Shown here piece by piece: positions 1 to 64,000 of a stretch of DNA of 64,000 bases. The position numbers and the translations under genes were made by a program. The DNA comes from Takakia lepidozioides (taxonomy: Eukaryota > Plantae > Bryophyta): contig CM060733.1 of NCBI GenBank assembly GCA_030704615.1, forward strand, positions 20,832,001 through 20,896,000, given 5' to 3'. Position 1 is the first letter of the stretch. Every line of letters starts with the position of its first letter. Under the pieces are notes generated by a model. It did no database searches. It had not been told where the DNA came from and saw only the letters and a program-made list of their open reading frames with translations.

Positions 1-499
1 CCTGACGTTGGGCCTTGACAAGTGCAGCCTCCGTTGCAGAGGAAGGGGTTGCTATGGGGGTGACATCCAAAAGTTGCCAACTGGGCCCCGAACGGGTGAT
101 GTGCTTGCCAAGGTACATTTCACCCGTCTGGGTGGCCGGGGTGTGCCTCAACTAAGCATCGGCTCAGCAACAACCTCCCGAATGGAGAGTTGGCTGAGCC
201 GGCCCCTGGCATATCCAAGATGGGGATACTGGCCTCGGGGGGCAGACGAGCCCTCTGGCTGCGGCTGTCGACGGGGCTGGTAAACCGTGAGACGCCCTTG
301 CGCGTCACACGTGCTGGCAGAGCAAACGGATTGTCCGCCCCTTTCTTTGGGGCAGGGGACTTCTTCTCTTTTCCCATAAGCTGGCACATGTCATGCAAAC
401 CCACAAGTTGGCCTCATTAGGAAACAACCTCTACATTCCAAATCGAAAACAAAAAAATCCAAGCATGTTGGGGGCTGAGAGCAGAAAGTGCTGGGGGTC

Positions 500-600
500 T
501 TGAGAGGGGGCAATAAAGAGAAAAGAAAAGGTGGGGGGGGGGGGGAGTGACTGAGCAGCAGCAGCAGCTGTTGAGCACCACCTGCTCAGTTTTTTGTTTT
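500..600. repeat. Palindromic junction ('hub') repeat, copy 1
   Basis: GAGGGGGCAATAAAG..GGGGAGTGACTGAGCAG...CTGCTCAGT; related sequence at ~18865-19010, ~22084-22175 and ~25054-25100. Confidence 0.65.
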
Positions 601-659
601 TTTTCTCGGTTTCCTGATCTCTCCTTCTCACTCCCTCTCTCCCCCTCTCTCTCCCTCTG

Positions 660-2105
660 TTACCTGGGTCTATGGAATTGTTATCCCGACTTCCATATTT
701 TTTGTGCTTAAAATCTGGGTTGCAGGGAAAACCGGATGAATTTCATCCGGGTTTCATCCGTTTTACCTTGGCACATATCTGATTTTTCATTACTGCCTAC
801 GATTTTTCAGTATAGCCTACCTTGATTTCATCCAGCCTATACCATAGCTGTGATGTGTTGAACCTTGGTGTAATTTCCCGATTTTTCTCATCCTACCTTG
901 ATGGAAATTGGAATCTGTCCGTCGGGTTCAAGGCTATGTTGGATGAAATTCATCCAGACAGTGGATGACTGTTGTGGCAAGACAAGGTAAGGTCCCTGCG
1001 CAACCCTATTTCTGCCTCTTGCGTTGAAGGATCGCGCAATGGCGGCATGGAGGAGGAGAAGGTGCTCGAGCTGCAGTTACGTTGAGTTGCGGCTCCTTGG
1101 GTTGTTTAAAGACTATATGAATGCCGCCCCTATGGATTCATTAAGGAGACGGCGGTTCTTTTGAGGTGAGTGAAGGCACTGTCTCATTTGTCTGCTTTTT
1201 TGTTGCACAAGGGAACAAAGGCAGTGATGGCGGAGGTACCACCTGCCTGCTTGTGAAGTTTCCTTAGGAGCCCTCCTCTGGATCTTTGATGAATGGCGGC
1301 GTCTTGGTAAAACAAAGAAGTCTCTCTCTCCCTCCCTTTATAAACCCTACCTTATGAGACAAAGCTCTTTTTTCTTGTGCTTGGCAAGACTTTGCTTTGG
1401 TTAAGGTAGCAGTGTTGTGGTGTTGGTGGAGACCTCCCTGCATGGTTGGGCTTGTGGAGAGATGGCGACCATCCCCCAAACAGTTAAAAAGGTTTTTTTT
1501 TTTTTTTTGTTTGTTTGTCTTGCTTCCCTACTTTCTTTGGCATTCTCTGTGATTAGATTCAAGTGTATTTGACCTCGATAGCAAGTGTGGAAGCCTGCTA
1601 CTCACCTCGTGCATCCTCACTAACTCACAATGCGTTGTGGTTGTTTTTGGGACGGGCATAGGTGAGGGCTTCCACTTAATATGCTGATTGCCAAGTGCTG
1701 CAGGGTACCATGAGGATTACAGAGGAGTGAAGATGGCGGCTGGCTGTGGATTCATCTTGAAATCTGAAAAACTAAACTACTCTATGTTTTTCATGATCCT
1801 ACCTCTATGTTTGATCTATGAAGGACATTATAGTGCTACTTGTGGTGGGTAATCCTTTCCAGATTGGTGGAGGGCCCCTGTTTTGCAATGATGGCTAAGA
1901 CTGCCTTGCCATGCCTTGCCTTGCCCCCAACCTGTCAGGTTAAGCATAAAGGCACTACAATGTATTGTTTACGGCAACCCTTTGGGTATCTTCCCGTGCA
2001 TTGTTTAAACCCTGCAATGGTGGCTGAGTTATGGTGGTTTGTGTGGGACACATACATCAGTTTTTAGGCCCTGATTTGCTTTGTCTCCGGTCTGTTAGGG
2101 TAAAC

Positions 2106-2107
<2 letters not shown>
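660..2107 (+). mobile_element. Unclassified modular repeat, subtype B copy 1, left part (split by the LINE; continues at 13782-14886)
   Basis: Long similarity to 19020-20400 (e.g. 1200-1810 vs 19650-20250); TTCATCC/GGATGAA palindrome array at 730-970; structured motif at 1583-1677. Confidence 0.8.

Positions 2108-2164
<57 letters not shown>
2108..2164. repeat. (GA)n microsatellite, read as the (TC)n 3' tail of the minus-strand LINE
   Basis: Pure GA run lying between the LINE 3' UTR and the left copy of the candidate TSD. Confidence 0.85.
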
Positions 2165-2167
<3 letters not shown>

Positions 2168-2321
2168 CTCCGGCCGAGGCCGGCGTAACTAAGAGCCACT
2201 TCGCCTTGCGGCTACTGCCCCATTTCGGGGGTGGGCCCTATAACAAAAAAGTGTCCAAGGGGACACCAGGTGACCGCTAAGAATAGAGGGGGCGAGGGTA
2301 CCCCTGGGTATCCTGGTGGGC

Positions 2322-3216
2322 CTAAGGTGCGTTTGAAGTGTCGGATTCCAGTTGGCGTTTGTTGGTGATAATAGCTGTGAATGAATGGAGTGTCGTGAGA
2401 TGGATTTCTTTGAAACATTTGTGGATGGGAAGAATGGGAATTTGGAAGTTATCGTGTATGTCCGTGATACTGGCGTTATGAATGCCACCTCGAGTGCCGG
2501 CTGTGATGACAGTTAACGGGCCGGTTTTCCAGCCACGCCTTCGGAGTGCAAGGATAAGCGGGGCATATTTTTTACGTTTTTCTAAGATTGAATCGTTTGG
2601 ATAACGATCATGGCAAAATTTGAATTCAATGAAATGGATGGTGAGTTGTGGGGATGGTGAGGTGGGGGGTAAAGTATTGATAGGTAAACCTTGGACAGAG
2701 TATGTCCGGGCAAAGTCGAGCGGGGCATGAGCATGGTGATTGGGTACATATGCATGGTAGTAGCCACGGTGGTACTGTGTGGTCGGGTGGCCGTCCCTGG
2801 TAGGTGCCTGCATTCATGAGCGAGAACCAACGGGTTTTAGCACGTTTTACAAAGAGCTTGTGGAAGTGCCAGACTGTTTGGTTATGACCCGTGATATGCA
2901 AGCCATGTATAACTGGGTGTGTACATTGGATGAGGAGATGTGGCCAAGTGTCACGAGCTTGGTGGGTGGTTGCACATAACGGGCAGTATGGGGATGGGAA
3001 CAGATGTGGCCAGAAGATGTGTTTGCGCTGGTGGCCCATGTATTGGGGATATCGGAATTTGAGTGTTTGTCGGATTTGTGCGTCGGTGGTGGCTTTGGTT
3101 AGCCAGAAATGATTGGAGAGTTTATGGTGCAGTACATTGGATCGAGTCCATTTTTGGATGTGTACTTTGGTATGGCTGATGGAGGTTGCCGCTTGTTTAT
3201 TTGCTTCTCTGGTCAA
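2322..3216 (-). pseudogene. LINE C-terminal CCHC zinc knuckle plus restriction-like (PD-(D/E)xK) endonuclease
   Basis: CPLC..DTWPHLLIQC..GHN, RLCPDIL, then after a frameshift IHFIEFKFCHDRYP..KRKKYAPLILAL..GW..VITAGTRGGI. Confidence 0.8.
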
Positions 3217-3339
3217 AGTGGTCAGGAGGTTTCGGATTGGTCTGGGTGCAGGGGGGTCCAGAACGGGGTGTATGAACCAGAATGGATGGGTGTGGGCAAT
3301 GTGAATAGGGTCGTTCGAGGGTTCAACTATGGGTTGGGA

Positions 3340-3735
3340 GGCGCCGAGTTGGGCGAGTAGGTCTGCTTCTTCATTACCATGGATGCCAATATGCGAATGG
3401 ACTTTGAGTATATGGACTGGGTGGCCTAGGGAGATGGCCCTCTGGACAATAGTGGCAATGAGGTTGCGGTCGGGGTGATGATGATGGGCAAAGGGGTGGG
3501 AGATGTGGTTGCGAATGAGGAATAGTGAGGTAAGGCTATCGGTGAAGATGTAGTGTGGGGGGGGGAGGTATCAAGTAAAGAGAGGGCATCATGAATGGCC
3601 ATGAGTTCAGCCCGGAGGATGGTGGCAGGACCAGGGAGCCTGAGGGCAACGCCTTGACTGGTGCCGACGTGATAGATTCCATATCCTGCGTTGGGTTTGG
3701 TGAGGGATCTGTCAGTATAATGTGAATTGGCTAGT
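3340..3735 (-). pseudogene. LINE RNase H domain (frameshifted)
   Basis: HYTD(R)S..GYGIYH..TILRAELMAIHDAL, FTDSLTSL and KVHSHIGIHGNEEAD read across frames. Confidence 0.85.
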
Positions 3736-4841
3736 GGGTATTTGGGGATAGTGTTTTGGTGATATATTGCAGGGATTGGGGGTAGAGGTGTTGTTGGCAC
3801 GACCTGGGAAGGGCGTGGTGTCGCAATGTTCCAAGCTTTATTGGTTTTGATCCGGGACAATATGGTGGGTGTATGGGTGTGGGAGAGGATGGTTGGATAA
3901 TGGATGGTGGCCTTTGTTTTATGAGTGATGGTGAGCAATTGTTCGAGCTGAGAAAAGAAAGATGGCGGTATAGCTGTATGCCGGGGTTTTTGGATGTGTA
4001 GAAGCAGGGTTAGGGTGGGTTCCTTCCGTTTGAGATATTTGGGAAAATGAGGGGTATGAAAATACTTAAGCTGGTTTGGGTCAATTGTGGCGAGTAGATT
4101 GACCCATTCTGGGAGTTGTAGAAGAGGATGAGAGATATTAGGAGTGTTTTGTTGTGTGAGGATGAGGATTGTGGATACAGTAGGAGAGGAGTGCGCAACA
4201 AGTTTTGCCCATTGAAGAGCTTTGTGGGAAGGAGAACCAGGTGGAGGGTGGGCAAGGCCCCGACCTTCCCAGGTGTGCTGAGTGGTTGTACCAGTGGCTC
4301 CAAAGATACAGTCTCTGTGGTGCGGGCTAGAGAATGTGGGCAATGCCATAGGGCATGTCAGTGGGTTGGAGTAATATGAGTGAGTAAGCTGGAATGAATT
4401 GATAAGTAAGGAGAGAATATCTTGGGGTATAGTATGGTGCGCACATGTTGTTTCCAATTTAGTAAGGGACTGTGGTTTCTTGGGGGGAGTGTCTTTGAGG
4501 TAGCGATCAATCAGCCAATATAATTCGGTAGCAAAGTCTTGTTTCGGGGGTTGTAGCGATTGTGGGGATGAGGTAGTAGTAGAGTATTTTTCCCATAGCC
4601 ACGTTAGTCTTGTATTGGGGATGAGGCCAACGAAGTGGCCATGTTGAGCGTAAATGTTGGAAAGGCGGGGGCCCATGTGGATTAGAGGTCGATCATGCTT
4701 GACATCTTTGTCAGAATTACATTCAGTTATGCAGATGTGCACGTTGGGGGCATAGAGTGGTTGGTGTATATATCTGTTATTTGTAGGTTGGGCGGGAGTG
4801 GTGTGTTGTTGGTGCATAAGTGTTAGATAGTTGGTGTTGGT

Positions 4842-5055
4842 TTATTTATGGAAGGTGGTGAGGAGGGCAAGATTGTGTTCGAGGTCACAATCGTCATGTA
4901 GACCGAAGAGGTCGTCTTCTATCTGCCATGTGTTGTCTGCGGAAGAGTACCCAGCCCATTGACAGTGATAGTATGTATCAATGCAGGTGGCTCCAAAGGC
5001 ATCAATGGACGTTTGGGTTTTAACTCCTAGTATAGCTTCAATGATGTAAGCATTG
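4842..5055 (-). pseudogene. Chromodomain within LINE ORF, between RT and RNase H
   Basis: YIIEAILG...YYHCQWAGYSSADNTWQIEDDL matches the chromodomain pattern Y-x-VE-x-I...Y-x-VKW-x-GY...NTWEPE..L. Confidence 0.75.
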
Positions 5056-6002
5056 TTATTTTCGTTGTATTGTGGTGAAGATGGGAGGGATGGTGCGGTG
5101 GTGAGGGGGGTCTGGGATCCTTGCCTAGTAGGTGAGGGATTGGATGGTGTATGCAAGTGGCGGATAGGTTCAGGGTGTTGTGTGTTAGTTACTTGAGAGG
5201 GGAAATCAAATTCTATGTCTGTTTGGGTATTGGTGGCATATGTTGTTTTGAGTGTTTAGTAGATGGAGGTAGTAGGGGTAGAACAGTATTGGGGGAGCAG
5301 GTCTTGAGCCGTATGCGGATAGTAGAGGCATGGGAGGTCACATTGTAGAGTGCAGGCGGTCGAGGGATGGCAGAAGAGGGTACGAAGATGATGTAGGTAG
5401 CGATTGGTTTTGGTCGTGGCTCGGGAGAATTTAAGAGTGAATTCGCTAGGTTTTAAAAGTCTAAGGCCAGTGGCGGTAGTAAGTTGGGTGAGGGTGGTGA
5501 TGTGTCGTTCTTTGAAATATGTGAGGATGAGGACCTTTTGTTTGGGATAAGAAATGTCAAATTGTGGTAGAGAAGGGCTTGTAAGCCATGTGCGTTCTAA
5601 GGATGATGAGGTATTAGGATAGTCAGGCAGATCAGTTTGTATGTTAATTTTCATTTGGCGCACGATGAGTAGTGTGCGTGCAGTGGGGGAGTGTAGGCAG
5701 GCTTGTGGGTGCATGGATGATAATGAGTATAGGCCATTGTATTTAGATGTAAGGTATTTGAGAAGTCCATGATGAATGATACCTAGACGCCCAGAATTGT
5801 TGAGTGCTTCTTTTAATTGGGTCCTAATGTGCGAGCATATGAGATGATTAATGGGCCCGTAGTGGTCCGTAGGTAGTTGTGTGAGGGCATTGGAGGTACT
5901 AGTTGGTAGACCACATACACGTTTTGTTAGCTGGATAATACTTTTATCAAGTTTTTTCATGTCTGATAAGGAGAAGGGTGTGGCGTGGAACGAGTATTGA
6001 AT

Positions 6003-7274
6003 TTATGTTTGTAGTACTGATTGAATAATTGATAGTTTTGGTCGAATGACAATTGGGGATTTGAGCAGAGCAATACTTTTGGTAGTGAGTTTGGATGATG
6101 TATATTCTTTTTTAATATGCCAAGTAAGGAAGGGAACGAGTTGTATGCCTAAGTAAGTGTATGGCTCGTCTAGTCCTAGGAAGGGGAAGTGTGTGTTTTG
6201 GTAGTGTATATAGAGTTTATAATGTAAGGCTATGGCAGTTTTGGTGAGCCGACTATGATGTGTGGCGGCTGTGATGACACACTTGTGTAAGCTGAGTTCC
6301 ATGCCTGACCATAGGTTGAATCTGAGTAGTTTATTAACTTGTCGGTTGAGGTGTTGTGGTTTATGTGCCAGGATGGCTAGGTCGTCTGCATATGCTGCAG
6401 CTGAGATGTCACTTAAGGAGGTTTTGTAGTAATAGCCAAGCTTGCCTTGAGCTAGCCATCGAAGTAGGGGTTCTAGGAAGATAATAAATAGGTAGGGGCT
6501 TAAGGTGTCACCCTGGATAGTTCCACGAAGGATGGGGATAGGCGGGGTGGAGCCATAGTATGTGCCAAAGTATGCAGTAGCTGTTTGTGTAGATGTTTCC
6601 TATTAGTTGGACGGCATCGGTGGGGTACCCAAGATCAAGCATGATAGCAAGTAATCTGGCATGGTCTAGGGAGCCGAAGGCATTTTTAAAATCGATATAT
6701 AGAAGATAGATGTCTTGCTTTGTAAGTTTAGCATCTTCAAGTGCGGAGAGAACATATTGTATTGTTGTGTGTACTACATGTAGCTCGGAATCCTTCTTGG
6801 GGGTCACTAAGAATTTGGTGTTGCTCGCCATATCTTGATAACATTGTGGTGAGCGTACTGGTGAATAGCTTGTATATGGTGTTGGCCAGTGCTATGGGTC
6901 TGTAATTACTGAGATTTGTAGGATCGCCTTTTTTGAAAAGTAGACTGGTCCGGCTGTGTTTCCAGGAATGTGGGATTCGTTTTAGTTTGTAACAGAGTTG
7001 AAAGAATTTAAAAAGGAGATAGTGAAGTTGAGGGTTTAATGCTTGAAGTATAGCATTGGGTATAAGATCGGGGCACGGGGCTTTAGATTTTGATAGTTTT
7101 TTTAGACGTGATTCATAAAGATCAATTGTGAATAGGTCTATGATGCGATCCATGGGGGATCCTCTATTGTCAATCGAGAAGCCATCTATATCATACCACG
7201 GATAGTGTTTAGTTTTACACATGCAATTTGGCAGAGTGGAGACGGGGATGTAAGCAGTTTGGAACTGCAGGTGT
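6003..7274 (-). pseudogene. LINE reverse transcriptase (frameshifted)
   Basis: KSKAPCPDLIPN, NYRPIALANTIYKLFT, QEGFR, YIDFKNAFGSLDH, QGDTLSPYLF, AYADDLAI, YTYLGIQL. Confidence 0.95.
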
Positions 7275-8089
7275 CACTACAACAGATCATGGCTTTAACA
7301 TCTGCCACATTTGCCCAGTCGTAGCATATATGTCTACAAAATGCAAGGGGGCAGTCCTGGATGCCAATTGTGACCACCAGAAGACGTATATGCCACTGTG
7401 TGCCTCCGCCACGTCAGGATCTGCGGTCAAACAAATTTGACCAAATAGATTGAGATAGTAGATACGACTACGAGTCATGGCCACAACTACACTATGATGA
7501 CATGGATATTGCAAAATATGCCTGCTAGTATTCACGACTGCACGTGGCGATCGTTGGTTGCCCAAGGAATGTCTATGTGGAAAATGCAAAGATAAATGGA
7601 TGAAATAGAACGAGGATGTGATTGCAAATTGACGACGTGTCTACATATCATTGCGCGCGTGGTTGAAATATTGTGGTGTATTGGATGCAAGTGCATCTAA
7701 CGGCTGCAAATGATACGACTTCGAGGGTGACATCGACTTACAGGTGATTTATTTTAAATTGTAAGCGGTTTCAATAACTTCACTAGCAACTCCACAATTA
7801 TATTTTAAATTCATATTATTTGAGATATATATTAGTAATTAAATAAAATATACAGTCGTTTTAACCGTGACTCATTTAATGACTATGAATATATATATAC
7901 AAATATATAAAGCTAAAAATACCTTTATATGACATAAAATATATAATCATTTTATATATTGTTAGGGTGCAATACGTTCAAAACATTCAAAAGATTGGCT
8001 CGAATTTAGGGTTGCTAGGTCGCAGAGAGTGCAGGGGACTTAGTGTTTTTTGCGGGCTGCGTCTTCCTAGTGCCAAAGCATCGCGATAG

Positions 8090-10135
8090 CACTCCTCCAT
8101 GGGTCAAGACACAAGGTCGAGGACAATGTGGTGAGGGCACCTTCTTCTTCGACCTATTTCAGCCTGTTTTGCCCTCTCATCAGACTCGGCCCTGCATTTG
8201 CAGCACGGAGCAGAGCTGGCATGAGTTTTTGAAAGATCCTTCACGCTGGTGGGACAACCGTAATCGGAAGGTGTGGCTTTTTCTCAATGTACGATGTGAA
8301 GAAGTTTGTCCATCCTGCAAATGTGCTCTCGGCTCCTGTTAGTACCATGATTTGGTATTCTTCCTGATGTTTACAAGGTTCTTGGGAGAGTCAGCTTGGT
8401 CTTAGCAGGTCGTGTTTCAATCTCTGCCCGCTCAGTTGCACCGTGGTGGTTCTCATGGACCAATCCGACATTATCTGACTACGGACACAAGCAACACACA
8501 CGAGGTCCTCTTGGTTTCATGGTCAGTCCAATCCTCCATGGGTCAAGACACAAGGTCGAGGACAATGTGGTGAGGGCACCTTCTTCTTCAACCTATTTCT
8601 GCCTGTTTTACCCTCTCATTAGACTCGGCCCGAGATGCATATTTAATTCTATAAGTTAGCTGGTTGGGTGGATTTGTGGTGGTTAGGAGTGACTTTGACA
8701 AGCTACTGCCGATGTGGCAGCAAGAATGTATCCAAAAACAGATAACATAGATGAGGAGAAGCTTGTTGGTGCATCGATGGTGGTTTTGGAGTGATTTTGA
8801 CATGTTGTTGTAGGTAGGGTTAGGGCGTCAGTGTCAGCTGCAGCTAGCTGCAGCAAGGCTGAGGATGTATTCACGATTTGTACACAGGCATGGATAGTTG
8901 AAGGAGTGTAGGGATAGATTGTGGTTCCAGATTCATCCAAGATTCCCGGATTTCAAGCTCTTCCCTATGGAGGATAGCTACAAGAAACAGATGGTCAACT
9001 AGCACTGGCACTGCTAGTGCAATATCAACTAGCACTGCTAATGAAGGCACCTTCTTCAACACATTTCAGCCTGTTTTTCTCTGTCATCAGAGTCGTCCCT
9101 CAATTTTCCATGTTGAATTCTGCAAGTTAGCTCCTTGATGGATCTCTGGTGGTTTTCGAGTGATTTTGACATGTTTTGGAGTGATTTTGACATGTGACAG
9201 GTTCATGGCTGGAGTTCTTCAGCTTGTTTTGCCCTCTCATCAGACTTGGCCCCGAGATGCATATTGAATTTTGTAAGTGAGCTCGTTGGGATGGATGTGT
9301 GGTGGCCGTTTAGAGTGACTTTGACAAGTTAATGCCGATGTGACTACAGGAAAGTGTCGAAAAACAGATAACAGAGATGAGGAGAAGCTTTGGGCAGACT
9401 TGGCCCTGACATGCATATTGAATTCTGTAAGTTAGCTCGTTGGATGGATCTCTGGTGGTTTGGGGTGACTTTGACAAGTCTCTACTGATGTGGCAGCAGG
9501 AAAGTATCTGCGTGGGTGGATGGTCAACTGGAAACAGCAGGGGCAGCAACACGATTGGTAGAACAAGGCATTGCTAATGACGGTACCTTCTTCAACACAT
9601 TTCACCCTTGTCGTGTTTCAATCTCTACCCGCTCAGTTGCACAGTGGTGGTTCTCACGGACCAATCCGACATTACCTGATTACAGACACAAGTAGCACAC
9701 ACAAGAGGTCCTCTTGGGTTCATGGTCAGTCAAATCCTCCATGGGTCATGACACAAGGACGAGGACAATGTGGTAAAGATACCTTCTTCTTCGACCTATT
9801 TCAGCTTGTTTTTCCCTCTCATCAGACTCAGCCCTGAATTTGCATATTAAATTCTGTAAGTTAGCTCGTTGGGTGGATTTGTGGTGGTTTGAAGTGACTT
9901 TCACAAGTTATTGCCGATATGGCAGCAGGAAAGTACCCAAAAACAGATAACAGAGATGAAGAGAAGCTTTGGAATGAACGCTTTTCCGACCTGGAGGAGC
10001 AGGGATGGAGTGTGGGTCCAGATTCATCCAAGAGGGCTAGATCTGAAGCTCCAGATTACCTATGATTCGATGTGGAAGGATAGGTACAAGAAACCTGCAT
10101 GGGTAGATGGTCAACTGGTAGAAGTGATGGATGGG
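8090..10135 (+). pseudogene. Scrambled, repeated exons encoding OSB-type PDF motifs and linkers
   Basis: SWHEFLKDPSRWWDNRNRK|GT; PDYRHK..EVL.W..GQSNPPWVKTQ; IHPRGLDLKLQITYDSMWKDRYKKPAWVDGQL. Confidence 0.75.
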
Positions 10136-10154
10136 ATGGAATAGCAATGGACAG

Positions 10155-10250
10155 GTGGGCGATGCATTTTGAAGATGGACCATGCACCACTGTGTTTGGG
10201 TTGTCAACTGTGTTGGAGCTCGTAACTACAAGTTCTTCCTTCTTTCTTTG
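10155..10250 (+). pseudogene. Captured exon of a DHHC protein S-acyltransferase
   Basis: After an AG acceptor: GRCILKMDH(frameshift)HCVWVVNCVGARNYKFFLL. Confidence 0.85.
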
Positions 10251-11559
10251 CTATTTTGTGATCATAATACTAGCATCAGCAGGCATTGCAGCCAAAACCA
10301 AGTTCGACATTTTCTCTTACTTTGATTCATGGCAGCGGATTACCTTTGATGGCATCACTCAAGGGTTTATGGTGTGTTCCACTTCCTTCTTTTGACCCTC
10401 CATATCTTTACCAGTGGCGCTCTTAGGCTATTCCTCATATTTTTCGAGGACATGCACTTGCCTGTGTTTCATGGCTGAAATGGGTAGCGGAATGAGTGAA
10501 TGACGCCTCTTTGCCATGAAAGTATCTGGTTGAGTTGAGTTTTTGCAAGATTGGTGAAGATCCTTACAGATGAAAGGTTTTTAGGGGAACCTAGGTGCAG
10601 AGTTCTTCATCTGTTTGCTGTGTTGAAGGAGGTGATGGTAGGAAAAGCATGTATAGCATGTATGCTCAGCACCTTGTACTGATTGATGCACTGAACTTGT
10701 GTGTGGGGGCTGGTTGGACAGTCCTTCGTACTATTCTGGACGTATCCTACCAAAATAATGGTCTTGGAAATTCTAGGTTATGTTGGTGGATGTCTGGCTC
10801 TGTTTTGCTGCATGTCTATACCTTTGTCATTGACAATACTTTGGCTTCTGAAGGAGTAAACTAGAGTAACTTCTTTAGCGAGACATGCATGTGTGATGAT
10901 CCTGGCCTACAGCTGTGCCCTTGACATTACTCAGATTTGCTTATGACATTGTTCATATTTTCTAGCGCTACTGAAGCTGCATGGATGAAGCTTCTTCAAC
11001 ACAGCCGATGGAGTCTTCATCATAGTATGGAAAATTGGAATCTTCAAAAGACAGCCCGGGAACATGAGTCATGCTAATTCCAGCAGTAGGTAGCAATGGG
11101 GAAAAGGAGGTCAAGGCATAAAATGGTGTGGCATTGGTTGCGGACAACACAACAACTATTGAGGTGCACCATGTGACAACCCTGTGTTAGGCCTCCTTCA
11201 TTCAGCCGAACAATTTCCATTTTATTGCAGACACTCGTTGTCCTTTTCAACCAATTTGTCACATTGTCTTTTTGGGGACACTGGTCATAAGTACTTGATC
11301 CAGGCTGTATGAGATAGCTAGACAAATTGAGCTGAGATATGGATCCGTGCTATCCAACCACACCGATAAAATTGAAGCTATAGTATGAGCTTCAGTTCAA
11401 GTATCCCATCAGTTTGTAAGGATCTCTCTGAGTGGTATTGACTGTTTGTAATTCAGCATCTCATGCCTGAGTTCCATCTTTTGTTAAATGTGGTCAGGCA
11501 TATGAAAAAAAAGGCTTCCACAGAGGCATTTCAGCAGATTCAGATACATATGTCAGTCT

Positions 11560-11685
11560 CTTGCTTGAGTGCATCAAGATGGAAGGTCTGGAAGCTGGAA
11601 AGCAGGTGCACACTCACATTATCCAAAGTGGATTCACATCAAATGTTTTTCTACTCAACACCCTTGTCAACATGTATTAAGTTCA
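11560..11685 (+). pseudogene. PLS-PPR L/S motif fragment
   Basis: LLECIKMEGLEAGKQVHTHIIQSGFTSNVFLLNTLVNMY*; similar DNA at 59775-59840. Confidence 0.8.
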
Positions 11686-13049
11686 CCATGGCAGCCTGGA
11701 CACAGTCATGTATACGACTGCCTCCCATCCAAAGACCCTCTCCACGTGGCACTTTCATTGTACCCACTTGTTTGCCCGTACCCGTGCCACGTGCGGTATC
11801 CGGAGTCCGCCCCTCGAAGTCATATGTTCCAGTCATAACGACCACTCCCATTATGCATAAATTGATGCCACGTGTTGTCCTGGGGTTAAACTGCGAAAGT
11901 CATACATGCCAGTTTTGGAAGACCCCCTCTCTTCACCCTGTCGTGCCACGTGTCATGCCCGGTATTGTCCACGTGTTGTCATGGGGTTAATCCGCAAAAG
12001 TTGTATATGCCAGTAGTGAAGATCTTGTCGCCTTCCCTTTGTCGTGACACGTGACATATCCCTTCTGTTCCACGTGAAGCTGACATGGATTCGCAGTCAT
12101 TTACTACGGTCTTATCAATGACTATGATTAGGCGTCCCTGTTGCCACATCAACAGTGAGCTCCACGACTGGCAGATACGACTCTATGGTGCTTACGACTC
12201 ATTTGTCACAACTGACTGGGTTTATCTGACTGGGCAGTCATGTAGTCATAAAAGGCTGATACGACTGGAAAATACCAGACATAAAAGCCGGATTTTCTAC
12301 TAGTGTGTGTATGTTGAGGATGCTTGTGATCATATTTCTTGGTTGATGTCCGCTGGATTGGTTAGCAAGTGGCCGTGTCTGTGTTTGAGACAGTTCATGG
12401 GTGGGTTGAGGGCAAGTTTAAAGATGGCTTTGTGAGCTTTTTTGGGGTGGTCGCGTAGCAATTGGTTAAAAGAGGAGACGAATTTTTTGTGATTGTCGAC
12501 GGCTTTTTGTTTGGTAATATTGTAAGCGGCTTTTTTGGCATCTCTGCCAACTTTGGAGAGAGCAGCTGTTCATTTTGGAATATCTTGGGGATTGGCAGGT
12601 GGTGGCATTAGTGCTTGACACGTTGTTAAGGTATTTAGGCAGGTGATACGTGGATCCGATGTCCAGTTGTTCCCCTGGTGAATGGGGGTAGTGGTGGGTA
12701 TAATAGCGAGGGCACGCCTGATCGTGTGGTATGTGTTAAGATGTGATGTCCATATACGTTTTTGAGTACGGGTAAAGTAGCCACCATTTTGTTTTGAGCG
12801 TGCAGTTTGTGGGATTTCAGGGGGGGCAGAGTAGGTGGCAATCACACTTTTGGTCATTTCTTGTATTGAAGTTGTGAGTATGGTCTCGGCGTTGTTCCAT
12901 GCTTTGTCAGGGGACTGCGTGAGGTTTGCTTCGGAGAGTATATTGTAGAGTCTTGGCATGAGGTATAAGGATATTGGCTAGAAATGTTTTAGAAAGGCGA
13001 TTATATTATTGTGGGGAAATGGGGATAAGATTCTAGATTGCGGCAGTGG

Positions 13050-13700
13050 AACATGTATAGGTGGGATAGGTCGAAAGGGGATGATGGATGTTGGGATGGT
13101 GACTGAGACGGGATAATGGTCTGAGTTGCATAAACTATTAATGTGTACATGACTATTGAGGTATGAGGGGATGTCATTTTGTGTCTTGAAGTAGAAACCA
13201 TCAAGAAGACTGAGGGATGAGTAGTTAAGTCCACCTTGTCTGGAGTAATGGTGATCGGCCGGTATATAACTGAGGTGGTGTGAGTGAGTGAATTTTGCTC
13301 ATTCATGGTCAACAGGGGATGGATGTTTGTGAACACCATTGTATGTGTGGCCCATGAGGGCAATGTCCCTGTTGAAATCGCCTGCTAGGATGTAGTGTTG
13401 GGATTGGTTGGAGGGTTGTGTGAGTGTGTTAGAGATGGTGAGTAGGATATCAGGGATCAGGGGGAGATCTTCAACATGTGAGGGCATGTACAAGTGGATA
13501 AGGATAATGGGAGGGATAGCGGGGAGGTGTAGTTTGATGATTTGAAGGTGTGATCGGAGGGAGAGAGCAACAGGTATTTTGACGTGTGTTGAGTTTAGTT
13601 TCTTGTAATAGAATGATATGCGGAGGTGTAGAGTCTGTTAGATGGATAAGGCTTTGAATGCTGGTAGCAAGTGACCCTACATTCCAGGTGAGTATATTGA
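13050..13700 (-). pseudogene. LINE apurinic-type endonuclease (APE) domain remnant
   Basis: LYMPSH..., HYILAGDFNRDI and the NSDHYPVS motif (~13100-13127). Confidence 0.85.
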
Positions 13701-13781
13701 GAGCGTGTGTTTGCTAGGAGGAGGGGGCGTGTGGGGGACTGTTGGGTCTAGGGGGTGTTGGAGGTGGGTCATTGGTGTGGC

Positions 13782-14886
13782 TAGGGTAACATTTAGGTGC
13801 TGCAAGTTATAGTTTGCTGCAGCCCTTTGGGTACCTTCCCGGACAGTGTTTAACCCTACAATGATGGCTGAGAATATGGTGACTTGTGAGGGACACCCAC
13901 ATCAGTTTTTAGGCCCTGGCTTACTTGGCTTCAACTTGTTAATAAACTTGGCAATGATGGCAAAGACCATGGTGGTTCATGTGGGACACACACATCAGCT
14001 TGTAGCCTTTTTTTGCTTTGTCTCGAGCCTTTGAGGTTTAACATACAAGTGCTGACTATGATGGCTTGTGTGGGACACACACATCAGTTCTTAGGCCTTG
14101 TTTAAACCTTTCAATGATGGCTGAGAAGATGGTGACTTGTGTGGGACACACACATTAATTCTTAGGCCATGGTCTAACTGGCTTTCAGCTTGTTAATAAA
14201 CATGGCAATGATGGCAAAGATTATGGTGGCTTGTGTGGGACACACACATCAGTTTTTAGGCCCTGGTCTATTTGGCTTTCAGCTTGTTAATAAACCTGGC
14301 AATAATGGCAAAGATCATGATGGTTCGTGTGGGACACAAACGTCAGTTTGTGGGTCCTGTTTTGCTTTGTCTCCAACCTGTTAGATTAAACATACAGGTG
14401 CTGAATATGATGGCTTGTGTGGGACACACACATCAGTTTTTAGGCCCTGATTAACCTTACAATGATGGCAAAGATTATGATGGTTTGTGGGACACACACA
14501 TCAGTTTTTTGGCCGTGGTTTACTTGGCTTTCGTCTTGATAATAAACCTGGCAATGACGGCAAAGATTATGGTGGTTTATGTGGGACACACACATCAATA
14601 TGGCCAAGTGGCCAAGTGCCCACCATCCCACCCATACCTCTGAATGTATATCCTGATTATGACTGGTGTTCAATCAGTATTTTTACTTACGCTTTGGGTT
14701 ATGAAGATTATTGACATGAACACATTATTGTGCATGGAGGTAATTCTGGATTTTCCAGCTTGATGATTGATGGATGGTGCCACTGAAAAGTGGCTGATAT
14801 GTCTGATTATTCTTATTTTTCCTGACAACGACCCTAGGGGTCTTGTCCTTGTCTTGACATGACAAAAGTATCTTCCCTCTCCCTCT
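13782..14886 (+). mobile_element. Modular repeat subtype B copy 1, right part
   Basis: 14600-14886 matches 21030-21310; ends with the GACCCTAGGGGTC hairpin and TATCTTCCCTC. Confidence 0.8.
13850..14600 (+). repeat. Minisatellite of about 9 units of 70-95 bp
   Basis: Recurring ATGATGGC...GTGGGACACACACATCAGTTTTTAGGCC. Confidence 0.9.
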
Positions 14887-14889
14887 ATA

Positions 14890-16060
14890 ACTCTTTGGAT
14901 TTCATCTGGCCTTAACCTTTTTTATGCTGGTTATTTGGTTTTTCATCCCAATCTTTTTTCATCCAAATTTGGATGATATTATTGTAGGATGATGAAAATT
15001 ACTGTGCAGAAATCTTGGTTTATCATTTTTTCATCCAAATTGGATGAACTCCATGAATGATGGTGACCTATTTTAATCCAAGAGATAGTAATTTTACCAT
15101 CATTTATTATAAATGATGGCAGTTATTAAGCCTGAGCCTATACCCTAACCCTAAAAGTTACCTTTTTAATGGATGTCATCCATTGACAAATGCATCTCTT
15201 GCTAGAATACGATTTTTCATACCCCTTGGATGAGAAATCGGGGATCTGTGCCCTAAACAGGTCGACACCTTTCACAGCACATAACTTGTGCTTCAAGGAT
15301 CCTTGATGATGCGCCGTGTAAATCTGCTCTCCAGCTGCTGCATGGTACCATGATGGCTAGCTCTTGGGATGCGCATTGACGGTTATGCAGATCTATAGAT
15401 TACATATGGCTCTTTCACTTTGTATGAGCTCTTCTCTATCTGTGAACCCTTCTACTTTGATTGCGTTCTGTTGGAGACGATCTGTTGGACGCCATGGCGC
15501 AGGGCATACCGCAAACACTCAAGGTCTTTTGAGGTTACCGTTGCTTGAATTGTGATCTGTATTTTCTTTAGAATTCAGCACTAACATGGATAGCAACTGT
15601 GAAGACCTACCACTCACCTGATGCATCCTCACTAACACACATCTCTATGTGGTGGTTTTTGGGACGGGCACAAGTGAGGGTCTTCACCTGTCTTGATTTC
15701 TTGAAGCTTGCAGTTCCTATTCTTGCAAATGTGGGTGTTGCTGTTGCCTACTACTGAGCCTGTTGCTGCTTCAAAACTGCCACCATACGGATGCAAACCT
15801 ACTTCAACTTGGCTCCAATGAGGATCTACTTCTACTCCTTACCTTGTTTTTGGTTTCTTGCAACCATATCTACATGGCAGGAGGTAGGGCATACATGAGG
15901 CTTCATAGAAAGCAATCTACTGGTTCCTCTACTGCCCCTTTTCTTTCATGTTTCAACTCGGGTATAATGTAACAGCTGGTACCTTGGCTGCATTGAAATT
16001 CAGCTCTAGAAGGAAACCATTTGGCTGGTTATTAAGAGACTGTTATGCCTTAGTAGACAA
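14890..16060 (+). mobile_element. Modular repeat subtype C
   Basis: TTCATCC..GGATGA array at 14940-15240, CCCTAACCCTAA at ~15143, structured motif at 15599-15687; bounded by CT-rich runs. Confidence 0.6.
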
Positions 16061-16214
16061 CACCCCCTCTCACTCCCTCTCTCTGTCCATCTCTCTCCCC
16101 CTCTCCCTTTCCCCCCCCTCTCTCTCTCTCTCCTCTCTTTTGTGCTGCTCACAAAACAAAACAAACCACAGAGGGAAAGAGGGGGTAGAAAAAGTTAAAA
16201 AGAGAGAGGGAGAG

Positions 16215-18860
16215 AGTGGGAAGATATTCATGTCATGTCAAGACATGGACAAGACATGGACAAGACCCTACTAGGGTCATTGTCAATTAAAGACATAAAC
16301 AGCCCATAAACAGGGCACCGTCTAGTACTTCCATTATAGTCATGACTTCCCAATTGATTTCACCCAATCATTCATGAGACAACAGGGTGGGAGGGCGGGG
16401 TTTGTTTATGTACAGGTCATGACAACAAGACAAGCATATAAGCAAACATCTTGTGTACTGAAAAATCTGATTGCTGCAGCCTGTCATACCCTTTCCTGAC
16501 ATCATAATTACAACAACACATGCATTCTAGAGCAAAACATCTTGTGTATGTGAAGCCAACCTGCAATATTACAGATTCAAGACATGCCCTTTAAGCAAAC
16601 ATCTTGGGTATGACAAAATAATTTGCAGCTACCTTATTAGTATTACCCCAAGACATGCATCATGCAAGGCATCTTGGGCAAGTAAGAACAACCTGCCATA
16701 TTACAAATTCAAGATATGTACACACAAGCATCTTGATGGACCAGCCTGCAGTTTGGGCAAATTCCAAGCATGCAACCAAATAACCCTCTTGGGCATGACA
16801 AAGCATATTGCAGCCTCATTCTTTACCATTTGTAATTACCCCAAGACATGCATCATGCAAGGCCCCTTGGGTAGGTAAGAACAGCCTGCCATACTACAGA
16901 TTCAAGACATGTATACACAAGCATCTTGATGGACCAGCCTGCAGTTTTTCAGTTTCCAAACATGCAACCAAATAAACCTTTTAGGAATGACAAGACAGAT
17001 TGCAGCCTCATTCTATACCATTCATAATTTCCCCAAGACATGCATCCTGCCATATTACAGATTCAAGATATGGACACACAAACATCTTGAGTGCCCGGGA
17101 CCAAGCCTTCTTGGCCAAAAAATAATCCATACATTGCAGGTAACTGGCCTGATGGCAAGACAAGGCTAATAATCTTTGGCAAAGGTCCAGTAGAGCTTAC
17201 CAACACTGTTTTCCAGGAGGCTTATGCCAAGGTTTGCAAATAAACCTCACTATGCTCCATTCCACAACAGATTTAGGTCTGAAAGAGGCCTGTCAGTGCC
17301 TTATCAGGCTGCCATCTTAAAAATCAGGGCCTCCTCTTCCTTAGAACCTGACAGCCACTGAGGCCTTACCCATAAAACTCAACTCCTCTTTAAGGCCAAA
17401 ACAGTATCTAGCTTAATAATCCACAGGCACCGCTGTCATTACAAGAAAAGGTAAGGTCCAAATGTTGGGCTTCAAGAGACAGGCCTGCCAGGCCGAAATG
17501 CTCTATCAAAGGCAGCAAAACATAAGTCAAAAGTAAGCATGAGCATGCCAAACCAGGAGCAAGCGGGCCGAAATCGGGGCTGCAGGCAGCAGTCAGGTCA
17601 AGACACCATACACAATAGGTTCCCTTTGCCCACATCCATATCTGCAAGCTCAAGAGAATTCAAAGCAAGTAGGGATCCTTAGCTGGTCCCATCACAAGCC
17701 CCCACAAAAACCAACAGGTTAGTGAGGATTGTGGAACCCCAGGTGAATCACAGACCCCTACACTTGTCATCGACGTCAACTAAGAACCTCAAAAGCAAGA
17801 GAGAAAGACATAAAACAAAAAGAACCCTAATCACCAAAAGCACCTTGGGCGATTGAGGAAGAGAACTGTGCGCCATCACCACCAGCAAGCCACCTCAGCA
17901 AAGCAAAGGAGAAGTGAAGCATACAAGCACACTTGCTAGGTTTAAGAAGGGAGAGAGAAAGATACTTCCCCACACAAGCGCCGCTGCAAAAATTAAAAGC
18001 CAGAGGAGGGAAAGAGACGATGCATTCACAGCATTGTCTCCCGCCTGTAAGGAAAAACAAAGCGCCGCCATTGCCCATCTCCAGGAGATCGCCCAACACG
18101 GGTACGATACAGCAAACAGGGTAGCAGCAAAACGCAGATGCCATAACGCTCTTCCCGCAAGCTCAGAAGCACTGCTCGTGCTTCTGACGGCGGGAGAGAC
18201 ATCCTAGGGCTCTTGCCCGATTTTTCATCCGTGCAGGATGGTAAATCAACACCACATCCTTTAAAACCCGACGGATTTTATCCGTAGCTAGGTTAAACGG
18301 TAGGTTTTAGGGTAGGGGTTAGGGTTTCACACCTTAACTAACCATAATTAGGGGTAATCAATATCAGTCCAGGGCCATCAAAAGCTGTACACCTCAAAAA
18401 TTATTGAGTTCATCCGTTGGAAAAAAATCCAATAGTAGGATGAAAAAACAGGAAATAATATCCAAGGCTTGGTTTTCTATCCTCACAGGTAATTCCACAT
18501 CCCAAACATGCCTCATCCGGCACCGATGAAAAAGCAATGAAAGAGGAATGAAAAAATTAATATCGTGGTATTTTTCATCCGGTATGGATGGAAAAATAGG
18601 ATGCCAGTGGCAACCCCCATAGTGGTAATTCCTCATTCTCTGGTGACTCAGCCGGTGTGGATGAAAGTCAATAAAAGAGGAATGAAAAATCAGAGACTCA
18701 TCTTAGAGGTAATTCAGTGTCCACCCTGGTAGTTCATCCGATATGGATGAAAAATCATTATAGGATGGGTGGAAAAACTGCCAGAGTCCATCCGGTATGG
18801 ATGAAAACACAGGAAATTAACACTGAGAAAACCGGCCAATTCCAAGGATGGAGGGAGACA
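16215..18860 (-). mobile_element. Modular repeat subtype A, inverted copy
   Basis: Reverse-complement similarity to 22200-24440; internal ~190-bp degenerate tandem repeats at 16520-17090. Confidence 0.8.
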
Positions 18861-18864
18861 GAGG

Positions 18865-19010
18865 GAAAGAGGGGGCAACAAAGGAAAAGAAAAAAGAAAA
18901 AAGAAAATGGGGTGGGGGGGAATGACCGAGCAGCTACAGCTGCTGAGCAAAACCTGTTCAGTCACTCCCCCCACCATTTTTTATTTTTTATTTTTTATTT
19001 TGTCCTGATC
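18865..19010. repeat. Palindromic hub joining subtype A (minus) and subtype B (plus) head to head
   Basis: GGGGAATGACCGAGCAG...CTGTTCAGTCACTCCCC flanked by A-rich and T-rich arms. Confidence 0.7.
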
Positions 19011-19014
19011 TCTC

Positions 19015-21310
19015 CCTCTGGAAACTGGGATTATGGAATTGTTGTCCCGACTTCCATCTTTGAGGAAATTGAAAAAAATTGAAAAATTGGGTTGCAGGGA
19101 ATTTTGGATGTTTTTCATCCAAAATACAAAAAAAATAAATCCTAGTGAAATATTTCTTTACTAAAATACCTGTGAGTTGCAAAACTCCCGTCAGTTTCTA
19201 CTTTTTCAATCCAACCTGGATGAAAAAAGGACTTCATCTGACAGGACCTAAATACGGGGCAAGACAGGTATAAACCCCCGATGTTTTTCATCTAACCTAG
19301 ATGAAATACGGACTACATCCGTTGAGTGCAAGACAGGATGAAAGCACGATGTCTTTCATCTTCCGCGAATGAGAAACGGACAAAGTCCGTCGGGCGGACA
19401 GACTAGCAGATGTTTTTCATCCTGAGAAGGATGAATGACGGGCCAAACAGGGGAAAACCCTGCGCAACCCTAATGTCTCTCTTTTTGCGCTGCGAGAGCG
19501 CGCGCGATAACGGCTTGTGAGGAGCGATGGTGCTCGTGCTGTAGATACCTTGAGTGTTTATGGCTCATGTGAGCGCCGCCTAGGCGGGCTCTTTAAGGCG
19601 GTGGCTTAGAGATGAGGGAAGATTCACTGTCTCAGTTGTCTGTTTTTTTTGCTGCACAAGGGAACCGCGGCAGTGATGGCGGAGGTACCACCTGCATGCT
19701 TATGACGTTTCCCTAGGAGCCCTCCTCTGGATCTTTGATGAATGGCGGCGTCTTGGTAGAACAAGGAAGTCTCTCTTCCTCCCTTTATAAACCCTACCTT
19801 TTGAGACCAAGCTCTTTTTTCTTGTGTTTGGCAAGACTTTGCTTTGGTTAAGGTAGCAGTGTTGTGGTGTTGGCGGAGTCCTCCTTGCACGGTTAGGCTT
19901 GTGGAGAGATGACGACTCTCCCCTAGACAGTAAAAAAGGTTTTTTTTCTGTTTGTTTTGCTTCCCTGCATTCTTTGGCATTCTCTGTGCTTAGATTGAAG
20001 TGTATTTGACCTCGATAGCAAGTGTGGAAGCCTGTTACTCACCTCGTGCATCCTCACTAACTCACAATGCGTTGTGGTTGTTTTTGGGATGGGCACAGGT
20101 GAGGGCTTCCACTTAATATTCTGATGTCTAGGTGCTGCTGGATGCCAAGTGGGATTGCAGAGCAGGGGAAGGAATCGCTTGCCAGAGACTCATCTTAAAA
20201 TGTTGAAAAACTAAACTACTCTATGGTTTTTCTTGATCCTACCTCTTTCCTTCCTTGATTTTTGAAGAACAAGTGTAATGCTTTCTACGATGGGCTAGTT
20301 CGGCCCAACCAGTGGAAAACCTCTGTTATGTGGTGACAGCCTAATTTATGATGGCTTGTGTGAGAGACACACATCTGTTTTCCAGGCCCTAGTTTGCTTT
20401 GCTTACCTTATGGTAGATGGAAACAAAGTGAGAGGCTGCAAGGAAATGGTTGCTACAGCTACTCGGCTACCTCTGTTGGTAAAAGACCCATGTTATGTTC
20501 CAACCTAGATGGCTGCTTAGGCCAGGGTATGGTGAAGTTTCTGCCTGTGGCTATTCGGCTGACACTGAAATATGGCAGTAATATAAATGGTAACTGGTTT
20601 TTGAGGCAGCCAGGGTGGTCAAGTGGAAATACCCCCTGGACATGGTGTAATGACATGGTCAAATGTGGAATGATGTGAAGGATGTACTGACAGTATCATA
20701 TACTGTCACAGGATGTGTATGCAGTCCTTTATATTTACCTTGCTGTGTCATGAACTTTGATTTTCAGCTGTAGCAAGAAATAAAGGTATAGGGGTATTCT
20801 GGAAAACTTACCAGACATATCCACATCCCCTGTGGGGGCAAGCTGTACTGCACACTAGTCTAAACAAATACTGGCAAGGCAAGGTATTTAAATATGTGAT
20901 ATCCAAGTGTTCATTTCTTTTTTTAGAAAACCCTCCATGACACCCATGGGGTTTTAGTAAGTATGCTTGGATTACAACTTGCAAACAGTAAATCTGTATG
21001 ATTATGTGACCTGCACCATATCAAGGCCAAAATATGGCCAGGTACCCGCCATCCCACCCAGACCTCTGTAAGTGTATCACGATCTTGACTGGTGGTCAAT
21101 CAACATCAGTGGCATACCCTTTGGGTTATGAATAATACTGACATGAACACATTACTGTGCATGGATGTAATTATGGATTTTCTAAGCTTGATGATTGATG
21201 GATGGTGCCACTGTTAAGTGGCTGATATGTCTATTTATTCTTTCATGACAACGACCCTAGGGGTCCTGTCTTTGTCTTGACATGACAAAAAGTATCTTCC
21301 CTCTCTCCCT
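19015..21310 (+). mobile_element. Modular repeat subtype B copy 2 (uninterrupted)
   Basis: Colinear with 660-2107 plus 13782-14886. Confidence 0.8.
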
Positions 21311-21314
21311 CTCT

Positions 21315-22075
21315 TTTAAGCTCCCGACGAGATGAGCTTAAGGTCAGATGGTGGGGTCAGCTGCAGCATATGTCCAACACCAGATATCCTAAGTCAATCT
21401 ACTCTATATCTTGGAAACAAGACCGCCCTGTCAAACAGGCTAAGCCCTGGCAGAAGAGAGTAGAAGAGATTCTCAAGGATCTGAATCTGGACCCGCAAGT
21501 CTTGACCTTGCTGGATAAATCTGACTTGGAGAATGTAGTGTCCAAAGCCATGTCTGTTACTAGAAAATTGTCCGATGAAAATGAAGTTAGGAAGAAAACT
21601 TCCCTGAACCTGTTTCCAGTCTGTGACATGGGGGAGGACATCATGGATGCGCTCAAAGGGTCTATTCCACTCTTGACACCAGACTGAAATTTATACTCAG
21701 GGCAGGAATCCTACTTTTGAACAGTAAACAGAAGCAGAGAGGAAAGGGAGAGTGCAATTGCCCGTTGTGTGGGCAACCTGAAGACAGTATTCATTTTCTA
21801 ATGTCTAGGGTTCTCTCACCAAAGAGATGCTCTCTTCAAAACTATCAAGGGAATTGTGCATGTACCTCTATTTACCAACTTTGAAAGTCTCGAGGCTGAG
21901 CCAAAAGCCCAGCCCCTTCTGAGGCCTAGTTTTTGGGCAAATCACACACAACAGATTGATGCTTTGTGTGAAGGGTTTCTAGAGGATAACTGGAAAACCC
22001 GGATTAATTCTATATGTGAAGGTAAGTCTTACTACCAACATCAGCCCCTGACAGAGGTAGGATCTGTCATTTTTG
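21315..22075 (+). pseudogene. 3' fragment of a non-LTR retrotransposon ORF (post-RT region with CCHC-like knuckle), copy 1
   Basis: RWWGQLQHMSNTRYPK..W, LKFILRAG..CNCPLCGQPEDSIHFL; near-identical to 24450-25050. Confidence 0.7.
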
Positions 22076-22083
22076 TTTCCCCA

Positions 22084-22175
22084 AGAGAGGGGGCAACAAA
22101 GAAAAAAAGAGGTGACTGAGCAGCAGCAGCTACTCCCCCCCCCCCACCTTCTTTTCTTTTCTTTGTTGCCCCCTG
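22084..22175. repeat. Palindromic hub, copy 3
   Basis: AGGGGGCAACAAAG ... CTTTGTTGCCCCCT inverted arms around GTGACTGAGCAG. Confidence 0.7.
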
Positions 22176-22199
22176 ATGTCTCCCTCTCACTCTCTCCCT

Positions 22200-24440
22200 C
22201 TGTCTCTGTCTCTCCTGGGAACCGGCAAGTTGTTATCAGTGTTGATTTCCTGTTTTTTCACCCATACCGGATGAAGTTTTGACAGAGTTTCATCCATCCT
22301 CTATTGGTTTTTCATCCATACCGGATGAGCCACCAGGATGGACACTGAATTACCGTTATGATGGTTTTATTTTATTTTTTCATTCCTCTTTTATTGACTC
22401 TCATCCATACCGGATGAGTCACCAATGAATGAAAAATTACCTCTATGAAGGTTGCCAACAACATCCTGTTTTTCATCCATACCGGTTGAAAAGCTACCAG
22501 GATTATAATTTTTCATTCCTCTTTCATTGACTTTATTATCCATACCGGGTGGTCTGATAATGAATGATGAATTACCTAGGTGGAGGTAAACTGCTGCCAC
22601 AGATGATATTCCCTACTTTTCATCTTGACAATGGATGACGAGTATAGATGATTATGTCCTGGAATTGATCTTAACTACCCCTAATTATGATTAATTACGG
22701 GGTAAAACCCTAACCCCTACCCTAAAACCTATTTTTAACTCTGCTACGGATGAAATCCGTCAGGGTAGAAGAATGTTTTTTACTGTTTTTCATCCACGGA
22801 TGAAAAATCGAGCAGAAAAACCCTATGTTGTCTCTCCCGCTGTCAGAAGCACGCGATGTGCTTCTGAGCTCGAGGGGAGAGTGTTATGGCGGACGTGCTT
22901 TTGTGGCTGCCCTGTTTGTGGTGTCATACCCGTGCTGGGCGAGCGCTTGGGGATGCACGAAGGCGGCGCCTTGTCTCTCTAGCAGTTGGAAACACTGCTG
23001 TAAATGCAATGGCATCTTCCCTCCTCTGGCTTTTAATTTTAGTAGTGGCATTTGTGCTGGGAAGTCTCTCTCCTTCCCTTATATTGCCTTGCGAGTTTGT
23101 CTGCTTTGCTTCATTGCTCATGTGCTTTGTGGAGGCGGCTTGCTGCGGGTGGTGATGGCGCATAACCCTCTTCCCCAATCGCTGAAGGTGCCTTTGGAGT
23201 TTAGGGATCCTTGTGTTTTTATCTTCTTCTCTTGCTTTTGAGATTCTTAGTTGACATCGATGACAAGTGTGAGGGTCTGTGATTCACCTAGGGTTCCACA
23301 ATCCTCACTAATCCGTTGATTTTGTGGGGGCTTGTGATGAGACCAAGTGAGGATCCTCACCTACTTTGAAATTTCTTGAGCATGCAGTTGGGGATATGGG
23401 CTGAGGAGACCTGTAAGTTATCGCGCCTTGAAGTGGTGGCTGCCTGCAGCCCCAAATTCAACCCGACTACTCCTGGTTTGCCATGCTACAGCCTATGTTT
23501 TGGCTTTTGTTGTTCTGCTGTCGATGGGGCAGCTCGACCTGTCTGGCTTGTCTCCAGAGGCCTGCATATAGACCATACCCTATCTTTTGATCCTTGATAG
23601 CAGGGCCTGTGGATTAATGAGCTAGGTTGTAATTTCTTTGGGCCATAGAGGATCTGGTTTTATGGGGGCTGCCTCGGCGGGTTTGGGACTCTAAGGACGT
23701 GGTGGCCTTGAATCTTATGGCGGCAGCATGATAAGGCACCGACCTGCTCCTTTTCGGGCTTGTTTCTGGTGTGTGATGGATCATAGTGAGGTGTTCTTTG
23801 CAAGCTTATGCATGGACCTCTTGAAGGATGAAGATGGTAAGCTGTAATGGAATCCTACCTATAGTCTTGGCCTTATCATGACATCAGGCCTATGACCTGC
23901 AATCTGAGTTTTCAAGATGCTTGTGTGTACATGTCTTGAATTTGCAATATGACAGGCTGATCTCACATTCCCTTGACGCCTTATATGATTACACGTCTTG
24001 GGGTGATTACAAATGGTATGGAATCTGTTTTATCATGCCCAAGTGGATTGCTTGGAGGCATGTCCTGAGTCTGAAATATTGCAGGTTGGTCCTTATGCTT
24101 TGCTTGATGCATGACCCTATGTAATAAAAAGCTGATAAGGTAAGGTGCTGCAATCTGTGATTATGACCTTGTCATGACACCAGGCTCGTGACCTGCAATT
24201 TAATGATCCATTGGCCAAGATGGCCAGATCTCGAGTGTTCAAGATGCTTGTATCCCCTACATGAACAAACCCCGCTCTCCCACCCTGTTTTATCATGACT
24301 GATTGGGTGATGTCAATTCATGGGAAGCTATGACAAGAATGGAAATGTTAGATGGTGCCCTGTTTTGGGCTCTTTAATTGACAATGACCCTAGTGGGTCT
24401 TGTCCGTGTCTTTACATGACATGAATATCTTCCCTCCCTT
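22200..24440 (+). mobile_element. Modular repeat subtype A, forward copy
   Basis: Palindrome array at 22255-22810, AAACCCTAACCCCTACCCTAAA at ~22705, structured motif at 23269-23360, terminal GACCCTAGTGGGTC hairpin. Confidence 0.8.
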
Positions 24441-24449
24441 CTGTGCTGC

Positions 24450-25050
24450 TCTCTTTTAAGCTCCCGACGAGATGAGCTTAAGGTTAGATGGTGGGTTCAG
24501 CTGCAACATATGTCCAACACCAGTTAATCGACTCTATATCTTGGAAACAGGACCGCCCTATCAAATAGGCTAAGTCCTAACAGAAGAGAGTAGAAGAGAT
24601 TCTCAAGGATCTGAATCTGGACCCGCAAGTTTTGACCTTGCTGGATAAATCTGACTTAGAGAGTGTAGTGTCCAAAGCCATGTCTGTTACCAGAAAAAAT
24701 TGTCCGATGAAAATGAAGTTAGGAAGAAAACTTCCCTGAACCTGTTTCCAGTCTGTGACATAGGGGAGGACATCATGGATGCGCTCAAGGGTCTATCCCA
24801 CTCTTGGCACCAGACTGAAATTTATACTCAGGGCAGGAAGCCTACCTTTGAACAGTAAACAGAAGCAGAGAGGAAAGGGAGAGTGCAATTGCCCGTTGTG
24901 TGGGCAACCTGAAGACAATATTCATTTTCTGATGTCCGGGGTCCTCTCACCAAAGAGACGCTCTCTTCAAATCTATCAAGGGAATTGTGCACGTACCTCT
25001 ATTTACCAACTTTGAAAGTCTCGAAGCTGAGCCATTTGAAAGCCCAACCC
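24450..25050 (+). pseudogene. 3' fragment of the same non-LTR retrotransposon, copy 2
   Basis: Same 5' breakpoint (CTCTTTTAAGCTCCCGACGAG) as 21315; CPLCGQPEDNIHFL. Confidence 0.7.
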
Positions 25051-27099
25051 CTTCTGCTCAGTAACTCCCCCCCCCCCCCCAAACCTTTTTATTTTTGTTT
25101 TGTTACGTCATCTCTTCCTCTCTTTCCCTCTCTCTCTCTCACTTTTGATGTGACATACAAGTTATGGACAACTCTCGACATCTTTCCCTTGATCCCACAT
25201 GACAAGACAGACCATAGACCATCTCCCCACCCTGACCTACCTCTGCTGCTAGGGTTGGTGCTTCAAGCGAGCTGCTGCGGTGCTGTCGCGGCTGCCAACG
25301 GCGCGGGTCCCCGCCGCTGCAGGGCGTCTCTTCCCCGCTCACCACGGCTCTTTCTCTCTTCAGCTTGTTTACATCATGCCTCTGCACGGCGTTTCTACCA
25401 CACAGGGGAGAGAGAGATCAGCCCGTGCTTAGGGCAAGAAAGCAAGAGAGAAAGTGAGGGAGGAGGCGGTGCTTACCTTGGGCGTTGGAGCGGCGTTGGG
25501 GCAAACTCCTTGGGGCCTTGCGACCACCTCAGGCTCAGCAGCAGGTGCGTTTCTCCTCTATCCTGAACCCCACTCTCTTAACTCCCTATCTCCCAAAGAA
25601 CAAACGAAAACGGGAGGGGAAGGAGGTGCTTCAAGCACTTAGGAAAATACAAGGGCGCGGCGCCTACGTGCGACGCCTGGCCATCGCATGCCTGCGCCCC
25701 GTTTTTTTTTGAAATGTACAAATGGTATTCGCGACGGTGGGCCGTTGCTGCTTGCGACCCCCGGCCCCATAGATAAAAAAAAACATGTCGCCTCCCGCGA
25801 CGGCTTTTCGTCGCGGGGTGCGATCCCCGGTGTAAAAAATTGAAAAAACGTGTTGCCAAATGCGACGCAAGGGTGGGATGCTCCGCCTTTGGTTACCAAT
25901 TTTGAAAGCCCCGAGGCTGAGGCATAGGGTTTTTTCGCCAACGGGTTTTGAGAAATGAAAGTGCTGGTGGTGTGTATTAATTAGGATGCGATGGTGAGGA
26001 AACATCGACCCGTCTCCCTCGAGGATGGGGAGGTAGTACCACATATCGATTATGGCCCTAGAGCGACCGTTGTTTTGTAGCGAGGAGCCACCCATTGCAC
26101 CTGATCCAATACAGGTTGCCGGACACAATCGTAGAAGGGACCGGGGCCAAATTTCAGGTGATGCGGAGGATGTTGACACTCCGGGATCGAGTCGAGCGCG
26201 CCGCGGGTTGCCCCCTCACGGGCCACCCCATCCACCCACGTCCACCTTTGACACCACCCCCCCCGACAGGATTGAGTGTTGGTGCACTAAGTGTTGGGAA
26301 TGGATACCGCTGGGCGACACCAGACCACCGAGGCGACGACCGCATGTTGTCGAAAAACATTACAAGAAAAACAGGATTGCGGATGCGGCAAAGGTGAGTG
26401 TTTTTCCCACCCCTCTCAATAACATTCATTTAAGGGTACATTTAGGTTTATCTAATAATATAGTATGATTGGTAAGCATACATGAATCCAAATTACGACA
26501 TAAGTATTGATGTGTTGTTCACTACGCATATTGCAGCCATGACTTGATGCCCAAGCTCGCAATCACATTGCACAAGAGGCATTTCGCCGGTCTACTTGCA
26601 GAATTTGTGCCAGAGCATGTGTCCGATGTGACTAGTTGGTTCCCCCAGCAGCACGTAGATGAGATGCGTAGGATCGAGGGGTATTGTAGGTGTCGTATGT
26701 GTTATGGCCGGCAACGAGCAGGCCCACCCTCCCCCTCCAGTTTCCTCAGGCGGTCCCCCTGATCCAGTGTCCTCATCTGATGATTCTCCGCACTGTACAT
26801 GCAGTAGCAGCTTGCAGGCCGATTGTGGCCCCCCCCCCCCCATCTGTTTCTTTGCCTGATCCACCTCCGTTAGTACTTGTTCCGAACGTTGTACCCCCGG
26901 CTGCACCTTCGACATTACATCCTCAACCACCTCCACTTTCATCTCCTCCGCCAGCAGTACCACCTCTACCTCCACCTCCACCTCTACGTGCATGTGCCCC
27001 CCGAACCCCTAGGAGGGGTCGGCTTCGCCCTAGGTTTCCTCCCCTTCGCTTGGGCGGCCTGAGCCGGATCCTCACCCCCGGTGGAAAGCGCATAGGACT

Positions 27100-27690
27100 A
27101 TGTTACTGAGGACCGTCCAGCCTCGTTGTTGGGGGAATCATCTCGACCCTCCCACCCCCATCCGAGAGAATGTGGAGTTCGAGTATTGGGGGAGACGGTA
27201 TGTTGTGAGAGCCGCTACAGACCTTGCTATGGGTCGGGGTTTATTCACGGTCAATAATATTGTGGTTCCTCCTCGGAAAAACAACATGGTGGACTTGTTT
27301 CCCTACTACGGTGCATACTACACCTCCGCGGAGTTCCATACATTACGCCTCGAAGCCCCATACATCCTACCCTACATTTTGGGTGTCAACGGACAGGATG
27401 TACGTAGACGGGGGTTGTCTCCTATTGAGATCAGATTTTGTGATGGTGACCCCGATATCTTCGGCAATGTTGCTGGGCTGGTCAACGGTTCTTTTGGTCA
27501 TCCTAGGCGAACCAATGTAGTATGGGACGAGCGAAGCGATGGGCATGAGAGCTTTTGTGGTCATACGTTGGTATACTGTGAGGGGATGCATATGTTTGTG
27601 ATGACATGTGCTAGTAGGACTATAAGGGCTGGCAGAGAGCTATTTGCATCATACGAGTTATCCCCGGATGATTGGGACCTCCGATTATAG
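27100..27690 (+). CDS. SET-domain protein, transposon-associated; possibly the last part of a longer spliced ORF
   Basis: MGRGLFT (motif I), LFPYYG, DGD..GNVAGLVNGS..TNV (motif III-like), ASRTIRAGRELFASY (motif IV). Confidence 0.75.
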   Translation: MLLRTVQPRCWGNHLDPPTPIRENVEFEYWGRRYVVRAATDLAMGRGLFTVNNIVVPPRKNNMVDLFPYYGAYYTSAEFHTLRLEAPYILPYILGVNGQDVRRRGLSPIEIRFCDGDPDIFGNVAGLVNGSFGHPRRTNVVWDERSDGHESFCGHTLVYCEGMHMFVMTCASRTIRAGRELFASYELSPDDWDLRL

Positions 27691-28400
27691 CGTGAGTGGG
27701 ATGTGTATGATAGAAATAGGGTTCCTTTGAGACGGGGATCACGTAGAGGGACATTGTAGATATTCTCATGATGTACTTTGTATACATCCGATTAATCGAT
27801 TGATGTAAATATTTTCTTGTTGCTCATGTGGGTTGCAACTTTGCATATGTGATCTAAACATACTCATGCACATGTGGATCAAATATGAGCTTGAACCAAG
27901 TTGATTCAATGGGTCATTCTAGTGTTGAACGCAGCTACGTGTCGTAGAGACGGAAAATTGCGTTTCGCCTGCACATGATTTTGTTTTAATTCCATTTTCA
28001 TGTCATATGCTTAATGATAGCATATGCGATGTGCGTGCAAAATTTGGAAGTAAACAAAAGTCATTTGGACCCAGAACCATATTTTATTCTCTCATTTGCA
28101 CTCCAAAGTTGAGTTATTTTCAACTTCATGCACACTTCATAAAAAGTTCTGCAAAAGTGACCCTAGATTTTATTATTTTTATTTTTATTTTTCTCATTTT
28201 GTTTTTGTCTGATTCTTTGCATGGATGTAGTGGTGCAAAGCCTAATGTCACAGAACAAAATAGAGCCAAAAATAAAATCATTACGCCCCTCAAAACCACA
28301 ATCATATATTTTCTAAATGCAAATTTTTATTTTAAATTCATTTAAATTCGATTTAATTCAAAATTGGTGCAAGGGTGAGTGCGTCGTTGGGGAGGCAAAT

Positions 28401-28439
<39 letters not shown>

Positions 28440-28979
28440 CTGCTGGATCTTTGTACAGGTGTTGCACATATATTTAAGCACATGTAAGAAAAAGTAAAGC
28501 TTGAGCCACATCCGTTTGATGGGGTGCAATGGCATGAGAGGATTTTCTTTCACATTAATAAACAAAAATTGGGTGATAGGGTGAACGCGTCATTGGGGGG
28601 GCCAAATGATTTTGTTTGGGTTTGAAACTTTGCATGCGTGACGTTGCGCACATACATGTAATTATTGAATGACATATTTGATGCATGCACACATTGAAGG
28701 TTGTTGTTTGCATTTTGCTTATAATAAGTTGTATGGTTGCAATGACACATTATAATATATGTCCCTATGTTCATTTGTTCGTATCAGGACTTTGTCCATC
28801 CCTTCCTGGTCCTTTCTCTTGGCACCCCATCCGAAAACAACCAAAGTACATAAGGTGGGAGCCGTGGGTGAGACGCCGCCCCCATGGTACCGGACGATAA
28901 TGACGATGACAGTGACAACAACAATGAGCATGGAATTAACCAGGAGGATGTGCAAGCCATGAAGGATCTCTTAATGCAT

Positions 28980-31900
28980 CATGTGGGCGTTGATGCATCC
29001 CATGGAGAGGGAACCCGGCCAATCGATGATTCAGAAATGGCCCCCTAAAATGACATGGAGAGAGAGGCGAGAACTCCCTTGTACGAAAGGGCGAAACTTG
29101 AAAGTGAGTCGACTTTCAACAATATTACTTTTGCTCAATCTTCAAATTCGATTTGGCATACGTAATGTTGGGATGTCTGCCATAATGCGAACTATTGCAG
29201 ACTATATCCTTGCTCCACACTTGAAACCCAAGATGCCACGATCGCGGACAAATGCGCGCGAAGTCTTGGACTCTGTGGGGATGGGCTATAAGATTTTTCA
29301 TGCATGTCCATGTGATAAAACCCTATACTACAGAGAGGATTCGCGTCTCACCAAGTGCCCAAAGTGCAAGAAAGACCGATATCGGGATGATGTCAAAGGA
29401 AAAAAAGTACCACGCAAGGTATAAGAGTCATTCCCCCTCGCATGGAAATTACTTTATTTAATCTTCTCAATGCATGTAAAGTGTATTTCACAAAGTTTAG
29501 GGTTTCGATAGTAGTATTCATGCAAGATCTGATTGTGGTTTTGGAAGGAGTGAGTGAGGAGTGGAAGGAGCGACTTTCGGTTTTGACCATTCACGCCCAA
29601 ATGAGGGAGAGGCTGCATAAAGGGAAAGGCATAAGGGTGTTTTATTATGTGTGCTAATGGGATGACTACATGTGGGGGACATAGGGTATTTCATCCTAGA
29701 AACTTTCCGATCATCCCACGATTGAGGGCACAGTACCGAAGCCCCAAATTGGCCAGACTCATGAAATGACACGCCTCGCATCGGAGCCCCCCGGGAAAGG
29801 TGTGCGGGCCACAAGATTCACAAGCATAGAGGTATATTGAAGAGATGTGGTTTTTTCTCTTGGAGGACCCACGACATGTCCACCTCGGCTTCTCCTCGGA
29901 TGGGGTCAACCCATTCTCTGTCCAGTTATGTAATCATTCCACTTGGCCGGTGACCATGGTGAATTACAACATCCATCCGTATCTTTCAATTAAAAAATGC
30001 CATATCATATTGGCTGCCATTATGCCAGATGAGTGTTCTCATTTCATGTTTATTATTGCCTTGGACTTTACATTAAACTTCTGATCTCTGACGCAATTCG
30101 GATGCAAGATTGATGAATGACATAATCATGGAGTAAGACGTGTAATTCATTTTGTAGTATAGTTTGCATATTGGTGGAGCATTGAAACAATGATGTGAAT
30201 GTCTCATAGGGAAAAAACAAGTGGCAAACATGGACACGTACTTGCGACCTCTTGTTGATGAACTTAAGGAGCTGTGAAGGGGGGTTCTGGCATTGGATGC
30301 TTCACTTGACCCTATGGCCGGACAATCTTTTCAGATGAGAGACATCTTGCTTTGGACAATGCATGATTATCCAGGTATATTATGTTCCCCATGAACAACC
30401 CGCGTACATTTCACTTGTCAATGCCAAATAATATCGATGAGGATTGGGATTGATTGAAGTAGCGACAATAGTCTTGTGCACCGTAGTGGGGTAGATGGCA
30501 TTATGGGCCATGCACATGACAACTTTTTGTCTTTGCTAATGTGGTGGGGATGTGTAGTACATGACTAACTGTTTACTCAGGGCTAAGCACCCAAGGGTAC
30601 CATACATGCTTGCATTGTGGCGATGATCTTGATACACATATTCCCGCCATCTTCACAAGATGGTGTATCCCAACTACCGCAAGTTTCTTCCTATGATCCA
30701 TCGATGGAGAAGAAGAGAGAAACACTTGTTTGATGGCAAAGAGGAAGTACCCCCCCCCCTCTATGACACCATCCGGGCAGTTTTGGGAGGACCGATGGAA
30801 GGAGGCCCATGCGGGCACGGATGGTGAAGTGGACGGAGACTCCCAAGACTCCCCACGACTCTCACCACAAGGTTTCCGCCCCATGGTGAGTCATATGTCA
30901 CCCCCACTAAGACTCACTAAGCTACCACCACCCTTCGTGGAACCACCCCCACCGCAACCCGGTGTGCGGGGCTCCACCTAGCATGAGCGCCTCTGCCTCC
31001 TTGAGTGCCTTGGGCACTCAAGGGTGCTTTAGCCCCCGTACCTATTGTTGCCACTGCCCCCACCACAGGGGCAGCCCCTCTCATGTCCCGACCCCCTGCC
31101 CTCAAGGCAAAGGGCCGCGACATGCCCGACATGAAGCAACTTTCGATCTTCTACGAGTTGCCATATTGGGCGGTACATATTCCACAAAAACATCGTCAAT
31201 ATCCCTATGCATGCATGTAATATTGCACATTTGGTATGCGTTGCATTGTCACTTTCACGTCAAAAAAATTGTGTAAGTATTTGTGGGTGGGGATATATGT
31301 AGGACCTGAAGATTCGCCATCTTCTAGATCCCATGTATATTGAGAAGAATGTCTGCTCGTCTTTTTTTTCTGGTTCTTTATGGCACGCCGACAAATAAGG
31401 AAGTGGCTGCAAAAAGAGATTCTCTCGGTATTAGAAAGGAGCTTGAGGAGGAGGGTCGCATGCGCCATCTATGGACCGAACAAAATGGTGTGGACCCATA
31501 GGGTGTTGTATGGTGGAAGTATAGGCGCACACCTTGACAATGAACAAAGGAGGAATGCAAGAAAGTGATAGCCACCATAAGTACTGTCCGAACACCAACT
31601 GGTTATGGGTCATCCCTTATACGAAGTTCAGCGAAGAAGACGGGGTCCATGGTTTGAAGTCTCATGACTACCACAATCTATTGCAAGACATCTTGCCCAT
31701 TGCAGTACGTGAGACATTGACTCCCGAGGTTCGTGAGACAATCTATAGATTGAGAGGCTTGTTCCGGTGGATTTGCTCCAAAGAGTTGGAGGAAGCGGAT
31801 TTTCCACGCATGAAGAAGGAGGCGGTGGAAATAATGTGTATGTTGGAGATGCACATTCATCTCTCCTTCTTTGACGTCGAAGTGCATTTGGTAGTGCACT

Positions 31901-32106
31901 TAGTGGAAGAGGCTTCGATTTCCGGCCCCGTTCATTCTCAGTGGATGTACTTCCTTGAGCGTTATATGAAGACTTTGAAAGGATTTGTAAGACAAATGAC
32001 GCACCCGGAGGGTAGCATGGCGGAGACGTTGCAAGAAGCTATGTTCTATTGCACGGAGTACATGGCAAGGGTGGATGAGGAAGCCCCTCGGATGTGGAAG
32101 GAATAG
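28980..32106 (+). pseudogene. CACTA transposase (Tnp2/Transposase_21 plus DUF4218), intron-containing, with stops and frameshifts
   Basis: HACPCDKTLY..CPKC, SSDGVNPF..STWPV..NYN, MDTYLRPLVDELKEL, LLWTMHDYP, FYELPYW, DPMYIEKNV, GLKSHDYH, GPVHSQWMYFLERYMKTLKGFVR..PEGSMAE. Confidence 0.93.
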
Positions 32107-34047
32107 AAGGATGCACGAACCAAAGACATCGTTTTGCCCAAAAAATCGAAGAGGGTAAAATTGCTGACCGAGCAAGCGCATGACTTTATACTGAAGAACA
32201 CCCCATCCATACATGAGTAGGAGGCAAGATACAATAACCTTGTACAGTAACGAGAGGATGAGACGCTTGCATGGAGGCGGAACCATCCAAGGCCGGTTAC
32301 TAGACGCCCACGACGAAGAGCGGGCCGTTGGAATGTTCCTTCATAAAATTTGCCCATGGAATTGCAGCCTCTAAGTTCATTCCAACAGTGGCTTCGGACT
32401 TCAGTTTATGACACCGTTGCTCAAGGAGAGGTGGTTTCAGATTTGGTGCAAGCCCCAACTAGACGACAGCACTGTGATTCTTCTTCACAACATTTGCTAT
32501 AGTGTTGCAACTTTCAACGGCACTGTATTGGCAAAAAGGTTTCTCCCATGGGTTGTTATGGTTCATATCAAACAAGCTCTTTTGCCCTTCACAACTTCAG
32601 CATGATCTTTGTGTAAAACTTTTCCCACAAATGCTTTGCTATGGTAGGTTTGACGAGGCAAGAAAGCTATGAGAATCAAATGTTAAAAGAACGAGAGATA
32701 TATTTGCCGGCAAGCCTTGGCATGGATTCAAAGCTAGGGAGATGCCCACATGCTTTAGTGTTTTTTGAGACATCCTGTAGCATTCTCATATTGCATGAAA
32801 GACACCTAATACCTGGGGAGCCTGACTTGAAGGTGGAGCTGGCAAGGTTGCTTGAGCAGATGGAGTTTGGAAGCTATGCTGGGGGCTGCACATCGCCCCA
32901 ACTATCCAGGTTCAGGAGCTCTACCTGCAACTGTGCTTGTGACAAATTTCAAGGCCTAGTATTCACTTAGTCCCTGCCATTTCCATCACTAGTCAGCCAT
33001 CAACAGGGCGAACACTAGTGCAAATCAATGAGCCAGAGTTGCATGGCAATGATCCACACGTACAGTTTACTTATTTATTCATTGCTGATTCATACACTGG
33101 CCCCTCTTCTATCCTCAATGCCCTTCTATCCTCAATACAAAAGCCATGGCTAATACCTAAATATCTTAATATGTTAACAGGAAATAAGTCACGGTACCTT
33201 GAATAAATCCTAGCACTTTGTAAAACTCTAAATAGGAAAATCCCAATTATGTTCGAGCACATAGTACTGCAGTGCGTTGTTTGGATTCTTTGGTAGAAAT
33301 AGTCCAATTTCTGCACATTTCTCGAAAACTCTCTGAATGGCACAGTGATCACTTCCATCCTCGTCTTTTGATGTGCCACTCCATCTGGGACCATAACATA
33401 GTGAGTTCTTCACAATGTCGATCAAACCTGCCCTAAATGATTTCAAATCCATGTCTGGGTGCAGATTCAGTTTGAGCATACTACCCATGCACTGTCTCTA
33501 AAGCTTATTCAATCCTGAAAAACACAAACAAACACAACAGTTGAATTAGTGGCATGTCATTGTTTAAAAGTAAAATTGAAGTAATGGGGCTACAGTCGGA
33601 ATGCCGGAAATGGCAACGGCGGTGGAGGGTCAGGCTGCGGGTCTGGCATCGCAAGTCTGTGTGTCGCAGCGCGCTTGAAACGAGAGTCAGGATGGTCGCA
33701 GGGAGAGCATGAATCTGCGGAGTCAGTCAGGCATTGTTTTGCAGAGGAACATCATTTCCTCTCACCCACACTATACTTGTGGAGGTGTGGCAGGTCTTAA
33801 GTGTTGAGCGTTAAGTGCGTGAAAGAAGAATGCAGGTCGTGGAAGACTGAGTGAAAAGTCTCCCTCGAAATCGGACAGCAGAACTGCGCGAGTAGAGATC
33901 AGGAAGGAGAGAGAGAGAGAGTTGTGGTAGAGGGATCACTGCATTGTGAGAAGCGCTTTTGAAGGAGGGTTTTCTTTAGAGACCGTTGGTCGTGGTCTGT
34001 GAAAGGGGGAGAGTCTGCGGGTACACAGACCGAGGCCACGAACCTAA

Positions 34048-35820
34048 ATGGAGGTGCAATTACAGCCAAGAGAGCGAGACGGTTGGATTCCTTTTTTGAG
34101 AGCGGAAATTATAAGGGAGATGAGATTGGGAGGCTGTTACAGGGTCGGACCCTTCATTGCGCTTCTTCTATTTGTCGCCCCATTGTTGCTGCATGTAACT
34201 AGCGCTCATGATGATGGTCGAACTGTCCACAAGTCGGCAAAGATGGTCTCCACCAGGACTATTTTGGCATTCGAATATTACAAGGAAACATGCCCCGAGG
34301 TGGAAACGATCGTGCTCAAGACTGTAGAAAAATGGACGAAGATAGATCCCACCACGCCAGGGCCGCTGCTACGGCTGTTCTTCCATGACTGCTTTGTCCA
34401 AGGATGTGATGGGTCAGTGCTGGTGAACTCGACCAACGAAAACCAGGCCGAGAAGGATGCTGATATCAACTTCAGCATTGGAAACTTTTTCGTCATTGAT
34501 GAGATTAAAGAGAAGCTGGAGAAGAAGTGCCCCGGGATAGTCTCATGTGCGGATGTCCTGGCTCTCGTCGCTGTATACTCCATCAAACAGGTACGCACGC
34601 TAGAATGGCTTGTAAGGGCCAAGACCAACTCATGTTCTTCGTGGTTTTGGCCACGGCGAGTGGTTTTTCCAATATTATTTACAAGAAATAATGTGTCTCC
34701 ATTTCACAAGAAGACGCGTCTGTCCCACAGCTCGCTTGGGTCTTTCTCACAGTTGTTTCCAGTCTGGGCACTGGTCTGCGGTCATATGGCAAACTTATGT
34801 AGCAGCTATGCACTGGGTTCCTTCTTACCATGTTTCGAGTTTTGCGAGCCAAAGCGATGCAAGCAGTTGGGTTCACCTTGCACACCCAACCTAGTTTTGT
34901 CTTACACCCAGACTGACAAGTTTAGACTCACTGTTATTCTTTTCAGGCGGGCGGGCCACTGTATCCCATAGAGCTCGGACGCAAGGACGGGCTTACATCG
35001 TATGCTCCGAGCGCGCAAACGTTTTTGCCTGCCTTCAGCCTCGGCGTTTCGGGCCTCTTACAAGACTTCGAAAATGTGGGACTAGACTCCAACGATCTTG
35101 TTGTTCTTTCAGGTGGGTCATCCTAATCTTTACCCTGAACGGTTCAAATGACCTTTTCGACAGAGTATATGTCTCTGCATTAAGGGGTACTGTGGTGCAA
35201 GTTTTCATCGGGTCAACGCCACCCATCGGCTTGTGATGGTTTTCCTGTCTCTCCTCGGCCCCATGTTTGGACAGACTAGCCACAAACAGAGGATGAAGAA
35301 GGGGTATGAGTCCTATTAGGAATACTAATGGAAGATGTTGTCATCCTCATCAGGCGCTCACACCATCGGTCAGGGACATTGCAAAAGCATCAAGAACCGC
35401 ATATATCCCCATGTCGACCTACATTATGCAAAGTATTATGGCAGAGAGCTGCTGGCCAACTGCACCGACTATGGCGTCCTCAAGGCCTCCAACTTCGACA
35501 CCGCCACGCAGTTCTTCCAGGACCCAGTGACCCCTTACACATTTGACAACCAGTACTACAAAAATCTGGAGGACGGATTGGGATTGTTGACATCAGATAT
35601 TAGTTTGTTTCAAGATCCGCGCACAGTCTTGCTGGTGAAATATTATGCCAGAAATCAGGATGCATTCTTCGAGCAGTTTGGAAGTTCTTTGAGGAAGATG
35701 GGCAAGATCGGGGTGCTGACAGGCTCTCAAGGCCAGATTCGCAGGCAGTGTTGGGTCCGAAATTCCCAAAATGCCAATCCTGCATTTGACCCTGTTTCTG
35801 TACAATCCATTGACCATTAA
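34048..35820 (+). CDS. Class III secretory heme peroxidase; exons 34048-34590, 34947-35112, 35354-35820 (391 aa)
   Basis: RLFFHDCFVQGCDGS distal motif, CPGIVSCADVLA, ELGRKDG, LSG|AHTIG proximal His, TPYTFDNQYY, GQIRRQC; GT-AG introns, 166-nt middle exon, frame intact; start codon uncertain. Confidence 0.95.
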
Positions 35821-36689
35821 AGTGTGGCTGAAGTTTCCATGCAGGGATAGTGCCCATTCTTCTCTTGTATACGAGGTTTGAAGCTGCATTGACAATCTTG
35901 GTTCAGTTTAGCGAGACGAATTTGTGCACTAGTGAAGAGATTATGTATAGTGATTTTCAGTGATTTCCAAATGCATAGAGTGGATCCCGCCAATGGACAT
36001 AGAAACCTCCCAATCTGGGCAGTGTGAAGCTAGTCAAATCCACACGAGCTTGGCTACTTTCCGAGCGCTTGAATGTCAAAGTTCCCGTTTTGTATTATAC
36101 CCTGTACCCTCTATATGTGTTCTGGCTCGGGAGTACCACAGATAGTATGCAATGAATGCTACCACGATAACATGTGTAGTAGAAAGAAAAAACGTGTAAC
36201 ACAGGCCCCCCCCTTTTTTTTTAAAAATTAAAGAAAGGGAAACACCTGGGAGCGACAGCTCACAAATCAGGCCCCTTAATATCAGGCCCCTTAATAGCGA
36301 GAGGAGAAAATAACCTCTTTCACATGCCCGCGCATTTTCGTCAGCCATGTCTTAATGACTCTGGCTCCCTGGTCCCCATCCGTGAGGCTCCACACGCTTG
36401 GCCACACATGTGGGGCCGCCGACTCCGCGGTTTGGTTTAGTTCGCCAAAACTGGATCGCCACTCTCCTAAACACTCATGGGCCTGCCTTTCCCTTTCCCT
36501 GCCCCTATTTCCCCCAAAAATATGTATGTCCCCAGAAAATTATATTTATCATATTTTAAGAAAAAATAAATAAAAACAGAGACACCATAGAGCGGCCAAA
36601 TCAAGCCCCTTAATTGTAGTGAGAGGAGAAAATAATCTCTTTCATAGGAACAAGGCTCAGTATCAGATTGCATATAATCCAAATAAATA

Positions 36690-37290
36690 GTTTTACCTTA
36701 CATAAGGTTGTTTTTATCAATGAATCTCGTTTGACCGGTACCTGCCGAAAGGCTGTTCCTAGTTTTAAAATTCCTCAATGTTATTATACCTTCCGGAAGG
36801 TTGTGCTTGTCAATTTTTCAACTGAGTAGAATCTAAGCAAATATTTTTACCTTACAGAAGGTTGTTTCTACCATACTTGTCGGAAGGTTGTTCATGTCAA
36901 TTTTAAAATTGCTCAATCCAAACATATTGATGTACCTTCGGAAGATTGTTGTGCGTCATTTTTTAACTTGCATAAAATCCAGACAAATATGTTTAATACC
37001 TTACGGAAGGTTATTTCTACCATTAGGTCATGGGCAACGGATATCTGCCGGAAGGTTGTTCAAGTCAATTTTAAAATTGTTCATTCCAAACATATTGGTA
37101 TACCCTCTTGAAGATTGTTTGTGTGTCATTTTTTAACTTTCATAAATTCCAAATAAATATGTTTAATACCGTACGGAAGGTTGTTCCTACCATTAGGTCA
37201 TGAATGATGAATACCTTGCAGAAGGTTGCTCACGTCAAGTTTAAAATTGCTTAATCCAAATAATGTTAGAGTACCCTCCAGAAGGTTGTG
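36690..37290. repeat. Degenerate array of ACCTT(C/A)CGGAAGGT palindromes, about 12 copies
   Basis: Perfect ACCTTCCGGAAGGT at 36788-36801, with variants at ~36696, 36849, 36933, 36998, 37168, 37213 and 37274. Confidence 0.75.
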
Positions 37291-37671
37291 CCTATCATTG
37301 CCCAAATTGCATAATGGGGAAATAAGGGCACAAGCCGTGCAAGGTCCGGGCAGGGAAAGGCAAAGGCGAAAGGGCAATGGCGGGCGAGTTTTGGCGAGCT
37401 AGATGAGGTCATGGAGGGGAGCCTCTGCCTTGGGAGGTGTGCGGATGGGACCGGAGAGCGCGTCATTACGACGTGGCTATCGAAAATTCGCGGGCCACAC
37501 AGTAACCCCACCATCCTTATGGCTCTCTGTAAGGTTATTTTTTCCTTACTCTTTTTTAATAAAACTTCCAGGGCCACTGTCCTGTTCTAAGAAAAAACAA
37601 AAAAACAAAAAACAAAAAACCTCGCCATGAGGCGTAGGAATGGGACACCACCCAGGAACATACCACACCCG

Positions 37672-37743
37672 TCAGTAGCAAGATTTGACCCCATAATCAT
37701 TTGGGTGGCACTCAGTGCACTTAACCAACTAAGCTACTGACTA
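37672..37743 (-). other. tRNA-derived SINE head or tRNA pseudogene
   Basis: GTCAGTAGC..GCTACTGAC closing stem, A-box-like TAGCTTAGTTGG, degenerate B-box GGTCAAATC. Confidence 0.45.
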
Positions 37744-38389
37744 TTGGTGGCCATTGAAAGTTATTACTAGGGCTTCGCGTTGCTCCGCACTACTAGCGAC
37801 GAATTCTGAGAACTACGTTCAATTTTTCATAAAAAGGGGTGGGTCATCCCCATGGTGTTACATACATACACCCCATATTTCATTGTTTTCGGAAGAAGAA
37901 CGGCGGAGTGTTGCCGAAGCTATCTTATTAATTTTATTAACCTCTTTGATAAAGATAAAGGTAAGTTCCACCTCCCCAATTTCATGCAAAGGATCCCCTG
38001 CAAACTTTTGCCATATGGGGATGAGAGTTGACTCCCAAATCATATTGGTGCCCAAGAATCTGAATATGCAAGGCATTCTGGCAGCAAAAATCTAGAATCT
38101 ATAGGTCCATCTTGGTCAAAGCTTTTGTTTTGGGTAACTTAGAGGCCATGTGGAAAAACCACATTTTGATTTGTTTTATAATCTACGGATGACAAACCAC
38201 CACCTAAATTTGACATGACAGGTTTTTTGGTAATCCCCCACTCTCTTCTCGACATGCACAATTACTGTACACCAAATTCAGCACTTGGCCAGCCTCCATG
38301 AAAGTTCAGCTGTTACAAGTCCCTAGCACTAGATTTAGGTCGAGTATCTATTGAAATAAATAACAACAGACAAATGGATATGTAGTCAC

Positions 38390-38704
38390 CTGTCAATCCA
38401 CTGTAGAGCCCACTTAGCCTTTTTGGTCACACAAGGAATGGTCTCAATGCATTGAACAACCTTGCTTTCTCATTGTGATCCTTTATACAGGACTCCAGCA
38501 AAAGGCTGTACATCTTTGTGTCACGAAACAGTGCAAATCTGATTGTCATGCGTGAAGAACACTACAATGTTGCAATACACTAAGCCATACTTAATATTCA
38601 GACAAAAGTACAGGTATACACCATCTGATATAGCAAAACATTGAAGTGAACATACCAGAATGGATATTCTCAATTGCTATCTGAAATCCATAAAATGCTC
38701 GGGC
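38390..38704 (-). pseudogene. RNR2: Two captured exons of ribonucleotide reductase small subunit
   Basis: ARAFYGFQIAIENIHS|intron|MYSLLLESCIKDHNEKARLFNA(frameshift)ETIPCVTKKAKWALQWID. Confidence 0.9.
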
Positions 38705-38789
38705 CTGCACAATCAATTGGGCTGCGGCATGCATACAAACGTAGCACTTGCAATTCTGTAATGTGCTTACTGGCATGAAGCACTTCTTA

Positions 38790-40620
38790 TTCAGGCAATA
38801 ATTTAGAAAGTTTTAACCACCAAACACCCAAATGGTACAAACATACCCCATTGCCAAGGGCTGGGATGTAACCCCCTTCCCCCATCATTTGATCATAGGT
38901 CTCCAAGGCCTCCATACCACGCCCCTGTTGTGCATGGGCAAGCATCATGTTCCACGTGATCAAAGATCGTTGAGGCATTCTGTTGATCAATTCACTTTGT
39001 TTCCTGGACAAACAAACACACAAGCTCAATGGCAGCTGGTAGTGAAGGGGTACCTATGATAGGCTTTGTGCTCTGAACTTCTCAAGTGCAATATTCAATT
39101 TCCTGGTACTCATGTCAGCAGCCCTGCATTAGATGCAATCATTCCACACAAAACAAGATGTTGTGTGATATGTTCAACTTAAAGTGATACATTGTGATGC
39201 AACTCAGTGTGGGCTGAGGTTGTGTGGAATTGTTGATAGTACGTTGTTTCCACTGCAACCTTAATGTGGATTGCAGGCAGTAGTGTTGAGATCTCCTATG
39301 GGTGTAGTTTGCATCTAAGATGGGCAAGCTTGTTGGTAAACATATTCATGACTCTAGCTATCCATGCCTCTGCACAAATCATGCATTCATCCTTGCCTTC
39401 TCTATCCCTGCTCCTGCTAGCAGTTGACAATGACAGCCTAGATTTGTTCTAGGAAACACCCAACTCAACTTATCACACTAGTTCCTATGCTCAATTGCAT
39501 CTGCTACTCTCTGTAATCCAACAGGCATTTACCTTTTTGCCTCGATTGTCCCACCATTAACAGGGGTCAGAAAAGTATTCATTCCACAGCTTCTCCTCGT
39601 CTCTGTTACCTGTTTCTGGATACTTTTCTATTGTCACATTGGCAGTATCATGTCAGTCACTCTAAACTATCAAAGGTTCAGTCAACCAGCTAACTTGCAG
39701 AATTCAACATGAAAATTTAGGACCGAATCTGATAAGAGGGAAAAACAGGGTGAAATGTGTTGAAGAAGGTGCCTTCATTAGCAGTGCCTGATTTTATCAA
39801 TTGTGCCGCTACTGCTGCGGCTTCAGTTGACCATCTGTTTCTTGTATCTGTCCTTCCACAGGAAATCATAGGTAATCTGGAGCTTGAAATCTGGCCCTCT
39901 TGGATGAATCTGGACCCACACTCTATCCCTGCTCTTCAGCTCTCCGCCCCTGTACAAATCATGCATACATCCTTGCCTTGTTGCTAGCAGCTGACAATGA
40001 CAGCCTAGAATTGTTCCAGCAAACACCCCGACCCTACTTATCGCACTAGTTCCTATTCTGACTTGCATCTGCTTCAACAAGCATTCACCTTTTGCCTGTC
40101 CATTGTTCCACCATTGACTGGGGTCGGAATATTTATTCCAGAGCTTCTCCTCGTCTCTGTTATGTGTTTTTCGATACTTTCCTGTTGCCACATTGGCAGT
40201 AACATGTCCAAATCACTCCAAAACCACCATAGATCCACCAACGAGCTAACTTGCAGAATTCAACATGAAAATTTAGGGACGACTCTGATATCAAGGCCGA
40301 GTCTGATGAGAGGCAAAACAGGCTGAAATAGGTCGAAGAAGAAGGTGCCCTCACCACATTGCGTGAAACCATTGATTGGGGTCGGAATATTCATTCCAGA
40401 GCTTCTCCTCGTCTTTGTTATCTGTTTTTCGATACTTTCCTGTTGCCACATTGGCAGTAACATGTCAAAATCACTCCAAAATCACCATAGATCCACCAAC
40501 GAGCTAACTTGCAGAGTCAACATGAAAATTTAGGGACGACTTTGATATCAGGGCTGAGTTTGATAAGAGGCAAAATAGGCCAAAATAGGTCGAAGAAGAA
40601 GGTGCCCTCAAAACATTGCG
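38790..40620 (-). pseudogene. Repeated OSB-PDF-motif exons plus a PPR fragment
   Basis: DEEKLWNKYSDPSQWWNNGQAK, IHPRGPDFKLQITYDFLWKDRYKK, MPQRSLITWNMMLAHAQQGRGMEAL. Confidence 0.8.
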
Positions 40621-40729
40621 TGAAACCCCCTCCGCGCTCAATGATGCCGGGTATCGTCATCCCTTCCTCGCGCTGCAATGACATTTTTGGGCAGTCCGGG
40701 CAGGTGCACCCTGTTGCCAACCTCAATGA

Positions 40730-42610
40730 AGCAGCAATTCCTGGCTCCTTTCTAACCCCTCTGACCTTGATCATTCTTCTCACCTTTGCAGTATCATCCC
40801 ACCTGCCAGCTGCGGCATAGATGTTTGATTGCAACACATAAGTCGCGCCATCCTGTTCATCCCACTAGAGGATAGATGTTGCCGCACGTTCAACCATCTC
40901 CACATTGCCATGGATTCTGCAGGCACCAAGCAAGGCCTTCTACACCACAACATCTGGATTTCAGTAGGCCAGTGCGGCTGCATGCAGAGAGAACACATCT
41001 AAAGGTGATACTATCCGGCTTCAAGCCTTTCTTTTGCATTCCTTCAAATAGTTGCAGGACCTCCCTATGACAACCATGTTGGGCATATCCTGCGAACATC
41101 GCATTCCACGACACCACATTTCATTCAGCCATATTGTCAAATACTCACTTTGCATCCTCACTGCACCCACATTTCACATACATGTCCACCGGGGCAGCGT
41201 CCAGAATGACATTTGGTACAGTTCTAGCTTTGATGATGTCACCATGGGGCACCTCTTTGCCACGGAACGCCATGCATCCATGCCTCCATGGAATGCCATG
41301 CTCTGCCAGGCTTGCAAACGCACACAAACATGATGTGGTCGGGCTTCATCCCTTCCCCCAGGCCTCCATCCTGCGCTCCTGCTGTGTATATCCTGCAAGC
41401 ATGGCGTTCCATGACACCAAATCTCATTCAGCCATATTGTTGAACACTCCCTCCACATCCTCAATGCTCCCACATTTGGCATACATGTCTATGAGGGTAT
41501 TGTTCAGAATCACATCTGGTACAATTCCAGCTTTGGCGATGCAACCATGCACCTCTTTGCCCTTTTCCAGGGCTGCCAGGCTTGCACACGCAGTGCAAAC
41601 GCACACAAACGTAATGTGGTCAGGCTTCACCCCTTCACACATCATTCCAAGGCCTCCATCCCGCGCCCCTGCTGTGCATACCCTGCAAGCATTGAGTTCC
41701 ATGACACCACATCTCGTTCAGCCATAGTCTTGAAAACTCCCTTCGCATCCTTAATGCACCCACATTTGGCATACATGTCCACCAAGGCTGTGTTCAGGAT
41801 GACATCTGGTACAATTCCAGCTTTGACGATGTCGCCATGGACCTCTTCCCCCTTTTCCAAAGCTGCCAGCCTTGCACACACACTGCAAACACAAACAAAT
41901 GTGATGTGGTTGGGCTTCACCCCTTCGCACATCATTTGCTTATAGGTCTGCAAAGCCTCCATCCCGCACCCTTGCTGTGCATATCATGCAATCATCGCAC
42001 TCCACAACACCACATCCCGTTCAGCCATACTGTCGAACACTCCCTTGGCATCCTTAATGCACCCACATTTGACATACATGTCCACCAGGGCAGTGTTCAG
42101 CATGACACCGGGTACAATTCCAGATTTGACGATGCAACCATGGACCTCTTTGCACTTTTCCAGGCTGCCAGGCTTGCATACGCACTGCAAACGCACACAA
42201 ACATGATGTGGTTGAGCTTCACCCCTTCCCCCATCATTTGCTGATAGGTCTCCAAAGCCCCATCCCGCACCCCTGCTGTGCACACCCTGCAAGCATCGCG
42301 TTCCACGACACCACATCTCGTTCAGCCATAGGTTGAACACTCCCTTGGCATCCTCAATGCTCCCACATTTGGCATACATGTCCACTAGAGCAGTGTTCAG
42401 GATGACATCTGGTACAATTGATAATGTCACCATGGATCTCTTTGCCAGGGCTGCCAGACGCACTGCAAACACACACAAACGTTATGTGGGCGGTTTCACC
42501 CCTTCCCCCATCATTTGCTCATAGGTCTCCAAAGCCTCCATCCCGCACCCCTGCTGTGCATACCCTGCAAACATCACAATCCACGACACCACATCTCGTT
42601 CAGCCATACT
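40730..42610 (-). pseudogene. PLS-class PPR pseudogene with E domain and PG box, no DYW; frameshifted
   Basis: Multiple P-L-S triplets (NTALVDMYAKCG..DVVSWN), ITFRCVLSACSRTGL, VWKALLGACRIHGNVE, SNIYAAAGRWDD..VRKEPG. Confidence 0.92.
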
Positions 42611-42639
42611 GTTCAGAATGACAGGGAATCTGACAGGCA

Positions 42640-42790
42640 TTCACCTTTTTGCCTCGGTTGTCCCACCATTGACTGGGGTCAAAAAAGTATTCATTCCACA
42701 GCTTCTCCTCATCTCTGTTACCTCTTTTAGGATACTTTCATGTTGTCAGTTGGGAGTATCATGTCAAAGTCACTCCAAACTATCAAGCAA
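42640..42790 (-). pseudogene. PDF-motif exon directly upstream of the PPR tract
   Basis: EEKLWNEYFFDPSQWWDNRGKK followed by a GT donor. Confidence 0.75.
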
Positions 42791-43099
42791 CATGCATTGA
42801 AATTCCAGTGTCAACCTGATATAGATGGACCTACAGAGACAATTTGCTGCTCGCTTCATTTGTTGCTGCAAAAAGCAGTCAAGATAACAAGAGATTTTGG
42901 TACAACCAGAGAACAATCTCAACAAGTCAATTGTGGTCATAAGAGACTTTTTTCCAGTCTCTGCCATATTTCCGAAATGCTTGATAGAAGAGCTCCAGGG
43001 AGGTTTACTATTTCATGAGCCCATGAGCCCATGAGCCTATGAGCTCACGAGCGGGCATCCGCGGAATTGGAGTTTTTGTGCCTTTATTGACGGTGTTAT

Positions 43100-46000
43100 G
43101 TCCTCTTACCTCGATAATAGGGTCTGTTTCTCCTGGTCCAGGATGCGGAATGAGGTATTTCGGCGTCGTTATTCCACGTCACCACTGTAAAACATTGTGC
43201 AGGACAGGAAAGAGACACAAAATTGTAGCCCTCACAAGCCATTGTGCTGACAAGGTAATATATTTAGGGTGAGACGATAGTTGAACTTGCAAACCCCATT
43301 CAACTCAACATCAAGCCCACATTGACATGACGCTCGAAATAAAAACATCAGGCAACCACAAGTTTTTATTTTGTACAGCGACTACTCCGAGCTTCCATCA
43401 TCAGAAATACCACTGCGGCATAAGAAACCTGTGGAACTACCATATCCCGGAGCCTGTGCCCTCCAATCATCCTCCACAATGATCCTTACCTCGCTATGCT
43501 GCTGCGTTGGCATCCACAACACGAACCACCGAGTCGTCGAACCACAGGTCCAGAATTAGGAGTGGTGCGGTAGTCGTCCACTGCGCATTGCTGTTTTCTG
43601 GATTAAGATGGCGAACATAAAGATACAAGATATCTATAGAGGTCACGTTCGTGAAACATGCAGATATTGGAGGCCTCCTATTGGGACCTCCTCCACATCG
43701 TCGTGAAATTCGCAAACATCTAGGACAAACCTGTTCCGATTCTCCCTTAGTGTCAAGTCTACCAAATGCTCGGCATGCCACTCCTTCGCCATTACTTCTG
43801 TGTACATCGTACCACGACCTCCAGGTGTCCTCCACGCCAGGAAGAATGGTGGAACCCTTTGAATGGCTCCAGACGGAATGAGTGCAAAGTTTATGTACCT
43901 GCAATCACGAGGCAGTTCAACAAAAATCATTCTACTGATGCATCATGCAAGAGGAAGTTCTCAATGCACAAGGTATTTCGGCACCAAAATACGCAGTGGA
44001 CCGTGCCCCAATTACCCAGCACTCACATCTTGCAGAGGTATATTTCGGCGCCGCAATACCCACCGCTGCTTAGCTAAATCATCAAAACTGCAAATAGGGG
44101 GATGCATTGGCAGCAAATTACCTGAACAGGACACGCATTGCCGCTTTGTCGGCACCCTCCTGCTCTTCGATGTATACGTTGCGTCTTGCCTTTGCAATTT
44201 ATCTGAAAAAGAGGTTTGCGAAGCGCCCTCGCCAGGACTGCACGTAGTTCTCCATTGTCTCCGGTTTCGTCCAGTCGATCTGTAACTTGAAAGTGGTGGT
44301 GTTGCAATCCAATTGCTCCTGGGCGTGGGTCAGTACCTGCAGCAGTGCAGGTTTCCAAAACATTCATGAATTTGAAATTGCGATGATGTCCAACACACAG
44401 AAGAGGAGGAAATTATACCTGATGCCACCAAGTCATCACATTGAGCCAGTCGTTCATTTTGTCGTCTGTTAGCTCGATGGGAAAGTGATACAACAGCTTC
44501 GTGTTTGTATGGCCGTTCCAGATTCGCAGCCACCTCGTCTGCATGGCCTAACATCGGTCAGACATAAGAACCTCATCATGAGAATCGCGAGAAGACATAA
44601 AACAAGAACAAACACATGCTTACCTTCTCCGCCGGCTCAACACAGGACACTACGATGTGATGAAGTTTCTCCATGGACATTTCCGGTTTCATGGGTCTGG
44701 AGTAATGCAGTCCTATCTCCGCCAGGAACTCGGCACCAAGACCAGGGTCAGCGATTGTAACTTGCTTCACAAGTTGGACCTGTACTTGGTCCGTGATTGA
44801 CTCTCTATCGACACGTCCGCCTTGTTGGGGGCATCACTCTCAAAGAACTGCCTTTTGGCATAGGCCAAGTCATCCCTGATATTCGTCTGCATTCCCATAC
44901 CCAGCGGATATAGTCAGGCCACTGATCCCTGCAACAAATAACATTAAATCGGGAAATTTGAGATGAACCTTACCGAATAGAGGATCTCCACCATGGCATC
45001 CAGTGTTGGTCGGTACCAGGTGCGATCCGCTTTCGCAAGGGACTTCCTGTACAGCTCGGGATCGAGGGATTTTTGGAAGTCCGTCAGCGGTGTTGTTCCT
45101 ACTTCTTGCACTCTGTAGAGCGTATGTACCAGATGAGTTTCCATGAAGGCCCTCTCTGTTACTCTGCCATGGAAAAAAAAAAAAAACAACAACATGAAAA
45201 TATGATACAAAAATAACCAGATTTCGGCACAGCAATCCAATTTCCAGTTCATAGAGTGCATGACAGTCAAGAACATTGTCTATTTTGGCGCCGCAATAGG
45301 CAGTACACAAGGATGTAGTTGTATACTTACAGATTTATATCCGCCATGGCACCCTTCAGCAGTCATCTGTCCCTCACGTCCACCTTCACGACAATGCAGT
45401 CCACCATGTAATGCCAATTGATATCTTGCGGATGCATTTCAGCAATGTACTCTGTCCAGACAAGCATCCTGTGGTTCCCGTCCCAAACGAAGAACATCTT
45501 CTCTGCCATGTGTGCGAATGTGGAATTAGTCTTCAGAGAGGCTTCAAACTCGGCATTTACAGTGTGCCAGTGGGGGCTCCAATTCTGAAGCTCCTCTGTA
45601 GTGGGGCCCCTTGTGACACCCTGGTCATTCTCAATGGAAACGTAGAATGCTGCCGACCCCCGTCTGTACCTTTCTCTGAAGTTGTGCTTCAGTCGATCGA
45701 TGTCCCCTGGTAGTGCTTGCCTTACAACTGGAAGGCTAACCATGCAACACAAAAGCACTTTGAGGTTCTCTGGATACACCATGGAGCCCAAAACGCGGCC
45801 TATGTTGCTATGAGTCTCTGCCAACAACCTGTTTGATGCTATGTTCATGTCTCGTGCCTTCATGAGCATACCCGCCACCAGTTTCTTACTTCCAACACCT
45901 CTCTCACCCCTCTCACCAGCTTGTCTACTGTCCTGGAGGTTTTGCTCCTCCGCAAGCTCCAGCAAGTTCTGATCGTCGTCAAGTCGCACCATGTTGTCGT

Positions 46001-46370
46001 CCTCTGCTTCTGTCAGCTCAATGGGCTGTTTTTCTGCAGATCCGAGTCCGACATCTCCAGCAGCCTCCACTGCATCCGTGTTTTCTGAAACTGCCTGCAA
46101 ACCCAATATCTCCGCTTCCAGTCTCCCAAGTGGTTTTACTGGCGAAGCCATGGGCTCCTTCTGCTTCATCGGCTTCTGGACTCTAGGTAGGCTTTTCTGA
46201 GGCGATTTCTGAGGTGTTGAATGAGGAGTCGCCTGCCTCGATGCACTTCCACCTTGTGAGCGCAGCACCCGGGCAGGAGTATCCAAAGTTGACTGTGTTG
46301 GCTCGCCCCCCTGCGATCCCTCCCCAGCTCCCATGTCAAACAAACAGGAAAACATGACACACTGCACGCA
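43100..46370 (-). pseudogene. Multi-exon, probably transposon-borne gene with a ParB/Srx-like domain
   Basis: 334-aa frame with DIDRLKHNF..FYV..FFVWDGNHR..W; further GT-AG-bounded coding-like segments downstream (44980-45165, 44620-44780, 43640-43900); some stops. Confidence 0.55.
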
Positions 46371-46845
46371 AAAAAAAAGGTGTAAAAGAAATAGTGCGTA
46401 TGGAGTGCTTCACATCCGCGAAGCACGAATCTCTCACTGGTGGGCGATCCGAGTCTTCGGATAACGAGGTCTGCATTTCCTGCATGAGACGGAGCTTAAG
46501 TCATGTCGTCGGCGGCTTCCCAAAATCCCGCGTCCTCTTTCTCTGCGCCGGAGTCGCCTGAGGTTCCACAAACTCTATGCTAGCACTATGCTGCATAAAG
46601 AAAGGAAACGCAGGAGAATGTCACTGCAGAAGGGCAAGGAGCAAAAGAGCAAAGCGGTGGAACATGCAACCATTGTGCACGAGCAGATGCGTAAGCAGCC
46701 ACGTCTCCCGACGCGTTGCCACCGTCCACCACTTTCTGCCGTATGGGTGATGAAGAGATTGCGACCCCTGACACGTTCACACGGATGAAGTCAACTGGAA
46801 CACGACGCGTGCCTGTTCAAGCCACCAGTAGAAGACGCTTTATCC

Positions 46846-48073
46846 GAATTGCGGCGCCGAAATACCGTTCTGTTCACCGGATGTTGTTCCCGGAGCAGCC
46901 GGCATTGAATGAACTATCCGCACATCATGAAGCCCAACCGCCATGAAAATCCCCTGCCTATGACATTCAACAGTCAGATCGGTACGTTTCATCAGCGGAC
47001 GGATGAATTTCGGCGCCGAAATTCATCCTATGCAAGTGCTTTCATACACAAACTTATGAATTTCGGCGCCGCAATTCATCGCTTCCCCAGTCCTCATCCG
47101 TCATGAGCAAACCTGTCAGTCGGATATCGGAGCCGGAATTAATTCCGGGACAGTGGAGACGGCTGCACTTGGGCACATTTCATCCATATTTCGGCGCCGA
47201 AATTCATTAAGAATATCTCCGTCGGCGCGTAGACGAGGTGAAATCATCCATATTTCTTCGCCGAAATACATCCAGCGCGAAGACTAAATCGGCACCATGC
47301 TACGCTTTGCCGCCATCATTGCCCCTCACGGTTGTTGTCCATGCTTGTTGGACTTGCCATGTATGGACTGTTTAGTATAATTTCGGCGCCGGAATTATAC
47401 TTTATGTGCGGCAACGTCCTGTGCGAAAAATGACCACTTAATGGATACTGTCAGTTTCAAATGAAAACAACGGCTAAAATGCAATTAATTTTTTCCCAAC
47501 ATGAAAAAATATCCCCTTTCGTCATTGGATAACGACCTTTTGTAAGAAATAAGGGGTTGAATGTGCCGATTTCTCCATTTAATACAGAATATTCGTGTTA
47601 TCTTTGTCTGAATGGGTTATTTCAAACGAATTTCGGAACATTACATTATCCAGAAGCAAGAAGTAAGTGTCGGGTTCGGACGAATTACGGCACCGAAATT
47701 CATCCATTTCAAAGAGAAATAAATATTGGAGGGAGGGCATTGGATGAATTTCAGCGCCGAAATCCAGCGCTCAATCCTTTAAAAGAAATTGGAGGGATGA
47801 TTTCGGATGAATTTCGGCGCCGAAATTCATTGCTCGCGAAGAAAAAAGAAAATTAGAAGGGATGACTTGGATGAATTTTGGCGCTGAAATTCATCCAACG
47901 TCATCCTTCCAACAATTTCTTTCCCATGCGAACGATGAATTTCGGCGCCGAAATTCATCCCTACTGTCGATTCAGGATTACTGTCATTCGGATGTCGGCA
48001 CCGAAATCCGGACACGTGGTGAATCATGACTGTAATCACGAACACATTCATCCGTATTTCGGCGCCGAAATTC
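46846..48073. repeat. Array of about 14 palindromes, consensus (GGAT)GAATTTCGGCGCCGAAATTC(ATCC)
   Basis: Perfect 28-bp palindrome at 47001-47028; runs at ~63-64-bp spacing (47681, 47745, 47808, 47872, 47937); outlying copies at ~43974, 44041, 45281. Confidence 0.9.
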
Positions 48074-48697
48074 TGCTTCTCGATGCTCCTTCATTCTTTC
48101 TTGTTGCTTAGCTGTCCATGCCGCGTATGCTGCCCAGTTGAGTTTTTGTCCAGTCCTTTTTTCATAGACAATGCCCCTTGCCATCAAGTTTGCAATGATA
48201 CCACCGGTTGGCTTACAGTCATACCCATGAACCTTACTCCACAGGTCCTCGATTTTGGGAATCAGACTCTTGTCAGTACAACCCATGTAAAAGTAGTCAT
48301 TCTTGTTTGCTGGTTGTCCAAACAACTTTGCACATTGTTCTTTGGTGATGTCTTTGTCTAAGACAAGTTGTTTGGGATTCTTGCCCGACGCATTCAGCTT
48401 GAGGACATCCCTGAAGTAATCTGTTGATTTCTGCCCCCCTCTTTTGCCCATAGTATCTTCGGATGCCACTTTGGAAGTCTTCGCTTTCGCAGGTGAATTC
48501 TCTAACTTACTCCCCGACTGCACCATTGTTTTGAACCGCTTCCTGAGTGCCCTACATACTCCCAGCCCCGCACTTCCATTAGACCAGTTTTTTACAACTC
48601 CAGGTTGGTTATGTACGGAGACAGCAACATGAGGGGGCAAGGATGGAGCTACAAACCAACACCCTACCGACATTTCCAGCTTCATGTGAACCAACAA
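47984..48697 (-). CDS. Hypothetical, probably transposon-associated protein; start uncertain
   Basis: 237-aa open frame with globular-looking core (LMARGIVYEKRTGQKLNWAAYAAWT) that runs into the palindrome array. Confidence 0.45.
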   Translation of the reverse strand: MLVHMKLEMSVGCWFVAPSLPPHVAVSVHNQPGVVKNWSNGSAGLGVCRALRKRFKTMVQSGSKLENSPAKAKTSKVASEDTMGKRGGQKSTDYFRDVLKLNASGKNPKQLVLDKDITKEQCAKLFGQPANKNDYFYMGCTDKSLIPKIEDLWSKVHGYDCKPTGGIIANLMARGIVYEKRTGQKLNWAAYAAWTAKQQERMKEHREAEFRRRNTDECVRDYSHDSPRVRISVPTSE

Positions 48698-48775
48698 ACC
48701 AACAAAACCAACAACCTACTGACATTTCTAGCTTCATGACAACCATACTACCAAATTCAGACATAAAATTACATT

Positions 48776-49072
48776 TCAATCAGAGGCCAAGTCTGGATCG
48801 TCTCTGGTTAACGCAAGTGCAGCCTTCAAGAAGTGCAAGTGATCCACATAGATGACAAACCTACTTTCCACACGTTTCCAAATTCTATATTCCTCCACAT
48901 GGTTCGGTTTCAGAGAATCAACATTCAAATATTGATGATATGCATTGTCATATTCCTCTTCGATCCCAACCAATGATTGACAGAAGGGACAAGTTTTCTG
49001 GTGTTTTATTTTATCTTGCTCCTCTTGTGATGTAACCAGGTGTCTCTCTCTTGAAGGCTCCTCTTCTTGCAT
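48776..49072 (-). CDS. Hypothetical small protein with CxxC
   Basis: 98-aa ATG-to-stop ORF containing CPFC, protein-like composition. Confidence 0.35.
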   Translation of the reverse strand: MQEEEPSRERHLVTSQEEQDKIKHQKTCPFCQSLVGIEEEYDNAYHQYLNVDSLKPNHVEEYRIWKRVESRFVIYVDHLHFLKAALALTRDDPDLASD

Positions 49073-50056
49073 TGGTCCTCTTCAATCTAGCGACATGGTT
49101 CAGTTTAGGTAATTAGGTACGCAAGGATGAGTTGGGCTATCACGTGCTAACAACAACAAGAGACTACTCTACCCCTCTACCCCACCTAGGCCATGAGGTA
49201 CGCAATATCAGTGAAAATATGAGTAGGGAACACCAGATTGCACAAAAACTAACGGGGTGCCACACCTGTAATGCTTTTCCAAGATGTGGTGGGAGGTAGC
49301 GTGAGGGAGAGCCGCAGTCCACCTGCCATCCCCGCAAATCAGCTGCACAAACACATGACATACTTAAGTTGAATAGTAGCCCCACAAATGCGACAACATA
49401 TGCAGGCAAGCTGATGGAATCAGAGGACAGTAAAATGTAAATTCTTCAAGGCATTAACATGGCAGCAAGAGAAACCAAACATTTTCAACACAGACACTCA
49501 AAAATTCCTTGGCAATCAACAATCACACTGTTGGGCCCTTCTTCCGCAAACTACAAAACTGTTTACTGTCCAGCAATCCAAAAATGGGATCCACTCGCCC
49601 CCCTCACTATAACACAAAAAGGGTAGCTCGTTGGAGAGTAGTTTCAAGTCATGACAACAAAGATAAGTGACACAAACTGAGGGGTTTGTTCACCTGTTTG
49701 AATAGACTGGACTTGGTACCTTGTACCAGTGTGACAAACTTTACATCAACTACATATGCTACATCTGCTACTCTTCCCCTGCCTCGCCAATATCGTCCCT
49801 TTTACAACAACGACCACACTTGGTACAATCCAAATACAAATGCAGCTTGACAGAAAAGGGCATGCACTCTCACTTGAAACCAGCCAGCAACAATAGTTCA
49901 CAAGTCTACATGGTAGGCCAGATTAGGTCAGATCCCCTCCTCCCTCCCCACGATCATTAAACGCCACCACTGCGTGCTCCCTTCCAGCACATATCTTGCT
50001 GTGGAGTTCTCCTCCAGTTGTAAATAGGTAATTAACAATTAACCAGTAATCAGAAG

Positions 50057-50503
50057 TTAAACAGCAGAGCTAGCTTCAGCCACCTTGCTAGCAGGAATAC
50101 GTTGCCTCTGTTCCACATATGATGATGGAAACCAGCCAGCCTTCCCCTTGCATTCTCCCTCTGACCAGCCAGATGGAGAGACCTGTTCCCAAAACACAGT
50201 AGGGTTGGTCAAGACATTTAGCAGCGGTGATAAGGATAGATTTTGTGTTTGCACCCTATTTCAGTCGTTCAGGGGGGATTCTGTCGGATAGAATTGAACC
50301 TCTCAAAATTCCCCCAAGTTTTCAGACAAAGGGCAGCCCCTTGTCCTCATCCCAACCAGGTGATAAAGGAATTTTCAGTGAACAAGAGTACAAGCAGTTT
50401 GAACCAGGAGAGAGTTGAAGCCCCAGACCTGACGTACAACCACGTAGTCCCCAACAGCTAAACTTAGCTCTCCTTGATCCTCTGATTCAAATGCATGCAT
50501 CAC
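50057..50503 (-). pseudogene. Last two exons (50429-50503, 50057-50182) of an SH3P-type (BAR-SH3) gene; upstream exons not recognised in the window
   Basis: VMHAFESEDQGELSLAVGDYVVVRQ|VSPSGWSEGECKGKAGWFPSSYVEQRQRIPASKV* with a GT-AG intron. Confidence 0.85.
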
Positions 50504-51327
50504 CTGCCATAGTTGGAGTACACAACCACTATCACCATCTGCCAAATATTCACACAACTAGCTGTACCAACAACACCTTTCACTCAAGATCATTGAAGAT
50601 TGGATTTAAAGACGAGCAGGCTGGCTGGCTGCCTAAACAAGCATCAACAAATCTGTGAGGTACTGGTAAACCCCATGCAGAAACCATGTGAGAAGGAGAG
50701 GTACACACTGACAAAATGGCCATGAACCAAGGTAATAGAGGCAGTACAACAGAGTTTACTAACCAATTGCACAAATTGTACAGAACACACTTCGGGAAGT
50801 ATGTTGTCAGCACTCTTGTGAACCAATGACAACAATTAATCTATCACTTAATACTCCAAAGTGGCGCATACCCTCCACTATCGCAAGACAATTTTGAAGG
50901 TAGTTCCTAGTTGTGTACAGGCGGATACACCTACTGAAAAGTGTGACATCCACCCCGCTTACTTGTTAAGCACATATCACTTACTATAGCTCAAGGGAGT
51001 GTCTAAGAATCAATGGTTCATTCCAAGTATTTCTGATCCTCGTAAGGGATTCATTACCCTGTACTGCAGATCATTGGATGTATGTTGTCCTAGCTCTTTG
51101 AGGTGAGGGGCGTCAGAATCATAGAAGGGGGAACAAGAAATTTGCACATCTTAGTCAATTCTGTGGATGCTACACCTTTCTTCTCCAACCTCTTCTTGAG
51201 CTTTATCACTGCTAGTTTATGGATAACCTGACCAAACAACAACAAGGTAATGGAGAGGCATCAAGAATCTGCTGTAACAAGGAGCTGGTAACTGCAAATG
51301 ACATGATATGAACTGCATTTTGGCCAG

Positions 51328-51566
51328 GTCCGAACAGCATGCTTGAATCCCAAGTCAATTTCTATGGGACAGCTGTATGGTGACTTCGATGAAAACACAC
51401 ATGAATGACTGCGACTTCATTCTACATCATGTACACTTGCCCCAAGATATACATCATGTAAGGCATTTTGGCATGCTACATGAGAGAGCTTGTCGAGGAC
51501 ACATCAACTTCCAAGAAGTGGCTAATGTTTGATGGGCCTGTGGATGCCATCTGGATTGAGAACATG
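51328..51566 (+). pseudogene. Axonemal dynein heavy-chain fragment (AAA2 region)
   Basis: LNPKSISMGQLYGDFDENTHE*T then GILACYMRELVEDTSTSKKWLMFDGPVDAIWIENM. Confidence 0.9.
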
Positions 51567-52929
51567 GTAGGAGCACTCTCATCCTGTTGCTTCTGTGATA
51601 TGGACAGAGCCAGTGCTCAACACATGTATGTTCGTCTACTCTGTCTTGTATACTAGCTTTGGGGATGTATTGTAACAAAGGGTTTGTAATATGTAAACTG
51701 CAAAAATACAACCCAAGAAACGGTTCATATGTTTTCCTAGCTATGGTCCAATCATTCCCTGTTGAAACCTATTTGTTCCTCCACAGCAAGCAGGACCAAA
51801 AATCTTCCAGCCATAGGGGGCAGTGCGAGTGATAATTGAGTCAAAGAATGTACTCATAAGATGTTGTTTGCTGTAGCTTTGCGGCCATATACCCACACCT
51901 AGTTTGGACATAACAAAATTGAGTCAAAGTGTCAGTTCTTAAGGGGTGTATAGTGAAAAAGATATAGAGAAAATGAGCTTTACAAATCCAGGATGAGGAA
52001 TGAAAGAAAATTTAACTTAATAACAAGGGCCATTCAGGGCCCTGAGAGAGGAGGGAATCTTCATGTGTCCATGAACAGATAAAAGGAGAAGAGAAGGAAA
52101 GAAAAAGTAAGAAACTTTACTAAATCTGAGGGAAGCCCAAAGAAAAGAAAGATGCATCTGAAGGTTCTATAGTAGAAGAGAGAAGAAGCGAAAAAGGAAA
52201 GATATGAAATGTTATGAAATGGTTTGTAACGTCCGCGGGAAGCTCAAAGAGCTTGTGGACACGAGGATAAAAGAAACAAGAAAAAGAGGGGCCACAAACA
52301 GCCTACTTGAACGAAACTTACCAAGGGTAGAGTCAAGCAACAATCAACTGCTTTTCCAGCGATGGCACACCCGAGCATCCCCGCCCAAGCTCCTCCTCTA
52401 CTCCTCTACCCTCGTGCCTCCGCTGCTATGGCAGCAACACACAGTGTTGCACTTTATAAGCTCTGCTCGCATTGCCCGCTTCCTCTGCTGCCACCATCCA
52501 AGCGCGCCCACAGAAACACAGAAATGAGAACAAACTTAGAGTTGATGAAACAATCACAAGCTAAACCCTAAATTTGGCCACAAAATGGTAAGCAAACTTT
52601 TGTGATCAAACATTCCCAATCTCTTCACAGTCCCATTTTCTTCCCAATCTCTTCATATTCCCAATCCCAATCAACTCGTACCTCTTAGCTAGCTTCTAGT
52701 TGCGCGTCGCGTGTCATATCTGTCAGCTCGTCGTCCCCGCACTTCAGTCTAGCCCAACGCGACCAACCATCCCACACGCCCGACGAAGGCGACCTCCAAT
52801 CGACGGTTGTAACTTGATGTACAAAAATAATCAACAACTACAATTAATTCAACTTTTTGCTCCATCGTTCCCGCGTGCTGCGTTTTCTACTTCACATGTC
52901 CATTTTTTATGGACTGCAAGTTGCTACTT

Positions 52930-54018
52930 TTGGATGGCCCGTACCATGCTTTGGCCTCTCATCAGGATACGTCACTATAGTGGTCTTTGTAGACAAATTG
53001 AGTAAGATGATACATATCCGTCCCACTAGAAATTCCGTCACTGCACCCGAACTAACTCGACTATATCTGGAAGCGGTCTATTCCCATCATGGGTTATCTA
53101 AAGTTCTCATTACTGACAGGGGTACCCAATTTACTAGCTTGTTTTGGAAAAGCTTATTTGGTCTTTTTAAAACCAAATTAGCTATGTCAACAGCCTATCA
53201 TCCGGAGTCAGATGGATAGACAGAGCGAACGAATCATACAATTGAAGACATGTTGCGGGCCTTTATGTTAGAAGAACAAGAAGAATGAGACTGGTTATTA
53301 CCATTGGTAGAATTTTCATACAATAACTCGGTCAATGCGTCAACGAAAGATTTTATTTATTTATTTTTAATGTATGGCGAACACCCAAATATGCAATAAC
53401 TCTTACAAAGTTCAAGTTACCAAATGAGGAGTTATCCAAGGTAGCCGCGACTAACGCATTTGTGCAACAAATTTTGACGGGGAGTACGTCAAGCGAAAGA
53501 GAAGCTAGATGGTTGCTCAAAATCGCCAAAGGAATATGCAAATGCACGTCGATGGGATGAGGAGTTTGCAGTTGGAGATCAAGTGTGGTTGTTTACAACC
53601 AACTTACACATCATTGGATCGTGAAAACTAGGGGCACGGTTCATTGGTCTTTTTTTCGATCATTAAACGTATTGGAGCAGTAGCATACGAGCTGGAGTTA
53701 CCACCACATATAAAGATCCACCCGGTATTTCACGTTTCTCTACTACGCCGTTACGAACCTTGACCATCAATATTCAAAGATAATCAAGAACCACAACTTT
53801 TACCAGAGTTGATAGACGGAAATGAAGAGTGGGAGGTCGACTGTGTTCTGAAAAAACGCACATACAAACGAAGGCGACATGAGGTGTTGGAGTATTTGGT
53901 TTTATGGAAATGATTTCCATTACATGAAGCTATCTGAGAACCAGTGCAAAATCTCGCGAATGCTCAATTGACAATTCAAGCTTTCGAAAATTCGAACAAC
54001 GAGGACGTTGCTTCTTGA
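52930..54018 (+). pseudogene. Ty3/gypsy chromovirus integrase plus chromodomain
   Basis: [56 protein letters not shown]. Confidence 0.93.
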
Positions 54019-54031
54019 AAGAGGGGAGAAT

Positions 54032-54391
54032 TGTAACAGGGTAGAATCTAGAAGGTTCTAGATGGAGGAGGAAAGTTCCCTAGAAGTTTCCAGAATAATT
54101 AGGAAGGATCTTAAGAAGTTTGACTTGAGGCTCTCAAGTCAAACCTCTAACATATTTATATTATGGAGAATAAGTCAAATATTTGATAAAGTCATATTAT
54201 GGAGAATATGTCAAACCTATGAAGGTTGACTTTATGAAGCTTTGACTTGAGGCTCTCAAGTCAAACCTTTAAAATAATCATATTGTGAAGGGTATATAAA
54301 CCTGCAATGAAAGCCTAGAAGGGATCGAGTTGTTTTGGGAAAAAGTTGAGAAGTACTTCTATTATAGTTTGTGTAGATCCTGGATGTTACA
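54032..54391 (+). mobile_element. 3' LTR (360 bp) of the chromovirus
   Basis: Polypurine tract AAAGAGGGGAGAA immediately upstream; TGTAACA...TGTTACA ends. Confidence 0.85.
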
Positions 54392-54399
54392 GTTTGACA

Positions 54400-55073
54400 T
54401 TGTCAGCAACAGATCTTTTACATCCTCCTTTAGTCCACATCGAAACTGACTAATGAGGCTCTTCTCATTCCAGTCGAGGTCGTATGCAAGTTGTCAAAAT
54501 TCTGCAACATAAACGGAAGCATAACGTGCTCCTTGTCGAAGATTTCGCATCTTTGTCTCTGCAACTCTCTCCCTACCATTTTCTCTAAACGTTGTAGTGA
54601 ACTCGGACATGAATGCTTCAAAATTGTATAATAAATGTGATTTTTTTTTCTAATAGCGGTGCAAACCAAGATAGAACAGTGCCTGATAGAATGGTGCCCA
54701 CGAATCCCACTTGAATACCTTTATCGGGGTAGCGTTGTGGATGTAGTCGTATGAACAGTCGTATTTGTTGAACAAAACCGCGAAATCTTGATGTTGTCCC
54801 ATCAAATTTCTCGAGCATGCTGATCTTTGGTTCTCTCGTAATCTGTTGAAGAGGAACCGTTGCAGTAGGAGCTGTTGCAGTAGAGACTCGTATGGTTGAT
54901 GATCCATTGTTCGACTCCTTTAACTCTGAAATTTGTTGTTGCAAATTGTGGAGAGCGTTGCCAAGATCTTGAGACTGATCAGCTTGTAATTGGGTGGTAG
55001 AGGTATGAAGTTCTTGCATCTGGAGCTGAAGACTCTGCAATGTGGCGACCATTTCCGCAAATGTGCATTCCAT
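54400..55073 (-). pseudogene. Ty3/gypsy gag (sushi/Tcn1-like), truncated
   Basis: Coiled coil then REPKISMLEKFDGTTSRFRGFVQQIRLFIRLHPQRYP..VGTILSGTVLSWF. Confidence 0.88.
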
Positions 55074-55111
55074 CTTAACTAACTAAGGAACAAACTTTAG
55101 TCTCGCCAAAC

Positions 55112-55785
55112 TGTCAAGGACAAGATCATGACTGAACACAAACAAGAGATCAGACTAGAGGTAGAAGATTAGACAAGAAGTCAAGGTCGGCGTGGCCGTA
55201 TACACGATAAGTAAATAAGAATCAAGACGATCTTTATAACAATGAACAAGAGTACAAGATATTGGAACACGACTTGAATACTGGAATGCTGGAAACTGAA
55301 CTGGAGTACCAAATACTGGAAATTGGGCTAGAGTACTGGGAAGTGGAAACAATAGTAGCTTGAACTGGTGTTGGCGAGATTGAAGAGTGTCCAGTCTCGC
55401 CTCCTATATATACTGGCTACTAGGAGATTCCCTAAGAGGCTTCTCCAAATGAGGTTTCTTGATGGAGAAGTTTCCAAGGTTAAACAAAGGTTTTTTGATG
55501 GAGATTTCTTTAAGCAAAAGATGTATGTTGATGGAGAAGTTTCCTTAAACAAAGGAGATATCTTGATGGAGAAGTTTCCTCCAAAGGAAGCTTCCTGAGC
55601 AGTTTCCCAAGTTACTCCCGGTAATTTGTTAAACTCCCGATAACTTGGTAACTAATGGTAACTTATGATAAATCATGATAAATCATGGTAGATCATGATA
55701 GATCACGACAACTTTTGATAAAATAGTAACTTGATAACTTCTGGTATTTACTCCTGATAAGTTCCTCTGGGCTATGTCCGTGACA
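55112..55785 (-). mobile_element. 5' LTR (674 bp) of the gag-bearing element
   Basis: TGTCA(A/C)GGACA inverted ends; TATA at 55405-55412; followed by a candidate PBS (55099-55111) and the gag ATG. Confidence 0.85.
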
Positions 55786-57176
55786 CGTAAAGACAGAAGA
55801 AGAATGTAAAAGTGACTCGCTTTGGAGTTGAGCTCCACAAAGCCAACGATGTCTACTTAGCAAAAGAAACGTTCAGCGACGGAGCAGTGCTCAACGCCTG
55901 AGATCTTCCTAGCGATCTCTAACACTTCAAGTATAATGATTCCCTTGGTCTCTCCCCACTAGAAGAGAAACCGGTTTTTTACATGGCTCTGCCATCTCAC
56001 ATCTGGCACATTCCACGGCTTTTATCACGGGTCTATACACTGAGCCAAGGTGTGGGTCTAAATATGCCCTAACTGTGGGGTGTCTCACATGTGGTCCACA
56101 CCCCAGGCAAGAACGGTGTGAAAACAGCCATGAGCGTGGCAGGGGTTGGCTTAGTTTACATGGCATGTTACACACCTGTGTGAAATGGAAACATACAATT
56201 ATTTCCACTGATTGTGGTGTATGGGGAGTTTGAGAAAGTTGCCATTGGAAAATGATTATGAACTTCATGTTCATGTTTAGAAATCTGCACGATGGGCTAC
56301 TAGCAAGTGAAGAATACACCCCATTTTCAATCTCTCCATTATGAAGTCTATAATGCCCTTGGTGAAATGAGCATTGGGATCGCATTCAAAGATGGCCCCG
56401 TTCCGTTGCAATCTATGACACAACTAGGACAAATAGGCATATGCATGATTTACATTTTTTGCCACAAATCACTTGCATCATCCTTACGTTGAACTCCTTG
56501 TTTATGTGACATGCTTGTCATCTCACACATCAAAGAAAAAACCAGAATATTTCGAAAAAATCCTAACCTAAATTTACTAACAAGTGTTCAAACCAGCCCA
56601 ATGGTAATATATTTTATTACCATTATCAAATGTTTGTCTGCGTGGTGTTTTGGCTTTCTAGTCAAGTCTGGTAGCAGGACTTTAGCCTCTGACCTAGAAT
56701 GAATCAAAGTGCAAAAGGTTAAAAAGTCAAAAAGTTGCTAATAATCGTGAACACAGAGCAGGGCTGGGACTTGGCGTTTTTTTTTTGTCTCCCTGCGCTA
56801 CACCATGTAGCTGAGGGATGGAACGCGATGATCGCAGGATATGCAGGGGCGTGGGATGGAGGCGTTGAGCAAATGATGCAGGAAGGAGGAGAGGAGGAGG
56901 AGATGAGACGAGGAGAAGCTCGCAACATTCTTGCGAGCTTGCCGTTCTTGGGAGAGTTAGCTTGGTCATAGCAGGCCGTGTTTCAATCTCTGCCTACTCA
57001 GCTACACCGTGGTGGTTCGATCTCATAGACCAATCCGACATTACCTGATTACAGACACAAGCAGCACACACAAGAGGTCCTTTTGGGTTGATGGTCGGTC
57101 AAGTCAAGACACAACCTCAAGGACAATGTGGTGAGGGCATCTTCTTCTTTGACCTATTTCAACTTGTTTTGCCCTC

Positions 57177-59601
57177 TCACATCATGTTTGTGTGCATTGC
57201 AATGCTTGTGCAAGCCTGGCAACCCTTGAGAAGGGCAAAGAGGTGCATGGGGATATCATCAAAGCTGGAATTGTACCTAATGTTATTGGAAACACTGCCC
57301 TGGCAGCTCTGGAAAAGAGGAAGGAGGTCCATGGTGACACCTTCAGAGCTGGAATTGTACCAAATGTCATTTTGAACAATACCCTAGTGGACATGTAGGC
57401 AAAATGTGGGTGCATCGGGGATGCAAAGGGAGTGTTCAACACTATGGTTGAACGAGATGTGGTGTCGTGGAGTGCGATGCTTGCAGGGTATGCACAGCAG
57501 GGACGTGGGATGGAGGCTTTGGAGACCTATGAGCAAATGATGGGGGAAGGGGTTCAGCCAGGCCACATCATGTTTGTATGCATTGCAGGCCTGGCAGCCC
57601 TGGAGAAGGGCAAAGAGGTGCATGGGGATATCATCAAAGCTGGAATTGTACCTAATGTCATTCGAAACACTGCCCTGGCAGCTCTGGAAAAATGGAAGGA
57701 GGTCCATGGTGACACCTTCAGAGCTGGAATTGTACCAAATGTCATTTTGAACAATACCCTAGTGGACATGTATGCGAAATGTGGGTGCATCGAGGATGCA
57801 AAGGGAGTGTTCAACACTATGGCTGAACGAGATGTGGTGTCGTGGAGTGCGATGCTTGCAGGGTATGCACAGCAGGGACGTGGGATGGAGGCTTTGGAGA
57901 CCTATGAGCAAATGATGGGGGAAGGGGTTCAGCCCGGCCACATCATGTTTGTATGCATTGCAGGCCTGGCAGCCCTGGAGAAGGGCAAAGAGGTGCATGG
58001 GGATATCATCAAAGCTGGAATTGTACCTAATGTCATTCGAAACACTGCCCTGGCAGCTCTGGAAAAATGGAAGGAGGTCCATGGTGACACCTTCAGAGCT
58101 GGAATTGTACCAAATGTCATTTTGAACAATACCCTAGTGGACATGTATGCGAAATGTGGGTGCATCGAGGATGCAAAGGGAGTGTTCAACACTATGGCTG
58201 AACGAGATGTGGTGTCGTGGAGTGCGATGCTTGCAGGGTATGCACATCAGGGACGTGGGATGGAGGCTTTGGAGACCTATGAGCAAATGATGGGGGAAGG
58301 GGTTCAGCCCGGCCACATCATGTTTGTATGCATTGCAGGCCTGGCAGCCCTGGAGAAGGGCAAAGAGGTGCATGGGGATATCATCAAAGCTGGAATTGTA
58401 CCTAATGTCATTCGAAACACTGCCCTGGCAGCTCTGGAAAAATGGAAGGAGGTCCATGGTGACACCTTCAGAGCTGGAATTGTACCAAATGTCATTTTGA
58501 ACAATACCCTAGTGGACATGTATGCGAAATGTGGGTGCATCGAGGATGCAAAGGGAGTGTTCAACACTATGGCTGAACGAGATGTGGTGTCGTGGAGTGC
58601 GATGCTTGCAGGGTATGCACATCAGGGACGTGGGATGGAGGCTTTGGAGACCTATGAGCAAATGATGGGGGAAGGGGTTCAGCCCGGCCACATCATGTTT
58701 GTATGCATTGCAGGCCTGGCAGCCCTGGAGAAGGGCAAAGAGGTGCATGGGGATATCATCAAAGCTGGAATTGTACCTAATGTCATTCGAAACACTGCCC
58801 TGGCAGCTCTGGAAAAAGGGAAGGAGGTCCATGGTGACACCTTCAGAGCTGGAATTGTACCAAATGTCATTTTGAACAATACCCTAGTGGACATGTATGC
58901 GAAATGTGGGTGCATCGAGGATGCAAAGGGAGTGTTCAACACTATGGCTGAACGAGATGTGGTGTCGTGGAGTGCGATGCTTGCAGGGTATGCACAGCAG
59001 GGACGTGGGATGGAGGCTTTGGAGACCTATGAGCAAATGATGGGGGAAGGGGTTCAGCCCGGCCACATCATGTTTGTATGCATTGCAGGCCTGGCAGCCC
59101 TGGAGAAGGGCAAAGAGGTGCATGGGGATATCATCAAAGCTGGAATTGTACCTAATGTCATTCGAAACACTGCCCTGGCAGCTCTGGAAAAATGGAAGGA
59201 GGTCCATGGTGACACCTTCAGAGCTGGAATTGTACCAAATGTCATTTTGAACAATACCCTAGTGGACATGTATGCGAAATGTGGGTGCATCGAGGATGCA
59301 AAGGGAGTGTTCAACACTATGGCTGAACGAGATGTGGTGTCGTGGAGTGCGATGCTTGCAGGGTATGCACATCAGGGACGTGGGATGGAGGCTTTGGAGA
59401 CCTATGAGCAAATGATGGGGGAAGGGGTTCAGCCCGGCCACATCATGTTTGTATGCATTGCAGGCCTGGCAGCCCTGGAGAAGGGCAAAGAGGTGCATGG
59501 GGATATCATCAAAGCTGGAATTGTACCTAATGTCATTCGAAACACTGCCCTGGCAGCTCTGGAAAAATGGAAGGAGGTCCATGGTGACACCTTCAGAGCT
59601 G
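57177..59601 (+). repeat. Tandem array of about 6.5 near-identical 375-bp units
   Basis: Exact 375-bp periodicity in the sequence and in the ORF track. Confidence 0.97.
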
Positions 59602-59621
59602 GCCTGGCAGCCCTGATTTAA
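57432..59621 (+). CDS. 729-aa open frame of repeated 125-aa PLS-PPR units; no targeting peptide, E or DYW; function doubtful
   Basis: Unit is P (VVSWSAMLAGYAQQGRGMEAL..), shortened L, L/S chimera, S (VILNNTLVDMYAKCG..ERD); a TAG stop lies upstream at ~57396. Confidence 0.6.
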   Translation: MFNTMVERDVVSWSAMLAGYAQQGRGMEALETYEQMMGEGVQPGHIMFVCIAGLAALEKGKEVHGDIIKAGIVPNVIRNTALAALEKWKEVHGDTFRAGIVPNVILNNTLVDMYAKCGCIEDAKGVFNTMAERDVVSWSAMLAGYAQQGRGMEALETYEQMMGEGVQPGHIMFVCIAGLAALEKGKEVHGDIIKAGIVPNVIRNTALAALEKWKEVHGDTFRAGIVPNVILNNTLVDMYAKCGCIEDAKGVFNTMAERDVVSWSAMLAGYAHQGRGMEALETYEQMMGEGVQPGHIMFVCIAGLAALEKGKEVHGDIIKAGIVPNVIRNTALAALEKWKEVHGDTFRAGIVPNVILNNTLVDMYAKCGCIEDAKGVFNTMAERDVVSWSAMLAGYAHQGRGMEALETYEQMMGEGVQPGHIMFVCIAGLAALEKGKEVHGDIIKAGIVPNVIRNTALAALEKGKEVHGDTFRAGIVPNVILNNTLVDMYAKCGCIEDAKGVFNTMAERDVVSWSAMLAGYAQQGRGMEALETYEQMMGEGVQPGHIMFVCIAGLAALEKGKEVHGDIIKAGIVPNVIRNTALAALEKWKEVHGDTFRAGIVPNVILNNTLVDMYAKCGCIEDAKGVFNTMAERDVVSWSAMLAGYAHQGRGMEALETYEQMMGEGVQPGHIMFVCIAGLAALEKGKEVHGDIIKAGIVPNVIRNTALAALEKWKEVHGDTFRAGLAALI

Positions 59622-61060
59622 ATCAGGCACCTCAACCATACCACAGCTTCTAAAAGAGGATCAAGAGAGGGACTCCATAATGCCTCGTCTTGCTCTTCTG
59701 GGCATGTGAAGATGCTTTGTGAGGCAGGCAGACTGAAAGAGGCTCTACAACCTTTAAACCAAGAAACATTTCAGTCACATTATCCAAAGTGGATTCACAC
59801 CAAGTGTTTTTCTCCTCAACCCCCTTGTGAACATGCATGTTAAGTGCAGGAGCATCATGAATGCACATCGAGTGTTCAATGGAATGCCTCAACGAACTTT
59901 GATCACGTTGAATATAATGTTGGTAGGATTTAACATGGGTGTGGTAGGAATGCTTTGGAGACCTATGAGCAACTGTTGCGCGAAGGGGTGAAGCCCAACC
60001 ACATCACATTTGTTTGTAATGCATGTGCAAGCCTGGGAGCTCTGGAAAAGGGCAAAGAGGTCCATGGTGACATCGTCAAATCTGGAATTGTACCCAATGT
60101 CATTCTGAACACTGCCCTGGTGGACTACATGTATGCCAAATGTGGGTGCATCGAGGATGCAAAGGAAGTGTTTGACAATATGGTTGAACGAGATGTGGTG
60201 TCGTGGAGTGCGATGTTTGCAGGATATGCACAGCAAGGGCGCGGATGGAGGCTTTGGAGACCTATGAGCAATGATGGGGGAAGGGGTGATTCCCCGTGGA
60301 AAAATAGCTCCAAGAAACCTGCATGGGTAGATGGTCAACTGGAAGCCGCAGCAGCAGCGACATAATTGATAAAATCAGGCAATGCTAATCAAGGCACCTT
60401 CTTCAACCCATTTCACTCTGTTTTCCCCTCTTATCAGAATCGCCCTAAATTTTCATGTTTTAAGAATTCTGCAAGTTAGTTGGTTGAGTGAACCTTTGAT
60501 AGTTTGGAGTGACTTTGACATGATACTGCCAAAGTGACAATAGGAAAGTATCCAGAAATAGGTAACAAAGAGGAGAAGCTGTGGAATGAATACTTTTCTG
60601 ACCCCAGTCAATGTTGGGACAACCGTCTTGGAAGGTAAATGCCTTTGGATTACAGAATGGTAGATGCAATTGAGAATATGAACTGGTGTGATAAGATGAG
60701 TTGGGTGTTTGCTGGAACAAATCTAGGCTGCCATTGTCAGCTGCTAACAGCAATGCAAGGATGTATGCATGATCTGTGCAGAGGCATGGATAGCTGAAGG
60801 AGCAGGGATAGAGTGTCATCCAAGAGGGCCAGATTTCAAGCTTCGGATTACTTACGATTCCCTGTGGAGGGTTAGCTACAAGAAACCTGCCTGAGTAGAT
60901 GATACATAGTTTGGAGTGATTTTGACATGATACTACCAAAGTGACAATAGGAAAGTATCCAGAAACATGTAACAAAGATGAGGAGAAGCTGTGGAATGAA
61001 TGCTTTTCTGACCGCAGTTAATGGTGGGACAACCGAGGGAAAAAGGTGAATGTCTATTAG
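59620..61060 (+). pseudogene. PPR N-terminal fragment, one PLS triplet and PDF-motif exons
   Basis: GHVKMLCEAGRLKEAL, PNHITFVCNACASL..MYAKCG, KKPAWVDGQL, EEKLWNEYFSDPSQCWDNR, HPRGPDFKLRITYDSLW. Confidence 0.8.
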
Positions 61061-61544
61061 ATTACAGAGAGTAGGAGACGCAACTCAGCATAGACACTAA
61101 GACAAACTCTCCTTCCCTGCAAAGGGTGTGTTTTGGTATCTGAGCGAATAAATATAATTTCAATATTTTGTTATTTAATAATGTTCTCATCCAGGCCACT
61201 AACCATTTTTCCTATAATAATAATAATAATAATAACAATAAATTAAATCCATTAATATTCAAACTTAATATTGGAAAGCAAATAATAATTAATTAATGTG
61301 TACCACCACACAGGAATGAACACGTGTTGCATAGTGATTTGTCGAAGGTGTGAAATATAACACGTGTCGCATAGTGGCTTGTTCAAGGTGTGAAATCCGA
61401 CATGCCACACTCGCTTTTTTTCACACTCTGCCATGTCAGCTATGCCATCGGCCATGTCAGCGGCCATGTCACCATGCACCATGTGAAAAAAGCCCACCCA
61501 TGGAAAAAGGCGTGGAAAAAGCCGGTTTCTCTTCTAGTGCCCTG

Positions 61545-62449
61545 GCTCTGATACCATGAAGAATTTCACAGACAGTATATTGAGGATCAATGAGACTGGA
61601 ATACAAGGCCTCTGGAGAGCAAGCCATATATACACTGGTGGCACCGCCTCGGGCACCGCCGAGTCTAATAAATGTAACATGGCTCATTAGCTAGAAAAGC
61701 CATACTAATGGGAATGAATATATGCCAACTATCCCTAAGTAATTACTACGGCATGCAGGTACACCGATGCAATCGGTGATCCATGTGAAACCTCTTTAAA
61801 GCTAGCATGATCATTCAACACTTCCATACAAGGTAAGGACTAGTGTTGGACCAGTATATATGGTTAGACCTCAGTATACAGTAAAGGTATGAGTAATGGT
61901 ATGAAGAACCATACCCTACTGGTATGAAAGAACATTATACCCATTTACATAAGCTACTGGGGGTGGATAACGAGTCAAGGATTTGCTCGTCGATACCAGA
62001 CCAGCCTGGGTTGTCGCTGTTGTTATACTCCATTATTGAGGGTTACAAGCGACGATAGAGCTCAGTATAAGTAAGGATATGAACAAGTAGGGTATGAATA
62101 TGAGCTCCAGTGAGCACTTGAGACGTATCAGGCAGTGCAGGCTGAACAAATTGCTCAGACTCTCCGCGGGGGAAGCGGAAATCTGGTCCTGGCTATCATG
62201 ACAGGGCGGAAAAATAACTAAAAGACAGTTTGACAATTGTACTCTATACAAAGGCTCAACAACATAACTACCATACCAATGGTCATATACCCCCAATATC
62301 AATATCAAAAGAATTAATACCAATACCATACCCATACACTATCCATTTTAGAAGACCTATTACCCTATTGATACCATTAATACTCTATCAGGTCATACCT
62401 GCCACCATACCCTTATCAGCCTAGTATGCATAAGGGATCGGATCCTTCA
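61545..62449 (-). mobile_element. LTR (61557-62449) with tRNA-iMet primer-binding site (61545-61556)
   Basis: TGGTATCAGAGC on the minus strand directly after ..CTTCA; TGAAG...CTTCA ends; right boundary less certain. Confidence 0.7.
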
Positions 62450-63117
62450 TACCAGGACTTAGTCTGGTATTTAAAAATACATATACCGGTCCAACACTCG
62501 TAAGGACTCAACAGTGTACAAGATTCGACGAAGGTTACAAGCTCCGGAATTTGAGCTGGTCGTTCCCCAAATGGACTCGTTCACAGTGATTCCCGTGTCG
62601 GTCGAGTGTCGTCCCTTTGCGGGGCCCGGGAGGTCCAGACCTAACATTGGGCTCATTTTCATCTCCTGCAACTCTCTCGCCTTTCAGCTGGTCTTTCCCT
62701 GTGTCACTTTTGTGATTAGTGAACGATCTCTAGTGAGTGCTCCTTTAGTTAATGCGTATATAAAGTTCTCACAAGCTCTCTGCGTTCCTGCCATATTGTA
62801 ACTTGTTTTATCATTTGGTGGCAGCCTGGTTGTTGCAGCTCTCAGATCCAGCCAAGATTGGCAATCCTGTTCGAACTGTCCCGTGTACCTCCTTCGAGAA
62901 CTTGCGGAGGCTCGTTAGCGACGATGGGCTCCCTGACAGAGGTCGATAATATATGAAGCTCCAGATCTACATCACGTAGCTCAATTGAATCCAGCCAATT
63001 ATCAATGATAAAACAAGTGTACGATACGGCAGGAACGCAGAGAACTGGATCTGGAATTACAGATCTGGGAATTACAAATCTTCAATTTCGTCCGAAGAAG
63101 TTAGCTTCGCCCATGAT

Positions 63118-64000
63118 TTGCAACTCCCATTGCGAAGGCGCCCTCTGCCACCTTCATCAGGAACTGGGTTTTACCTCCCGCACCAAGCTAAATCCAGGCT
63201 CGATTCCTCAAGAGTCACGGCTAGAGCCCCTCCTCCCTCCTGGGCACTCAGCCTTCCGCATTCCCAGCCACTCCTCAATTTTCCAGGTTTATGCCCGGCA
63301 GTGATGGGACCGCCTGAGTTAGCACCAGCGGAGGCAGAATGGAAGGAAGACCCGCTCCTCACCCAGGATCTCTTGGATGAAGATTCCCCTCTGGTAGCAA
63401 TGGGCGTTGAAGATGTGGACAGCCGAGTTACTTCCTTGGAGAAACATGGCATCCTCGGTGCACTTCCCAGGTAGGAATGTCAACAGAGACTCTATCAAGG
63501 GACTGGGCAATTCGTAATCTGGGGGGTTCGGGCGAACTTAGGCAACAGTTTTGTCACGACAAAGGGAGGGGATTTTATTCCATTGTCTTTGAGAGCAAGG
63601 AGGCAGCGGCTCAAGCCTTATTGTTCAATCCACACACAAAAGGATACAATGTGAACATCTTTCCATGGTCCTCCAAAATGGGGAACAGGAACGGGAAGCT
63701 TTGGGGCCCGAGGATCATATCAATCCCATTCATCCCAGACCAGTATCTAGCAAACCTGCCAGATATTGTGAACCACTTTGGTTTTTATCTGGGTTGTATG
63801 TCTGTGAAATGTGCACCCAGAATTTGCGCCAAGACCCGACATGGAGAACAGGTACAATAGCCTCTAGGCTACACGACAGTGGCTGTCCCAAAATAGTTCT
63901 GATGATGCCAGACGATGCCACCCTGCCTAAGTGTGTCAGACTTCCTATTGACAAAGAGGGGAATTACTACACTAAAAGGATCTTTGAGGAATCTACATTT
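63118..64000 (+). pseudogene. L1-type LINE ORF1 (DUF4283/RRM-like), disrupted, runs off the window
   Basis: LGALP..RDWAIRNL..KGRGFYSIVFESKEAAAQAL..NIFPWS..IPFIPDQYL..IVNHFG..PRIC. Confidence 0.7.

Follow-up and report, generated by a model that had tools for sequence, protein, structure and literature searches.

A hairpin of about 90 nt was found in five copies within the window, that is, the whole 64-kb stretch of Takakia lepidozioides DNA that was analyzed. Intron signals form the framework of this hairpin, so control of splicing is its most likely role, and it is probably not a new ribozyme. Our proposal, which we hold tentatively, is that it may be the folded end of an intron and may tune the splicing of a retroelement-like transcript.

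The original prediction of five copies in three subtypes proved correct, and all copies (B1, B2, C, A1, and A2) were present at the positions given in Table 1. The sequence ATCCTCACTAA, proposed as an invariant core, is identical in 5/5 copies; it occurs exactly five times in 64 kb, every time within a hairpin copy. Neither a nhmmer profile search nor an unfiltered covariance-model search detected a sixth copy in 64 kb. Relatives outside the window were not found in the sequence collections searched; covariation was thus determined from five copies only, a sample of three to four independent lineages in one 22-kb cluster.

The hairpin consists of a 9 bp basal helix, a 5-nt bulge, and a second helix of 7 bp. 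As predicted, the outer helix (helix 1) varies in sequence yet keeps pairing: its 9 bp are 100% paired in 5/5 copies and compensatory changes on both sides were found in six of the nine pairs. When the partner strand was slid by 1–3 columns as a control, at most two pairs with both-sided changes were obtained and pairing was 36–53%; furthermore, none of 500 shuffles matched the observed pairing or covariation score. Helix 2, formed by (C/U)UCACCU with A(G/A)GUGAG, is 88.6% paired and devoid of covariation; both its existence and its degradation in the inverted A copy were borne out. The inner hairpin said to covary between B and C indeed exchanges CACAA/UUGUG for CACAU/AUGUG, and the apical part of the A copies folds otherwise than that of B and C. 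By sequence, the stem arms are the least conserved part; the invariant stretch comprises only 11 nt in the apical, partly unpaired region. Every copy folded better than its own shuffles (z = -2.2 to -5.4). G-T pairs had been taken to indicate an RNA read in module orientation, an argument which turned out to be weak because strand counts are nearly even: helices 1 and 2 together contain four G-U cells in sense and three C-A cells, the latter equivalent to G-U in antisense. Folding energies of the two strands gave a mixed picture across copies; B and C pair about equally on both strands, and the A copies reached -36.5 and -37.8 kcal/mol in sense as compared to -26.4 and -28.6 kcal/mol in antisense orientation.

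Conservation extends beyond the hairpin. The conserved island spans about 135–150 nt, of which about 30 nt precede the hairpin (UUGACnUCGAUrrCAAGU) and about 25–28 nt follow it, up to the UGCAG at which the island ends. Across subtypes, conservation starts just past UUAG and stops at UGCAG, with an island identity of 76%. Within subtype B the island is conserved to 93% and the flanks to 82% (p=7e-4), within subtype A to 86% and 71%, respectively (p=5e-5). Compensatory helix changes and an island better conserved than its flanks within subtypes support the earlier view that the hairpin is a cis-acting structure under selection; the specific roles suggested with it, namely ribozyme, RT template or priming signal, and replication origin, found no support, as Rfam was blank and the element lies internal to the repeat.

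Splice-type signals were found in and around the island. A donor-like AAG/GU, weak at positions +3 to +6, is located 151–170 nt upstream of the helix-2 AG in 5/5 copies, and the helix base holds a second GU, 73–79 nt before this AG. The resemblance of CACUAAC to a branch point, already pointed out in the original prediction, is probably the key, as the whole island reads as spliceosomal signals set in a hairpin. This ACUAAY motif in the upper hairpin is invariant except for CACUAAU in A1. From the branch-point-like A to the first AG, 36–39 nt are free of AG in 4/5 copies (in A1 an additional AG occurs at +30), a placement within the 18–40 nt expected before the acceptor of a U2-type intron; the tract is G/U-rich, not pyrimidine-rich. 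Inside helix 2, opposite the invariant UCACCU, lies AG/GUGAGG, with (C/U)A(G/A)/GUGAGG in 4/5 copies. B1, B2, and A2 have UAG or CAG as the predicted acceptor; in C and A1 it is displaced by 1 nt and reads AAG, a poor acceptor. GUGAGG fits a donor at least equally well. UGCAG is located about 40 nt beyond the helix-2 AG, at +76 to +80 in 4/5 copies, with a YUGAY about 20 nt ahead of UGCAG. The antisense strand carries a still better donor-like AG/GUGA(G/A)U in 5/5 copies because helix 2 is palindromic. A peroxidase gene of the window has introns with the donors CAG/GUGGGU and CAG/GUACGC, in which UACUAAU occurs at -27 and CUGAC at -34; a strong ACUAAY branch site is thus in character for this genome.

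The units hosting the islands are 2–3 kb long and non-coding, and their three subfamilies A, B, and C have diverged from one another. The hairpin island is internal and promoter-proximal in the unit and not at a repeat terminus. Unit B2 stands head-to-tail to A1 and head-to-head to A2, and unit C has inverted X ends on either side. This arrangement is drawn from few copies, with provisional unit boundaries and terminal repeats. All five units have in common an upstream architecture of CATCC-N-GGATG palindromes and C-strand telomere-like repeats, followed by a TATA-like box about 230–250 nt upstream of the hairpin; only for copy C was no such box found upstream. Ten of these palindromes were found as compared to 0.67 expected, all of them inside units. 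The CCCTAA-type repeats, assumed to be of the moss telomere type, lie in sense orientation 450–585 nt upstream of the hairpin; A1, A2, and C have two to three of them each, and B1 and B2 one AACCCTA apiece. The sole reverse-transcriptase match in the window (6737–7222, minus strand) belongs to an insertion foreign to the units, which is flanked by a target-site duplication and has a (CT)n tail at its end. The ORF remnant in segment X of the units gave no Pfam match, and the best outside relative of X, P0003, is devoid of reverse transcriptase. Within the 64-kb window, no Penelope-type reverse transcriptase was found in the units; a search for hammerheads in them gave no Rfam match at E up to 10 and no CUGANGA...GAAA.

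Table 1. Positions of hairpin islands, their signals, and the surrounding units in the window; a slash marks the predicted splice junction.
Feature	Position	Strand	Details
Unit B1, left part	505..2108	+	Palindrome P 505-660; CATCC..GGATG 951; AACCCTA 1002; leader; island
B1 leader	1339..1556	+	TATA-like box 1339; ATGGCG 1462; donor-like AAG/GU 1492; U-rich stretch after
Copy B1 island	1557..1703	+	Hairpin 1587-1675; branch-point-like A 1623; AG/GUGAGG 1660-1667; UGCAG end 1703
Unit B1, start of 94-nt tandem array	1937-2108	+	LINE-like insertion interrupts here
Unit B1, resumption	13781-14896	+	Tandem array, then X 14609-14896
Inverted X-end copies around unit C	14840-14896 and 16255-16199		
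Unit C segment	14897..16197	+	CATCC..GGATG 14960, 15032; telomere-like repeat 15136-15153; island; at 3' end CT-rich P-like palindrome 16060-16197
Copy C island	15572..15713	+	Hairpin 15599-15687; branch-point-like A 15635; AAG/UGAGG 15672-15679; UGCAG end 15713
Unit A2	16198..19020	-	Inverted A1 copy, 73% identity; cut off inside X at 16198
Copy A2 island (inverted)	17642..17779	-	Hairpin 17761-17669; branch-point-like A 17719; helix 2 and GUGAGG degraded (CAG/CUAAGG); UGCAG end 17642
Boundary of units A2 and B2	18845-19020		Both diverge from shared palindrome P
Unit B2	18845..22083	+	Palindrome P; CATCC..GGATG 19418; AACCCTA 19466; TATA-like box; island; then short 94-nt repeat remnant 20346-20404 and X 21035-22083, ORF remnant ending AAG/GTAAGT
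Copy B2 island	19994..20140	+	Hairpin 20024-20112; branch-point-like A 20060; AG/GUGAGG 20097-20104; UGCAG mutated, next GCAG end 20160
Unit A1	22083..25056	+	Palindrome P (purine/pyrimidine) 22083-22215; CATCC-N5-GGATG 22313, 22402; C-strand telomere-like repeats 22706-22732; TATA-like box; island; non-coding body
Copy A1 island	23251..23387	+	Hairpin 23269-23360; branch-point-like A 23311 (ACUAAU); AAG/UGAGG 23345-23352; UGCAG end 23387
Unit A1, X segment	24371-25056	+	Broken ORF remnant
Equivalent donor-like AAG/GU	19939 (B2), 15524 (C), 23188 (A1), 17843 (A2)	- for A2	
TATA-like boxes	19786 (B2), 23080 (A1), 17946 (A2)		

Judging from these signals, the hairpin is most likely the folded 3' part, with branch point and acceptor, of an intron of 151–170 nt which would start at the upstream AAG/GU. 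The unit around the island, repeated and non-coding, would be retroelement-like and presumably transcribed in sense, with the island in its 5' leader. With the acceptor and the neighboring donor-like GUGAGG enclosed in it, the stem would probably inhibit use of the predicted junctions and thereby set the share of spliced and unspliced RNA. An intron-carrying retroelement would need such a balance, since only unspliced RNA passes the intron, and any internal promoter, to new copies. Retroelements that keep introns must prevent complete splicing by the host. If the proposal is true, a hairpin over branch point, acceptor, and donor-like site represents a concrete and testable device for such control in a plant element, underlain by pairing maintained across three diverged subfamilies, and a rare example of clear covariation within a plant intron. 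For annotation, this family of non-coding moss units is at risk of being miscalled as genes or as a new ribozyme.

Alternatively, but with a distinctly low probability, the hairpin could be a cis-acting RNA signal of a retroelement unrelated to splicing, serving packaging, dimerization, or RT recognition, with the splice-like motifs being coincidence or protein-binding sequences. A covarying helix with an invariant single-stranded core would suit such a signal, as would the 10-nt palindrome GAGGAUCCUC held by the A-type 3' arm; furthermore, the units resemble TE subfamilies in their head-to-tail and head-to-head arrangement and their telomere-like repeats. However, LINE and SINE recognition stems sit at the 3' end, whereas this element is internal, promoter-proximal, and away from the 3' end, and the units own no reverse transcriptase in the window. 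Additionally, conservation that ends exactly at an AG and the maintenance of five splice-type signals would be left unexplained.

The hairpin has a poor chance of being a small structured RNA that is autonomous and belongs to a new class, be it a self-cleaving ribozyme, an snRNA-like RNA of the Sm class, or a decoy equipped with both a 5'-splice-site mimic and a U1-like UCACCU. Its fold is strong and conserved, and known families were indeed not matched: the original prediction could not match the motif to hammerhead, HDV, or twister, and Rfam gave no match at gathering score for the whole window and, for the island searched as short inputs at E up to 10, no ribozyme, snRNA, snoRNA, miRNA precursor, or other family; the two C/D snoRNA matches of copy A1 (E 6.7 and 9.9) were at chance level only. 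A U-run with GG after it (GAUUUUGUGG or GUUUUUGGG) looks similar to an Sm site, and ACUCACCU to the 5' end of U1; we take both to be resemblances only. Yet the U-run occupies different alignment columns in A than in B and C, the apical folds of A and B/C differ, and 76% identity between subtypes is low for an snRNA-type gene; moreover, a promoter is absent directly upstream of the island, and neither a pseudoknot nor a known catalytic core is visible. There is a slight chance that the hairpin, instead of being a passively folded end of an intron, is a functional RNA of an undescribed class, either a new self-cleaving motif or a retroelement-borne decoy for SF1, U1, and U2, in which a perfect branch-site motif and the paired 5'-splice-site/U1-like duplex could capture these factors or time their binding.

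No more probable than an autonomous RNA is an element acting at the DNA level, for instance an inverted repeat bound by a dimer, whose arms would co-evolve since both fit one protein, or a ssDNA hairpin formed during transposition or replication. Although the units carry the P and CATCC..GGATG palindromes and B and C pair about as well on one strand as on the other, the outer-helix arms of 9 bp each are 71–75 bp apart, far for dimer half-sites, and conservation is highest in ATCCTCACTAA, which is asymmetric and not a palindrome. The hairpin also lacks a position at the repeat terminus, and in the A copies the sense RNA gives a much stronger fold.

A small-RNA precursor, for example a tailed mirtron or an siRNA-generating hairpin, that is released from an intron and silences related elements is quite improbable. 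Its layout would be that of a 3'-tailed mirtron, as the hairpin starts exactly at GU and UGCAG follows 25–28 nt after it, but the stem (9 bp, 5-nt bulge, 7 bp) is short and irregular, the arms from which small RNAs would derive are those least conserved by sequence, and no miRNA family matched the hairpin. A plant miRNA precursor was rejected, as only 11 nt are invariant and a long, regular stem with a conserved duplex of about 21 nt is required. Finally, a short protein-coding exon in the frame LTSIASVEACYSPRASSLTH... can practically be dismissed: B2, C, and A2 keep this frame open across the motif and indels between subtypes (6 nt and 3 nt) are multiples of three, but the frame is interrupted by stops in 2/5 copies (B1 and A1) and by a 1-nt deletion in A1, open frames end 5 to 27 codons past the 3' end of the hairpin, substitutions between B2 and C are evenly spread over codon positions (8/6/8), the stem arms show radical residue changes (E/K/R/G), and tblastx gave matches with similar scores in all six frames.

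The proposed control of splicing by a folded intron end can be set beside known systems. Penelope and Chlamys retroelements possess a 5'-UTR intron in the terminal repeat, and their introns are retained through retrotransposition (PMC8557442). Like these Penelope-like elements (Penelope of Drosophila virilis and Chlamys-3 of Chlamydomonas, with the intron in the pLTR), the moss units show a promoter-proximal intron, here a candidate, in a repeated leader, as well as what may be partial tandems and inverted pairs of units, and they share with the endonuclease-less clades reverse-complement repeats, here telomere-like, on the sense strand. Unlike them, the moss units are non-coding, with neither Penelope-type RT nor hammerhead in the window, and are at most candidate members of this group. 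The literature searched contains no description of a covarying hairpin over branch point and acceptor in Penelope-like elements.

Introner-like elements of fungi and algae are multi-copy, intron-sized, and stable in predicted structure, and they bring their own splice signals into unrelated host genes. The moss islands are likewise multi-copy and stably folded with splice-type signals; in contrast to introners, all of them share a homologous flanking leader, which argues that the larger unit was copied and not the intron. In recursive splice sites, which serve very long animal introns, acceptor and donor are juxtaposed (YAG/GUAAGU). The moss AG/GUGAGG after a branch point and an AG-free tract shows this ratchet-point signature, but the segments are 75–170 nt and 40 nt long, the second being too short for a plant intron.

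In yeast introns of the RP51B type, stems pair sequences near the 5' splice site and the branch region, act in cis, and show compensatory changes; they leave the splice sites free and aid splicing. The moss helices, in contrast, enclose the basal GU, AG, and GUGAGG, so masking is the more likely effect. Retroviruses, which need both spliced and unspliced RNA, possess leader structures that occlude splice sites, e.g., the HIV-1 major splice donor hairpin. The moss element has in common with it a splice site, here a predicted one, within a leader hairpin; it differs in its unrelated host and element, in having no homology in sequence or fold, and in that the moss fold also takes in branch point and acceptor.

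All five stretches named in the original prediction were present in the window, and the invariant 11-mer ATCCTCACTAA occurred there exactly five times, always within one of these copies. Neither a profile search (nhmmer) nor an unfiltered covariance-model search yielded a sixth copy in the 64 kb. Each copy forms a hairpin of about 90 nt which is more stable than its own shuffled sequences (z-scores from -2.2 to -5.4). In a five-way alignment, the outer stem kept its pairing despite sequence change, as had been claimed: the 9-bp basal helix was paired in all five copies, and six of its nine pairs had changed on both sides. As a control, the partner strand was shifted by 1-3 columns; at most two pairs with changes on both sides were left and pairing amounted to 36-53%. 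The same basal helix was returned by RNAalifold. The second helix (UCACCU with GGUGA) was found as described, including its degradation in the inverted A copy; it did not show covariation. For the apical hairpin, one pair was indeed swapped between subtypes B and C, but the A copies do not share this structure. The G-U pairs offered as an indication of the strand proved a weak argument; the strand of the hairpin was inferred from its context and not from pairing. We conclude that the hairpin is a real, selected RNA-type structure which is not listed in Rfam.

The motif itself was confirmed, but the conserved stretch exceeds the hairpin and forms an island of about 135-150 nt. Island identity between B1 and B2 was 93%, with 82% for their flanks (p = 7e-4); between A1 and A2, the respective values were 86% and 71% (p = 5e-5). 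Within each subtype, conservation is higher in the island than around it, a pattern in the sequences that we take as evidence of selection. Between subtypes, blastn and tblastx detected the island alone, with conservation starting just past a UUAG and ending at UGCAG. All of this evidence comes from three to four independent lineages in one 22-kb cluster.

Rfam searches, which took in hammerhead, HDV-like and twister ribozymes, U1, U2, snoRNAs and miRNA precursors, gave no match to the motif in the whole window at the gathering score, in the units at E-values up to 10 or in two islands alone; the original prediction had likewise failed to match hammerhead, HDV or twister. No tRNA-like gene was reported by ARAGORN. 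Two pattern scans of metagenome contigs for the hairpin produced 0 matches and 4 chance matches, and one scan of viral contigs produced 25 chance matches, 0 of them fitting the covariance model. A word search with the neighbouring ORF gave no result, two exact look-ups of window proteins gave no record, and in the literature the invariant 11-mer was met in primers only.

The island carries several splice-type signals. Every copy has AAG/GU some 95 to 125 nt before the hairpin. ACUAAY, a near-perfect branch site, is part of the invariant core, and an AG-free run of 36-39 nt follows the branch A (30 nt in A1). In four copies the AG after this tract is directly followed by GUGAGG, and this AG/GUGAGG lies inside helix 2, facing the invariant UCACCU. 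An antisense donor-like AG/GUGA(G/A)U is also seen in 5/5 copies, because helix 2 is palindromic. UGCAG is kept in four copies about 25-28 nt past the hairpin, preceded by YUGAY at a distance of about 20 nt. As a sample of the splice signals of this genome, we took a class III peroxidase gene of the window; two of its introns have the donors CAG/GUACGC and CAG/GUGGGU, with CUGAC at -34 and UACUAAU at -27, and the signals of the island are therefore in character for the genome.

The interval from AAG/GU to UUAG in copy C measures only 48 nt, too short for a plant intron; therefore, the most canonical model would be a single intron, 151-170 nt long, that terminates at the AG of helix 2; the hairpin would make up the folded 3' portion of this intron and extend into the next exon. 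Two alternative junctions compete with this intron, and we make no choice between them and it: the invariant GU that opens the helix base may be the donor of an intron of 73-79 nt, or GUGAGG may act as donor. Since helices contain the acceptor as well as the donor-like GUGAGG and the GU at the helix base, the fold would be expected to limit and not to help splicing, restricting it via masked sites. A retroelement with a leader intron would need unspliced RNA as template and possibly spliced RNA for its expression, and a site-masking stem would set the ratio of the two. The most likely function, which we propose tentatively, is that of a splice-regulating structure within the leader of a retroelement-like, non-coding unit.

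Other identities were rejected. A transposon terminus is at odds with homology extending to both sides of the hairpin in the A and B pairs, which places the hairpin away from the repeat ends. A coding exon was rejected on in-frame stops in two copies, B2-C substitutions spread 8/6/8 over the three codon positions (hand count) and tblastx scores similar in all six frames. A tRNA-type primer-binding site at TGGCG was dismissed, the motif being present three times per unit, as was a ribosome-shunt leader, for which the distance from the short ORF end to the stem varies. Faint U1/U2 features noted by eye (stretches similar to GAUCAAGUGUAG and ACUCACCU, and Gs after a U-run) had no support from any covariance model, a miRNA precursor lacks a conserved duplex, and a snoRNA lacks its boxes.

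The copies belong to five units, each 2-3 kb long and all located in the first 25 kb of the window. The units have a common architecture: upstream palindromes and repeats, a TATA-like box (not detected for C), the short conserved sequence ATGGCG...AAG/GU, the island, a non-coding body and the shared segment X. Units B2 and A1 follow each other head-to-tail, a single palindrome P is the point from which A2 and B2 diverge, and inverted X ends flank C. In P, a purine-rich arm (AGAGGGGGCAACAAAG...) and a pyrimidine-rich arm enclose the centre AGTGACTGAGCAGC...GCTGCTCAGT; because P is a long hairpin, many miRNA covariance models match it at chance level. CATCC-N(3-8)-GGATG palindromes, often within TTTTTCATCC...GGATGAAAAA, numbered 10 where 0.67 would be expected; every one lies inside a unit, and they could be protein-binding sites. 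C-strand telomere-like repeats are located 450-585 nt upstream of the hairpin. In unit B2, the 94-nt array is reduced to a 60-nt remnant (20346-20404).

Positions of the hairpin copies and of other features in the window
Feature	Position	Strand	Remark
Hairpin B1	1587-1675		
Hairpin B2	20024-20112		
Hairpin C	15599-15687		
Hairpin A1	23269-23360		
Hairpin A2	17761-17669	minus	
Palindrome P	505-660, 16060-16216, 18845-19020, 22083-22215, 25051-25140		5' side of each unit
CATCC-N(3-8)-GGATG palindromes	951, 14960, 15032, 18226-18803, 19418, 22313, 22402		upstream parts of five units
Tandem array of ~94 nt (core ...TGTGTGGGACACACACATCAGTTTTTAGGCCC...)	1937-2108 and 13783-14600		part of unit B
LINE-like insertion, 11.7 kb	2109-13780	minus	splits unit B1 within the 94-nt array
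X ORF remnant, broken	21370-22027 and 24500-25056		common to units A and B
Class III peroxidase gene	34048-35820	plus	at least two introns: 34591-34946, 35113-35353

A target-site duplication, TAGGGTAA(A)CAT (about 12 bp), borders the LINE-like insertion on both sides; the insertion terminates in a long (CT)n tail, visible at 2111-2165 as (AG)n when the plus strand is read. The insertion gave a weak RVT_1 match (6737-7222) and a sub-threshold match to PCIF1_WW, a cap methyltransferase-like domain (3426-4817). A 27-mer, CTGATGAGAGGGCAAAACAGGCTGAAA, is repeated at 8157-8183, 9064-9090, 9799-9825 (minus) and 40303-40328 (plus), three copies being inside this element; it fits a loose hammerhead-core pattern, with neither a convincing helix II nor an Rfam match.

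The ORF remnant of X contains the motif CNCPLCG...H...C; in B2 the remnant is followed by AAG/GTAAGT. A large protein search with the remnant returned four weak relatives. One of the four, P0003, is a true homologue: an intact protein of 250 aa with 55% identity, encoded at 4788-5540 of locus L026 on a Logan contig of another organism; no Pfam domain was found in P0003, and no hairpin in its contig. The CPLCG...H...C motif shows similarity to the C-terminal ORF in the LINE-like element of the window (E 0.02); judged by this likeness, X more probably represents the tail of a LINE ORF2 than the beginning of a Penelope-type protein.

The terminal repeat of Penelope and Chlamys elements contains a 5'-UTR intron; these elements retain introns on copying and occur as partial tandems and as inverted pairs, and endonuclease-less Penelope-like clades carry reverse-complement telomeric repeats (PMC8557442). 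The moss units are like these elements in their telomere-like repeats, and their arrangement may fit the description as well; in contrast to them, the units in the window have neither a Penelope-type reverse transcriptase nor a hammerhead, and we therefore do not file them as members of the family. The element may work like a Penelope-type leader intron.
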